Positions 1 to 64,000 of a stretch of 64,000 nucleotides of DNA are shown here, piece after piece; positions within the stretch are counted from its first letter, which is position 1, and each line of letters begins with the position of its first letter. The notes under the pieces are model-generated. The model made no database searches. It was not told the origin of the DNA and saw only the letters and a program-made list of their open reading frames with translations. Origin of the DNA: Leucoraja erinacea (lineage: Eukaryota). The stretch is taken from the NCBI RefSeq assembly GCF_028641065.1, contig NC_073406.1, forward strand, positions 8,184,001 through 8,248,000, written 5' to 3'. The translations under genes were made by a program, and so were the position numbers.

Positions 1-694
1 ATTTCAGGCTGTAATTCATTCATTGTCCTTTTGTGTTTGCACCATGCATTTCGATTCGAGCATCGAGATATATATAAGTACATGCTGAGTTAATATAATG
101 ATGTCAAGTTAGTTAAATGCTCTGCAGTGAGTTCTGGTAAACAGAGGAGAGACTATGACATTATCAGCATTGCAGCGCACTGCACTGCAGACAAGCAGAA
201 CAACAGCTTGTCGGCTCCACATTAAAAAAAATCAACCCATGCTAAGCGAGCCTCATCCTCTCCTTGACATTTCTCAGTGTATCACAATTATACATTTATT
301 GTTTGGCCAAACTGTTCTCGTGCATCCTTGCTGCTTTTATCCAGCCTGAGTTCTCTGGAACGTGCATTTGCTCATCAGATTGACCCAGATTCCAGAGATT
401 CCAAGATACTCTTGTTTGTATGACCAACACTTCAATTCTCCAGGTTAACCTGAACACACCTGACAGAAACTAAACCCGGGAGAAAAAGTATCGGCACGAG
501 AAAAAAAATGATTATTTTTCATTTTCTTTGAGGACTTCCCTTAATACATTTTTTAAAACCATCAAAGGCACGAAAGGGAAAATGACTATTGGATCGATCT
601 GGGCAGTTGGTTGTGTAATGACACATTCGGGAATATATCCAAGCTGGCAACCCATGGACAAAGTGAGGAAAAAGCCAGGACAAGTTGGGATTGG

Positions 695-845
695 CAAATC
701 AACGTTCATACTGCTAGGTTGTAAGCTACCCAAGTGTAATACGAGCGGCTCTTCCCCCAACTTGCATGTGGCTTTATACTCTGGCAATGGAGGAGGCCCA
801 GCACAGAACGGTCAGTATGGGAAGGGGAATTAAAGTTGTTGGCAC
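695..845 (-). mobile_element. Penelope-like element fragment, C-terminus of GIY-YIG endonuclease (frameshifted)
   Basis: Two minus-strand frames give FNSPSHTDRSVLGLLHCQS and KLGEEPLVLHLGSLQPSSMNVD, resembling the PLE GIY-YIG tail (E..LIF.LG.L.P.GMN). Confidence 0.7.
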
Positions 846-936
846 TGATGAAGCCCAATGTATCAAAAGCCTTCTTGGCCACCCACAAAGAATAGTGAAA
901 GTTTTTCAACTGAGACTGATAATTTTTCCTTCAGCA

Positions 937-999
937 AGTCTGGAGTATTGTGTGCAGTTTTGGTCCCCTAATTTGAGGAAGGACATTCTTGCTATTGAG
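937..999 (+). mobile_element. CR1 LINE ORF2 fragment
   Basis: Encodes LEYCVQFWSP, a CR1 ORF2 C-terminal motif. Confidence 0.8.
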
Positions 1000-1250
1000 G
1001 TAGAATCCCCATCAAAAATCCTTTCTCCACTGCCATATAACACCTGCGTTACGATATTTTTTTTCTCGCTGGGAGGAAGTACACTGCAGTCTAAATGTGT
1101 GATGGGGAGAATGTTGTATGGTTTAGCAGCAGTCGTTGGGTGGTTCTTCATCAAAGGGAGGAAAAGGGGCTTCTGATGGAATACGTTACCGATATTTTTT
1201 TGTGGCAAGATTGTCTCCAGGAATTAAAGGAATTAAAAGGGATTGCCTCC

Positions 1251-1468
1251 AGGAACTCTCTGCCGCAGAAGGTAGTTGAGGCCAGTTGATTGGCTATATT
1301 TAAGAGGGAGTTGAATGTGGCCCTTGTGGCTAAAGGGAAACAGGGGGTAAGGAGAGAAGGCAGGTATGGGATACTGAGTTAGATGATCAGCCATGATCAT
1401 ATTGAATGGCGGCGCAGGCTCGAAGGCCCGGATGGCCTACTCCTGCACCTATTTTCTATGTTTCTATG
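1251..1468 (+). mobile_element. Young CR1/HER1-type LINE 3' end
   Basis: Encodes NSLPQKVVEA and has a (TTTCTATG)n tail; near-identical to inverted copies at 12456, 16731, 20548 and 39055. Confidence 0.85.
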
Positions 1469-2537
1469 ATAGTCTTCCAGTCATTGTACAATGCATGCAA
1501 AGTGGTGCGGAGAATGGAAATGTTCACCAGCTCTGGCACGAGTGTAGGAACGTGACTGCTGCGGATCAACCCAATCAAACCTCCTGGGCTTGGGCAATTA
1601 GAGCTGGCACCAGCCCGCACTGGTGCTGTGCCAATGGGGTGGAGTGCAGCAGAAGCACCATTTCCTGGTGTGCACGTATCCATCAGGGGGAGGGGGGCAG
1701 AGCAGTAACAGCACTCACAATCTGATGCCACTTAGCATTGATCCAGAGAGGAATTCGTAGTGGGTGGTGGTGCACTGTGACTGCACTGTAAATCTTTATC
1801 TCATCCAGATGTTTGACTGGGGTGTGAATCGCTCTATAATGCAGATTGACATTTATACAACATCTTTTACAAGGTCCAGATGTCTTAATTTGTATTGATT
1901 GAATACACTAATTGTTGAATTAGTGCCATTGTTGTGCTGTGGGAAATACAGAACCTATTGTTCACAACAAACATTCACACCAGCAATGGGATTATGACCA
2001 GAAAGTTATTGATTTTTGCCCTGTGGTAATGATGGGCTAGTGATCCAGAGAGGACTCTCCTCCCTGATTTTCTTTGGATACTAACGAGCATGGGGCCGTT
2101 TACGTTCATTATTTCTGGCCGTCAGGATTTCGGAGAGTGCGGCATTCTCTCAAATCCGTAATGGAGTGTCAACCTAAATTATAAACTCACAATTCTAAAT
2201 TATAATCTCAATGTTCTATGAGCTTGAACCTTCTGACGAGCTCTCCCTCGCCACAGTTGCTACCTAACCTGCCGAATGGTTCCGGGATATTCTGATGGTG
2301 CTTCAGAATTCCAGCATTGCTATGTTTAGCTGTCGGCTGCATGATCTAATGCCAAGAGACAGGAATACCACCTTTTGAGCCAGGACATGCTATCTATGAT
2401 AACAAGAGGCTTAAAATTGTGTGTGGAAATCTGGAATTGAAGGTGACAATTCAAGCAAAGCCCTTGTAAATCTACAGGTACACAGAGAGGAGGGGGGGAG
2501 GGATTTTGCATAGCACTAGTTCCACTGAAAATAACGT

Positions 2538-2769
2538 TCATAAGATTATGTAATAGCAGCTGAATTAGGCTATTCGTCCCATTAAGTCTATTCCATCATT
2601 CAGTCATGGCTGATCTGTCTCTCCTAACCCCATTCTCCTGCCTTCTCCCCATATCCCTGACACCCTAACTAATCAAGAATCTATCTATCTCTGCTGTAAA
2701 AAAATGTCCCTTGACTTGGCCTCCACAACCTTCTGTGGCAACGAATTCCACAGATTCACCACCCTCTGA
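2538..2769 (-). mobile_element. CR1 LINE 3' end, second subfamily
   Basis: Shares ccccattctcctgccttctcccc and gaattccacagattcaccac blocks with the other CR1 tails. Confidence 0.75.
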
Positions 2770-3434
2770 AAGAAAGAAGTTAGACTAAAGGATAAGAAAT
2801 TAAAGAATGAGGAAAACACTCCCTTGTAACTATCTTGCGATTAAAACTTAACAACCTCCATTCTGAGGTCTCTCCTCCGTCTTAGATTGTGCTTAGTTTT
2901 TTGACACACAAAAATATTTGTGAAATTTTCTTCCCACCGTTAACTCCAACCATGGCCACCAACTCCAATCTGGGATTTGGGAATTGGTGACATTTACTGC
3001 TCAGGCCGACTTCCCCATAGAAGTTGATGGTGATAACTGGGCCCTGCTAGATCACGTCGGAAGCCATTTAAGAGTTAACCATATTACTGTGTGTTTGGTG
3101 TTATATATGGGCTTAGATCCATAAAAGTTGGAATGGTTCTTTCCAATTAGTGAACTTGAATTTTTCCAAGTGATCCGACTAAGCATGGTACCATTAACCT
3201 GGTTTAAATCTAATCACATTTATCAACTGGCAATTGACTATAATAAGATTAAAAACTATTGTATCGGGATTGTTGCCCTCGTTTTTTTGATTCCTAGTCC
3301 TGTATGCCTTTATGTCACCATATTCTGAAAGAGAGTTCGTCACTTATTTCCGACATCAGCAATCCTGATCCCTGGATTATTCATTGTGAGCGCTACAGTG
3401 TCGTGGAATTGTACCTCCTCTTTTCATTTTCCAG

Positions 3435-3583
3435 ACAACCAATTCAGGATGTCCATCTTGGAGCGCCTGGAGCAGATGGAGAGGCGAATGTCGGAGATGG
3501 GATCTCACCAACACCACCAGCAGACTGGAGGGGGAGGATTGGGAGGAGGAAATGGAGGAGGGGGTGGCAACAATCAGGCGCAG
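3435..3583 (+). CDS. CAMTA1: CAMTA1 coding exon (D)NQFRMSILERLEQMERR...GGGNNQAQ
   Basis: Acceptor ttttcattttccag|AC, donor CAG|gtatgg; phase 1 in, phase 0 out; includes a Gly-rich linker. Confidence 0.95.
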
Positions 3584-3724
3584 GTATGGTACTTTGTAAA
3601 ATCCTTGCGCGCTGAAAACTACCGGATACCCATTGCCTATGTGTGAAACGCAAAACCCATTCGCACAGTCCAAGTTCACGGACAGTCAGATAATGACCAT
3701 TAAAGTTTAGATGTTAATCCAGGG

Positions 3725-3884
3725 ATATTTAAAAATAAATTGGATAGTTATATGGACGGGAAAGGAATGGAGGGTTAAGGTCTGAGCGCAGGTATATGGG
3801 ACTAGGGGAGAATACGTGTTCGGCATGGACTAGAAGGGTCGAGATGGCCTGTTTCCGTGCTGTAATTGTTATATGGTTTATATA
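3725..3884 (+). mobile_element. CR1 LINE 3' end
   Basis: ggcctgtttccgtgctgta 3' motif with a (GTTATAT)-type tail. Confidence 0.7.
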
Positions 3885-4751
3885 GGTACATCCATGAAAC
3901 AATGAAAAGTCCACTGCTTGTTTTAAATATATAACATAATAACACACATTCATCCGTAATAGATTGCTCCGTTTTTTACAGCAAAACTAGACACTGAGCA
4001 CAGAAAAGCTTGATCGAAGGGTTAAATAAATCTAAAGCAATTGAGATACTTGGGAGAGGAAGTACAGAGCTTCGTACCAAGTCAATTGAAGGCATAAGTG
4101 CCAAGATAGAGTCCTGAGAATTAAGACCGTCAACTGGGCAGAAAAGGAGGAGCGATGAAAATCTTGAAGAGATGTGGAGCTGGAAAAGAGAGGGGAGGGG
4201 CAAAGAACTTAAATAATCAATTTATGAACCTTTTGTAGGTCAGAAAACACATGATTGATAACCTGACATGGTGTAAGGCCACTGTTATTATAAAGATTAC
4301 AAATCAACAGACAGCACATTATTAGGTGAGTTCAGGTTTATGAAGGAGGTTTGGCCAGTTGCAGTGTCCAGCCTAGGGGTGGCTGATGGTGAGCAGAGAT
4401 CTCAGCAGCTGGTGAGCTGAGGCAAGGGAGGTGTCCGGTAATACAGCAGAGATTGAAGGGGTCATTCTTTCCTGTGGAGTACGCTTGCCCTTAAAAATCT
4501 CATCTCAAGAACTCATGCAAAGAGTGTGCACATACGTCTGTAGATACAGTGAAATGCAATGAACGGGAAGCTTATGTAAGGTGTAGGTGCAGTGAAATGT
4601 TATGATGGGGAGATACAAAGGGCCTTCTCCTTAAGTTGGATGGCCAGTTGATGGCACTGCATGTAAGTCATTGTTGTTGTCCATTTGAGCCTCGTGCAGA
4701 GGCATGCAACCCGGACTGATGCAAGTTTGTGTTCGTTGCCTGGTTGTGCAG

Positions 4752-4942
4752 TGTGCGTCTAGGGTGGCCAGCTGTTCCTTTGAGAGCCGCGTGGTGTTGG
4801 TTTGCGAGAAGATGATGAGTCGCGCCTGCTGGGTGAAATCCAAGCACCTCATTCATTCCAAGACCTTCCGGGGAATGACCCTCTTGCACCTGGCGGCGGC
4901 TCAAGGCTACGCTACGTTGATCCAGACCCTCATCAAATGGCG
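4752..4942 (+). CDS. CAMTA1: CAMTA1 coding exon CASRVASCSFESRVV...TLIKW(R), first ankyrin repeat
   Basis: Acceptor tgtgcag|TGT, donor CG|gtgagt; ankyrin motif GMTLLHLAAAQG. Confidence 0.95.
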
Positions 4943-5379
4943 GTGAGTATTGGCCAAGATCAAGGACTCTCCTTTCACGTGCATGATCTTGTGTTGGGTT
5001 CTGTTTTTGTTTTGGTTCATTGTCACGGGCATGTTTACCTCTTGACGAGTTGGCTTGGGCGACAATAGGGGCTGTTCAGGAACTATAGCAGGACCTTTCT
5101 TCCACGTTATAAAACCTACTGTTTAGCCAACTGGCAACGTGGCAGTGCACATAATGTCCAGATAAAGGGGTTTGTACCAGGGAATCAGTGCGGCACCCAG
5201 TTTACAGCCTGCAGTTACAACAGAAAAATCCAAGCAGGGAAAGTTGATCCGGACAGGCTCTGAATTTAGTTCACTTTTTAATCTGTTTTGGGGGTTTCAA
5301 TGACGATGAGAAAAGGAAGGCTGGCAGGTTTGTATCTTAGGCAGTGAATCCACGATGCCAATTTAAAACACAAGCATAA

Positions 5380-5605
5380 TGCCCCTGTTACACTATGGAA
5401 ACCTGAACGGAAACCTCTGGAGACTTTGCGCCCCACCCGAGGTTTCCGTGCGGTTCCCGGAGGTTTTTGTCAGTCTCCCTACCTGCTTCCACTACCTGCA
5501 ACCTCTGGCAACCACCTGCAACCTCCGGGAACCGCACGGAAACCTTGGATGGGGCGCAAAGTCTCCAGAGGTTTCCGTCCAGGTTTCCTAAGTGGGACAG
5601 TGGGA
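5380..5605. mobile_element. Harbinger-type MITE with long inverted arms
   Basis: TGCCCCTGTTACACT...AGTGGGACAGTGGGA flanked by TAA on both sides; arms of about 85 nt are complementary. Confidence 0.75.
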
Positions 5606-5948
5606 TAATAATAGCATCCCTTCCATGGTGAGTCTGGAAAGGCTTGTGACTGCCACGTGGACTTGTGAGCGGTGGGCTGGCGGAGGTGGGTGGTGGTGGT
5701 AACCCCTGGGGGTTCCAAAAGTTCAGAGTCCTTGGGCAGTAATGCAGAGATGTGAGTAGTTTGTCAAGAGTGAGAATGGAGAGAATTTGCTGCGGTAAAT
5801 GAAGGAACCCACAGGGAGGGAGGGAGGGGTGCAGTCAGTGGCAATTAATATCAGCTCCACTCGTGTCTCCAACATGAGTTACTCTCCATCAGTATCCTGG
5901 AGGCATCTTGACCAAATTCCCTCTGGACCAGCCACATATAAACTGTAG

Positions 5949-6132
5949 GTACACAAAAATGCTGGAGAAACTCAGCGGGTGCAGCAGCATCTATGGAGCG
6001 AAGGAAATAGGCAACGTTTCGGGACGAAACGTTGCCTATTTCCTTCGCTCCATAGATGCTGCTGCACCCGCTGAGTTTCGCCAGCATTTTTGTGTACCTT
6101 CCATTTTCCAGCATCTGCAGTTCCTTCTTAAA
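5949..6132. mobile_element. Penelope-derived foldback element, young subfamily
   Basis: 75-nt inverted arms (5947-6021 and 6025-6099, 1 mismatch) with a 3-nt loop; flanking direct repeat cacatataaactgtag. Confidence 0.8.
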
Positions 6133-6148
6133 CACATATAAACTGTAG

Positions 6149-6358
6149 ATAGACACAAAAAGCTGGAGTGATTCAGCGGGACAGGCAGCAACGCTCGAGA
6201 GAAGGAACGGGTGACGTTTTTCGGGTCGTGACCCCTTCTAAGGGACTTGACCCGAAACGTCACCCATTCTTTCTCTCACGGAGATGCTGCCTGTCCCACT
6301 GAGTTACTCCAGTTTTTTGTGTCCTCGGGTATTAGCCAGCATCTGCAGTTCCTACCTA
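6149..6358. mobile_element. Penelope-derived foldback element, older subfamily
   Basis: Inverted arms meeting at degenerate hammerhead halves (gacccgaaacgtcacc). Confidence 0.75.
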
Positions 6359-7221
6359 CACATATAGACTTGCTGAAAAAACGAATGGCTCTCCTCCTGA
6401 AACTCCAAAGCTTTCTCAGTATCGATGGAATACTGTTCGCCTGAGAGTGACTGTCGCTGTACAGAAATGAATTTCATTGTACCTCAGTACACATGACAAA
6501 TAAAGTACCACACCTTCCCGAATGACTGCAGCTCCAACAACTCATAAGAGGTTCAACACCACTCTTGCCAAGGCAACACAGTCCCCTGTCCTAAACATCC
6601 ATGCTCTACACCACCTCTTCACGGTGATTGCTATTGCTTGTACCGTCTACTCTGACAGTACCGTCTCATCTCACACCACCATCACCAAGAAGGCTAAAGG
6701 ATAGAAAATATATGGAAATACCAGCACCTGTAGGCTCCCCTCCATCGTGACTTTGAAATATACCGCCTGTTCTTCATTATCTCTGAGTCAAAATCCTGAC
6801 ACTGCCTTCCCAACGTCACTGTGGGACTACCTTTACCAAAGACTCTGCAACAGTTTAACCTGTTCACTGCCAAGTTTCCTTTTCACTATTGTCCATGGCC
6901 CGCCTATACTCAGGGGTGACACTGAACTGGTTAAGAAACATTCTCCAGGTAATTCATGGATGGGCGGTAATTGCTGGCTTGACAAGTGATTTTTTTTAGA
7001 TGCGTAGAAGTTAACAAATAAAGAAATAGAGAGACATGGGCACAGAGAAAGAGAGTTGGTGGATGAGAAGCTGACGGGAAAGAAGCAAGGTATTCAGATG
7101 GCAGGGTTTTACATTTCCTGCTCCGGGGGGAGATGTTGGGGAAATGATCCACGGATGAATCCTTCACCCTCCAGCACGTTGCAAACTGCTTCACCAGAAG
7201 TTTGTATGTGTCCTTCCACAG

Positions 7222-7300
7222 CACAAAGCACGCAGATAGTATTGATCTAGAGTTGGAGGTGGATCCGCTGAATGTCGATCATTTCTCCTGCACGCCTCTG
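7222..7300 (+). CDS. CAMTA1: CAMTA1 coding exon TKHADSIDLELEVDPLNVDHFSCTPL
   Basis: Acceptor ccttccacag|C, donor CTG|gtaagt; phase 2 matches the previous exon. Confidence 0.96.
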
Positions 7301-7854
7301 GTAAGTGAAGTTCCAACTCTGTTCAGCGAATGTTTACAAAAGCATTCTGCAAACTGTAATGATGGTCCACTCTGCAGCAGGGCTTCGTGTTTGAAGAGGT
7401 TTTGAATTTTGGCTTCGAGCATTGGCTTCCAATCCAGCAAGCATTGGTGTTTAAAATTCTCAATTCTTTACAAATCTTGCCCTTTCTTCTCATTCCACCA
7501 GCCATCCATCCACAGAGATCGACCCATCCTCCAATTCAGACCTCGTAAAATTGCTCTCCCATAAAGGTCTGGAATTGCACCCCTAAACCTCTCTACCTCT
7601 GCCTCCATTTTTGAGATGCCCATTAGCACCTTCCCCTTGCAGTTTTTGGTCGTCTGTCCTGATCTCTCCCTGTGTGACAGTCACTATTTCTCTTGACAAC
7701 AGTCTGGTTAAGCACCGTGGGACTTTTTAAAACTATTTTAAAGGCACTATATAAAAGTATTGTTGTTGTTCCCTTTACATGGTGCAGAGTTTCCTCCCTA
7801 CAAGGGCTCCTGGATCTGTGGAGCCTACTGGCCACATACATACCAAATAAGTTT

Positions 7855-7980
7855 GTAAGTAATAAGAGCAGATTTTGACCATTCGGCTCATCAAGTCCAA
7901 CACCGCCATTCAATCATGGCTGATCTATCTCTCCCTCCTAACCCCATTCTCCTGCCTTCTCCCCATAACCCCTGACGCCC
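7855..7980 (-). mobile_element. CR1 LINE 3' tail fragment
   Basis: Matches the copies at 2538 and 28815. Confidence 0.7.
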
Positions 7981-8302
7981 AAAATGCCAAACTGCTGGGA
8001 AACATTGGAAATGCAGCATTGAGCTTGGGGAAGTCGGGGCAGAGATACATTTGTCCCATTGTAAGCTGAACTTTCAGCAGCTGGTAACAACGATAAATGC
8101 TACACTGTGAAATACCTTCATGTGGAGTCAGGGCTCTGTAAGAAAAGGATGAGCCTGTGCTTTTTTTTAGCTTTGCCACCTCAGACAGGGATGTTTCAGC
8201 CTGTCCACACTGGAGGAAACAGTGTTACAAATTAAAACCATCTTTATTTTGCATTGTTCAGTCTGCAAGAATGAATGTCAAATAACGTGTTTCTTTAACT
8301 AG

Positions 8303-8621
8303 ATGTGGGCCTGCGCTTTGGGGCACACTGAAGCAGCAGTCGTACTATACAAGTGGGATAATCGAGCCCTCTCCATCCCGGACTCACTGGGCCGTTTGCC
8401 TCTGACAATCGCCCGCTCCAGGGGGCACGTGAAGCTGGCAGAGTACCTGGAAGAACTTCAGAGGGAGGACGAATCACAGATCGCTGGCCTCCCTCAAACC
8501 CCCGGGATGGTTTGCTCCCCCGCTGAAAAATCAGCGAGTGACGGCTGGATGGGACAGTGGAACAATGGCAGCAACAGCAGCCAGGAGTCTCAGAAGAGTG
8601 TCAGCACATCGTCCACTACAG
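8303..8621 (+). CDS. CAMTA1: CAMTA1 coding exon MWACALGH...SSTT, ankyrin repeats
   Basis: Acceptor ttctttaactag|ATG; donor ACAG|gtgcat gives phase 1, matching the next exon. The rest of ORF 8303..9070 is intron read-through. Confidence 0.92.
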
Positions 8622-8660
8622 GTGCATTGACTCACTCCTTCACTCCTTCAGTCACTATTT

Positions 8661-8680
8661 TGTGTGTGTGTGTGTGTGTG
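8661..8680 (+). repeat. (TG)10 microsatellite
   Basis: Directly visible. Confidence 0.95.
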
Positions 8681-10836
8681 TTGTGGTCTCTGTCCCAGCC
8701 AATTTTGTGGCCATCAAACTCTGGATATGTTCAATCTGGGCAATGGTACAACTCTATTTTAAGCTCCCTGTGTGAGCAACAGATGATCCTTGGTGCGATG
8801 AGATGCAAAGCAAATCTCATTCAACAGTGTTTCATCAAAAATTACAATGCCAGGTTTAGCTACAGAGCAAAGCTTATTCTTCTCACCACAATGACCATAC
8901 ATTATGGTCACTTGTATCCAACTTGGTGCAGTGAAATTTGGAAGGGCACACACACAGATCCATCTTTTCTGGACCATCAAACACTTCCAATGCAGTCAGC
9001 ACAGCTGACATACAGTGAAGTCCCATCTATATTATCCACTGATCTCTTTTATAATTTAGATATGGAATAAAGGTTTCTTTTTTTAATTAATTTTATTTAT
9101 TTCTTTTTTTTTATTTTATTAGAAGCAATTGTACAAGAATAAAACATTCGGCTTCTATTAATTATACAATTAATTTACAGCTTCATTGTTAACCTTATAA
9201 CCTAAATTGGGGGGGGGAAAGGAAAAAAGGAAACAAATGGAAAGCAAGAATAGAAGAGAGGAAAAAATGAAGGGATAAAATAGAAAAGAACAAGAGAAAG
9301 ACCCTCCAAGCTACCAAAGCAGTGCAGCAGAAGGAAAGAGGTATAAGAATAGATGGAGATATACCTTGACGTTATATGTTCCTCAACGCCATTCTGAATG
9401 CTCCTCCTTCAGTTTGACCAAACCTGGGCAGGGATCTCTCACGAGTCGATAGTGATGTTACATTTTTTTTGAAAAGGAGGCTTTGACAGCCAGCATCTTT
9501 GAATTGGTTCCTCTGTCTACCTGGAAATCTCTTCCCGGGCCAGTGGTCGGTTTGCTTACTTTGGGAGTCTGTTGTTGAGTATGCAAATGACCTGGTCTGC
9601 TGATCAAAGCTAACTAAATATAGTTACAGCCTTAAAAATACAAAATAAAACTACAGATACCAGAAATCTAAAATGAAAACTGAAAATGCAGGAAACATTC
9701 AGCAGGTCAGGCAGCATCCGTGGAGAGAGAGAGAGAGAGAGGTAAGAGAGCTTTCGGCACAAGGGTGCCTGATCTGCTGAGTGGTTCCAGCATTTTCTGG
9801 TCTAATCATATTTAGAACCCCATTGCTGAGTGCATTGGCCTGGGAAAGGTTGCTGATATTGGTAAGCTTATCCTGCCAGGGATTTGCAGGATTTTTGTGT
9901 CTCAGTCTCTTGAGAGTGATTTCTTCCTGTACTGATGTTGTCAAGTTAGAAATGGTCCAGCGAGGATTTACGAGGATGTCGCCAGGACCCGAGGGTCTGA
10001 GCTCCAGGGAGAGGTTGAGCAGGCTTAATTGGGCTAGCAATAACTGCTTGATATGCCAGTTAAACTTTTGAAAAAGTTTTTAGAAAGTATATGAGCAGCC
10101 ATTTTGAAAGGCATGACAGGAACTCCATTGGCGAGGAGCATGGTGGAACTGCCGGAGAGGCCCAATGTCCTATTCCTTAATTTCCATGAGTTCTGTATGC
10201 TATATGATTTGTGGTGGGGTTTTTCCTCTTTTCACTATCCACTGGGCAGGCGATATATCCCACATGCTCCACAGAGGCAGACGCATCTTCTAAATTGATT
10301 AAGTGCAGTGATTTATTGGTATTGGTTAATTATTATCACATACATACCGATATGTGAAAACCATTGTTTGCGTGCGATTCAGTCAAATGAGTACATTCAA
10401 GCCACACGCAAGTACAACTCGAGTGCAACATGACCAGTGTGGAGTTACAGCCACACAGAAAGTAGCAAAGAAGAAAAAGTGCAAGGTCAGCAATGAGGCA
10501 GGTTGGGAGATGGGGGGGGGGGCTACACCCATAGCTTCTGGGGAGGTCCATTCAGTAGTTTGATAACAGCAGGAAAGAAGCTTCCTGATTCTGGTGGTAC
10601 GCACTTTCAAGTGACCCACAGATAAATTTCAAAAAGGAAATTGGTAAATCCCCAGAGGATCAACTCGTGGGGATAAAAGCTGGACGCCGGGACTTATTGC
10701 TGCCGTGACCCGACTGTCATAATGGTCTCCCCCTATGTTGCATGATTCTGTGACTCTGTGTGAAACTCATTTGAGATGTATCCGGGAGATGTGATCTGGA
10801 GGTGTTCAAACACAAAACTTGCTTTCCCCCTATTAG

Positions 10837-11378
10837 ATCTCAGACGGCCAAGGTCGGAATCTCTCCAGTACCGTGGGAATGACAACCAGCGAGACCTTCC
10901 AGCTTCCAAGAAGCACAAGCTGAACACAGAGCACTTCCACGCCAGGCCAGACAAATCATCACCCCCTCCACTCAATCTCGAGCAGAAGGTCGCCACCAAG
11001 CTGAACTCCAGCCCGAAACAATCAAGCCCCGAGGCAGTCGATTCCGAAATGGAGAGGAAGAGTCCCAGGGAAACGTCCCACCATACCTCAGAATTCTCTT
11101 TGCCACTAGCCGCCGGATGCCGGAATGTCGGCAACCAGACGAGTCCAAAATGGAGCCAGAAGGAGATATACGTCAGTGTAGCAGCACAGACTTCAACAGG
11201 GCAGCCCGCGGTGATTAGGAAGGTGTCAAGTCTCAGTGCCAGTTCCATTCCAGCTCACAGGATACAACAGAAGCAAGACATCAGTGTTCTAATGTTATCG
11301 GAGAGAGAGATGATGGATGCAGAACTGTTATCATACAAGGAGAACGAGGAGTGTCTCCAACATATGGATGATTTGCAG
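10837..11378 (+). CDS. CAMTA1: CAMTA1 coding exon (D)LRRPRSE...PASKKHKL...MDDLQ
   Basis: Acceptor ttccccctattag|AT, donor CAG|gtggga; contains the basic cluster KKHKL. Confidence 0.93.
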
Positions 11379-12161
11379 GTGGGAGCAGCGGATGTAATAC
11401 CTTTCTTGTGTCGTGATCGTAAGAGCCATCGATGATGGAAACAGAGAATGTTTATCCAATTCATTCTTCATTTTCCTTGCCTTGTCTTGTCTCGGGGAGG
11501 TTCAGATTCTTGTTGTTGATTGCACTAGCGCAGTCACAAGGGGCTGATTCTCATGAACAAACTGACACAGAGTTTTGACAGATTACGGTGAAGGGACCGA
11601 TGTTTTGGTTCCTATTCTCTGCCCTGTCTGTACTTGTTGGAGGGCAAATGCTGGTGGCAGTTGCCGAGCCCAGGAAAGGTGGGGGGTTGGTGGGAACTGC
11701 ACTATTGCCAACAGTCCCTGTGCAGCAAATGGCAGGGTCAGATGTGGCATATCGCCTGTAATGCTAGGGTGAAATCCCCTTCTTTCTAACCCCACTCGTG
11801 AAGAATAGCTATTTGATCGAGGGCCAATTTAAAAAATGGTGGGATTGTCCTCAGTTGCAAGTCAGCAGTTTCAGAAGTAAATGGATGAGTGGGGTTCCAC
11901 CTGTTGTTTTGTGCTCGTTTTATCATCCATTCACAATGGTTTTGTTATATTGTAGATATTGACACAAAATGCAGAAAAGCACAAAATATAACAATGAACA
12001 CTAACAATATTCGGAACAACTTTCTGAAGAAAACAATGAAATGTTGTATAATCCATGCCCCTCCTTCTGCCTTCCTTAAAAGGTTTCCAACTAATAATTT
12101 AGAACAGTTGCATTGGACGTACTAAAAAAATATCTTCTTTTTTTTCCTTTTACTACTTTAG

Positions 12162-12349
12162 GCTAATATGATGTCCTTGGCTGAACAGATCATTGAAGCC
12201 ACACCAGACAGGATCAAGCAGGAAAACTTCATCCCGATGGAATTTTCACTGTCCGATCGAGGGGATGTCCCCAGTGTGAACACCACCTTAAGCTGGTTGG
12301 CCAGCTACCTGGCCGATGTGGACCATTTACCCAGCTTATCTCAGCTTCG
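12162..12349 (+). CDS. CAMTA1: CAMTA1 coding exon ANMMSLAEQIIEATPDRIKQENF...SQL(R)
   Basis: Long polypyrimidine tract ending tttag|GCT; donor CG|gtcagt. Confidence 0.95.
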
Positions 12350-12455
12350 GTCAGTTCCTCCGCGATCTTTATATCAGTATGGGTGAACCTGGCTGCAAGT
12401 CAAACATTTATTCCTCAAAACACGATTAAAAGTTGAGAATGGGTCAACGCAATAT

Positions 12456-12959
12456 ATAGAAACATAGAAAATAGGTGCAGGAGTAGAGGCCATTCGGCCC
12501 TTCGAGCCTGCAACGCCATTCAATATGATCATGGCTGATCATCCAACTCAGTATCCTGTACCGGCCTTCTCTCCATACCCCCTGATCCCTCTAGCCACAA
12601 GGGCCACATCTAACTCCCTCTTAAATATAGCCAGTGAACTGGCCTCAACTACCTTCTGTGGCAGAGAGTTCCAGAGATTCGCCACTGTCTGTGTGAAAAA
12701 TGTTTTTCTCATCTCGGTCCTAAAGGAATTCCCCTTTATCCTTAAACTTTGACCCCTTGTCCTGGACTTCCCCAACATCGGGAACAATGTTCTTGCATCT
12801 AGCCTGTCCAACCCCTTAAGAATGTTGTATGTTTCCATAAGATTCCCCCTCAATCTTCTAAATTCTAGCATGTACAAGCCGAGTCTATCCAGTCTTTCTT
12901 CATATGAAAGTCCTGACATCCCAGGAATCAGTCTGGTGAACCTTCTCTGTACTCCCTCT
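12456..12959 (-). mobile_element. Young CR1/HER1-type LINE 3' end, about 500 bp
   Basis: ORF2 C-terminus LSYEERLDRLGLY..LEFRRLRG..FFTQ...WNSLP, plus tail. Confidence 0.92.
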
Positions 12960-13628
12960 TAGCTGATAATTAGCTGATCACGTTCAATTCACATTGTGTG
13001 AGGAAGAGAAAAGTGAAGAAGGGCAGGTGATGAGATGCACAATTTGGAATCTTGATTCGAAGGATTGAAGAGGCTTGAATTTGACCCAATGATTATGTGG
13101 AGAGAACATTAGGAAAGTAAACCTCTCTCTCACTCCCACTATCTTATTTCACCAATCTATATGTCTGCCGCAAGCTATCTGCTGCTGTATCTCCAAACGT
13201 GGCCCAGCAGATTCCAGCCAGGCCTCCATTTTCCAACGTTAAAAAGCTTTCGCTCATGTTTAGTGCATGCACCTGGCTCCACTCACCTATCACCTCAGTT
13301 CCACTCACCTCTCACCTTACTAATGTATTGGATCCTGATCAGGCAATGCAGAAGGTTTGAAGTTCCTGACCTAAAACTCAAAACCCTCCACGGACTTTTC
13401 CAACACCAGGGTTTTGTTTCCTGCCCTAATGATTCCATAATGCTCAGTGATCACATTCCCACAAAGCATCTTGGAATGTTTATGTGTGTGTGTGAAGATT
13501 TAAGAATGGAAATTGTTGCTAATGTGTGAGTACATGTTGATGGATATGAGAAGCAGTCGTTAGGTGGTGGGGCTCTAGTGTAACTGGTGCTGCAGGTAAC
13601 TCATGCCTGCTGTCTCTTTATGTTCCAG

Positions 13629-13875
13629 ATCTTTGTACAGTGAGCCCCTGACTCCTCCCTCTAATGCAAGCCAAAGTCCCGCCTCATCACCAATCAGCGA
13701 CGTTAGTTTTGAGAAGCCCACTCTCCCATCGGCAGCGGATTGGTCCGAGTTCCTGAGCGCTTCGACCAGCGAGAAGATGGAGAATGAGTTTGCCCAGCTG
13801 ACCCTCTCGGACCACGAGCAGAGAGAGCTGTACGAGGCCGCCAAACTGGTGCAGACCGCTTTCCGGAAGTACAAG
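13629..13875 (+). CDS. CAMTA1: CAMTA1 coding exon SLYSEPLTP...LVQTAFRKYK
   Basis: Acceptor tgttccag|A, donor AAG|gttaga; conserved LTLSDHEQRELYEAA. Confidence 0.96.
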
Positions 13876-15088
13876 GTTAGAGAGGCTGGACCTGTGTACG
13901 GCCATCCCTTGGAAATATGTTGTGGCAGCCTTGATAATCTGATCCTCAAAACCTATCCCGGGCACTGTTACATTGTAGGAGCCACAGTAAACCATAGCCA
14001 CAGAGCAAGAGACCACAAAGCAACGTGCTGAATGAACAGACAATTTTCTTGATGATGTTAGTTGAGGAGTTATCCCAGTCTTCTTCAAAATAGTTTCCAT
14101 GCATCTACGAGGGCATAGTTGCCCTTGGGTTGCTGGGCCATGGGTGCAAGCTTCCTCTTGTACATTTGAACACACTACATAGTCTGATGCCCCACTACAA
14201 TAACGAAGGAGCTCTGGACATTTGGGTGAGACAAACTGAGGATCCCATCTGGCTGCTTGGATCACTAAAAAATATTTTATAATATAGGGCGGGGTAAATT
14301 TTCAACAGTTTATGCCATTTTGGCAGAGTCCAGGGTTATGGTAAAGTGGAGATCTACAATTGGAATTATCTTGATGTACTTCTCAAACCCACTTGCTATA
14401 AAACTGAATTAAATGGAGGAATATGGAGCATGTGCAGGCTGGGGGATTAGTTTAAGTAGGTATCATGTTCGGCACAGAGATCATGGGCTAAAGGACCTGA
14501 TCCTCTGCTGCGCTGCAGTATTCTGTATGTACACTGCAAAGTGTATGTGACCAGATATTGGCTGAGGTGTGGGGTGGATTGGTTTGCAGTGCCTCCCTAC
14601 CTTTAACTAGCAGTTGAGACGAGAAGAATAGAGGCTTGGTATGGTCTTTGAGGCCATCGCCCATGGAAAGTGTCATTAGCTTTCCAAGAGGAGGAGGAAT
14701 TACAGGGTTGGTACTGTTAAATTGTGCCTTCTTTGGCAGTGAGAGGCAGATTAGCATATGTAATGAGTTACCAACGGAAGTGGGAGAGGTGGGGACAATG
14801 ACAGCGTTTTAAAATGCATTTTTTCAGGTTCATGGACAGGGATAAGGGCCAAATTTAAGTAAATAAAATTAGCTCAGGAAATAACCTAAGTTGGCACAGG
14901 TGAATTGGGCTGAAGGGCCTTTATCTGTGCTGTATGATTCTGGGCAACAGAATTTCAGTTCTGATGAAGGGTCTACAATTTGCAAACATTAACTTTTTCT
15001 CTCTCCCCAGATGCTGGCCGACTCACTCAGTATTTCCGCCTTTTTCTGTTTTCATGCAAATGTTAACATTGTTTTCCATTTGTTTTAG

Positions 15089-15160
15089 GGACGTCCTTTT
15101 AGGGAACAGCAAGAATTGGCTGCTGCTGTCATTCAGCGCTGCTATAGAAAATACAAACAG
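15089..15160 (+). CDS. CAMTA1: CAMTA1 coding exon GRPFREQQELAAAVIQRCYRKYKQ (IQ-like motif)
   Basis: Acceptor tgttttag|GGA, donor CAG|gtaaaa; 72 nt, phase 0-0. This frame is not shown in the ORF track. Confidence 0.96.
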
Positions 15161-15984
15161 GTAAAAATTAAGTATAAGCCTCCCCACTCAGGGACAGAGG
15201 ATACATAGAGGACAGTAGAGTCAGTTGAACTGGCTGAGCTGAGTTAATTGACAGCAACTGTGCTGGGTCTCAGTCCTGCTTAGCTGTTGTGTGAGTGCTT
15301 TTTCCAACTCAAGTCACTGTTACAATTCTGTTTCCTTCCACCTCACAACCCCATCACTCACCCACACTCACTTTCTGGCCTTGAACCTAATACACACACC
15401 AGTGGGATGGTGAATTAGCATCAAGAAACCCTGTCGCTAGCCCAGTGATACTAGTTTGTGTCGAGGGCGGAGTGGTTAATGGGGAGAAACTTCGAAGGAT
15501 GTGGGCGGACGGAAAAGAGGGGTAGATTTTTGTAGAATAAATCAGATTGACACGAGCAAACTGTTACTCTGGGGAAAGTCCGGACATCCTAGGTGACAGT
15601 GATCCGATTGCACCAAGGTACGATGAGCCCTGTTTAGGAAAATTGCCTCGGCTTCTGTTCTGTATTCTTTCAATGAAAAGTAAAATTGTCAGGGATTATT
15701 TGTCCTGAAATACCAATAAACATGCGAACAGCCAGAACACACAAACAAGACCCGAATGAACAAGGCGGGTTGTAGTTCCCTTCTTTCAAGGGGAGAAAAT
15801 GGGACAAGGAGTTTTATGGACAAGGAGCCTGCAGAAATGGAGAGTTTGCGTCAGTCTCAGTTTTAGGAAATGAGAAAAGACAAAAGTCGATAAGTGTATG
15901 GAGGTTCAGGAACCAGAGCAAAAAAACAAAAGAAAACTCAGCACATTAACATTGAAAAGTAAAAGTTTGCTTGAATTCATAGCT

Positions 15985-16512
15985 TGAAGAGACATTCATT
16001 TTCCGAAATGTTGCAGTTGTACTATGCATTGGTTAGACTGGACTAGCACTGTGCAGTTCTGCAGATGAGACTCATTGAGGTGTTGCCTGGAATCGAGTAC
16101 AGACTGGGTAGGCTGGGTTTATTTGTACTGGGAAGGATGAGGATCGCAGGAGGATGAGGGGTGACCTTATTGAGGTTTATGAAATTATGATGGGCATAAA
16201 TATAACAGATAGCTAAAATCTTTTTGCCAGGGCAATGGCAATGGAGTCCTGAACTAGACGCACAAGTTCAGATGAGAGGGGAGAAATTTAAAGGAGATCT
16301 CAGTAAGCTTCTCACAAAGGAAGTGGTGAGTATTTGGAAAGAGCTGCCAGAGCAGGTCGTGGTTGCAGATACAAGTACAATGTTTATAAGGCAGTTGGAC
16401 ATAGGAAAGATGTAGAGAGATCGGGCCTAATGCTAGAAGATGGAATTAGTGCAGATAGACGTCGTGGTGGGCTGAAAGGAACGGTTTCTGTGCCGTACCC
16501 GATCTGTGATTC
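15985..16512 (+). mobile_element. Degenerate CR1 LINE 3' region
   Basis: Remnants such as ggatgaggggtgaccttattgaggtttat and gtatttggaaagagctgccagag. Confidence 0.7.
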
Positions 16513-16730
16513 TAGGTGTGACATTGACACTGATTCATTACGCACTACATTATCTCAGATCGGCTTCTGACTCGCCAACCCATCTGCCTGTGTAATTACT
16601 TGCACCACAAGGGGTGCTTGATCTCACAGTTCAATGGATATGCCACATTGCATTGCTTCAGGTATCAAAACTCACCTGCTCTGCACTGATATGTACGTCA
16701 CTAATGTCAGCTCATAAGGTCGTAAGTAAT

Positions 16731-17080
16731 ACATAGAAACATATAAAATAGCTGCAGGAGTAGGCCATTCGGCCCTTCGAGCCTGCACTGCCATTCAATA
16801 TGATCATGGCTGATCATCCAACTCAGTATTCTGTACCTGCCTTCTCTCCATACTCCCTGATCCCTTTAGCCACAAGGGCCACATCTAACTCACTCTTAAA
16901 TACAGCCAATGAACTGGCCTCAACTACCTTCTGTGGCAGAGAATTCCACAGATTCACCACTCTCTGTGAAAAATGTGAAAAATAATAGGAGCAGAATTAG
17001 GCCATTTGGCCCATCAAGTCTACTCCGCCATTCAATCATGGCTGATCTAACCTTCCCTCCTGCCTTCTCCCCATAACCTG
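16731..17080 (-). mobile_element. Young CR1 3' end (16731-16971) nested in an older CR1 tail
   Basis: Identity with 12456; the older tail resumes at about 16985. Confidence 0.8.
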
Positions 17081-17492
17081 ACATGTGCCAGCTCTGGACG
17101 GTATCCAAGCAACGTGTGCTGTTCTCACTGTGGCTGGAGGTGCTCAGAGAACAGGGCCTCCATCTCAAGAGCTCTGGCTTGAAAAAGCCACTGCCCCATG
17201 TCTATTAGAGAGTGATGTCAGATGCTTCATTGTGATGGGGCTAGCTGCTCATGATATCAAACATTAATTAGAAAGCATAAAATGCCTCAAACATTCAGTA
17301 GATTGGGCAGCATCTGCCGTGTCAGGGAAACAGCCAATATTTCAGATGCATAATCTGAATCTCAAGGATTTTGTTCACCTATAAATACTATTATTCACCC
17401 CTCCCCCTGTTCTCTCCCCTTCCGTACCCCCTTCCTCACTGTCCTTTGCACATGTTGTCTAAAAATGTTGATTTAGTTCAATTCTGATGATG

Positions 17493-17518
17493 ATAATAAT
17501 AATAATAATAATAATAAT
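17493..17518 (+). repeat. (TAA)n microsatellite
   Basis: Directly visible; probably a retroelement tail. Confidence 0.9.
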
Positions 17519-17712
17519 ATATTTTATTGTCATTGCACATAAGTGCAACGAGATTTGGTATGCAGCTTCCATCCGATGTCATAACTTAAATAACGAATAA
17601 AATTTAGATGGTATACAAAAAGACGATGTGGCATGTTGCACAACAGATAATAAATGTTTACAATCTTCATTGGCGTCAGTCAAAGTTGCAAATCCTACCC
17701 CTTAATTAATGT

Positions 17713-17902
17713 AGACAAAATTGCTGGAGAAACTCAGCGGGTGCGGCAGCATCTATGGAGCGAACGAAATAGGCAACGTTTCGGGACGAAACCCACTGAG
17801 TTTCCCCAGCAATTTTGTCTACCTTCGATTTTCCAGCATCTGGAATTAGTGCAGACAAACATCATGGTGGGCTGAAAGGAACGGTTTCTGTACCTTCTTC
17901 AA
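17713..17902. mobile_element. Penelope-derived foldback, internally deleted, carrying a captured 51-nt segment
   Basis: gctggagaaactcagcggg arm; flanking cccttaat(t/g)aatgt repeats. Confidence 0.7.
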
Positions 17903-18137
17903 CCCTTAATGAATGTGTTCACTTGTCCATAAATGTGAGACTAAGCAGTGGCTGCTGGACAATAAATTGGTCCAGATGCGGTGAGGATGATTTGAGATGT
18001 AAAATACATCCTGAGTGACATAGTCGGGGAAAAATGGAATGGACATTATACCACAGATCTAATCTGTGCTGGACATATCTTTGGAATATTTGGGAGTGCA
18101 CATGAAGCTTAATATATACGCCCCATGCGAGAGATTG

Positions 18138-18341
18138 GTGTAGGGAGGAACTCCAGATGCTGGTTCACACCGAAGATAGACGCAACATGCTGGAGTAGCG
18201 GGACAGGCCGCATTTCCGGAGAGAAGGAATAGGTCACGTCACGGGTCGAGACCCTTCCTCAGGTTGAAGACACAAAACGTCACCCATTCCTCCTCTCCAG
18301 AGATGCTGCCTGTCCTGCTGAGTCACTCCGGCATTTTGTGT
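18138..18341. mobile_element. Penelope-derived foldback element
   Basis: Inverted arms; gggtcgagacccttcctcag hammerhead remnant at the apex. Confidence 0.75.
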
Positions 18342-19518
18342 GGGATTCGTGCAGGAAGTATTCCATTCACAAACGGCAGTATCCCCCCACTTGGAACAGA
18401 AAGCATTCACAGAAATAATGACTAAAAAAGACCACTGAGCTTGGCCCTCTTCCAGTAGCTTCACAAATTAGCCAAGCAGATGGCAAGAGAACGACAGGAG
18501 GAACAGCCAGTGGGAATGAAGATGGATTAGCTCGTAATATCTCTCATCTCCTGCTGTCGTTTGTCAATATCTTATGCTAAGCCCCGTCAATTGCAGACCT
18601 GTGTAGTCCGTATCCTTGATCTACGAATTACTCTTCTGCGACAAATTTCCTGATCTCACACGTTTTATTTCAGGTTACTTGAGTTAATATTTCACCATCT
18701 CCATTCACTATTGTACAATCACATTTCTGTCTGCATTCTCGCTATGTTAAGCACACATGGCATTGTCCACCAGTCCTGAGAATATCTCCGAGCACACTTC
18801 TGTTGATCCAGGGAACCCACCACATTATGACTCCTGGTGTAAATGTCCAATCTGTCCAAAAGCCAGATCCAGATGGTGGCAATGGTAAATGCAGTCCTTG
18901 GAAATGGAAGTATGGTGTAGAGATTCATCATAAACTCATATTGGATTAGTCAGCTCTCGACCCCACTTCTCCCAAATAATGAAAAACCAGGAGTGAACAG
19001 ATAGGGGCTCAAGAGTATTGCCAAACAAATGTGCATTTCATGCCTCAGCCAAATGTTTAAATCCATGCCCAGACAGACCAGGAGCTCCCAAACGCAACCT
19101 GCGGTCTTTGTCAAATGCCTTCCTCTCCTCTACCATTATTTGTAACCATTCATGGGGTATTTTTGTTGTAGCTATTTCTGATTTCCACTTGAACTGAGTG
19201 ACTTCTCAGACCACCTCAGAAATTCAACCAATTTCCTTTGATTGCGGAATCACAGATAGAGCTAACCTGCTATGGACAGCAGGTTTCCTTCCCCATAGGA
19301 CTCAACATCTACCATTATTCTGGGTAAAAATTGTCCTCCGCAGCTGACTGCTTCCCCCCCCTATTCCCATTGAAATCCTCTTGCCTATCCATCTATTTTG
19401 TAATGTTCCTCAATGTTAAACGCACTGTTAGAGTATGTCATTGTTGTGCCCAGGGCTGACTGTGAAGCAGAGGCTTTCTTTTCTCTGGTACTAATGTCTA
19501 TTATATTCACTTTGCAAG

Positions 19519-19539
19519 CTTACATGGATAGCCTTGAAG
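19519..19539 (+). CDS. CAMTA1: CAMTA1 21-nt cassette microexon LTWIALK
   Basis: tcactttgcaag|CTT ACA TGG ATA GCC TTG AAG|gtaatt; phase 0-0; branch-like TACTAAT at 19489-19495. The peptide is recalled from vertebrate CAMTA isoforms. Confidence 0.9.
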
Positions 19540-19671
19540 GTAATTGAGTTAACAAATGGAATTTCAATGTTGTACATTTTTGCACTACTGTGATATATGG
19601 CTGACTAGTTGACCACCAACTATATAGTATTCTGGTACAAGAGTATGTACATTTTTTAATTTATATTTTGA

Positions 19672-19773
19672 GTCCCTATTGTGTGTAAGTATAGTGTTAA
19701 TGTGCGGGGATCGCTGGTCGGCACGGACTAGCTGGGCCGAAGGGCCGCGCTGTATCTCTAAACTAAACTAAAA
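19672..19773 (+). mobile_element. HE1-type SINE 3' fragment
   Basis: Matches the 3' part of 60680-60976; (TAAAC)n tail. Confidence 0.75.
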
Positions 19774-20547
19774 ATAAAACCACAGATACTGAAATCTGAA
19801 ACAAAACCAGAAATGCAGGAAGATCTCAATTAACTGGTGTCTTTTTCCACAAAAGGTTGCTTGACTGCTGGACTAGCTCTTCCAGCATTTCCCTTTTTTG
19901 TTTCATGCCTGTGAAAATCTCTTCATTTACACTTAATCAAAATTAACATTTTCCTTCAGCTGCCCTTTAAGGGACACAATGCCAAGTTACTTCCCAAAAT
20001 CATTTCTCATTTTATTTCTGAAAACCTGCCTTACTGCCAACTGCAAGAGTTTTGACAATTTTTCTGAAGTACAATGCCTGCACTGGGCGACTGAGTGGCA
20101 GGAGGCACACTTGCTTTTCCTCGGGTTGGGATGTTGCTATTTAAATTTGTCTCTTTTATAATGGGAGGATTCTGGCATGACCTCACCTGTCCACCAGGTG
20201 GCATGGTGAACCTTGCACCATGCTCATTCACCAGTACTCCAGTACTCACCTGGAATCCCTAGAATTTAAAGGATTATCTCTGGGAAAAAAACAAAACTAG
20301 GGGAAAAAAATCATGAGAGAGCATTAAAAGATGTGGTTTTATTAAATGTTTTGAATGCTTTTATTTTATGTTATAAAAATATTAATATATTATAAATAAT
20401 ATATTGTAATATATTATAATATATTATAAAATATTGGTGATACAAAGACATATTTGACATGGCAGGGAGGTTGAATATATAGACCTTTAGCAACAAATCC
20501 ATCCAGGGCTGTCAATCCTAACATTAGCTGCAGTTTAATCAGGCTTT

Positions 20548-20783
20548 TAGAAACATAGAAAATAGGTGCAGGAGTAGGCCATTCGGCCCTTCGAGCCTGC
20601 ACCGCCATTCAATATGATCATGGCTGATCATCCAACTCAGTATCCTGTACCTGCCTTCTCTCCATACCCCTTGACCCCTTTAGCCACAAGGGCCAAATCT
20701 AACTCCCTTTTAAATATAGCCAATGAACTGGCCTCAACTTCCTTCTGTGGCAGAGAATTCCAGAGATTCATCACTCTCTGTGT
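20548..20783 (-). mobile_element. Young CR1 LINE 3' end
   Basis: Near-identical to 12456 and 39055. Confidence 0.88.
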
Positions 20784-20844
20784 CCATGTAATTGATTTCT
20801 CGTTCCTTTGGGAATGTGAAACAAGCCAGGTATTTATCCCACTC

Positions 20845-21088
20845 TATCCCCAACTAGAGAGCGGTCCTGAGCTACCATTTACTTTATTGGAGACCCTCAG
20901 ACTGTCTTTAATCAGGCTTTACTGGACTTTATCTTGTACTAAATGTTATTCCCATGATCCTATATCTTCCCAATGTGGACGGCTTGATTGTAATCATGTA
21001 CAGTCTTTCCTCTTGTGGGTAGCACGCAATACAAAGAGCTAATCACTGTACCTCGGTACCCGTGACAGTAAACTAAACTAAACTAAAC
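20845..21088 (+). mobile_element. Non-LTR retroelement 3' end, probably Rex/Babar-type
   Basis: cactgtacctcggtac...gtgaca motif with a (TAAAC)n tail; the motif recurs near 6470, 30870 (-) and 41310. Clade assignment is tentative. Confidence 0.55.
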
Positions 21089-21569
21089 ATTGGAATTTGT
21101 CTGTACAGATAAGCAATACATGAATATTTAAAGGGTAATTGTCAATAAGTGCCGGTTTCGAGAGTGATTCTGCTTATCTGGAGCGTTTTAGTTTTTGATT
21201 TTTCTCTATTTCAATTTCTTTTTATTCCAAGAGATTCCAGGGGCTTGGGGACTGGATAGAAATGTGAAGTTGAGACTGAATAACAATGTTAACCAGAGGA
21301 TTGCATGACCCACTACTGCTCCTATTAGTTATGTTCTTGGGTTATTACTAAATTCCTAACTTAGCAAGACATTTTTGGAGGCGCAAGACATTTTTGCAAG
21401 CTAGTTACTTGAGATAAAGATCTAGAAATGTTGAGCTTGTATTCTGTTGAGAATGTGCCATTTTAACTGGGGACTCTCCCCTCAACAACCACCGCTTCTT
21501 TCCAGGGTGCAAACATTTTTTTTTTTTTTTGTGCTTCTGACAAGGATATTGACCTTTGTGTCCCCTCAG

Positions 21570-21763
21570 TATGCACTTTACAAAAAGATGACGCTGGCCG
21601 CCATCCTGATCCAGAGCAAGTTCCGCAGCTATTACGAGCAGAAGAAGTTCCAGCAGAGTCGACGGGCAGCTGTCCTGATCCAGCAGTATTACCGTAGCTA
21701 CAAGGAGTGTGGAAAAATGAGGCAGAAGCGAAGGACAGCTGCCATGGTCCACCAAAAAATCAG
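21570..21763 (+). CDS. CAMTA1: CAMTA1 coding exon YALYKKM...IQSKFRSY...IQQYYRSY...QKI(R), IQ motifs
   Basis: Acceptor tcccctcag|TAT, donor AG|gtaggc; two IQxxxRxY motifs. Confidence 0.97.
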
Positions 21764-22668
21764 GTAGGCCCTTGCTCATGCGCAGAACTCTTCTCTTGGG
21801 CCCAATGAATAGGCTGAATCAACATAGATTTATGAAAAGAACATCAAGTGACAATCTCGCGGAGTTTTTAAGAATGCAACCAGCAGGTCAGATGTTGGGG
21901 ATCAACGGATGAGGTATATTTGGATTTGCAAAGGCATTTGATAAGGTGACTCATAAGAAGATGCTACATGAGATAAGAACTTATGGAGGTGGGAATAATA
22001 TTCACACGTAGAGAGGATGGTGAGCCTCATAATTGGGAGTTGATAGGTGCATCAGTGGTTGATCCCCATTTTTCTATCAGTGGGTGAAGCGTCTGTTTGT
22101 AGCAAAGGGATGAACTGTATGGTCACCGGTCAATGAATGAATCCTCTGTGTGTGGAATCCACTGTGTGTGGTGCAATCCGCATCTACCTCAATAGTTGAA
22201 TACCATGTTTGCATCAGTGAGTGTGCCTCATCAATGGATGATCGACATATTTGCATCAACGGATGAAGCTAATAGCAATCAACATGTAAACTCCTCCCGT
22301 TTATTTACAAGTTGAACCCCATAGTTTTTTAAATGAACGCCACGTTTGCGTCGATGGTTCTGCCCTGCTTTTGCATGGAATTGTGAGCCATGTGTTTCTT
22401 GGTCAATGGATGAAGCTTATGCTTTCGTCTTTGATCAAATTTCATGTTTGCATCATGAGTGAATCCAGTGTTTTAAGTCAACGAAGCCACAGCATTTGAC
22501 TCAATGAGATGGTGAGTCATTGGCCGAACATTATGCTTTACCACCTGTCAGCAAGGAAAGTGGCAAGTTTTCTAACGTAAATCGTTTTAACGCAATTACC
22601 TTACAGATGGCGCTGGCCTTTCACTCTGAGGATAACTCTAGCTCTTATCTTCCTTGCTCTTGTTTCAG

Positions 22669-22743
22669 GAGCAGTCTGTTGACCAAGAAACAGGATCAAG
22701 CTGCACGGAAAATTATGCGATTTCTCCGCCGTTGTCGTCACAG
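22669..22743 (+). CDS. CAMTA1: CAMTA1 coding exon SSLLTKKQDQAARKIMRFLRRCRH
   Basis: Acceptor tgtttcag|G, donor AG|gtgaga; phase 2-2. Confidence 0.96.
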
Positions 22744-23870
22744 GTGAGATGTCAAATGTCATTCGCAATCTGACCGCCCATCCAAAACGTTTTACTTTCA
22801 CTTTAATTCACACTGCGTTCTGCCTTTTATTTCTTCCCAGAATAATCCAAGTAGTATTTGATCAATCCATTGATATCAGAGAATAATAAAGGAGAAGGAA
22901 TGAAACTTTCTGAAGACGACCACATTGTTAGGATAATTTAGAAATACCTCCCAGTATATCCTGCAGAATATATTTACACAGCTCACCCAGTATTCTCAAT
23001 GGGAAGATTGCGGTCCCTTCCATAAAACGACGAAGCTGTTAAGTTCTAGGTTCCCACGCTGTGCTAGGTTAGCCGATTTGCGTGGTGATTGCTGCCTTGT
23101 AGCAGGCTCTGTGGACTTGGACTGTGGAACAGAAGTCCATCAATGTTGCTGCTCCTGTGTACAATCACAGTAGGTGCTTCAGGAAATTGTGCATGTTTGG
23201 CTGGTTGCATGAGGACAGTATCAGCTCAGAATGTGATGCCTTCCACAGGCAGCAAGCCCAACAATATTTAGTCCACATTGTCATAAGAATTGTTCAGAGA
23301 GTAGTCTGTACAGGCAAGATCTTCCAGACCAGACAGACCATATTGGTGGAACAAACAATGCAGGAATTAATTCTGACCCGGGAGCTTTTAAATTATCCTG
23401 TCCAATGTCAATTGATTTAAACAAAGTCTTCATATCTGTCCATTAATTAACCATCCCACTAAGCTGCTCAAAGATCTTCAACTTCATGATGGCAAACTGT
23501 TGCCTTTAACCCACTGTCAGTGATCCCGTCTTTTAGAGGCTCGAGTTCTTCCAACCTGTTCCTTTGGCTGGAGTTAAAGGATTTCACAGTTCTATGTCAA
23601 GAAGCTCAGTGGAGTCCTTCCCACTGCTCTGGGCGATAGCTCACCCCATTGCAAACTTGCTGTACAAAAATAGACTTCTGTTTATCCTACATCACAACAC
23701 TGAATGCACTTCAATGACTGGAAAGCAGTTTGGGAAACCTAGAGGCTGTGAAAGTTGCTGCCGAAAAGTGAATGGTAACTTGGCAAATGAGAAGTCAGTC
23801 AGTCAGGAATGGTCTTGAACAGCATTGTTTACGTCACAATACCTGCCAATGGTTGTACCAGTGCTGAACG

Positions 23871-24065
23871 GCGATCCCCGCACACTAACACTATCCTACA
23901 CACACTAGGGACAATTTAAACTTATATCTAAACCCCTCTAACCCCCTCCAATTAACTTGCAAACCTGTACGTCTTTGGAGTGCGGGAGGAAACCGAAGAT
24001 CTTGGAGAAAACCCACGCGGTCACGGGGAGAACGTACAAACTCCGTATAGGCAGCACCCGTAGTC
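23871..24065 (-). mobile_element. HE1-type V-SINE, partial
   Basis: Reverse complement of the central domain of 60680-60976. Confidence 0.8.
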
Positions 24066-24676
24066 TTGTTCGGCCATGAGCTAATAGAGGAGGTGGGGGG
24101 GGGTCACACACAGTTGACAAATCTTGACGAATCTCAGGCAGGGTCTGTGTAATACTGAGGCAGCTGTGTGGCCGGGAAAAATCAACAACACTCCATTTTT
24201 CAAATGTGATTGCAGGAATGTAGCAATTTTGAAAGTCATAAAAACTACACAGATGGTAATGAGCTCATAAACTTTCGACACATCACAGCTTTGTCCTGTC
24301 CAATTCAAATAAATAAACAGTATGTTTCAGCATCAGAGACAATTCCTCTCTGTGGGTATTAGTTTTCAACGAGTATTGTTAGTGGTGAACGCGATCATTT
24401 AATTGTGATATTAATTTGTGTGTTGCCTTCACACTTTTTACAACAATTACTTTTCACTAATAATTGTAGCTACTGCTCCGTGGATTCAGGAAATATGACT
24501 GTTCCTTCGACCAGAGATAGTAAACCCACCCCTGTCGCCGACCACCACACTATGACCTTGCAAAGAAACACATTTATAAATATGAGGGTTGGATTTGGAT
24601 TGAGTATTTTTAAACTAATACATTTTAAACATAATACATCAGTGTCATATCTACTTTTTCTCTTTCTCCTGGCTTC

Positions 24677-24912
24677 GCCTGTCCCACTTGGGCGTCATTT
24701 GCGCGTCACGCAGATGGCGAGCGAAGATTTTGTACATCCCAAAATCCTGGGGCGCCGCGCGCGACCGCACGTCATTGCCTACGTCACCACGCACCGTGTG
24801 GGCGTAATGCACAACATGCGGGCATCACGTGCATGGCAGGACACACACGTCGTGACGCGTAAATGATGTTGCGTACATTACACGCAAATGGCGCCCAAGT
24901 GGGACAGGCCCT
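24677..24912. mobile_element. Harbinger-type MITE, CpG-rich
   Basis: GCCTGTCCCACTTGGGCG...CGCCCAAGTGGGACAGGCCCT followed by TTA; left tip degenerate. Confidence 0.75.
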
Positions 24913-25268
24913 TTAGTTACCAACTCTGGTTGCACGTATTAGAAAATGTAGCTACATAACCTGCCGCAGCTTCCAAACGATCACATGGTGCCCGTCCTGT
25001 TTGTACAACCGGTTCCTGCCTCCACCCTCTGTTGTTCATCTAGTGCCTACGCACCTGTCTGTCTTTCAATGCCCCCGGTTAATAACAATGTGCCTATCCT
25101 CATGATCCAGCTCCCACCCACCGATCACTCATTGTGCCTATACACATGGTGCACCCTCATTCCACTGCCCCTCTGAATCAGTGCCCATCCACAGCTTCCC
25201 ATTGCCCCTCCCTGTAGTTGCCGATGCTCATGGTGCCCCCATGTTAGACAAACAGCATTGATTCTTTG

Positions 25269-25476
25269 TTTAAGAGGGAACTGCAGATGCTGGAGAATCG
25301 AAGGTTACACAAAAAAGCTGGAGAAACTCAGCGGGTGCAGCAGCATCTATGGAGCGAAGGAAATAGGCAACGTTTCGGGCCGAAACCCTTGGTTTCGGCC
25401 CGAAATGTTGCCTATTTCCTTCGCTCCATAGATGCTGCTGCACCCGCTGAGTTTCTCCAGCTTTTTTGTGTAACCT
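25269..25476. mobile_element. Penelope-derived foldback, young subfamily
   Basis: 86-nt inverted arms (25302-25387 and 25391-25476, 1 mismatch); 15-nt TSD agcattgattctttg. Confidence 0.82.
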
Positions 25477-25491
25477 AGCATTGATTCTTTG

Positions 25492-25589
25492 CAGTGTAGG
25501 AGGAAGGGTCTCGACTCGAAACGTCACCCAATCCCTCTGTCCAGAGAGGCTGCCTGTCCCGCTGAGTTACTGCAGAATTTTGTGTCTAT
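25492..25589 (+). mobile_element. Penelope-derived element, single arm, older subfamily
   Basis: gaagggtctcgactcgaaacgtcacc followed by arm sequence. Confidence 0.7.
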
Positions 25590-26756
25590 CATTGATTCTT
25601 TACATCTCAACTCAGTAGGTGTTGTCAACTACCCTTTCTCCCTCTCTCTTATTTTTTTTATAATTAACTAAGCTCTTCAAAGAAAGTGTTAAAACCAACA
25701 ATGTGTTGTGACGTTCCTTCTGTATTTGCTTCCAGCAAACTCCTGGTGATTAATCTTCAGATCCTAGAGATACCCGGATAAGAGTGGGGGAGGGTTAGCC
25801 AAGACAGTCTAGTCCATTTTGCCAAATTGGGTGGGCCCGAGTTGTGAGCTTTCCTCCTCTTTGCCTTTGCTGTTATTGCCTTTGCTGAGTAAATCAATCT
25901 GTGGAAAATATACTCGATCAAAGCATTTTGTTCCCATCGCCTTTGGAGTGTCTCATTAATTTCCACCTTGTACAAAGCATTTGTTTAAAATAAGTGTGAT
26001 ATAAGAGAGAAGGGAATACAAGTGTTACAGGGCAAATAACAGTGGAAGCAAAGAGACACAGAATTGGAAGAAGGAATTGTGATCAAAACAGATTTACAAA
26101 CAATGGCAAAAAGAAGAAAGAAATGAGGATTTATTTATACAAAGGTTGTTTGATTTAGAATTCAGTCTGGAATGACATTGGCAGAAGACTCAATAGTTAT
26201 TTTCCAAAAGGAATTTAAGTAAAACATGTAAAGGGCAATGGGCAGGGAGAGTCATTGTGGGACAAAATCAAGAGCTCTAAAAAATCCAACATGTGTACAT
26301 TGGCCAAAGAACCTCGTTATATGCATTATAGAAGAAAAAAAGTTTAGGCTGGAATAATTATTGTGTAATATTAGCTGGATTATCAATGTGGTAGAAATTT
26401 GTCTTTGGCAATATTCTGTTGACTGTCTGGTGTGATCCATAGAATGATCAGATAGAATAGCTTTCCTTGGTTTAAGAAATAACAAAAAACATAAACGTTC
26501 AAAGCTTGGTCCTTCTTAAGTTTCACTGTGATGATAGATGGTGTGAAAGCCTTAGTCCAAACAAGAACTAGTGACATAAACCAGAAATCCAGAGCATAGT
26601 GTGACACAGACACATTCTCATCCATATCTGCATCCATAAGTCCCAGCCTGCAGGATTGCAGTCTGCAGTCATTGCAACAAGATGAGAACACTAAATCTGA
26701 GCTGGTGACTTCCATGAGACCACTAGAATGATTGCGTTAAAGGAGACCACTTAGTC

Positions 26757-27108
26757 CAGAGGTGGGGAACCTGCATGCGGCCTTCTAGGCCATTAAGTGT
26801 GGCCTTTTGAATGAACCCAAATTTTGTAAAACAAATATTTTTATTATGATTAATATGTTTTTATTTGTCTTTTATTATTTTAATCTTAAAATGAACGTAT
26901 TTAAAAAACCTAATAGCAAAAGAAGATTCAACAAAATAATCCTCCCTGACTGACGGCCACATTTAAAACATTAGTAAGCCATGAGGGCTATTTGAACAAA
27001 ATAATGTACATTTTGAAGTTTATCTAATTGAAGTTTCTTGGATGCGGCCTTATTAGATTACAGCTAACTTAATGCGGCCTTCCAACATGAAAAGGTTCCC
27101 CACCCCTG
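26757..27108. mobile_element. hAT (Charlie-like) MITE
   Basis: TIRs CAGAGGTGGGGAACCT and AGGTTCCCCACCCCTG; 8-bp TSD acttagtc/acttggtc; repeated TGCGGCC subterminal motifs. Confidence 0.88.
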
Positions 27109-27659
27109 ACTTGGTCTATCATTCTTCTGGATGGTCCTCAGAGCCAGAGTTAGCTGATACCTATAGTCAAACAAGGCATAGCAGGCGAGGTTGGTATGAC
27201 AGTCAGTGATACTTAGGAAGGATAAGTTGGTGATTATAATTATTCTAGTACTGCATTATTTGTTTACCTTTATCCATAATTTAAATGTTAAAGAAACATC
27301 TTGATTTTTATAGCTAATTCTTAAATATTAAGTGCACCTCTTCATTTTATTCCTGTTAACGTGCTTCTTAACCAAGTAACAACACTGTGCTTGCATGTTG
27401 TGGGTCACTTAGTTTGCTATTCAGTCTTGTCCCTATCAGACACTGTGCGGCCTTCAACATTAGAAGGTCTGAGAGTGTTTGGACAATTTTTGGATCTGAT
27501 TAGTTGCCTCATTTCTTCTTCTACGTTTTAGTCAAGGTTGGCAACAAAGAGGCCAGACCTTTTGCTCTTTGAGTTCAAACAGAAGCATGTATGTCATTTG
27601 AGCTGTCATTGCTGGTTTAGAACCATGCAATAGTCATGTTACTGTACCAGCGGGCAGAG

Positions 27660-27957
27660 TTGATCTAGAGGCAGGAGTTTGTGGCAGCTGATGAATGTAA
27701 ATTCAAGTAATTAAATAAACTAGTTATATTAATGGTAACGATGATATAATAATGGTAACCAGTGGATAGGCATAAAATCTCACCAGGTCTGCCAACTTTC
27801 TTCAGGAAGGGAAATCTGCCTCCTTCATCTATACATGACTCTAGAGCCACTAAAGTGGTTAACTCTCAATTGCCTCCCTAGTTCAGGGGTAATTAGGGAT
27901 AGTCGATACATGCAAGCATTGCTGGCAACATTGACATCCCATGAACAAATGAATAAG
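27660..27957 (+). mobile_element. Old SacSINE1/DeuSINE-like element
   Basis: gggaaatctgcc, gtggttaactct, aattagggat and catcccatgaac blocks resemble the recalled shark DeuSINE 3' half; similar decayed copies lie near 2990-3270 (-) and 19170-19330 (-). Confidence 0.5.
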
Positions 27958-28246
27958 TCAATGGCAATTCTGTTTGCCTGTTGGTCAGGTTGGCCTTTAA
28001 CAACCCTGCTGTCTCGGCCCAGTCTGATTGAGCGTCTGAGCGTGTTCACTAACCTGCTGACCAGTGCGTGTGAAAACCATCATCGCACTGCCCCTTGGAG
28101 GGGAAGTAGGGAAGTCATTGTTGATATATGCCTTCGGGCCAAGAACACATCTGTAATGCAGGACGACATTGGTGCTGATGGCTTTGGAGAAGTCCTTATT
28201 TCCCAGCTCACAAATGTTCCCGCTCGGTGAAGATGAATCTCAATGA

Positions 28247-28294
28247 GGGGGGGGGATAGGTGGGGTGGGGGGGGGGGGGGGGGGTGAGGGGGGG
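28247..28294 (+). repeat. Poly-G tract with G-quadruplex potential
   Basis: Four or more runs of at least 4 G in 48 nt. Confidence 0.85.
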
Positions 28295-28398
28295 AACCTT
28301 GCATCAAAATTTGAAGTGTTGAAACCTGCCTTCGGTCTGATAATTGATGGTACATTTGGTTTGCTAATAGCTGTTTGGTATTGTTTTGCTGCCCTAAG

Positions 28399-28429
28399 CC
28401 CCCTGGTGGACCGTAGACTGTACAAAAGG
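28399..28429 (+). CDS. CAMTA1: CAMTA1 31-nt frame-switching cassette exon (S)PLVDRRLYKR
   Basis: ttttgctgccctaag|C CCC CTG GTG GAC CGT AGA CTG TAC AAA AGG|gtgagt; matches recalled SPLVDHRLYKR. Confidence 0.92.
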
Positions 28430-28814
28430 GTGAGTGTAGCCTTCTGCTGGCCAGCTTCTCTCTATTCTGCTTGGTGCCTGCTTGCATGGGGCTGCAGCCT
28501 AACCTGCCAATTCTCCCGTTTGTCGCCTACAAATAAACTAACACTCAACACGATACTAACAAATCTGCTTCTTAAAGATACAATTTTTATTTTATCGACA
28601 TATATATAGTTATATATATGGTAAATGATTTCAGCAGTTATTTTGTAATGCATGAACCAGAATGACACTTGCGATGAATTGTGGAATGCTGGATGGTTCG
28701 AAACGCATCCAGGAATTATCCGATAAAAATGTATAAGTCGGAACTCAGTTGGCTCATGGGAATTTACACCGAGGTTCTAAGGAAAGGAGAAGTCGAGCAA
28801 AACCAGCCGAATGA

Positions 28815-28943
28815 TGCGATAGGAGCAGAATTAGGCCATTCAGCCCATCTAGTCTACTCCGACATTCAATCATGGCTGATCTATAACTCCCTCCTAACCC
28901 CATTCTCCTGCCTTCTCCCCATAACCCCTGACACCCGTACTAA
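28815..28943 (-). mobile_element. CR1 LINE 3' tail fragment
   Basis: Matches 7855 and the inverse of 35505 and 49882. Confidence 0.75.
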
Positions 28944-31900
28944 AGACGAATACCTCCAGGTGTGTACCTCCTGGCTCTGGCCCTCCTGCATTGGTCATGA
29001 AGCATTATTGAAGCAGACTGGATATTGGCGGGGACCCACGTGACCTGGGGGCACCCGATGTTCCACTGGCCACATTGGAATGTGGCCTCAAAACATCTGA
29101 AGACCAAATTCAGTCTGTGACCTTCAGTACATCTCAGGTCACAATACCATTCCAACCCTCCCCTCCTCTTTATCCTGTTCTCATGCAGGCTGTGGTAGAC
29201 TAAGTTAAGTCACACCACACTGTGTTTGTTACAGGACCTCGTGTCATTCTGACACAGCCATATTTTAACCAGTTTCTTCCAGAAATAATGCAGCTGGGCA
29301 GTGTCTGCTACCAACTGCACGAAATAAACAGTGGACAGGTTCACCTGACCTGCTTTTTATTTCACACCATTGAACAGAGATTGTTCAAATCTCTCTCGCA
29401 GCCTCAGAAAACATGCCTTGAGCTGCCTGATCCTTCTTTGTAATGTGTTACAAGGACAAGCCGGTAAAGCCGGCTTTTGTAAACAAACGTTCGATGGGAT
29501 TTGTGCTCCTGAACCAGCACCAAAAATTCACAGTTCAGATAAATAACATGGGCTAGATGCAGAGTCCCTCTATCTCTCCGCCAGCACTGGGGTTTTGTCC
29601 TTCCTATACCAGTGTGATTTTACCATTCCCCGCACTGACTGCCAGCATGAAGCTACAGGATGGGAATGAGAATGTAATAAGTCGGGCTCTGTCCATTAGG
29701 AAATAGAGCAAGAAAGGCCAGAGCAGAGTAGTAACTCATCAGAGCCAACAGAGGAACCTTGACTCCATTTGCACTCTGGTTTAATTTCAGGGTTGCAGCA
29801 ACAGGATGCTGACCAATGACTCCAACCCCGACCAACACTTCTGCCCCTCTTTTGCCAGTTTCCACTCATGCATTGATGACTGGGAACATTTTCCTCCGTC
29901 TCAGACTAAAGTCTGGATGCCCCATTAGGAAGGCTTGCTTTTACTGAACCTCCCTGAGACTTTGGTATTGTCTCCCATGAGCCAGCCCACAAAGGGCCAC
30001 AGCCACTGTGAGGTTTCCTGCCTTAGCAGACCCATGAGTTACCCAGTTTGGAATGACTGCATGCATGCAAATGGCTGATGTTACAGGCTAAAATCAGAAT
30101 TGTTGGTAGTTTTTAAAGCTGCATTATATTATAGAAAAGTATTGGTTTTTACCTTGGCAATTTGCTAAAAAAAAAAAGGAATGTTTCTGTCTATCACTTT
30201 CAACAGAATCACAGGTTTGTTTCAACCAACCCCTCTACGTAGCTTAATTTTGAGTTTGGTTTGCTAATTGCGCACCTCACAGTACTTCAAGAGCAACCGC
30301 AGTGGCTGGCCCCACGTTGATTTACATTCGTTTCCTGCTGGATCCCCCAAGCAGGGTCCTTGACCATTCTACACAGTGTCCAGAATAACCCCTTCACTCT
30401 CCCATGGAGAGAAATGCTCTGGTACTGTATTGCACAGAGCCTCTGTTTACAATATTAGAAGGATTCTTGATCTCATAGCACAACAATACCATTCATTTCG
30501 ATAGCACCTTCGTTGTAGCAGGATGGCCCAAGGCATAGGAGAATATTCAGGTGAAATTGGACGCCACTCACTAATACACCACACTGATCCAATATTTTTG
30601 CAAAGAGTTTCCAACCTACCGTTAACTCCCTCAGCAATAAGTGTCTAATTGTTTGCTCCTGTGATCATTTAGAATCACTTCACCAGATAAAGCAGTTGAG
30701 CACTGGTCTTTAACAGTGAGGCAGATTTAAGTTATCTCCATCTTTGCAAGTGTGCACAGTACGACTGGCAATCTGTATGGTCACTCTGTTCCACATGTTG
30801 TGAAGAGCTCCCCTCTTGTCCACCTCACCCAATGACATAGTTAGAAAATGTCATTCATTCTCTTCCATTAGTTTAGTTTATTGTCACGTGTACCGAGGTA
30901 CAGTGAAAAGATTTTTTGTTGCGTATTAATTAGTCAGTACTAGTGCTTTGTCCTGCTGTATCAGCATGAATATGTCACATTAATTTTTCTTTGGTGCAGT
31001 AGCCTTCTCCAGATGATGTTTGTTTATTCCCATTCTCTCCTGTGTCGATGCAGCCATGATTATTTATTCTCTAAATATTCCCCTTAGTTCTTTTGTTTGA
31101 AACTCCAATGTCAGTGTCCTCTATAAAACCCCTTTGAACCTTCTAACTCATTTGGTGAGAATCAACTGAATGATTTCAGCTAAATCCAGTGTGATGGGGG
31201 CTATATTGTTTGTGGGTTCCTGCAAACAAGAGTTAAATTAAAATTGTCGTTCCTCAGATTTGTCACCCCCATCTCTCACTCCACCTTCCCTAAACTCCCT
31301 AAAATGTCTCCATGCTCCCGTAACCTACAGACTTGGAACCTATAGTTTGACTCCCCCCCCCCCCCATCCTCTCCAAAGCAGGAGGAGTTATTGCCTTGAA
31401 TTCACAATGTGTCCATTTAGGTCTGTTCATCACAAGGCCACGAGCAATAAATTTGGCACGACAATAGCAGTCCACGTTCTAGGTCCACACTACCTGTGAG
31501 AAATATCATGTCAGAACAGCTAATTGAGCTTCCCTCATTAATTCATTAACTCTGCTCACATCATGCTGCAAGGGCATTAACACTGAATGCAAAAAACTGC
31601 CTCTTGAATACTCTTCTTGGTAGATTTCTACGTGCACCATTTCTTTTCTATTATAGATTGCAGCTTTAAACAAGTGATTGAAAGATTGCTCAAAAACACA
31701 ATGTCAAAGTAGTTCATAGTCTTATTTGGGTCACATAAGTTGTGATTAAATGATACTGCTGAGAAATATTAATGGGCCAACACTATTTCTATTGATGTAC
31801 TATCAATAGAGTGTGATCTCCAGAAATATATGATTGTGTTATGTTATGTATGAGCTGGGCTGGTGTTCTGGATTTTGGGTCTTGTTGCATCTCCACACTG

Positions 31901-33313
31901 TCACTGATATTTTTAAGTGCCTGCAGCTATGATGTATATTGAATGCACGTTGGGGTGGGGGGGAGAGTAGTTGCTGTAAAGTCCTGGGTCATATTGGGGA
32001 GGAGTTGGCTGTGTCCAGTGTGTGGCAACATCCTGCGTAAGTTATTCTCTGAACACACAGTGCCATTAGAACACACTGAATACTTCAACCCTTCTGAACT
32101 TAATGGCATCTGAGCCTGAACATGCTGAGATATCGAGTCTGGGGCTTATCAATTTGTGCTCCGAGCCAGACTGTGGAGAAATCTGTCTTTGATTGCCAGT
32201 GCCAATTATGTACTGGAGTATTAGCAGCCAGCTGCATTCACTTTTGTAGAACCATTTAACTCGAAGGAACCAAATATTTGGAGGCAAGAATGACAGAAAG
32301 CTAATACCCTCCTACATGTTTAGCACAGGCAGTCCCAAGATCACCAGGGGTTACTGGGTCTCATAGTTCTGTTCAGTGGGGACGAACAAGTTGCCACAGT
32401 TCATGGCACATACCAATGGAAATTCTTCCTCCTGCAGAGTGTGGAAATAGAAGGGTTTTAAGTTGATTTGGAACCAAAATGCCAGCACAACAGTGGGGAA
32501 TTGTGTACCATCTCACTCAGGGAGAATATTTTAACATGATGAGTTGTGACTGTCACCGTCAGTGAAGAGAAGTCGTTATGCACTGCTCTAAATTTCAACA
32601 TGAAAGGGATAATTTGCACCAAACATGGATCTTTGGTGTGTCAGGAACTTCTGCTGGGAATTTGTGTGCAGATGCTTGGCCCCATGCCTGGTTTCATTCC
32701 CGCAATATGCGGCGCTACATTGGAAAGACTGAATCCTAACACTGCTTAACTTAGATTATTGTCTGAATATGCAAACCACGCGTGGAAGGTAAACTCCTGC
32801 CACCTGCCTTATGCTGTTGAGCAGCAGTAAAATCCCGTAGAGTCAGCCTCGTACCTTCTTGCTGCAACTTGCATTTTTTGCCCGTTGTTCTTGCATTTTC
32901 AAAATGAATGATTCTCAAACTTAGAAGGTAAATTCTATTCTGACAAATTAGTACACTGAAACACTGGCAACAAGACACTATTATTAATTGCCAACACATA
33001 AGCAATGACTGGAATCAGCTAAGCGTCAATAAAATCTATTGTTTCTACCAGGCAATGAATGGGTCATTTATTTGTTCCCTTTACTACTTTAACAGAGCCT
33101 TTAACTGTTTCCTTTAAATGGGTCAACTCAGTTGTTAAATGGCAATTTTTTTTTTCCGAATGAATTGATGGTTGGTGCAATGTTACAATCTTAGAGGAAT
33201 TTCCAGGCTCCTGAGGAGTTGAGTGGAGTCTCAAAATAAGGTCTCTATTAAACCCTTTGAATTTGATGGTGCATTTTGGAAGGGAAAATTGGCCACAACT
33301 TGTTGCAGGATAA

Positions 33314-33669
33314 AGGGCCTGTCCCACTGTACGAGGCAATTCACGAGTTCTCCCGAGTTTTCCCCCGATTCGAACTCGGAGAATGTCCATAGCGGGTCCG
33401 TAGGAGTTCGTGGATGTCTCGTAGCGGCTCGTATGAGTAAAAAGTAACCATTTTTTTTCAACACGAGTATTTTTTTACTCTGGGACATTTTTCACAGTGT
33501 TGATGAAACGTCACGAGTTTACCGGATTTCCCGAGTGCCTACCGTTACTCGTACGAACCGCTACGAGACATCCACAAACTCCTACGAACCCGCTACGGAC
33601 AATCTCCGAGTTTGAATTGGGAAAACGCGGGAGAACTCTTGAATTACCTCGTACAGTGAGACAGGCCCT
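33314..33669. mobile_element. Harbinger-type MITE with long inverted arms
   Basis: TAA|AGGGCCTGTCCCACTGTACGAGG...CCTCGTACAGTGAGACAGGCCCT|TAA; arms complementary over more than 100 nt. Confidence 0.85.
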
Positions 33670-34275
33670 TAAGACTCAGGGCTTTAGTAAAGGGAGTGGG
33701 CAATAAAAAAAGTTGAATTCCACCAAAGAGCTCGTAAAAAGACGATGGACTCGATGCACTGTTTCATCACAACAATGAACTTTGATTAAATAGCTGTGAT
33801 AAACTAACGGGCAAATAAATTCAGTTCAGATTTGTTGCATAAGCTAATATCACAAGGAGTGATTTCAAGCCTTAAAGACTCCACCGCTCAAAAATATTAT
33901 TAATGTCTATCCAGCTGATTTAAATAGCAACAAACTAACTTAATCAGTTGCTCGAGGCCAATGTTAGATGAAGCAGCTGTCTTTTTAGTCACTTAAATCC
34001 AACCAGATCAGTCCTGTCTGCCATCCCCAGTATGATTTTATAAATTTCATCTGGCTCATGATATCATGTGGATGAAACAAGTAGATGATAGTGATTTGAG
34101 AAAAGGTTTTGCCTCATTGTTCTTTGCTGACTCATGTTTGTGCTCTTGTCAAAGATCAATTTCATCCCTTCAGTTTTAATCAGCAACTTTGCGCATTATA
34201 ATTTATCGCAACAGAGCAATTATTCTTCATCAATTGCAAACTCTCTGTGTATGTCGAGGATAATTCCTTGCTTAG

Positions 34276-34475
34276 ACACAAAAAGCTGGAGTAACTCAGC
34301 AGGTCAGACCCCAAAGGTAGACACAAATGCTGGAGAAACTCAGCGGGTGAGGCAGCATCTATGGAGCAAAGAAAATAGGCGACGTTTCGGGTCGAGACCC
34401 TTCTTCAGACCATCTCTGTAGAAAAGGAATAGGTGACATTTTGGGTCAAGACCCTTTTTTAGTTCCTTCCTATAC
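34276..34475 (-). mobile_element. Two nested Penelope-derived elements
   Basis: 16-nt TSD ataattccttgcttag (34260-34275 and 34476-34491); a younger copy (about 34311-34410) splits the older one. Confidence 0.75.
34378..34411 (-). ncRNA. Minimal type I hammerhead ribozyme motif (PLE-associated)
   Basis: The minus strand reads GGU CUGAAGA A GGGU-CUCG-ACCC GAAA CG UC GCC: intact core, stem II and a short stem I. Activity untested. Confidence 0.65.
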
Positions 34476-35504
34476 ATAATTCCTTGCTTAGTGGTTTCCT
34501 GCCTGACACGACTAAGTTATAACATGTAGCTGAAAGATATCTTGCTCTTAAAGGGCAATGTTACCTTGTATTAAAGGTCATCTTAAGTTCTCCTTCCTTC
34601 TCGCCCTCCCCCCACAAGGACTGTGTCTCATGTGTGCACGTCATGCAATGTAAGATCAAAAAGGGAGTTTCCTTGTCTAAATCAGTAATTGACGACCGTA
34701 TTCAAAACAGCTTCAGGATATTTTAGCTTTGAACACAGATTCCTGGCCTACTCAGAAGACTTGGCTGTTAGTGCATCAAGTGAATTTTGAAACTGCAAAC
34801 TTTGAAGACAACTTAATCACCCCTCAACCCAGAAGACCCGTCAGTGGGGGAGCAAGACACCAGCTTGCTCAAGATAAGCTTCCCTCACTGATCGGGGAAC
34901 AAGAGGAAGTCATTCATCCCTCAAGCCTGTTCCACCACTCAGTTGCAGCATGCCTTATCCATTCCATAACCCTCCTTATCTCCATATCCCTGATTCTCTT
35001 ACCAGACATAAAAAAAAAGCTCTCAAATTCAGTCTTGCAAACCTTAATTTTCAGCACTAGTCAAATCCTTCTTGATGAGCCACAGATTTCAACAAGAGTT
35101 GCGTGAAAACATCTTGCCTCGTTTATTGCCTGGATGTCTTCTGTTAAACTGTGGCTACAAGCCACCATGTTTGTACCATGGGAAGCCAGGAAGAATGCTA
35201 TGACATAGAAGGTGGATTTGTGAACTTCATAATGATCTGCCCTCAGAGTGCTACTCTCGCACTAGGAAAGCATCAATAGTTACCATTGAACATCCAGAGC
35301 CCACTCTTCCAACTACTGGTGACCCCAGTTTCAACTGACTGCCGTGAGCCACTTCCGATTCTTGTTATTTACTTCTCAGCCAAAAGCAGATACCATGCCC
35401 GACAAATTCAGAGAAAAGGACTGGAGAAAAGTCAGTAAATTACTGGGGGTGACCACGCTGTGGCCCCACCTCAATTAAGACTCTGCCTCCAATACAATGA
35501 ACAA

Positions 35505-35755
35505 CTTTTAGGAAGGAGACGAGGAGGAATTTCTTTAGACAGAAGGTGGTGAGTCTATGGAATTCATTGCCACAGAAGGCTGTGGTGGTCAAGTCAATGG
35601 ATGTTTTTAAGGCAGAGATTGGTAGATTCTTGATTAGTACGGGTGTCAGAGGTTATGGGGAGAAAGCAGGAGAATGGGGTTGAGGGGGGAAAATGTATCA
35701 GCCATAATTGGATGGCTTGATGGACCGAATGGCCTCATTCTGCTCCTATCACATG
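35505..35755 (+). mobile_element. CR1 LINE 3' end
   Basis: tggaattcattgccacagaaggctgtgg followed by the 3' UTR. Confidence 0.82.
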
Positions 35756-36671
35756 AACCAATTAAGCCAATAAGGATGGCTAACCTGGTAGAGGGTTGTC
35801 CATCAGGTTGAGCAGTCAATGCCCTCCCTGGTGCTACCACAACCTCAGTCCCAGAAACCAGTTCAAGGTATGTCAGGTCCCATGGACAGCTCATTTAATG
35901 GGTTAAGTGCCAACTGTGAATCTGTGAATCTTTGCTTTGAGGGGGTTGGTCAAATCAGAACTATTAAAATACTGGAAGGGTTAAAAAAATCAAAGAGAGA
36001 TGGGAAAGGGTAAAAGAATTAGAAAAAGATGAATTGCCGTGTACCCTTTAGAATCGATTATACTAGCCAATCTCCTCCCTCAAGAGATTCAATACATAAC
36101 ACATTTAAAAAGTAGATGGTTCATGAGAAGAACTTGGGTTGAGAGGGAATTACAATGTTACCTGATGTTCTGCAGCTTTCAATCTGACAGCAGTCATAAT
36201 TTTCACTTAACCAGGTGGAAATTCAGTGAAAATTCTGCATTGGAAAAAACTGCTGAGCTTAAACTCAGTGAGCATCAGAAAATGATTTATCCAGAGGCGT
36301 TATTCCTCAGGGATCCTTAATCCTTTGAATTCTTCCATTGCATCTGATGAGTACATCTGTTGGCTGGTCAGAACAGTGGAGATGATCACTTAGTTCCATC
36401 TGCACATTCATCAAGTTTTTAATGGGTGATGATCTATTAATCCAACTAAATGACTCACAGTCAGGTAGACCTCAGCAATAAATACTTGTTCTGTCATTGT
36501 CAGGTGAAAACTACATTTCAACATTTGGCCAGTGCAGAACTCTCTAATCTAGGGAACATAGAGTCATACGGCATGGAAACAGGCCCTTCTGCCCAACTTG
36601 CTCATGCTGACCAAGATACCCCATCTACACTAGACTACCTGGCTGCACTTGTCCCGTATCCCTTTAAACCT

Positions 36672-36740
36672 CAGCGGGTGCAGCAGCATCTAGGGAGCAA
36701 AGGAAATAGGCAACGTTTCGGGCCGAAACCCTTCTTCAGA
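36672..36740 (-). mobile_element. 69-nt Penelope-derived insert inside the CR1 copy
   Basis: 26-nt flanking duplication at 36646-36671 and 36741-36766. Confidence 0.8.
36712..36739 (-). ncRNA. Minimal hammerhead ribozyme core
   Basis: The minus strand reads CUGAAGA A GGGU-UUCG-GCCC GAAA CG UU; stem I is weak. Confidence 0.55.
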
Positions 36741-38143
36741 CACTTGTCCCATATCCCTTTAAACCTTTCCCATCCATGTACCTGTCTAAACATCTTTTAA
36801 ATGCTATTATAGTATCTGCCTCAACTACCTCCTCTGCAGTTCATTTTATATAACCACCACCGTCTGCGTGAAATAGTTGCCCTCAGATTCCTATTAAATT
36901 TTTCCCATCTCACCTTAAACTTATGTCCTCTTGTTCTTAAGTCCCATACCTGGGTAAATGAACCTGTGCATTCACCCTATCTCCCTCGTGATCTTTTACA
37001 CAATAAAATCACCTCAACCTCCAAGGAATAAAGTCTTAGCCTGCCCAACCTCTCCCTATGGGTCAGCCCTTCAAACCTTCGCTGCATCCTCGTAAACCTT
37101 TCCAGCACTCTTTCTTACTTAACAACATCCTATAGCAGGGAAACCAAAACTGAACACAACACTCCAAAGGCGGCCTCACCAACGTCTCGTACAACTGTAA
37201 CATAACATCCTAACTTCTATACCCAATATCCTGACTGTTAAAGGCCAAGGCCTTTTTGATGACCCTATCTACCTGTGATGCCACTTTCAAGGAACTATGT
37301 CCCTGCACAGCTAGATCCCTACAACACTCCCCAGGCCCTGCCATTCACTGAGGTCCTGCCCTGGTTTGACTTCCCAAAATGCAACACCTCACCCGTAACT
37401 GCGTTAAACTCCATCAACCATTCCGCAGCCCTTTTGCCCAACTGATCAAGATCTTGTTGTAATTTTCGATAATCATCTTTGCTATCTACAATACCACCAA
37501 CTTTAGTGTCATCTGCAAACTTACTAATCATGCCTTGTACCTTCTCATCCAAATCATTGATGTAAACCACAAACAGCAGTGAGCCCAGCTCTGATTGAGG
37601 CACGCACAGCACTAGTCACAGGTCTCCAGTCCAAAAAACAACCTCCACCATCATCCTCTGCTTCCTTCCATGAAGCCAATTCTCTATCCAGATGGCCAGC
37701 TCTCCCTGGATGCCATGCGGTCTAAAGTTCCAGAGCAGCCTACCATGCGGAACCTAATCAAATGCCTTGCTAAAGTCCATATAGACAGCGTCTAAAGCTT
37801 TGCCCTCATCAACCAGTTTGATGACTTTTTCAAAAAACTGTATCAGATTCGCAAGACACAATCTCCCATATACAAAACCATGCTGACTATGCTATGCCTG
37901 ATCAGCTCCTGTCTATCCAGATCATATACCATCTTATCCCTCTGAATCCTCTCCAATAATTTGCCTACCCCAGATGTTAAGCTCACCAGTCTATGGTTTC
38001 CCAAGCTTTTCCTTGCAGCCTTTCTTAAATAGAGGCACAACATTAGCCACCCTCCAGTGCTCCGGTACTTCACACAAGTCCAATGATGTTCATATATCTC
38101 AACCAGGCAATTTCTTCTTTTGCCTCCCACAGCATAACATTTC

Positions 38144-38335
38144 TAGTAGGTAGACACAAAAAGCTGGAGTAACTCAGCGAGACGGGCAGCATCTCTGGAG
38201 AGAAAGGATAGGTGACGTTTCGGGTCGAGACATCACTCATTCCTTCTCTCCAGAGATGCTGCCTGTCCCGCTGAGTTACTCCAGCTTTTTGTGTCTATCT
38301 TCAGTGTAAACCAGCATCTGCAGTTTCTTCTTACA
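38144..38335. mobile_element. Penelope-derived foldback element
   Basis: Inverted arms; 11-nt TSD cataacatttc (38133-38143 and 38336-38346). Confidence 0.8.
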
Positions 38336-39054
38336 CATAACATTTCCACTATCTTCCAACAAGAATGCAACTCTCCAAATTGAACCATTGACCTCCAGAA
38401 CATAAATTTGCAATATGTTTCTGCATAATTTGTGATCCCCCAGCTCTGCTGTGCTTTGTGTGGCCAATATCACATCTTGATTCCCAAAGGAATGGTTCGG
38501 CAAAGGAGAAGAACACACTGTTCAGTTATAACTGGAAAACAATGTGTTGACATTCTGAATTGATTCTTTCGTGGCAAGAAAGAACTAAGTTTTCTCAAAA
38601 AGCGAGGTATGTTTTATCGCCTAAGCTTGTTTAATGGAGGAAGAGCTCATTAAATTCCTCCTCACGAGAAAACCTCCTTAATAATAACCTCCTTATTCTC
38701 AGTTCTGCTTACATCTTGAATCTTTTTTTTTTCATTTGCTTCTATTACTTGCATCCACTGCAATCCACTCATCAACCTTCTCCCAAACTTCTCCACCTCA
38801 CCCACGATGAACATCGGGAAGTTTTTAGGGGTTAAAATGTGAGATTTTTCTTATCGTTATGAAACTCCACCCAGATTCTAACATCCTACTACAAAGTAAA
38901 ACAACAAAAAATATCCTTTTGTGGTCAATACTCGATATACTCAATGCCTCTTGAGATCCTTTATTCCCCATTTACTTGTCGTCTTTGTCCAGTCATTTTT
39001 TATCTTCTTCCCCCACATGACTTCCAAATTCCTGCACAATTACAATATGTGATA

Positions 39055-39530
39055 ACATAGAAACATAGAAAATAGGTGCAGGAGTAGGCCATTTGGCCCA
39101 TCGAGCCTGCACCGCCATTCAATATGATCATGGCTGATCATCCAACTCAGTATCTCATCCCTGCCTTCTCTCCATACCCCCTGATCCCTTTAGCCACAAG
39201 GGCCACATCTAACTCCCTCTTAAATATAGCCAATGAACTGGCCTCAACTACCTTCTGTGGCGGAGAATTCCACAGATTCACCACTCTCTGTGTAAAAAAT
39301 GATTTTCTCATCTCGGTCCTAAAAGACTTCCCTCTTATCCTTAAACTGTGACCCCTAGTTCTGGACTTCCCCAACATCGGGAATAATCTTCCTGCATCTA
39401 GCCTGTCCAACCCCTTAAGAATTTTGTAAATTTCTATAAGATCCCCCCTCAATCTTCTAAATTCTAGCGTGTACAAGCCGAGTCTATCCAGTCTTTCTTC
39501 ATATGAAAGTTCTGCCATCCCAGGAATCAG
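39055..39530 (-). mobile_element. Young CR1/HER1-type LINE 3' end
   Basis: Uninterrupted ORF2 C-terminus (ORF 39147..39545) plus a (CATAGAAA)n tail. Confidence 0.92.
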
Positions 39531-39869
39531 GAACCAGGAATACATAACAATGCCTCATGTAGTGTTGCATCTTCTTGTACTTCTTGTAATGGTGAGCAAA
39601 ATTAACTAACCGTATGAGTATGAGGATAGAATTGGATTCAGCTGCGCTGGCTTCCATAGCTGAATAGCCCATTTCTCTTCAGTGTTTAACTATTACTTAT
39701 CAGCAAACGTGGAGTCATATTTCAGCAATAAATCAGCACTATTGACAGAATACAATTTGGAATGAAAGTGAAGGAGGAAGAGGCCGGTGGTAGGGTGATG
39801 GCAGTGAAATCTAGTTACTGGAGATGGAGGAATTAAACTGCCGGTAGATCGCCAACTAGTCACCCAGTC

Positions 39870-40020
39870 AAACATAGAACATAGAAAAGCACAGCACGGG
39901 AACAGGCCTTTGGACTCACAATATCTACACCAAACATAATGCCAAGATATACTAATCTCCTCTGTCTGCACATGATCCATGTACCTCCATTCCCTGCATA
40001 TCCATGTGCCTAGCTAAAGC
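39870..40020 (-). mobile_element. Older CR1 3' tail fragment
   Basis: aacatagaacatagaa tail and acagcacgggaacaggcc motif. Confidence 0.65.
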
Positions 40021-43000
40021 TCATAAATTATGTTTTGGACTATTCATGGAAGAAATTATTTAATCTGGGAGCATATTCATTGTGGGTTTACATGTGGGAT
40101 AACAGATACTTTGAACTTCAGACTTAGTGGACCCTGAGCTTTCTTTAGTCAATAGAGTCTTTTGTGGGACGAGGGCTCCCAAACAAGGCTGAGATTCTGC
40201 CGGGTTAAGATGGAAATCTGAACCGTGCAGCCAAGTTCAAGCTGCAGCTGACATCTGCTGATGCGGTCTCTCTCAACACTGATAGCGTCTCGATTGGAAC
40301 CTGCAAGAGTGCAGATAGACAGGGCCAGCTGCCAGCTTCTTTAAAGTGGTAGTGGATGAAAATGTGCCCAGAGAGGAAGGTGCAAATCTTGAGTTACTGT
40401 TGGATATTACAGAGATCGCCAGATTACTATTCACATCTGGGGTCATAAGAACTCTGTTTGTGGAGTAACTGTTTTGGGGTGCCCCTCATGGAAAGGTTGG
40501 GTCGAAGCTGGGCTACAATGTTGGAAAATTAAGTTTCAAATGTAGTACGTACCTTGGACTCAGTCTCCAAATGAAAACTGAATCTTAGGATGGAATTTAC
40601 CATTAATGAGCCATATCCCGTTAAATGTGCTTTATTTGCCTGTAGCCTGGAAATTGCTGTGATTGATGCATTCAAATCAAATTTCTTACACTGCAAATAG
40701 AATGTGGGTGTTAAACCGTGTTATATAAACACACTGATTCCTCCGTTAAACGAGAAAGAGACACAGAATGTAAAACAACCTTCAATATCCTTTCTATGCC
40801 TTAGTTGAATTGGTTTGTATTGGTGGATTCACCAGGATAGATCATTTGGAAGGGATTTCTGTGACTGGTGGGCTGTCGGTGTTGAGGCTAGCTGACCATG
40901 AACTATGTACATTGCATTAAGCTTCAGTAGTCCTGTCCACTCCTTTGCTGCACTCTGACTTGGTCATTCACAAGTGCCACCCACATGGAAATCCAAAGAA
41001 AACTTCCTTTTAAAAAAATGATTCAGAGTCAGGAAAACAAACCGTTGAATCTAACAACACCCTATGTTCTGGATGGTGTTAAAACAAATAATTATTGCAA
41101 AGGACTGTGGTTTTATTTTTCCAGATTGGTGAGCTGAAAGTCCGATTCTTTCCTTAGATGTTATGACACAAATGAAAATAACGCAGACATTTTTCTAATT
41201 TCGGATTTAATCTCTATTTAAATGACAAAAGACACATATATAAATGTTGTTAGCCTGATGTGATGTTGGTACTTTTGTTGATTCTTGTACTGATCTGAAT
41301 GCAAAAATTAGTTTCACTGTACCTCGGTACATGTGACAAATGAAGTATTATACCAAAGTAACAAACTCTTCAGAAATATCCCTGCCACTATTTTAATCCA
41401 ATGCGTTTGTGCCTTTGATAAGACAGGAGGCAAAGAGATCCATCCAAGCACATTATTATTGGCTCAATTTCGGCAATTATAGATATAACGAGGGGCTTTC
41501 ATTCCCAGAATGAGTTGGGAAAATATAGATCCCACACGGATTCTGCTCTGTGAAGCACTGTAGATTGTTCACATCAACCAAAGGTGATCCTTGCATCGTT
41601 GATCACAGTCAGCTCAGTTTCCATGAGGAGCTCATGAGGAACTAACTCCATCCGAGTGTCAATTCTTTGTGTCCAGTCTCAGCCTAATGTGAGACCAAGC
41701 ATGAGTAAATGCAAGTAATTCAGCATTTCTGGAAGAATGTAGAAAGGCAAATTGTCCTGCACGTGGTTAACTTTATCAATACCCAATATGACATCGGACA
41801 CAAAAAAAAAACAATCAAACCAAAACAACGGGTTCCTCTAAAACACTTTACTATGGCTATCCACAGCGCACTGGGAGAAAAGAAAACCACATTTGCTGGA
41901 GTCTTAGAGCTGAACCCTTACATACGCGGAGGGAGGTAATAATCTATTACAACTTTCCATCTCAAAACTGTACTGTCATTCTGTCACTCTGCTTGTACTT
42001 ATTTGGTTGATGCTGCAAACCGATACATTTCCGGTTGTATTATTCTAAGACATCTTTATTCCTGTAACATGTATGTTGTGGACTGGCTCGGTCCAAGAGT
42101 GAGCCTCGTCTGTGCAGACCAGCGGTTTTCAAACGTAACTCTGGAGCTCCTCGCTGTTTCAGTCCCGGGGATAGTCACCGCCTCGGAGGACCGCATCACA
42201 ATAACGATGTGTCCTTCAGGCGTCCCTGTATTATTGACAAGCTGAAGGATCCTCTGTAAAGACCGAAGCATTTCTTAAATACTGACAAAAAAACTGGCTG
42301 CTTCCCTGGGAGGCAACTATTTACTAAGAGAAGCAACTGGGGAAGAACTATTTCCACACTCCCAGACCCCTGCACTAATACGTTGCTATGCAGGATTCTT
42401 TCAAAAGCCTTGACCCACATCCAACTGAACAATGTTTTTTTGTTCTAAAAAGATTATTTTTGTACTTGTGATTAATTAAATTAATAAATCCAGAAACTGA
42501 GAGAGATCCTCTGACAGTAGAGACACAACGTTGTCACTTTGTCGATCTCTTCATGTGGGAGCGCTCCAGTTTGAAAACCTACGGTCTACAGAGCAGAAAT
42601 GCTATCTAAGTCATGCACTTGTTAAGATAATGTTTCATATTTAGGCCTGTGGAATTGCTCTGAGATATAGAGAAATAGAGGCTGATTACATGTGACATAC
42701 TGTAAGTCTGGCAAAGGTATGTGTTACAGAGCAGCTGCATGCTATTTACACTCAATACTACTCTGCTTATAAAGATGTGCATCCTTTTATGTCATTATTG
42801 AAATAATGAGCAAAACAATCAGAGATTTATCTAACGCCTGCACAGTGCCGACTAATTTCATTAAAACATTTCTAGGAACGTGGCAGTAAGAAAGGGCAAT
42901 TCAGCTCAGGAGTCGTTCAACTTTGTCAACGCCCTGGTCCACCTGCATTCTTCCCATCTATTTATCCTGAATCCTTGGTTGTCCTAACTAATGGAGTCAG

Positions 43001-43266
43001 TGCAATGTGTGCACATAAACTAGTTGCCATACGTTACAATTCCCCCCCATTCCTGGAAGTGTTGAGCATGATAGGACACAGTTCTTCAGTGACTTAACCC
43101 AAGTTACCAATTTATGTAGTACTGGCATATCCCACCATTCTCAGCTTAAACATCAACATTCTCACAATCCAGCGGAGCTGTATTTAAGAAGCAGCTTAAT
43201 TTGTTGGTTATTCAAAAGCAATTAAATTGCAAACGTTTAGCCACATTGCCTTCAGGCGAAGTGAGT

Positions 43267-43570
43267 AGTTTAGTTTGGAGATACAGCTCGAAAACAAGCT
43301 CTGCGGGCCACCGAGTCCACGCCGACCAGCGATCTCCGCACGCTAACACTATCCTACACACACACTAGGGACAATTTACAATTTTACCAACCCAATTAGC
43401 CTACAATCCTGTACGCCTTTGGAGTGTGTGTTGGAATCCAAAGTACCTGGAGAAAACCCACGCAGGTCACGGGGAAAATATACAAACTCAGGACTGACAG
43501 CTCCTGCAGTCAGGATTGAACCATGTTCTCTGGCACTGTAAGACAGCAACTCTACCACTGTGTCACCGTC
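43267..43570 (-). mobile_element. HE1-type V-SINE, near full length
   Basis: Inverse of 60680-60976, including the tRNA-like head. Confidence 0.85.
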
Positions 43571-43975
43571 TGATCCCAGTAAACACATATTTGCCCCTTG
43601 TGTTGCTGCCAACAAGTCCAGCATTGATCCTTTCTTTGATATAAATGACCCCTTCCAATGCCTTACTGCCATAACCTCTGGAGGAGCACCCAGCGGCAAT
43701 TAATGAAGACTGGCCGTGGACAAACATTGGGCAAAGACAGGATTGGGATCCAATGTCCCTGATATTGAAGAATCTGTTAATAGTCCTGTATTAGGAATAG
43801 CCACGTAGGACAGGGAGCATCCAATCAGGAAAGAACAGTAATAAGAAGACTCGAATGATCAAGCTTAGTCATTTGTAGTTTATCTGGTGTGCGTGTCGGA
43901 GGGGGAGGCGGGGAGTTGTATTATGTGAAATATGTTGTCTAATATCTTTCTGAATGAAATATTGTCTATTTTTAG

Positions 43976-43997
43976 ACCTAGTGCGTTTAAGCAAACA
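43976..43997 (+). CDS. CAMTA1: Candidate CAMTA1 22-nt microexon (R)PSAFKQT, or 16 nt from the acceptor at 43982
   Basis: Branch-like CTAAT at 43939-43943, then tctatttttag|ACCTAGTGCGTTTAAGCAAACA|gtgagt; open frame after exon 22669-22743; length 3n+1 like the 31-nt exon. No transcript evidence. Confidence 0.5.
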
Positions 43998-46441
43998 GTG
44001 AGTAACAGTAAGTTGTGCAGCGAGAGCTGTTAATGGAACAAATCACCAGCAACACAGATGCTTTTGTGTGCCTGACTTGGTTCACAATGATACTCTTCAC
44101 TCCATTGAATGTTTAAAAATGTCATATTTGTCCTAATCGCCAGTGCTCATCCCTCACCGTACCGATTCGTACAAAAGCAACCAAAAGGGAAAATCGCAGC
44201 CTTCTCGTGCTGTCGGCATCATCTTTCGCCCCTTTCATCAGCACAACTAAAATTAGATTGGATTGTTATCTGCACTTAGCAGTGATATCCCTTTCCCAAT
44301 GTTTGCCTGGCCAGTTCTAGAGTTGAAGAGCCAATGCTAACAAACTATGGGCACCAACACACCTTGTAGGAACAGACGGAGCAGTAGATGCATCAGCATT
44401 TAAGGATTGCCCAGGGGCATAAAAGTCTTTTGGTTGAGAGAGCAGGGGGAAGACTGAGGAAAGATAAAGATTGGTAGCATTGAATGTTGGAGATGGTTTG
44501 ATGAGTGTTGATTTGAATTTAAGGGATGATGAGACACAAATCAAGCAGTAATTTGCAATGGATTTGATTTAAAGCAAATTTAAAAAAGGATATGCGTTAA
44601 ATTTGCTGTGGGTTTATCGGTCCCTTGTTCAGAAAGTCCGGCACAATGCACCAAGACATTGGCACTTGTGCCTTTCTCCAGGATTTCTATTGACATCTGG
44701 CACAGGGAATCCCCGACAATCCTCTCTCAGTCGAAAATAACAGATAAGGAAATCAAACTGCCTGTTGACAATCGCGGAGCTTCTCTAATTGTGGCAGTGA
44801 AGGGGATAATTCACAGGATTTGACAAAATTGACAAAAAAAATAATTTTATCTCACCCCCAATTAGAAGATAGTTTGTTCACAGAGTGCTTGGAAACATGC
44901 TGAACTTTGCACTTGTTTGAAGTATTTAACCTCCTGCCCTTGGATCTTGTTTAACCTGTAGAGATGATACTGAAAGCAATCTGACATCTGCATCGTAAGG
45001 TTGTGATTCGGATCCTCCTATTGAATACCCTAATCAGGATTGTCATTCCAATATATTGCTGTAGGTGTGTTATAATGTATTGGATGATGTGTCTTAGAGG
45101 AGAGATTGAACTGTGACTGTCAGTTTTGTGAGGATGATGTAAAGGAATGTATGACTCTGTTCTTTACGTAATAAAAAGTCAGCACAGATGATTGGATTAA
45201 GGTGCAGGTCATCGTTGATCCCATTGAATGGGAAAGCCAGTAAAAGGAGTAAAAAAACAGCTCACCCACCCTTTCACCAGGGACAGCTAAGGCCCAATGT
45301 GTCACCCTGAAGTGTTCTCAGAGGGTTAGAAGGCTGATGGGATTGGGGGAAATCCATCAACAATTCTATCTCTGACACCAAAAGCCATTCCATCAACTCA
45401 TTACGCGTGCATGGATGCAGGAATGTTGGATCGACCTGGACTTGGATGCCATCTGCAGTAGAATAACCTGCTTGCTCATGCCGTTGTCATGAAGAATGGA
45501 CATTTGGAAAGCCAGTGAGAAGTTGCTGGGCTTGTGGGCCTGTGGTCCCAATCTATAAATAAATACAAGCCTTCTTGTTAAAGGCTCGGCGACATCTATT
45601 CCAGTCGCCGAGCCTTTAACATGAAGTACACGTCGCAGCCCAACGTGCAAAATTGATTTCATTTTAATCTCAACTAATTTGAAAATCATTGAATTTGTCT
45701 GAGTTTGGGATCTGAATTAATCACAGATGTTTAGGCTGCAAAGCTAATCAGGAATGTTTGCTGTGAATTGTTTGTTGATTAGTTCAGTGAAAACTGCCAG
45801 AGAAATCCAAGCCAAATTAATTATTTCAGAGTTTTCTGGGAAATGTTTTGTTCAAGTTGATGGAGTGATCTGTCACTCTCCAGAGCCCAATGCTAAAAAC
45901 CAAGACCTACCCCAGGGCACCTGTTGCAATGCCTATTTAACAGAGTTTCTGCTCACCACAGTGTTGTGACTGAGATTCTTTAGACGTCTCCATTCAAAAC
46001 TTGTCTATTGCACAGTTGATTGTAGGATAAAGGTGTCTCTACTCTGAGCTAACACTGTGACCACATTATATGGTACTTGAATCCCAAGATTGTTAAATTG
46101 CTTCCACAATGGAGGTAAACATTTGTCATGCAGGTCAAATTAGGTGTCATGTTGTGAACGATGTTACTGCCTGTGAAGCTAATGCCCATTAGAAGTATCA
46201 CAGTAGCACGCATGGGTGATTTACCACCATTGCTGCAAGATGAGTTTGATGTTCAAGTTACCCCCCTATATTCTAACTCACACAGCAGAACATACAACCA
46301 GAAGAGGTTATCAACTAGTTTGAGATCAGTCACTAATGATGTCTGTTGGCTTGTACAGTTCCACCAAGCTTTAGTGGTCTCCACGGTGCGTTAAAATTCT
46401 TGAAGTCCACAAGGGGTTTTCTGCCAGACGCTGAAAAACTG

Positions 46442-46664
46442 CAGAAACAAAGAACAGCAAATGCTTGTTTATAACAAAGATAGACACAAAGTGCTGGGGT
46501 AACTCAGTGAGTCAGGCAGCGTCTCTGGAGAAAAAGGATGGGTGGCGTTTCGGGTCGGGACCCTTCTTCAAACCCGGAGTCCTGACCCGAAACATCACCC
46601 ATCCTTTTTCTTCAGAGATGCTGCCTGACCTGCTGAGTTACCGCAGCACTTTGTGTCCATCTTT
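46442..46664. mobile_element. Penelope-derived foldback element
   Basis: Inverted arms with a mutated hammerhead at the apex; 12-nt TSD gctgaaaaactg (46430-46441 and 46665-46676). Confidence 0.8.
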
Positions 46665-49600
46665 GCTGAAAAACTGTATCTTGACTTTTAGCATAGTTGG
46701 TACATATTTTGGAATGCAGCGTAACTCGGAGAACAGGCAGAGGGTTCAGAAGGGGGGGGGGGGGAAGAGCTGTCAGAAGGGGGGGGGAAAAGGAAGGGAT
46801 AAGAGCTCTTGTGCAAAGATTAACCCTGAGTACAGTTCTGCTTGCTCAATCTCATGGATGGCCAGTGTGTGGGGAAATTGGTGCTTCATTAAGGATCAGC
46901 TCAGTAAAAATATCACCACCCCACTAGCAAAGTATGCTGAGGACCACATTGCCAGTTGCTGTCTAGGTCATTGTGGCTATGAGATGTTAGGGGCGTGATT
47001 CCTTTAAGGCTAAGGCAAGAAACATTTGCAACACCTCTCAGCCTGCTAACCATTGCTGCACAAGGGAGAGGTAGGTCACTGATATACGCTCTAATCCAGA
47101 AAGGTTGAGTGCATTTAATTCCATCTGGGCAGACGCCAACAGTAAGAGCAAACTAACAGCTTTGGGAGATTTGCAGCTTCCCCATGACACAGAGTGCCAC
47201 TGACAATGTGCACGTTGTCTTGAAGGTGTCAACGGCACAAACCCAAAGGGATTCCAGCCCCTCGTTTGCAGTTAGTTTGCGACTAAGCACGTCACATTAT
47301 GATCTCCTGACAGCAGTCAAAAGGTATTCATCCTGATGCTGTCCAGAAATGACATGTTTCTGAGTCTCCATAGCAAACCAGAGGGTAACTACTTTATGAC
47401 AAGGAATATCAATGCACAATCCATTCAAAGGTAGGGCAATGCACATTGAATGGATGCCATGTCACAAGAAACGTGGTTGACTCGAGATTCATGGTCATTT
47501 CCTGCATGCTCCAGAGCCTTGACAGAATAGTGGTGAACCTGTACATTGGGCAGCAGATGGGTCCACACAAGAACACCAGCCCATTTCTGCCTGGCCTATG
47601 TGCCACTAGCCCACGTTACCAATAAATACCAGCTTAATTTTCCATTCACCAACAAGCCATGTCATACCTTGCCTCATGGCCTCTGCTTGCGACATTTCTT
47701 AAACAAAGGGAATTATAAAATAAAAATTCCTAACTTAGAAATCAAAATCTGTCAAATTGCCGACTTGCCTGTATTGCCTTTGTTCAGTTACTCCGCTCGC
47801 ATTTGCCTGCACTAGAGTTGCTGCCAGTTGCTGCTGCATTGCTGCATGCAAAGCCCCTGCTGATTCCGCATGGGTTTCTCACAAACCTGTCATTGCATTA
47901 ATTGTCCATATCATCTGACCACATCAGCTGTACAAGCCCCATCCAAATGCCCCATCTATGGCATCTGCAATTGAGCTCTTGCAGAGCCTCATTCTCCTTC
48001 TGCTTAGCCTTTGCTGCAAGTCCAGTGCTCAGCGTACGTACCCTCTGCCTCCACTTTCATCCCCAAATTCCCTGCATTGCAGTGCACTGAGCTATTGGTT
48101 GTGAATGCCAAACTATCCACAATTGTGCCTTGACCAACACTCGATTCTTACTCTCCATGCACCTTTTGGCTGTCAGAATGGACAATGGTACAAGTGAAAG
48201 AGGGTGGGAAGGAAAGGGAGAGAAAGACTATGTTTGATTGTGGGATGCAATGAATTGGAAGATTGAGAATGAGGTCACCATCTTCCTCCACGGTCTTCCC
48301 TCCCCATATCCCTCATCGTCCCCAGACTCAGTAGCTCTCACACAAGTGATGTCCAACAGGCTTCTGTGTGGCAACAAGATGATGGAACGGCACTTTACCT
48401 CTGCTGGTTAGCTGTTGCCCTGACTGTGCACTGCCTTGTCCTGTGATAGAGAGGAATGTGCCTCAACACAATGTGATCTATTTGGATAGTGCAGCTACAC
48501 GTAAATAACCTGCTGTGTGTGCAAGCTATGAGATGTGTTTGTGTGATGTTGCACCAAGTGTGGGAGAATGTGGTACAGATTATGAATAATAGGCTCCAGG
48601 TTTGATCGTGCAAAGTTGCTGATGAGTGAGTGATAAGGATGTGGTGCACTGAGAACTGTGTGCCACTGCTGGTGCTTTTGATGGCATTTTAAGATGCATT
48701 CAGACTTTGATTGTTGATGTGAGGCAGCATCAAGCTTCTAACGACAGGATTCAAGTTCTCAATGCTTGAATCCTGGCATTGACTCCCACCTCAATGTGTA
48801 CTTGTTGCCTTCTGTGTGAGGCTAGGGGAGCACCCACTCCCTCAACCCACCCTTTCATTGCAAGCCCCTCCCTCCCCTCCTGGACCCAGGCCTTGATTAT
48901 AATACAGGAGAGCCCCAGAGTATGCTCCCTTCATTGCCATGCCACTCTTAAATGTTTCCCAGGTCTGCTGCAGAATACACACCAGCTCCTGCCTCAGAAT
49001 GCCTTCCCTTCAAGAGGCACAAGTTGACTTAAAATAGCATTGCCTTGTCTTAATTGGTGCTAGCCACTCACAAAATTGGATCCCTGCTTAGAAACACACC
49101 AATGGAAAGGATAACGCCCATCTGGGCTGCAGACTGAATTTGTTATAATTATCAGACAACACAAACAGCAGACTACAAAAGATCACCATGCAGGTTTTTT
49201 GAGGACCATCCGATTTAGCCCCCTCTGTTTTTCAGAAGAATTCATATTTCTACATGAGTAAGTCATTATATTCAGCGCTAACTTCCCACGATCCAATGCC
49301 CGTGACATTGCCAATTTATGAGCAAGATTTTTTTTTTTGCCATAGGTCTAAGTCCATTAGGAATGAGGGTTGCAGAAAAATCAATTCCACCCCATTCCAG
49401 CCATCGCTCGCCAGGCTTATAAATTGTTGTGGTGTACGCCTTCCCACAGCTGTTCAGTGGCAAACAGCCTTCAAATTACAGGATTGGATGGTACAGAGTC
49501 TTAAAGCAGCTCTGTTTGTTTTGCCTCCAGTATGCTATGAATGAATCTTTTAAAAAACATACAAATAACTTATTTATGTGTGTCCCCCCCCTCCGAGTTT

Positions 49601-49881
49601 TACCTGCAATGGCATCTCGGAAGTTTGTTTTTATTTCCTGCAGGCACCAGGGTCCATTCCCCCACTGTGGGCTGGATCTCAGCTCAGTGCCTGGTCAACC
49701 CGATGTCCACCACCTATTTCTCATCTCCCCATGCCTGGATCATTGAATTGCTGGTGAAGTATTGCAGTGACGTTCTGACAGCACTCCTGACTTCAGAAGG
49801 CCAGCAAGCGTCTCCCGTGTTGAGCTGGAATTGGTCACATGTGGGCCAGCTTTACTTCCCTAACGATCCCCAGAAGATTTA

Positions 49882-50094
49882 TTTTCACAACAATTGCCAC
49901 AGACGACTGTGGGGGCCAAGTCAACGTACATTTTTAAGGCGGAGATTGACAGATTCTTGATTAGTACGGGTGTCAGGGGTTATGAGGCGATGGCAGGAGA
50001 ATGGGGTTGAGAGGAAAAGATAGATCAGCCATGATTGAATGGTAGAGTAGACATGATGGGCCGAATGGCCTTATTCTTCTCCTAGAACTTATGA
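49882..50094 (+). mobile_element. CR1 LINE 3' end
   Basis: Matches 35505-35755. Confidence 0.8.
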
Positions 50095-50549
50095 AGCTTT
50101 CATAATTACTTCTGCTTCCAGTTTTTTTTTAAGTGAAGTCAAATTCATGGTGATGATCAATTTGATCTTATTCTTGACCGATTAGTAATCTTGGGATATT
50201 ATCCTGCTGCCTGTATGATTGCAGATCTAATTGTACCAGTCTTGGGATTTGAGACCAGGGTCACATAGGTTAAAGTATAACTGATCGCATCACTCCATGC
50301 CATGACAATGATAACCATGTAATTTGCACTAATTTTTAAAACAGAGTTGTTGTCTTGTAAATATAAAAGACTTGAGTAGCCTCTTTCTGTGCGATATCAT
50401 TCTATGGTTGAAGCCTTTTCCCGACATTCTGTTACCTATTAACCAACAATGTTACTGGTTATTCCTTTGTTGACATGTCCTTGGTTTATAAATTGGGTCT
50501 AATATCGGTAACATAATGTTGTTCTTTTTGTTCCCCTCTCTTCCTTCAG

Positions 50550-50613
50550 AGTGAAAGAATTGAGAAAGGCCAAGGAACCTGAAGATTCACAGAAGCACCC
50601 CATAGCAATGTAA
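50550..50613 (+). CDS. CAMTA1: CAMTA1 terminal exon coding part: SERIEKGQGT* (TGA 50580-50582) or, when the 31-nt exon is skipped, (R)VKELRKAKEPEDSQKHPIAM* (TAA 50611-50613)
   Basis: Strong acceptor ttcccctctcttccttcag|AGT; both frames resemble recalled CAMTA1 C-termini. Confidence 0.94.
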
Positions 50614-53600
50614 CATTGCTTCCTGACTGTTTTCTTTATGTTTATATCAGAGACATTTACAAAGATCACTAGAGATTTGGGAAGATTCGCAACACTCTCA
50701 TCGCAACAAGGCTCTAGAAACTTTTTTTCTCTCGACCACATCGGCACTTTTATGGAACTTTTTTTAAAGAAAACGAAACAAGGCGCCATAGAACTTGCAA
50801 CTTATTGTTTTAAGAACTTGAAAACTAACTTGTAGAATGAAATAACCTCTTTACCAGCCTGGTGCGTAGTACTGTAAACTTGTGTCAAGGTTTGCAACAC
50901 AAAAAAAAAGGGGCTTTTTTTGTCGGGATTAAGCAAATGTATGTAGAGATATCAAAGAGTGAAGAAAAAAAGCAGGTCAGTGCATTGAGGGGAGTGTTAG
51001 TCTGAAAGGAAAGGTGATGCACAGCTTATGTGGACCCTGAGCCAGGGGGTCACGGGTTTTGCACGTTCTGGTGGGTGTGATCACGGCCACCCTGCAGTGA
51101 TAGGGAGTGGTCCAATACTAGGCCTGGGACTTCCTCTCTTCGAACTTCTTCCTTGCTTTCATCAAATCCTGCTGTTGATCCATGCTGGGATTGAACACAA
51201 TGCAAGGGTAGGAAGGAGGAGGAAGAAGAGTTGGAGATGAGCCCTGTCTCCAGATGTTGGATGCAAGCAATGTGCAATTTGCCAAATGGAAGTGGCCTGT
51301 GGCTACATATAATCTGCTCGTTCAGTTAACTGGGCAAGGTGCCTGAAATCTGATATATTTTCCTTGCCCGTTCTCTCCTTTTCTGACTAGAACCCTCCAT
51401 ACCAGAAGTACTACGGTCTTAAAAACTCTCTTAAGGACCAATGGTAACTTCTTGGGGCCAAACAAAGAGAACAGCTTGAAGCTATATAATTTTATTTTCT
51501 GTATATTGGTTAAACCTTGTGGATATTTGGTGTGTGTGCGTGTGTGCGTGCATGTGTGTTTCAAACCAACCAATGTTTTGCGTATCTTTCAGCCCACTTT
51601 TGGTTGTAAACTGTGAAGGAAATCAGAAGTTTTAACAGTTTCTGAAGTCCCGGAGCCTTACTGTTTTGGAGATACTCATCACTGTTAGATCAGGTAGCAA
51701 GCTGGGCTGAATGTCCCAGTAAGCTGGAAGTCACCTGGCAAATCTGCACCAGATTCAGCCTACTAGGTAGGGTATGCACTGCAAAGAAAGGTGAATAATT
51801 ACTTGCAAAAGGCCCCGTTCTCAAATATAGGTATTGTCCTCACTGATCTGGAGGGGCAAACGTGAACTGACAAGTCTCTGCTGTTGGAATAATAGTCACA
51901 AATCGAAAGAGTTCCTTGCAGAATACCTTGTGCAATCTCTAGCGTCAGATCCGTTATTCGTTAGTGGGAGTTGGTGGGCTGGTTGCCTGCTGGGGACATC
52001 ACAGCTAAGAACAGACCCGATGGAAACATATATGCACACTTTTCCAGCTGGGTTGACTGGATCCTGATTGAGAGCAGCAAAGCCAACTGGTTTCTCCCTT
52101 GATCCCATGCTAACCAGGAAGGACCATCGCATACCAGAGTCTGGGTAGACTTAAATGTGGTTTTGTTTGGAAATCTGAAGCCCGCGTGAAAGCTGAGCCG
52201 CACCAGGATTGAATGCCTCAGAGAGACACTGAGTTACACCGTCAGAGAGCATGTCATCTCCATGCCTCCAGACTCCACGGAGATAGGTCACTCCCAAGTT
52301 AAGTAATTATGTGCAATGTACAGTAAGTGGATTTATCACATCTTCATCTCAATCAGTGTATTCTGCATTGATGGACTTTGGTGGGGTGACCTACACTACA
52401 CAAACAGCATGCAGTGTATAGAGCCAGCCAAGTATTCATTACCCCCTCAGGTGCTACATTGATATGTGTGGGTCATTTAAATAAGTTTAAAAATAATGAA
52501 ATGATGGAGTGACTGTGTGTGTGTATAAACTTATTGTTGAGGTTTTTTTTTAATGTCTTACCAGATCTTACGAGAGTTGCTGGAACTGAGATTTTAAGAT
52601 GGTGGTTGGGTCACCTGGTGAGATACACCCAAAGCTAACACAGGAGGCCCTGGCATGTCTACAAACATACCCTTGCAGTATTCCCTGTATTGCCCTTTAT
52701 CCCTCTCTTCCCCTCTCCTTGTCTCGTGAAGGGCGTTACTGCTACAGGTCAAGCCCCAGGTGCTGTCCATGTTCCAGGCAACATGTAATTCTCAGCTAAC
52801 ATCTCTGTAACCAGTCTATCTTAAATTGGCTGCTGTGTTTCTTTAAATATGACAGTGATGAAAAGTAGTTAATTGGCCGTATCTCGGGACATCCTGAGTT
52901 TGCTTTATCCAAGCATTCATTGTTTGGAGAAGAGGCTTGGAATTGTCTGCGGTGTTGACATGTGGAGCCCAGACCTTTGACTCCAAGAAACAGTGCAAAC
53001 TGACCGATTACTTCCGTTCCTGTCTCCATGCTGGCCAATTATCAGTGTTACGTTGATTTGAAATGAACCATGAGGGACATATACTTTCATCAACAGTCAA
53101 CAACGAGCCTGGTCCTCCCAAGGCCAAAGGCCAGTGTGAGGAGAGAGGATTTCAATTTTCCCGAGTGTTAAAGGCTAGTAATATGAGATTGAAGCTGGCC
53201 CTACTTTTCTATAAACAGAAAAGGCCTCCCAAGGCCAACAGTGTTGAAGGTGGCACAGCCTTATTTTCCAGATTGCCTGCCAGTTGGGGATGTTGAAGAA
53301 AAGCAATGTCTTTTATTGGACCATCTAGTTTGCTGTTGCAAAAGGGGCAGGAAACTTGGATTAGGTTTGTACTGAGATACAGACAGAAACCCAACCAACC
53401 CTCCATAAACTCATTATTGATCCATTATTGAACCCTTTGCCGTGGTCAAAGTAAAACAGATTGCTGCCCACTCTATTGCCATGAGCTGATTTGAGAAAAT
53501 CATGCAGTTTTATTCTTCTTAGCTTAGTTTTAAATTACTGTGAACTAGCATAACAGAATGCTTCTTGAACAATCTGAGCCATCTAAAACAAAATGCTTCT

Positions 53601-55420
53601 GGTGGGTGGGGGGTAAACCACATCAGTATTTCTAGTAGAGGGTAGATGTGTTTCTACTATGCAATCGTGCTGTCGTTGGCAAACATTATTACTGACAGCT
53701 CAGTGCATCAAGTTGTAAAGCAAGACCCTTGCCCAAATAACATTTCAAACTAATGAACAAACAAAATTGACCAAACTGACTCCCTCCATCTACCTTTACC
53801 CTTCAATTATACCTTGTGAGGCACCATTAAAAAGCTCCCCTGCGGTCTTTATTATGTTGCTTCACTGGCTGCATATCATTAAAAAAACATTGTACTGTCA
53901 AAAAAAAAGTCTTACTCTGCTTCTCACCATTGAGTTCACAAAGTACAAGTATCTGCTGCACTTCGGGCCATGGCAGGGTAATGACCCTGTTCTGTCTGTC
54001 ATCATTGCAAGCTGAGGAGGTGCCCAGGTGCAGCCCAGGTGTGTTGAGGTGAGAGTACCTCACCACATTTGTTTGCGATTGAAATGTTCTCTCACTGACC
54101 ACAATACAAAGACAAAGGGAATGGAGGGGGGTTGGGTTTGCTGACAATGGGGGCAGGAGGTTCCACATAAGCTGGGTATTAACCTTATCCAAAAACTCCC
54201 GAAACCTTTCTTCCTCAACAGTCACTGTCACCTTGCTCGTGTCCTGTCACATCCTGCACTTTATTTTGCCTTACTTTATAACTTTTTTTTAGTCTGAACT
54301 TTTTTTTAATATATATATAATATATAAATAGTTTATTTAAAGCTTTGATTATTTAATTTATTTTCTTTTGTTCTTTCTTTATTTCAAAAAGCATTTAAGC
54401 TTTTTTAGCCTTTCAAAAATAGGACAATTTTTTTGTGGGGTCACATTCATTGCCTTGACATCGTACAAGACAGTAAGGTCTTGTATGATGTATTCTGCTG
54501 GCCAGTAATGTCCATATTCTTGGCTACTGTCAGTAACCTGGGTGGACTCTGTATATATTGAAGATCATGATAGGGAGATGAATGAAAACAATGAAAAAAC
54601 GTGGGATGCCAACAATGAATTATTTTACTGTGAGTGGTTATGAGATTGGTAATGGCAGAATGGGAATTTGTATAGTTTTATCTGAATGAGCTAGCAATGT
54701 GGATATACTGTTTGTAAATAATGTATATATACTTAAAATGATGGAGAAAAAAAACACCAGAGATATGTGCATGACTGTAATGAACAAAAAAAAAACAAAA
54801 GGAAGTATTAGAAGCAAATGACCTGTAAAATGAAAAAAAAATCACTGTAAGAATTCCTTATTTTAAATGTTCTTTAGAAGAACATTTTTGCTAAAGCATG
54901 ATTACTTGCAAAAAAACTACTGTACTTAGAATTAGAAAACAGACAGCAAAATGATATAACTGAAAAGTTTATGTTTACATATTTCTTTTCTGTTTGGCTA
55001 CCAAGACTTATCTCCTTTGCCAATGGGTGCCAAGTAATGTGAATGCTGTATTGCTAAAAGAAAAGACACAACATTAAGTTATAATCTTTGCTGAGCAGGT
55101 TACTGTAAGGATATAATATATATATATATAGCATTATACCATAAATCACTCTTTGAAAAGAAAGATTAACAGGCATTTTTATGTTAAATACTGTGTGATA
55201 CAGTGGAAAATGTTACACACATAATACACACATACATATGCATACAAATACACGCACACATACAGGACACAATAGATTTTGAAAAAAATATATTACATAA
55301 ATCAAACTTGACAGTAATGGAAAGAATGTCCACTTCATCTGTTCATCTGAGATTAGACAAACAGGTCACAACATTGCACAAAAAAAAATTAAAAAAATAA
55401 AATTCTAGAAAATGCAAAGC
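50614..55420 (+). other. CAMTA1: CAMTA1 3' UTR (approximate end)
   Basis: Follows the stop codons, has no recognisable TE copies, has an AU-rich distal block and ends near ATTAAA/AATAAA. Confidence 0.6.
55388..55401 (+). terminator. Probable polyadenylation signal(s)
   Basis: ATTAAA at 55388-55393 and AATAAA at 55396-55401, followed by the GU-rich tttgttg about 20 nt downstream. Confidence 0.6.
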
Positions 55421-57700
55421 TTTGTTGCACACTGCAACAACCCAGGGACATATGCTACGACAGAGACTCCTGGGGTTGCTCACAATTGCATGTGATACTA
55501 GTGTAGATTCTCCTTTCTTTTTTCTTTTTTTTTTGTCTCTCTTTTCTTGCCCCTTCCTTTTTTTTCCCCCCCTCTCTTTCTTCCTCTACACTCTCTTGTT
55601 TTGAACCTTTTTGATTTCAACCTTTTGTTTCAATTGTTCCTCTTTTTGTATGTCTGCATGTGAGAGTGTCACTGGGTCGTTTAGAATCTTTACAAGGGAT
55701 AGCCCAGCTGCCAGAGTCATGCAAACATTTTAAATTCCCCGTCAAAATTATGTAAGATGTTTTTGAATGCTTTATAATCCTTTCTGCTGTAAATTAAAAA
55801 AACAAAGAAAAATCTCTCCATGTTAGTTTGTTAAATTTATTTCTGAATATATATATCGTTTGATACTTACTAACTTTCTCGTTCCCTGGACAGCCTTTTG
55901 ACTCGCGGCACCAAGGTGCCCTCCAATGGATTGGTTATCAAACCATTTCATTCTGGTTTCTTTCCTGTTTCTTTTTATTATTGCTCTTCCCTGGATATCA
56001 CTTTCCTGTCATTGGTCTTCCTTTTCCTTCTCTCGACTTCCCCTTCCCTCAACCGATCTTACTGTTTGCTTTTCCCCATTCCCTGAAATGTCTCCTTTAC
56101 TGGCGCTCACCTTCCCCTTTTTCTTTCCCAGCTGCGTGCAACTTCAGTCTCCTCTCACACCTCACCTGGCTCCCGAGTTCCACCTCCAGTTGATGGTGCC
56201 TGGAGGTTGGTTCTGTTTCTCCATCATTGCCCCAATCAAATGTATCCCAGATCCAATATTTCTTTAACTAATGAGCAAAATTTATATCAAGGAAAATGAA
56301 AGGTTTCCATTTTATTTATTACCTCCCCATGTCAATCACGGTGTGCCGACAATTGGTGGGTCATTTATGGGGGTACGTGCAAAATCCTGGAAGGTTAAGA
56401 ACTCCACCTTCTTCAGTGGGCCATGATGAAGAAGGTCAGCAGGCTGTTAGACGACTCGTGCTCTCACCACCATGTGTCCCTTTTACCATGAGAGACTGTG
56501 GATCATGATCAGATTGACCTATTTCCACCGCATCACAGACTGACCATCAGATTGAGTGTTATGGCTGCTGTTAATCCTCAGTAGTGTCTCTTAGTTTCTG
56601 GCCTCAGTGTTGTTCTGCCATGGTCCCGTGCTTTTCTGTGGCGAATGAAATAAATACTTGTCTGGCTGCACACAGTTGGTCCTGCACGGGTATATGGTTA
56701 AATGTCTGACTTTCTTATTGTCTCTCTCTGTCATTGTCTCAATGGGTAATTGTCTAATTTCCGTTTGTGCCTCCCTCTACCTACAATGTAGGCAATTCAG
56801 TATCACAGGACTAGTGTATGTCCTTTTCCAGCCAGGTCCTCACACCTCTGTGGGACTGCCTCATCTTCCACTGGCATTATTTGCTCCGAAGAGTTAACTA
56901 CTGACGAGATGTCACCCCAAGTGTGTGCTTCCTTCCTTAAGGTAGTTCAAGCACATTATTGTTCTTGGAGGTTGAATCGTTAGCTTGGCCTCCTACAGAA
57001 CAGGCTAACTCCTTGAAACATGGCTAGGAGCAATAAAAGATGGACAAGGTAACTTTAAATGAAGGATGGAAAGCACTCACTTCAAATGTAAATAAAATGG
57101 TAGACCTCGTTCTTACACCTTTGAAAAGGACAAAACCTGGAACATTGAAGACAAATGTGGGCACTGGAATCTGCCCAGCAATAGAAGGATTACTATAACA
57201 TTTACCTGAATAAAGCAGTGAATCAAAAGGTGGTACTGATTGTGGTGGAGGTACAGTGCTGGACTCGGACAGAGCAGCATTGCTGTCAAAAGGAGCAGTG
57301 ATATTTTACTTTTTGATTCTCCTCCTTCATAATTGTAATGGCTTATTTGAAGGCTACAGGGTTCAGGCCACGTTGGTCATCTTCCTGCCATTTTTGGCTG
57401 CAGCAAGCGCGGACAAGATGATGTATCAGAGCTGAGAAAATGTACAGTGAAATATTGGAGGCTAACTCAGCATGTTGTCCACCAGCCATTGAATATTCAG
57501 TTCATCGGCAGAAATGACAGTCGGAACCACAAACTCCCCTTGCCTCATCTATAAAACAGACCATTGGAAACTGCTAACGTAACATAAGGAACAATGGAGG
57601 AGCTGAACATTTGGCTTGGCATGGCACGACAATAATCTCAACAATAAGTGGCATTCACAGAGTGAGTAAACTTCGAAGAGAGTCCAACGCATCCAACTCA

Positions 57701-57758
57701 AAGGTACACAAAAATGCTGGAGAAACTCAGCGGGTGCAGCAGCATCTATGGAGCAAAG
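57701..57758 (-). mobile_element. Penelope-derived arm fragment
   Basis: Near-identical to the start of the 5947 arm. Confidence 0.75.
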
Positions 57759-57796
57759 CCTTGGCTACTTCATTACTGGCTTGCAGACTGACTGAC

Positions 57797-58087
57797 TTTA
57801 GAGATACAGTGCAGAAACAGGCCCTTCGGCCCACCGAGTCTGCGCCGACCAGCGATCACCCTGTATACTAGCACTATCCTACACACTATGGACAATTTAC
57901 AGAAGCCAATTGACCTACAAATCTGTGCATCTTTGGAGAGGGAGGGAACCAGAGCACCTGGAGAAAACCCACGCAGTCACAAAGAGAACGTGCAAACTGC
58001 ATACAGACAGCACCGGTGGTCAGAATTGAACCTGGGTCCATGGCGCTGTAAGGCAGTAAGTCTATCGCTGCGCCACTGAGCTGCCCC
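57797..58087 (-). mobile_element. HE1-type V-SINE, full length
   Basis: Pol III A and B boxes on the minus strand; CR1-like tail. Confidence 0.87.
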
Positions 58088-60260
58088 TGCATTCATTGGT
58101 ATGGCTGAAGCCGGCTGAAGGAAGACAAAATGAGTGCAGCCCAAATGTTAAATGGAAATGTAATTTTGAACCGTGTGACAGATAAAAGTTAATCCACAGC
58201 TCTGTTGTGTTTTCACTTCTAATCTAGTTCTTGAGCTACATGGCGGTTAGTTTTATACAGGAACCAGCAATGTCATTGGGATTCCTTTGTTAACAATTTG
58301 CTAATCCAACAGCTACTACAACACATGATATGTATAAAATGTCAGCTTGCATTAAGAACCTGTTTTGTGAGAGAGTACTGTGTCTGTGAGATGTGTTGCC
58401 AGCTGATATGGTGAGCACTGGCCTTCAAGCCAGGCCTGCTCCAGAAGATAAGGCATGACAAAGAATGTTTCTCATGATACCAGTTATTCGTCTGGACTGG
58501 ATTTCAATCATCCAAAGCAGTCAGAAGAAATTTCTGTTTAAGTGCCTCGGGGGAAGGAGGGAGACAGCAAGTGTGTCCTACCTGTTAAATAATTTATTTA
58601 TTCGCATGACAAGCAAGATCATGTGTGGGGGAATCTAGATCAAGTTTTTAAATCATTCGAGAGTAACGTCAGGAATCTATAACATTCTGCAATACGTACT
58701 CACAAATCCATTTATCATCCCCTTTACAATGGTGCTGTGTGCAGGTAATGTAACAAGAGGGCCATGAGTTCAACCTATCGATACACGAGAGAAAGACACC
58801 TTTGAAGGTGAGTTGGATATCATTCCATTTGCAAAGACGTTTGAGGTTGTTCATTTGCTTTTGGACTTCAACACACGATACATATAGCCTGCTGGTAGTG
58901 AGGCATTGGTAGAAGTTGACGGCCGTTGCACTAGTTAGGAGTGGCCATGTCTGGACTTCATTTAACATGACTGTCAGAAAACATGTCATCAGCACTAGCC
59001 CAGAAAGCCCTCCTCCCTCCAATTAATAGGCTCCACGATTAGGTTACACGTCTGATAACATATGAACATCAAAGTTGCGAGCCGTATAATTAAATTGAAT
59101 AGCATTGTGATATAGCGTATCAGCACAAATTGCATACCCATCAAGTGACACAGTGATGAGTGGGGGCCTAATCTGCCCACCAGGAGGCTGGTGATACTGG
59201 GTGCAGTGATGGATTTGTTCCATAGATTAGCATGTCTAGATCAGCTGTAAAATTGATGCTGTGTTCACTTCCCACTGGTAAAGTGTCATGCCTACAGAAC
59301 TAATTTAAAATCACCCCGCTAGAATCAAAGAATATCTTTTGGCCCATTGTTCATGTATTATCTTACCTAATTCTCTAGCTCTTGCTCGATAACTGTGGTT
59401 TTTACTTTCCGTTCAAGTATTGAACTAGTTCCCCTTTTGGAAATTACTATGAAATCCTTCCTCTATTCTGTCAGCATAGTCCAGATCAGTTTATTCTGTT
59501 AAACAATGCCTGCATGACACACTGCTTCTTTTTCTCTTTATCTTAAATCTATTATAAAATGAATCAAATGATGAATGATTGTCCTCTTGAAACTGTTTCT
59601 GGTTATTCACTCTGCTGGAATGAGGGGAAATCTCGGTCTCGGATGCGTGAGGCGGTTTAGTTATGCTCAATGCTAACAAATACCTTCAAAAGCAAGGTTC
59701 GGACGCCACGGGACGAGATGAAAAGATGAAGAAACATGAAGACTTGAGCTCTGCCTGTCAAAACGCAAGTGAGAGACGAACCTGGAGGTGAGTTGGACAT
59801 CAATAGATTTCCATTTGCAAAGACGTTTGACGTGTTCAATTGCATTTGAAATCATGACAGTGTTTACAGAATCTTTGCTCATTGAAATTGTTGTGAGCAA
59901 TTTGTTCACTGCATTGAGAAACGGGTAATCTACATTGGTGCATGAGAGAATGGAAAATAAAGAGGCTAGGGTAATCAGTACAAAAATTCCCAAACAGGTA
60001 TTTATTAAAATTTACTGACTTTGAATTCTTGGGGTGAGATTCATATTTTTTTTTAAAACAGCTCAGTATTTGTGGGTTAATTCCTGGATTATATATCCTG
60101 AGCTAAAATCGAGTTTGGGAACTAAATTTGGTTGAAGATAGATTTGGAAATAAAAACCATCAGCAGAAGTAACCAGTTAGGAACCCAGCTGGATGCCGGA
60201 GTGACCTTTGGACAAAAGTCTTGTTAGGGTCTCTGCCTAACTCCAGTTTCATGTCACCAT

Positions 60261-60340
60261 GATAGACACAAATTGCTGGAGTAACTAAGCGGGACAGGAA
60301 GCATCTCGGGAGAGAAGGAATGGGTGACTTTTTGGTCAAA
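60261..60340 (-). mobile_element. Penelope-derived arm fragment, older subfamily
   Basis: gctggagtaact...gagagaaggaatgggtgac. Confidence 0.65.
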
Positions 60341-60679
60341 ACATGGTTTCACCATGGTTGGTCCAACTGAAGTGGCCACGTATTAGCAGCGAGCAGAGAT
60401 GTTGCGTTACTGCGTCGCCAATCTTGTGCAATCCTGACTTCCACTGTTGTCTGTGTGGAGTTTGCATGTTTTCATGTGACTTCATCAATTTCCTCGCACA
60501 TCCCAAAGATGTGTGTGTTTTGGGGGTCAATTGACCGTTTTAAATTGCCTTCAGTGTGTGGGTAAGTGTTGGAAATGTGGGAGGAATAGATAATAGGAAA
60601 CTTAGAGCAAGTTGGGAAGGGCTCGATAGACTCAACGGCCTCCTCCTATGTCGCTAGGGAAAACAGAAATAGGCAACAT

Positions 60680-60976
60680 GGGCAGCACAGTGGCGCAGCG
60701 GTAGAGTTGTTGCCTTACAGCGTCCGAGATCCTGGTTCAATCCTGACTACGGTGCTGCCTGTATGGAGTTTGTACGTTCTCCCCGTGACCACGTGGGTTT
60801 TCTCCGAGAGCTTTAGTTTCCTCCCACACTCCAAAGATGTACAGGTTTGTAGAAGTGTAAGTGTATAAGTGTAAATTGTCCCTAGTGTGTGTAGGATAGC
60901 GTTAGTGTGCGGGGATCGCTGGTCGGTGCGGACTCGGTGGGCCGAAGGGCCTGTTCCCGTGCTGTATCACTAAACT
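60680..60976 (+). mobile_element. HE1-type tRNA-derived V-SINE, full length
   Basis: A box TGGCGCAGCGG at 60691-60701, B box GGTTCAATCC at 60734-60743, V-domain-like core and a gggccgaagggcctgtt tail shared with CR1. A decayed relative lies at about 60390-60650. Confidence 0.9.
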
Positions 60977-61313
60977 AGTATCACTAGTATGCTGTATCCA
61001 CTAAACTTGTGGGGCTGCCCCCCACAAGCACCTCACCCAAACGCACCCCACCCACACACTCCTAACCCCACAAACACCGACAGTGCACACACACATCACC
61101 TCCCCTCCCCCCCATCCTGTCATCTCCCACTGAGAGTTAATGTTTAAAATCTCAGCGGTGCGTGATAGTTTACAAGTTGAAGCCAAATCACATACAAGTT
61201 ACGATGCCTTTCCTGATGGCCAAAATATCTCCAAGTGTTGCAGAGGTTTGGAATGCAAAACACAGCTGACACTGGGAGGAACTAATTACAAATCTGGCAA
61301 ATAGTTCTTCGTT

Positions 61314-61585
61314 AAACAGGGCCTTCAGCCCATTGAGTCCGCGCCAACCAGCAATCCCTGTACACAACCACTATCCTACACACGAGGGACAATTTACAAC
61401 CTTTACCGAAGCCAATTGACCTACAAACCTGTACGTTTTTGGAGTGTGGGAGGAAACCGGAGCACCTGGGGAAAATCCATGCGGTCACAGGGAGAACATA
61501 GAAACTCCGTACCGACTGTACCCGAGGTCAGGATCAAACCCGGGTCTCTACCTCTCCACAACTGCCACCGCGGTGTCACCATGCC
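61314..61585 (-). mobile_element. HE1-type V-SINE
   Basis: Inverse of 60680-60976, about 340 nt away. Confidence 0.82.
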
Positions 61586-61666
61586 AGCTTGTCACTGGTA
61601 ACTGGTGACCAATGAAAATCAAAGAGGATGGAGATTTTAATTTAGCCATTGGGCTTAAAATGATGT

Positions 61667-61842
61667 TTAAGAGGGAACTGCAGATGCTGGAGAATCGAAG
61701 GTTACACAAAAAAAAGCTGGAGAAACCGGTACAGCTTGTGGAAAAGGAGGAGGAGCCTGAAGGCACTGGTAAAGGGGAGGAGGCAAGGACTAACACCAGA
61801 CTCCCCAAACGGAATATGAAAAGAGAGGTCAGACGGAGTGGG
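61667..61842 (-). mobile_element. Chimeric Penelope-derived insert with 44-nt flanking duplication
   Basis: Starts like 25269; perfect direct repeat at 61623-61666 and 61843-61886. Confidence 0.75.
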
Positions 61843-62009
61843 AGAGGATGGAGATTTTAATTTAGCCATTGGGCTTAAAATGATGTAGCTCATTGTCAAA
61901 ATCTTAGCTGTACCCTCAACTTACATATCAGTTGTAGCATCTACGATCAAATAGTACATTTACTGATTGCACAAAAGCAGTGAATTTATTTGTCACATTT
62001 AGCACAATG

Positions 62010-62310
62010 ATTGGCTTCCTAGGTCTAGGCATAAGTTCAGGGGCGACCGTGCCTTTGCGGTTGCAGCTCCAAGACTGTGGAACAGCATCACTCTTCCCAA
62101 CTGGACTGCCCCCTCCATCTACTCTTTTAAGTCGAGACTTAAAACTCATCTTTACTCTCTGAGGGAGGGCTATATGTATGTATTTTTGTATGTACTTAAT
62201 CTATGAACCAATGTTGTATGACGTTAGTACCTCCATCAATGCAAAGCAATTTGGTCAACGAGAGTTGTTTTTTAAATGTGCTATAGAAATAAAAGTGACT
62301 TGACTTGACT
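62010..62310 (+). mobile_element. L2-clade LINE 3' end
   Basis: Encodes GDRAFAVAAPRLWNS and FKSRLKTHL; ends with AATAAA and a (GACTT)n tail. Confidence 0.8.
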
Positions 62311-64000
62311 TCCTGTATTTTTAACATGTGTAGATGGGGCCACGGTGCAGGATTTCACGATGGCACTCCAACAGCACGACACGGGGAGAGACAGCCTGGA
62401 TACTTCTGAGCTCTGGTTAGTGTTTGCCTCCCTGGATACAGATGTTACTGTCAGGGAAACATAATGAAAAGGACTTTGGAAACAAAAGCTGCCGTAAACA
62501 CAGGAAGAGCGGATTCTCCAGAGACCCAGGTACAATAACACCCGTCCATATTTCCATGGCTTTCTTGAACTTATGCACTGCATTATTAACGAGTAACAAT
62601 TTTACACAGTTTTATCTCTTACATTACTTCCTCACTAATGTTTGTTGAAATTGCCACAGCTCAAAAACCATCGGCTTTGATTTTGAATTTGTGTAACAGG
62701 TGAAAGTAAATTAGAAACCTGACTGTCATTGTCTGATATAACTTGTTTTCTGTATCGGTCTGTGTGAACGAGGTGTAACAGTCTGCAGAATCATTTCACA
62801 CATTCTGCACGATTGCACTGGTGGGATGAACCCATTCTTCAGGTGACTTTCACAGTCACCAGTGAATCCTGGTTGAGAATGGCGGCTATCTCCTCACACC
62901 AGAGGGGGCAACACCTTCTTGTGATATCTTCCTGTGCACCCTTTTAAAAACGTCTCAGCTACGTGGCTTCAATGTTGTACTGAAGTGTGGCTTTGCTGCC
63001 AAAGTATGGCCCACATCAGAGGTGTGTTCTTTCAGTTGGGGCATCTAACACCCCCTGCCTGCTCTTTCAGGTGGATGTAATTGATCCCATGTCACTCCTT
63101 AGTAGAGTGAAAGGCCAATGCTTATCGTTCAATCAATATGTTTAGTCTTTGTTGTTTCAGCACAATGCTGCCTGTGGGCAGTTGCTGTGTATAGATCTCA
63201 TGTCCTGATCCTGCATTACAACAGTAACGGGAAAAAGTGATTCAATGGTTACCTGGAGATCACAAAAAAACACCACGTGAGTCTGACACAGACATGCTTC
63301 AAAGGTAATTTATTTGTCACATGCAACTGCAGGGTGAAATTCTTTTTGCATATATTACACATGCAGACGTTGCCATTTTTGACGCCATTATTCAAAGTCC
63401 AATCGGCCCGCCGCACGGTCTATTGGAGCAGTTCCCGCAAACACACGTCCCTCTCCTCGCCCGGCCATCTTTTTGTCCCGTGGGCGTTTCCTGCAGCTGA
63501 CCTTGAAGGCGCTGGTGGCATTAACCCGGTTCACCTTCCGGTGTTGTTTCATTCTATGGTGCCGAGCAATTCTAACGTACTTAGCTTTACTCTGCAGAGG
63601 CCAATTCTTTATCACAGCACTTCAGCCAACATTCACAACCAACGTGTTTTGAATTCCTGCAATAGGGTTTTACATTCATTTTGCTATTTAGTTGAGATGG
63701 TGGTTCATGATGTCCTAACACTGACCTTGACAGAGCTCCTTCATGCAATTATTACCATTTTAATTATACATATTTTTAGAAAAATGAGAGAAAATACTGG
63801 AAACTGGGGTGGCACTTTTCAACATTTTCAAATTTAATTTCAGAATTCCAGCTTTCACGATGTTTCGCCTCTACATTGTTGGAATTCCTTTTCCAAATAC
63901 ACTTTGGTCCTTTTCCACTCAAACTCAATCATATTGTGTGGTGTTTCTCTGGCACATTACCAGCCTATTGTTAGTGTCTGCACTCAGAGAGTGATAGGAG

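Follow-up and report, generated by a model that had tools for sequence, protein, structure and literature searches.

The window, a stretch of 64,000 nucleotides from the skate Leucoraja erinacea, contains 13 inserts comprising 24 arms of a repeat unit of 130 nt, bounded on one side by a minimal hammerhead and on the other by a 30–40-nt tail. These inserts are probably terminal repeats (pLTR plus tail) of endonuclease-bearing Penelope-like elements (PLEs), each likely built anew at its insertion from two reverse transcriptase (RT) start sites. The repeats are real and the hairpin inserts among them carry a known minimal ribozyme motif; a profile search gave 29 matches at E ≤ 1 in the window and none in the reversed window, and sequence searches recovered every copy listed in an earlier note on this DNA. 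The profile added older relatives at 2242, 9643–9813, 14967, and 17272. Insert density is ∼1 per 5 kb, with whole inserts spanning 60–225 nt. All copies are dead, with no ORF and with 22 of the 24 arms lacking an intact ribozyme core. Copy number is very high, as 60,782 contig records match one arm, and the unit pattern gave no match in each of the metagenome, viral, and prokaryote collections.

The arms terminate at two fixed outer positions, E1 (the tail end) and E2, located 30–40 nt apart, and not at the one fixed end originally proposed. Nine of the 10 tail arms terminate no more than 5 nt from E1, including two stubs of 11 and 15 nt that were placed by hand, and 12 of the 14 tail-less arms stop 30–40 nt short of the tail end, a result reached in 0 of 200,000 uniform draws. 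An adjacent inverted, 5′-truncated copy is present head to head in 9 of the 13 inserts. All nine of these two-armed inserts combine one tail arm with one tail-less arm, so that the tail is always one-sided; such mixed pairing would occur 1 time in 512 if arms chose at even odds. Priming at a fixed end, as suggested earlier, is supported by this arrangement, with the amendment that the second arm has a fixed end of its own.

The young A-type fold-back at 5949–6132 consists of a tail-less arm (5949–6023, minus strand) and a tail arm (6025–6132, plus strand), is flanked by a 16-nt target-site duplication (TSD; 5933–5948 and 6133–6148), and sits on the left TSD of an older B-type fold-back at 6145–6357 (the 6147 insert). 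The latter comprises a tail-less arm (6145–6239, minus), a tail arm (6240–6357, plus), and a 13-nt TSD with one mismatch (6132–6144 and 6358–6370). A second young A-type fold-back, at 25269–25476, has its tail arm first (25269–25390, minus), turns in a loop of 3 nt into the tail-less arm (25391–25476, plus), and is bounded by an exact 15-nt TSD (25254–25268 and 25477–25491), again placed on the left TSD of an older insert (25492). The B-type fold-back at 18138–18341 has a tail arm (18138–18262, minus) that reaches the CUGA box, with the GAAA box broken, and a tail-less arm (18272–18341, plus). In the diverged B-type fold-back at 46442–46664 the tail arm (46442–46572, minus) also reaches the CUGA box, with C3 mutated, and is followed by a tail-less arm (46579–46664, plus) and an exact 12-nt TSD (46430–46441 and 46665–46676). 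The long hairpins described earlier are borne out by an 86-bp duplex at 99% identity (25302–25476) and one of 94 nt at 86% identity (46468–46672).

In the four other two-armed inserts (17712, 25495, 34276, and 38148) the tail arm falls short of the tail-less arm by more than 10 nt, contrary to the expectation that the inverted copy is always the shorter one. The A-type fold-back at 17712–17842 (17708 insert) has a tail-less arm extending to helix II (C3+8) and a tail arm that starts only at C3+60 and is missing its last 17 nt, with a junction overlap of 4 nt. The B-type insert at 25495–25590 (25492) pairs an 11-nt tail stub (minus) through a short overlap with a tail-less arm from helix II (25504–25590, plus), and its TSD is 11 nt when exact and 16 nt with one mismatch. 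In the B-type fold-back at 38148–38335 (38144) the tail-less arm extends to C3+10 and the tail arm starts from C3+24, with an 11-nt TSD (38133–38143 and 38336–38346). The complex insert at 34276–34475 (34272) contains three head-to-tail pieces on the minus strand (34276–34307, 34312–34410, and 34411–34459) and a 15-nt tail stub on the plus strand (34461–34475), within an exact 16-nt TSD (34260–34275 and 34476–34491). Both of its junctions, including the stub, were also found in organisms C and D, and the structure is thus not an assembly error; both organisms carry the insert and no empty site was seen.

The remaining inserts have a single arm. The A-type insert at 36672–36741 (36667; minus strand) lies inside another repeat, has an outer end located 62 nt away from the tail end and an inner end abutting the TSD, and is flanked by a 26-nt TSD with one mismatch (36646–36671 and 36741–36766). 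Single tail-less arms on the minus strand were found at 57697–57758 (57701; A-type) and at 60262–60342 (60261; B-type, reaching helix II). The insert at 61667–61842 consists of a 60-nt tail arm (61667–61726, minus) followed by 116 nt of unrelated sequence, for which there was no second copy in the window and no Pfam match, all within an exact 44-nt TSD (61623–61666 and 61843–61886). Of the older relatives, that at 9643–9813 has the same fold-back layout, with a long tail-side arm (minus) and a short tail-less arm (plus), and the single arm at 14960–15083 (plus) begins at a CUGAUGA box, the remainder of its core having decayed.

Flanking direct repeats of at least 11 nt were confirmed for 9 of the 13 inserts, with lengths of 16, 13, 15, 11–16, 16, 26, 11, 12, and 44 nt in order of position; only 6 of 400 random spans (1.5%) reach 10 nt. 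No TSD was found for the inserts at 17712, 18138, and 57697, and that at 60262 has only an 8-nt flanking repeat of uncertain meaning. One to five letters at the tail junctions are common to the element end and the TSD. These data support a retro-type insertion with variable TSDs. Long inverted repeats with flanking direct repeats are also the hallmarks that would suggest a miniature DNA transposon (a MITE or fold-back element) with terminal inverted repeats, yet the TSDs vary from 11 to 44 nt, the tail is on one side only, the centers all differ, and single arms also have TSDs. TSDs of variable length and ends that lack symmetry refute this reading, in agreement with the earlier note, and we regard it as extremely improbable.

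A descriptor for the minimal hammerhead found two sites in the window (34408 and 36739, both on the minus strand), where shuffled sequence gives a mean of 0.015. The first core (34381–34408, minus) contains CUGAAGA, an extra A, a helix II of 4 bp closed by a 4-nt loop, GAAA, a palindromic CG, and GUC, with a helix I of only 2 bp; the second (36712–36739, minus) has a UUCG-capped helix II and a GUU cleavage triplet. These are the only 2 of 24 arms with an intact core (CUGANGA, extra base, G10.1–C11.1, helix II, GAAA, palindromic 15.2/16.2, and NUH), and both match the consensus given in Fig. S3 of PMC4209133, which supports a motif of the PLE type. Both lie on tail-less arms. The more complete copies had been described as running from the tail end to the hammerhead motif, but only 2 of the 10 tail arms (18138 and 46442) reach the CUGA box, and both of their cores are broken. 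None of the 12 matches at E ≤ 5 in an Rfam scan of the window is to a hammerhead family, all being hairpin look-alikes below gathering scores. The predicted hammerhead folds have energies of −4.0 and −4.3 kcal/mol versus minima of −5.3 and −6.7 kcal/mol, and the dimer favored by prediction differs from the active form. In fold-back copies the motif would be locked inside the long hairpin. No RNA start, end, or cut-site peak was observed in two RNA runs, a weak test as the libraries are fragmented. For the one unique stretch used as a query, no RNA record containing it was listed, a result that says nothing about expression.

The inner ends of the arms do fall relative to the hammerhead as had been anticipated: 18 of 24 are within it and none is clearly upstream. 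Helix II and the GAAA box are where the junctions concentrate. The pieces at 34312 and 36672 end exactly 2 nt before C3, and that at 46442 within a nucleotide of this position, giving the appearance of an inner wall. If a 3-kb element were truncated at random from its 5′ end, one would not find 18 of 24 inner ends in the hammerhead and none clearly upstream; this counts against the preferred two-start reading. A 3′ splice site at the wall was considered. It has a precedent in D. virilis, where an intron ends at helix I, and the consensus upstream, read on the sense strand, is rich in pyrimidines and terminates in CAG; however, no common short exon was found in the loose ends of reads.

The clustering of junctions, together with the 3-nt loop at 25269, would also be expected if cDNA primed at the tail end reached the hammerhead, folded at helix II, copied itself, and was resolved by the endonuclease at E2, with short tail arms as later deletions. 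In 3 of 9 inserts (18138, 25269, and 46442) the tail arm is the one that extends further, a geometry that fits this route equally well, and two more are near-equal; the arm pairs of young inserts are 99% alike, and a one-sided tail would arise by design. Published readings treat junction palindromes as self-priming and the tail as endonuclease-mediated resolution, and the self-priming view outlined in PMC3846280 is close to this model. Against it, the tail-less arm holds sequence missing from the tail arm in 4 of 9 inserts, in two of which the tail arm is only 11–15 nt long, and snap-back from a fixed end cannot build these without later deletion. Moreover, three single arms (57697, 60262, and 36672) begin at or near E2, or inside it, without a tail arm, and E2 matches an RT start site measured in another PLE. 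Snap-back at the ribozyme hairpin, as first proposed, is thus feasible for 3 of the 9 inserts and is not the general route, given the second fixed end and the extra sequence in tail-less arms; overall we consider it unlikely.

The fold-back layout is common to A, B, mixed, and older relatives; at least three subfamilies and one older relative produce it, and the junction differs in all nine fold-backs. In young inserts the two arms are each other's nearest match (72/73 and 85/86), although reciprocal nearest matches were found in only 3 of 7 comparable inserts. As the junctions all differ and several subfamilies are involved, no single fold-back master has spread. Reads from other copies continue upstream past the hammerhead with a common consensus start in all runs, over 30 readable letters only, which indicates that some of the copies are portions of a longer element. 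A stem between body and tail is kept in 92% of cells across eight copies; no compensatory change was seen among these copies and shuffles score equally, and the stem is consequently a lead only.

These observations bear on the proposal of a short non-autonomous element in its own right, resembling a SINE or a retrozyme, whose 130-nt RNA would start independently, 2 nt ahead of the hammerhead core, serve as the main template, and be mobilized in trans. The hard inner wall, which no arm of 24 clearly passes, the very high copy number, and the kept stem favor such an element. The absence of a shared junction, the common start of loose ends past the wall, the stem without compensation, the lack of the tandem arrays that retrozymes need, the failure to find a tRNA gene (a weak test), and the absence from the fragmented RNA libraries (also weak) of a site where many molecules begin or end speak against it, and a short template could equally be the 5′ part of an autonomous element's own RNA. 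The separate SINE-like unit of the earlier note is therefore unsupported, and we judge it unlikely, somewhat less probable than snap-back. Like the non-LTR retrozymes described in bioRxiv 10.64898/2026.07.22.740005, the skate copies are non-coding, hammerhead-bearing, and related to PLE pLTRs, and monomers occur in both; those retrozymes are head-to-tail repeats with a complete hammerhead per unit, whereas the skate copies are head to head and mostly coreless. With one partial tandem (34276), containing only one intact core, a retrozyme reading was rejected.

Minimal hammerheads, inverted copies, and one-sided tails have all been published for PLE ends, and the class as such is already known. 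An inverted 5′-truncated copy and a one-sided 30–40-bp tail are reported as typical of PLE inserts in passages of PMC8557442 and PMC3846280, and the skate inserts resemble these endonuclease-bearing units in the head-to-head copy, the tail at one end, the TSD, the partial tandems, and the capture of unrelated sequence beside the pLTR. They differ in their length of only 60–225 nt, in their density of ∼1 insert per 5 kb, in having no ORF, in that the tail-bearing arm can be the shorter, and in TSDs of 11–44 nt compared with 8–10 in the rotifer examples. The skate cores share CUGANGA, the extra base before G10.1, the G10.1–C11.1 pair, GAAA, palindromic CG, and NUH with the metazoan PLE hammerheads of PMC4209133, which are mostly solo with some opposite-strand pairs, as in the skate, and are ascribed there to truncated PLEs. 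The skate cores, whose self-cleavage is putative, differ in a helix I of only 2 bp, a length also seen in D. virilis, and in a helix II of 4 bp; cartilaginous fish are absent from the Fig. S3 rows examined.

The closest comparison is with the anole PLE Poseidon PAc, for which the sections of PMC11167929 consulted describe two RT start sites bracketing the tail, cutting and extension of both strands, uncut RNA as the template, and a predicted protein dimer. The skate units likewise have two fixed 3′ ends bracketing the tail and a hammerhead ∼110–130 nt upstream, a likeness that does not assign their clade, and 18 of 24 arms extend beyond the cut site into upstream sequence, as expected from copying of uncut RNA. 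Unlike in PAc, the skate ends are strictly paired, one per target strand, and the letters shared with the TSD contrast with an initiation described as non-homologous.

The PLE origin of the inserts, which rests on architecture and motif, is likely. No PLE ORF was seen adjoining the unit, either in the window or in the 30 readable letters upstream in reads, and a protein search with the open frame of the unit gave no match. A frameshifted fragment at 695–845 (minus), called a GIY-YIG remnant in the earlier note, does resemble by eye the C-terminal half of a Neptune/Naiad-type endonuclease (compared with Fig. S2 of PMC8557442), but no search confirms this: there was no Pfam family and no homologue, only four repetitive junk matches and atlas matches all below 0.9. 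It lies 5 kb from the nearest listed copy and has no link to any copy of the unit.

The TSDs show that the target was broken at staggered positions 11–44 nt apart. In the two-start reading, both nicked strands would prime reverse transcription, one from E1 and the other from E2, an arrangement that is evident in the geometry of the arms and matches the two start sites measured for the anole PLE. Both cDNAs would run toward the hammerhead and stop early, mostly within it, although the E1 cDNA could stop after only 11–60 nt. Head-to-head joining of their ends, often via a few shared letters, may then give a hairpin with a one-sided tail, and template jumps may account for the tandem at 34276 and the capture of sequence from 61727 on. 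Against this reading, a tail arm could also have been shortened by later deletion within a palindrome. As PMC11167929 reports no strand difference in start-site use in vitro, its data do not themselves predict the strict one-and-one pairing. A more specific and tentative possibility is that a single RNA whose 5′ end lies 2 nt ahead of the hammerhead core serves as template for two copies, with strictly one start per target strand, that the starts bracket one strand of the conserved body–tail stem, and that the tail-primed RT displaces or stalls at the other cDNA, which would be the missing step of PLE integration.

The inserts are most likely leftover PLE end pieces, probably assembled anew rather than spread as a separate family, and are in this respect mostly ordinary. 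Searching the openly readable literature for Penelope-like elements and twin priming returned titles on other elements only, and an earlier description may still exist. For annotation, such hairpins mimic both miRNA precursors and MITEs, and masking them as PLE ends is advisable. Their value is as a natural record of PLE integration, a process called unresolved in passages of PMC8557442 and PMC11167929; strict mixed pairing, short tail arms, and the hammerhead wall are features that can be counted, and each is a prediction for the in vitro system already available. If one RNA is indeed copied from two starts, this would explain the one-sided PLE tail and the formation of inverted pLTRs, and it could be measured across the hundreds of thousands of skate-type copies.

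All copies named in the earlier note are present in the window, where 13 inserts with 24 arms (single copies of the unit) were delimited. Each arm was placed on a 132-nt unit that runs from 2 nt before C3 of the hammerhead core (position 1) to the tail end, E1, which is the fixed end described earlier; arm boundaries were set by hand from target-site duplications (TSDs) and alignments. A profile search with the unit gave 29 matches at E ≤ 1 in the window and none in the reversed window. The search added older, diverged relatives at 2242–2318, 9643–9813, 14960–15083 (match at 14967), and 17272–17345, together with two weak matches near 19800; these additions stand outside the insert and arm counts. 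The relative at 9643–9813 still shows a recognisable fold-back (two arms head to head) with a one-sided tail, and thus the fold-back process is ancient in this lineage. Flanking direct repeats of at least 11 nt accompany nine of the 13 inserts, a length of 10 nt being reached by 6 of 400 random spans; the TSD of the insert at 5949 has an exact core of 16 nt, or 22 nt with two mismatches if element letters are included. The family is huge: contig records covering a single 192-nt stretch of the window number 60,782 in one DNA run and 65,858 in a related organism.

The window itself is vertebrate gene DNA, with short plus-strand exons amid LINE and SINE fragments. One of these exons contains an ankyrin repeat, and from the look of the peptides and repeats we take the gene to be CAMTA-like and the animal a skate or ray. 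The LINE 3′ fragments with open C-terminal frames at 12548–12958 and 39147–39554 (minus strand), and those at 1252–1471, 16728, and 20542, are ordinary and presumably of the CR1 family. Separate from the hammerhead unit is a MITE-like palindromic element at 5376–5609 (234 nt, 90-nt arms, 89% complementary) with a weak miRNA-precursor score. Twice among the 13 inserts (5933–6370 and 25254–25601) a young insert of the A-type subfamily has entered the TSD of an older one of B type, leaving each target in three near-copies, which suggests that nick sites are reused or that insertion homes to element ends. At 61727–61842, a tail arm and a 44-nt TSD enclose 116 nt of captured, unrelated purine-rich sequence, with no second copy in the window and no Pfam match.

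The outer ends fall into two classes. Nine of the 10 tail arms stop no more than 5 nt from E1 (two of these being hand-placed stubs of 11 and 15 nt) and one lacks the last 17 nt, whereas 12 of the other 14 arms end 30–40 nt inside, at a second end, E2, and two end deeper, at 62 and 77 nt. A cluster of 12 out of 14 ends in any 11-nt interval was reached in none of 200,000 uniform draws. The fixed end of the earlier note is real, but it is not the only one. Every two-armed insert (9/9) pairs one tail arm with one tail-less arm. This layout is shared with published PLE (Penelope-like element) inserts, described in PMC8557442 and PMC3846280 as carrying an inverted 5′-truncated copy and a 30–40-bp tail on one side. 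Two RT start sites measured for the anole element bound its tail, and there both target strands are cut and extended (PMC11167929). By eye, most tail junctions show 1–5 nt shared by the start of the TSD and the terminus of the element, a hint of transient primer pairing. The arm at 36672–36741 begins 62 nt short of E1, at a point with a few nucleotides common to target and element; a third, homology-guided start is possible there. An 8-bp stem joining body and tail is retained in 92% of cells across eight copies, and its tail strand is immediately preceded by E2 and followed by E1; these copies show no compensatory changes, and shuffling the columns gives scores just as high.

How the two arms came together was examined from their lengths. 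The earlier note proposed that a tail-primed cDNA snaps back at the hammerhead and copies itself, a route that can copy only sequence which that cDNA holds; the Discussion of PMC3846280 interprets junction palindromes as self-priming. The tail arm reaches further in three of the nine fold-backs (18138, 25269, and 46442) and the arms lie within 3 nt of each other in two (5949 and 6147), but in the remaining four (17708, 25492, 34272, and 38144) the tail arm is shorter by >10 nt, and in two is a mere stub. The 34272 insert, with its stub, recurs in contigs of two other organisms, which cross its two junctions with 0–2 differences; this insert is consequently old and no assembly error, although the same contigs are compatible with an early deletion. 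Snap-back would require four extra deletions, sparing the tail-less arm each time, and three single arms lack any tail-arm partner; it is not supported as the general route. All nine fold-back shapes follow, by contrast, if each start site yields one target-primed cDNA and the two are joined at their ends. Against this two-primer reading we count both the self-priming interpretation in PMC3846280 and the anole work, where start use showed no strand difference (PMC11167929).

The inner ends are also confined. Eighteen of 24 lie in unit positions 1–30, which cover the hammerhead as far as its cut site (matched in 6 of 200,000 draws, the arms of one insert not being independent). Two arms stop exactly 2 nt ahead of C3, where they abut a TSD or the next piece, and a third comes within one nucleotide of this; none of the 24 clearly passes this wall, 18138 being ambiguous by ∼3 nt. 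Loose read ends at the wall number 5,456 in one RNA run, compared with a depth of ∼11,300 over helix II. Because the copies extend upstream of the cut site, their RNA template was uncut, as for the anole element (PMC11167929). The wall may be the RNA 5′ end, a stall at the motif, or a splice acceptor, for which D. virilis offers a precedent at the hammerhead (PMC4209133 and PMC2377424). The RNA runs examined, whose library types are unreliable for ends, show no pile-up of starts or ends at the unit. In single-cell RNA run X22, reads over 25200–25391 and 34200–34560 are 3–7 times commoner on the strand opposite the hammerhead, peaking at the hammerhead end; this is a bias of reads, the strand of the RNA depending on library chemistry.

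The hammerhead motif noticed earlier is real. Two intact minus-strand cores, at 34408 and 36739, are found with a minimal descriptor (shuffles average 0.015, and 0 of 200 have two), and both match the metazoan consensus in PMC4209133 Fig. S3: CUGANGA, an extra base, G10.1-C11.1, GAAA, a palindromic CG replacing helix III, and NUH. The Rfam scan proposed in the earlier note returned no hammerhead among 12 matches. The intact cores have a 4-bp helix II but a helix I of just 2 bp, and neither the predicted minimum-energy fold nor the predicted dimer corresponds to the active form; the other 22 arms have an incomplete or mutated core, and four whole fold-backs are predicted as single long hairpins. 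The motif is thus of the known low-activity type (PMC4209133) and probably silent in these copies.

The earlier note also regarded the unit as a SINE-like master, a view that the data do not bear out. All nine fold-back junctions differ, and the same layout occurs in both main subfamilies, in a mixed subfamily (34312), and in the old relative at 9643–9813. Reads of other copies continue past the hammerhead edge with a common start in every run examined; their agreement of 0.33–0.64 indicates a mixture of continuing element and flanks. On these grounds the unit appears to be the end of something longer, on which fold-backs form repeatedly. Within an insert, the two arms are each other's nearest match in three of seven comparable pairs, in one direction only in two, and in neither direction in the two most decayed. 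Metagenome, viral, and prokaryote pattern scans found no copies of the unit, and no PLE ORF joined to it was found. The supposed GIY-YIG remnant at 695–845 does resemble by eye, in two frames, the C-terminal end of Neptune/Naiad GIY-YIG domains (PMC8557442 Fig. S2), but Pfam, homologue, and atlas searches gave no support, and no unit copy adjoins it.

The assignment to a PLE-derived class is likely right. The inserts are real, well formed, and very abundant stub-sized PLE end insertions with an inverted copy and a tail, a kind already known. Their strict one-and-one pairing, short tail arms, and wall provide modest, testable clues to the integration mechanism.

What the first reader, a model, noticed from the sequence alone, without database searches (positions are those of the whole stretch)
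43930..44015. Candidate unrecognised microexon with tandem acceptors and tandem donors in the 22-kb last intron
Seen: CTAAT branch (43939-43943), then tctatttttag|ACCTAG|TGCGTTTAAGCAAACA|GTGAGT AACA|GTAAGT. Lengths of 22 or 16 nt are both 3n+1, like the 31-nt exon, and both are open after exon 22669-22743, giving RHRPSAFKQT-SERIEKGQGT or RHSAFKQT-SERIEKGQGT. Combined with the 31-nt exon they give an immediate stop (T* or CV*). The second donor (44008) gives RPSAFKQTVSNK*. Inference: a combinatorial C-terminal switch, possibly mutually exclusive with the 31-nt exon.
Basis: partly seen in the sequence, partly recalled or inferred. Interest (0 to 1): 0.7.

Follow-up and report, generated by a model that had tools for sequence, protein, structure and literature searches.

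The report
Conserved hidden microexon in skate CAMTA1
In a skate's CAMTA1 gene, a short stretch of splice signals is unchanged in two close relatives while the DNA around it has drifted, so it is likely a tiny, seldom-used extra exon that would change the protein's tail, but no RNA carrying it was found.

Summary
The window holds the 3' half of a skate CAMTA1 gene. The motifs, coordinates and translations reported are all correct. Two corrections: the '22-kb last intron' is split by an annotated 69-nt cassette exon (41867-41935), and a third possible acceptor (AG ending 43991) was missed. The motifs alone are at chance level. New support is conservation: DNA contigs of two close relatives show 47 differences in 901 nt, none from branch point to second donor (75 nt, 4.3 expected, P about 0.015) and one in a 184-nt island (scan P 0.008). 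Against: 0 of 458 CAMTA protein tails (45 from 17 shark and ray species) carry any predicted product, and 3 of 3 RNA contigs crossing the last acceptor lack it. Nothing supports mutual exclusion with the 31-nt exon 15.5 kb away. Best reading: a weak, seldom-included cassette microexon (0.35); rivals are a decoy exon, a non-splicing conserved element, or chance. The 31-nt tail switch itself is known, and this scan noted it before in an annelid; this candidate was not noted before.

The parts
43933..44116 (+). Conserved island: branch point, candidate exon and about 100 nt of downstream intron
   Evidence: 1 difference (44015) in 184 nt against 46 in the other 717 nt, two relatives pooled
43939..43943 (+). 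Candidate branch point CTAAT, branch A 34 nt before the first acceptor
   Evidence: no listed difference in either relative
43944..43975 (+). U-rich tract and first acceptor; AG-free zone of 58 nt (41 of 1732 AG sites in the interval have one this long); no UGC before this AG
43976..43997 (+). Candidate 22-nt microexon (3n+1); alternative starts 43982 (16 nt) and 43992 (6 nt, in frame)
   Evidence: sequence; inclusion in RNA not seen
43998..44003 (+). First donor GTGAGT (weak exonic side, ACA)
44008..44013 (+). Second donor GTAAGT (would give 32, 26 or 16 nt)
22669..22743 (+). Upstream constitutive CAMTA1 exon (75 nt, ends in phase 2)
28399..28429 (+). Known 31-nt frame-shifting cassette exon; GCATG at +55 and +221 downstream
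41867..41935 (+).
   Evidence: RNA contig of run X1 starts at 50548 as this exon's end predicts
50550..50613 (+). Coding part of the last exon: SERIEK-type frame stops at 50582, VKELRK-type frame at 50613

Best explanation
The block is likely a weak cassette microexon of skate CAMTA1 that is likely spliced in only seldom or in few cell types, and its 22-nt form would shift the last exon into the short SERIEK-type tail frame. Shown: the splice motifs, their conservation in two close relatives, and the frame arithmetic. Inferred: U2 would bind CTAAT at 43939, scanning would pick the first AG (43975), U1 would bind 43998 (or 44008), and the conserved 100 nt downstream would hold the regulatory sites. 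Without the 31-nt exon the 22-nt form would give a new 8-residue linker plus the SERIEK-type tail; with it, a stop within 1-2 codons that would cut the tail just behind the last calmodulin-binding region. It would act independently of the 31-nt and 69-nt exons, not in mutual exclusion.
For: Branch point, 58-nt AG-free zone, AG and two GT donors in exon-like order. 0 listed differences in the 75 nt from branch point to second donor (4.3 expected, P 0.014-0.015); 0 of 527 75-nt windows outside the island are free of differences; 1 difference in 184 nt, scan-corrected P 0.008. The island's 5' edge falls 6 nt before the branch point. Conserved flanks are a feature of alternative microexons (PMC4317164, passages). 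Of the three sense look-alikes in the gene body one is a real microexon. The same interval is alternatively spliced under RBFox1 in rat heart (PMC12713644, primers and section 3.6).
Against: No product in 458 CAMTA tails, among them 45 tails from 17 shark and ray species (46 of 98 cluster members could be listed). RNA contigs of X1, X3 and X6 enter the last exon at 50548, 50547 and 50547, as the 69-nt and 75-nt exons predict, not at 50550 as the candidate would; contigs drop rare forms. Motif alone at chance level. No UGC before the first AG and no GCATG within 300 nt downstream. Conservation rests on two relatives only 2-4% apart; 3 differences counted by the tool (2 in X19, 1 in X18) are not listed by place; the island is AT-richer and CpG-poorer than its flanks (2 CpG against 7 and 9), which lowers its neutral rate.
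Confidence: 0.35

Rival explanations
1. Decoy exon: the spliceosome binds its competing sites but seldom completes inclusion, which would delay removal of the 8.6-kb last intron and hold CAMTA1 transcripts in the nucleus.
For: Decoys are conserved cryptic cassettes of 29-56 nt in introns over 1 kb, with junctions rare or unseen in normal cells and often several competing splice sites (PMC6097662, passages). Here: three AG, two GT, conserved, absent from annotation.
Against: No retention of this intron seen: no RNA contig depth at 43757-46326 in three runs, apart from one repeat-like piece in X3 (contigs cannot show absence). The main form is shorter than described decoys.
Confidence: 0.17
2. 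A conserved element that is not an exon (enhancer or intronic protein-binding site) and holds splice-like motifs by chance.
For: More than half of the island lies downstream of the donors; look-alike motifs occur 1-3 times per gene body by chance; no RNA support.
Against: The 5' edge coincides with the branch point and all five splice dinucleotides are kept. No Rfam match and no unusual folding (z -0.84), so no structured RNA.
Confidence: 0.2
3. Chance: a pseudo-exon look-alike in a stretch that happens to have mutated little.
Against: P 0.015 for the 75-nt core set from the motifs, 0.008 for the island after scan correction, under a uniform-rate model.
Confidence: 0.23
4. One reading: a regular C-terminal switch exon, mutually exclusive with the 31-nt exon.
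For: Both are 3n+1 and double inclusion gives a stop.
Against: 15.5 kb and one further exon apart; stops lie 7-26 nt before the last junction; a regularly used exon should appear in some of 45 shark/ray tails and appears in none.
Confidence: 0.05

Closest known systems
CAMTA1 31-nt frame-shifting cassette exon (RefSeq isoforms of sharks, bony fish and tetrapods)
   Same: Same gene end, 3n+1 length, same effect on the last exon's frame, CTAAT branch point.
   Different: The 31-nt exon is annotated across vertebrates, has a strong donor, TGC before the AG and downstream GCATG; the candidate is unannotated, has weak donors and neither motif at its first AG.
SRRM3/4-dependent neural microexons (3-27 nt)
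   Same: Length; branch point set back from the AG; long AG-free zone; conserved flanks.
   Different: No UGC between branch point and first AG (found in 74-79% of such exons); frame-shifting; neural inclusion not shown. Only the 6-nt form from the third AG has TGC at -10 and keeps frame, but two AGs lie between it and the branch point.
Decoy exons (SF3B1 intron 4, OGT, ARGLU1; PMC6097662)
   Same: Conserved, cryptic, several competing splice sites, large intron, not in ordinary mRNA.
   Different: No intron retention shown; conservation tested only at 2-4% distance; shorter than described decoys.
Tetrapod CAMTA1 extra exons behind the 31-nt exon (GLNIFG-type and ISGKW-type inserts in RefSeq)
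   Same: Small cassettes between the 31-nt exon and the last exon that change the tail.
   Different: They return the frame to the VKELK-type tail; no detectable likeness to this block or to any part of the skate interval (best E 0.33).

Membership tests
Cassette microexon | AG and GT bounding 3-27 (or up to 51) nt with a branch point | tested here: met
Cassette microexon | Spliced into mRNA (junction reads on both sides) | tested here: inconclusive
   3 of 3 contigs crossing the last acceptor lack it; the one raw-read run has next to no CAMTA1 reads (depth 0.08); 0 of 458 protein tails
Cassette microexon | Exon and flanks under purifying selection | tested here: met
   but only in two close relatives
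SRRM3/4-dependent neural microexon | UGC between branch point and AG (usual, not strict) | tested here: not met
   absent for 43976 and 43982, present only for 43992; paper passages
SRRM3/4-dependent neural microexon | Neuron-specific inclusion that depends on SRRM3/4 | not testable with these tools
   no tissue-labelled reads
Mutually exclusive exon pair (with the 31-nt exon) | Steric closeness, docking structure or NMD of the double-inclusion form | tested here: not met
   15.5 kb apart; stops 7-26 nt before the last junction; docking structure not tested
Decoy exon | Conserved cryptic cassette with competing splice sites in an intron over 1 kb | tested here: met
Decoy exon | Host intron retained, retention needs the decoy's sites | not testable with these tools
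   needs nuclear RNA-seq and a minigene

The most novel reading that the evidence does not exclude
The block is an old, five-site microexon that adds a third independent switch (31 nt, 69 nt, 6-32 nt) to the CAMTA1 tail, able to shift the frame, cut the tail or add two residues by choice of site, overlooked in every annotation and possibly surviving in geckos, whose odd RefSeq tail matches the 22-nt form at DNA level with a one-base shift.
Probability: 0.08. Interest if true: 0.55.

Novelty: new member of a known kind. Interest (0 to 1): 0.27.

Why it matters
If real, it is one more small exon that rewrites the tail just behind the calmodulin-binding IQ region of CAMTA1, a brain and heart transcription regulator, and shows that annotation of shark and ray genes still misses conserved microexons. 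The principle (frame switching of the CAMTA1 tail by a tiny exon) is already in RefSeq, so the gain would be a new member, not a new mechanism. If it is a decoy instead, it would extend decoy-controlled intron retention to a last intron in cartilaginous fish.

Tried and rejected
No whole genome is held, so shark or ray orthologous introns could not be read. No RNA holder on record was listed; one raw RNA run of a relative was offered and has next to no reads on the last exon. Runs X9 and X10 laid nothing on the block: no evidence either way. The one metagenome match to a 20-letter pattern (L001) has unrelated flanks: chance. The 34-residue read-through frame over the block gave one hit at E 1.7e-4, a repeat protein with no matched stretch: rejected. 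Tetrapod extra exons show no likeness to the skate interval, by protein alignment or by a back-translated DNA profile (best E 0.33). Two gecko tails rank the first acceptor 9th of 1733 AG sites, but I picked them by eye from about ten odd tails, and plain read-through of the upstream donor is an untested alternative (likeness to bird read-through tails P 0.12-0.58): not counted as evidence. The Narcine four-residue tail does not map to the block (ranks 112-1246 of 1733). No Rfam family, no stable fold. The Camta1 microexon of PMC12868881 is frame-preserving, 3-9 residues, so not this one; it is likely the 21-nt exon (inference). Splice-site scores use recalled frequency tables, not MaxEnt.

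Full report
Context. The window holds the 3' half of CAMTA1 on the + strand. Exons match RefSeq proteins of skates at 97-100% over most exons, and a 70-residue intron read-through of a Leucoraja erinacea isoform matches at 100%, so the source is the little skate or a very near relative. No whole genome is held.

Observation. CTAAT lies at 43939, AGs end at 43975 and 43981, donors start at 43998 and 44008. Two things were missed. First, 28430-50549 is not one intron. Of 46 shark and ray CAMTA1 proteins that I could list (of 98 cluster members; 17 species), 21 carry the 31-nt exon plus a 69-nt exon, 6 the 69-nt exon alone, 6 the 31-nt exon alone, 6 neither, 6 other ends, and 1 stops before this region. 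The window encodes the 69-nt exon at 41867-41935. The candidate is 2.0 kb behind it in an 8.6-kb last intron. Second, a third AG ends at 43991 with TGC at -10, which would give a 6-nt in-frame or a 16-nt exon.

Chance level of the motif. With recalled splice-site frequency tables the candidate's first acceptor scores 1.8 and its donors 2.7 and 2.8; the real 21-, 31- and 69-nt exons score -3.2/4.0, -0.4/6.4 and 1.2/1.9. At thresholds that catch the real 21-nt exon, 47 kb of gene body gives 3 sense look-alikes, 3 antisense and 2.6 per shuffle (30 shuffles); with a 40-nt AG-free zone 2, 2 and 1.4; only thresholds fitted to the candidate give 1, 0 and 0.1 (this scan misses the real 31-nt exon). 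The motif alone is therefore no evidence.

Conservation. I laid DNA contigs of two related organisms (runs X19 and X18) on 43620-44520; both cover the block. Listed are 31 and 17 substitutions at 40 places and 7 insertions or deletions; 3 further substitutions counted in the pieces table are not listed by place (the tool lists only those away from contig ends). None of the 47 falls in 43933-44014 and one (44015) in 43933-44116. For the 75 nt from branch point to the end of the second donor 4.3 are expected (Poisson P 0.014, permutation 0.015); 0 of 527 windows of that size outside the island are clean; a window of 184 nt with at most one event arises anywhere in 0.8% of 20,000 uniform placements. 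Runs X9 and X10 laid nothing. So constraint is likely but is shown only among close relatives.

RNA and protein. Contigs of three runs (X1, X3, X6) cross the last acceptor with 289 to 1974 further letters upstream and begin to match at 50548, 50547 and 50547. The end of the 69-nt exon predicts 50548, of the 75-nt exon 50547, of the candidate 50550. So X1 likely joins the 69-nt exon and X3 and X6 likely skip all cassettes; none carries the candidate. Contigs drop rare forms, repeats crowded the joint and loose-end tables, and the only raw-read run (X22, 6% read) had depth 0.08 on the last exon, so rare use is not excluded. Among 485 proteins fetched, 458 hold the motif that ends the 75-nt exon; none carries SAFKQ or any other predicted product, including the short stop forms and the third-acceptor forms (one carp tail shares three residues only).

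Mutual exclusion. The branch point is 15.5 kb from the 31-nt exon's donor with the 69-nt exon between, so there is no steric block. Stops made by double inclusion lie 7-26 nt before the last junction and by the 50-nt rule (established knowledge) would not trigger decay. A docking structure was not tested. I rate this reading 0.05.

Regulatory motifs. The 31-nt exon has GCATG at +55 and +221; the candidate has none within 300 nt, has no TGC close before its first AG, and has 9 YCAY in 300 nt downstream (not tested against shuffles). No Rfam match; folding z -0.84.

Literature seen. PMC12713644 (passages and section 3.6; supplement unreadable): RBFox1 changes Camta1 splicing in rat heart; its primers match the start of the 75-nt exon (21 of 25) and of the last exon (25 of 26) by my comparison, so it assays this interval. 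PMC12868881 (passages, one supplementary file): a frame-preserving Camta1 microexon affects neuronal gene timing. bioRxiv 10.1101/2024.09.17.613571 (passages): UGC in 74-79% of SRRM3/4 microexons, not strictly needed. PMC4317164 (passages): conserved flanks of alternative microexons, less so for frame-shifting ones. PMC6097662 (passages): decoy exons. PMC5314398 (one passage): primers only. Searches found nothing on this candidate.

Mechanism and odds. A real cryptic exon of some kind totals about 0.57: seldom-included frame-shifting cassette 0.35, decoy 0.17, regular mutually exclusive switch 0.05. Non-splicing conserved element 0.20; chance 0.23. Shown: motifs, conservation among close relatives, frame arithmetic, absence from listed annotation. 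Inferred: recognition by the spliceosome, inclusion, tissue, any effect on the protein.

Verdict. A fair but unproven microexon candidate at the end of a gene whose tail switching by small exons is already annotated. New member of a known kind; interest 0.27.

Noticed in passing
window 41867-41935: 69-nt cassette exon read in two frames. The frame used after the 31-nt exon is identical in 21 of 21 shark and ray proteins, the other frame varies at 2-3 residues among 6, which suggests the first frame is the selected one. No such insert was seen in the bony-fish or tetrapod tails listed.
   Followed up: partly
window 19519-19539: 21-nt in-frame microexon between the IQ exons, with CTAAT branch point and TGC at -6; present in 101 and absent in 44 of the 157 proteins then held. 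Likely the Camta1 microexon of PMC12868881 (inference).
   Followed up: partly
P0250, P0251 (gecko RefSeq isoforms): Two geckos share an odd 12-residue tail whose codons fit the 22-nt candidate with a one-base shift (rank 9 of 1733 AG sites); read-through of the upstream donor is equally possible.
   Followed up: partly
P0149 (Narcine isoform X5): Tail ends four residues after the 75-nt exon; no matching exon placed in the window.
   Followed up: partly
window 43937-43946 and about 50497-50506: The candidate's branch point and that of the last exon share the same 10 letters around CTAAT; the rest of the two acceptors differs.
   Followed up: no
tetrapod proteins, e.g. P0048, P0063, P0064, P0077: Tetrapods carry their own extra inserts behind the 31-nt exon (a short one, a longer one, and a form spanning both) that return the frame to the long tail; in some lizards the block is frame-shifted.
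   Followed up: partly
window 28430-28606: Open frame running on from the 31-nt exon into the intron, annotated as Leucoraja isoform X1 (100% over 70 residues).
   Followed up: no
P0262, P0094: CAMTA1-named proteins that carry a PF00957 (synaptobrevin, name recalled) match, likely read-through models into a neighbouring gene.
   Followed up: no
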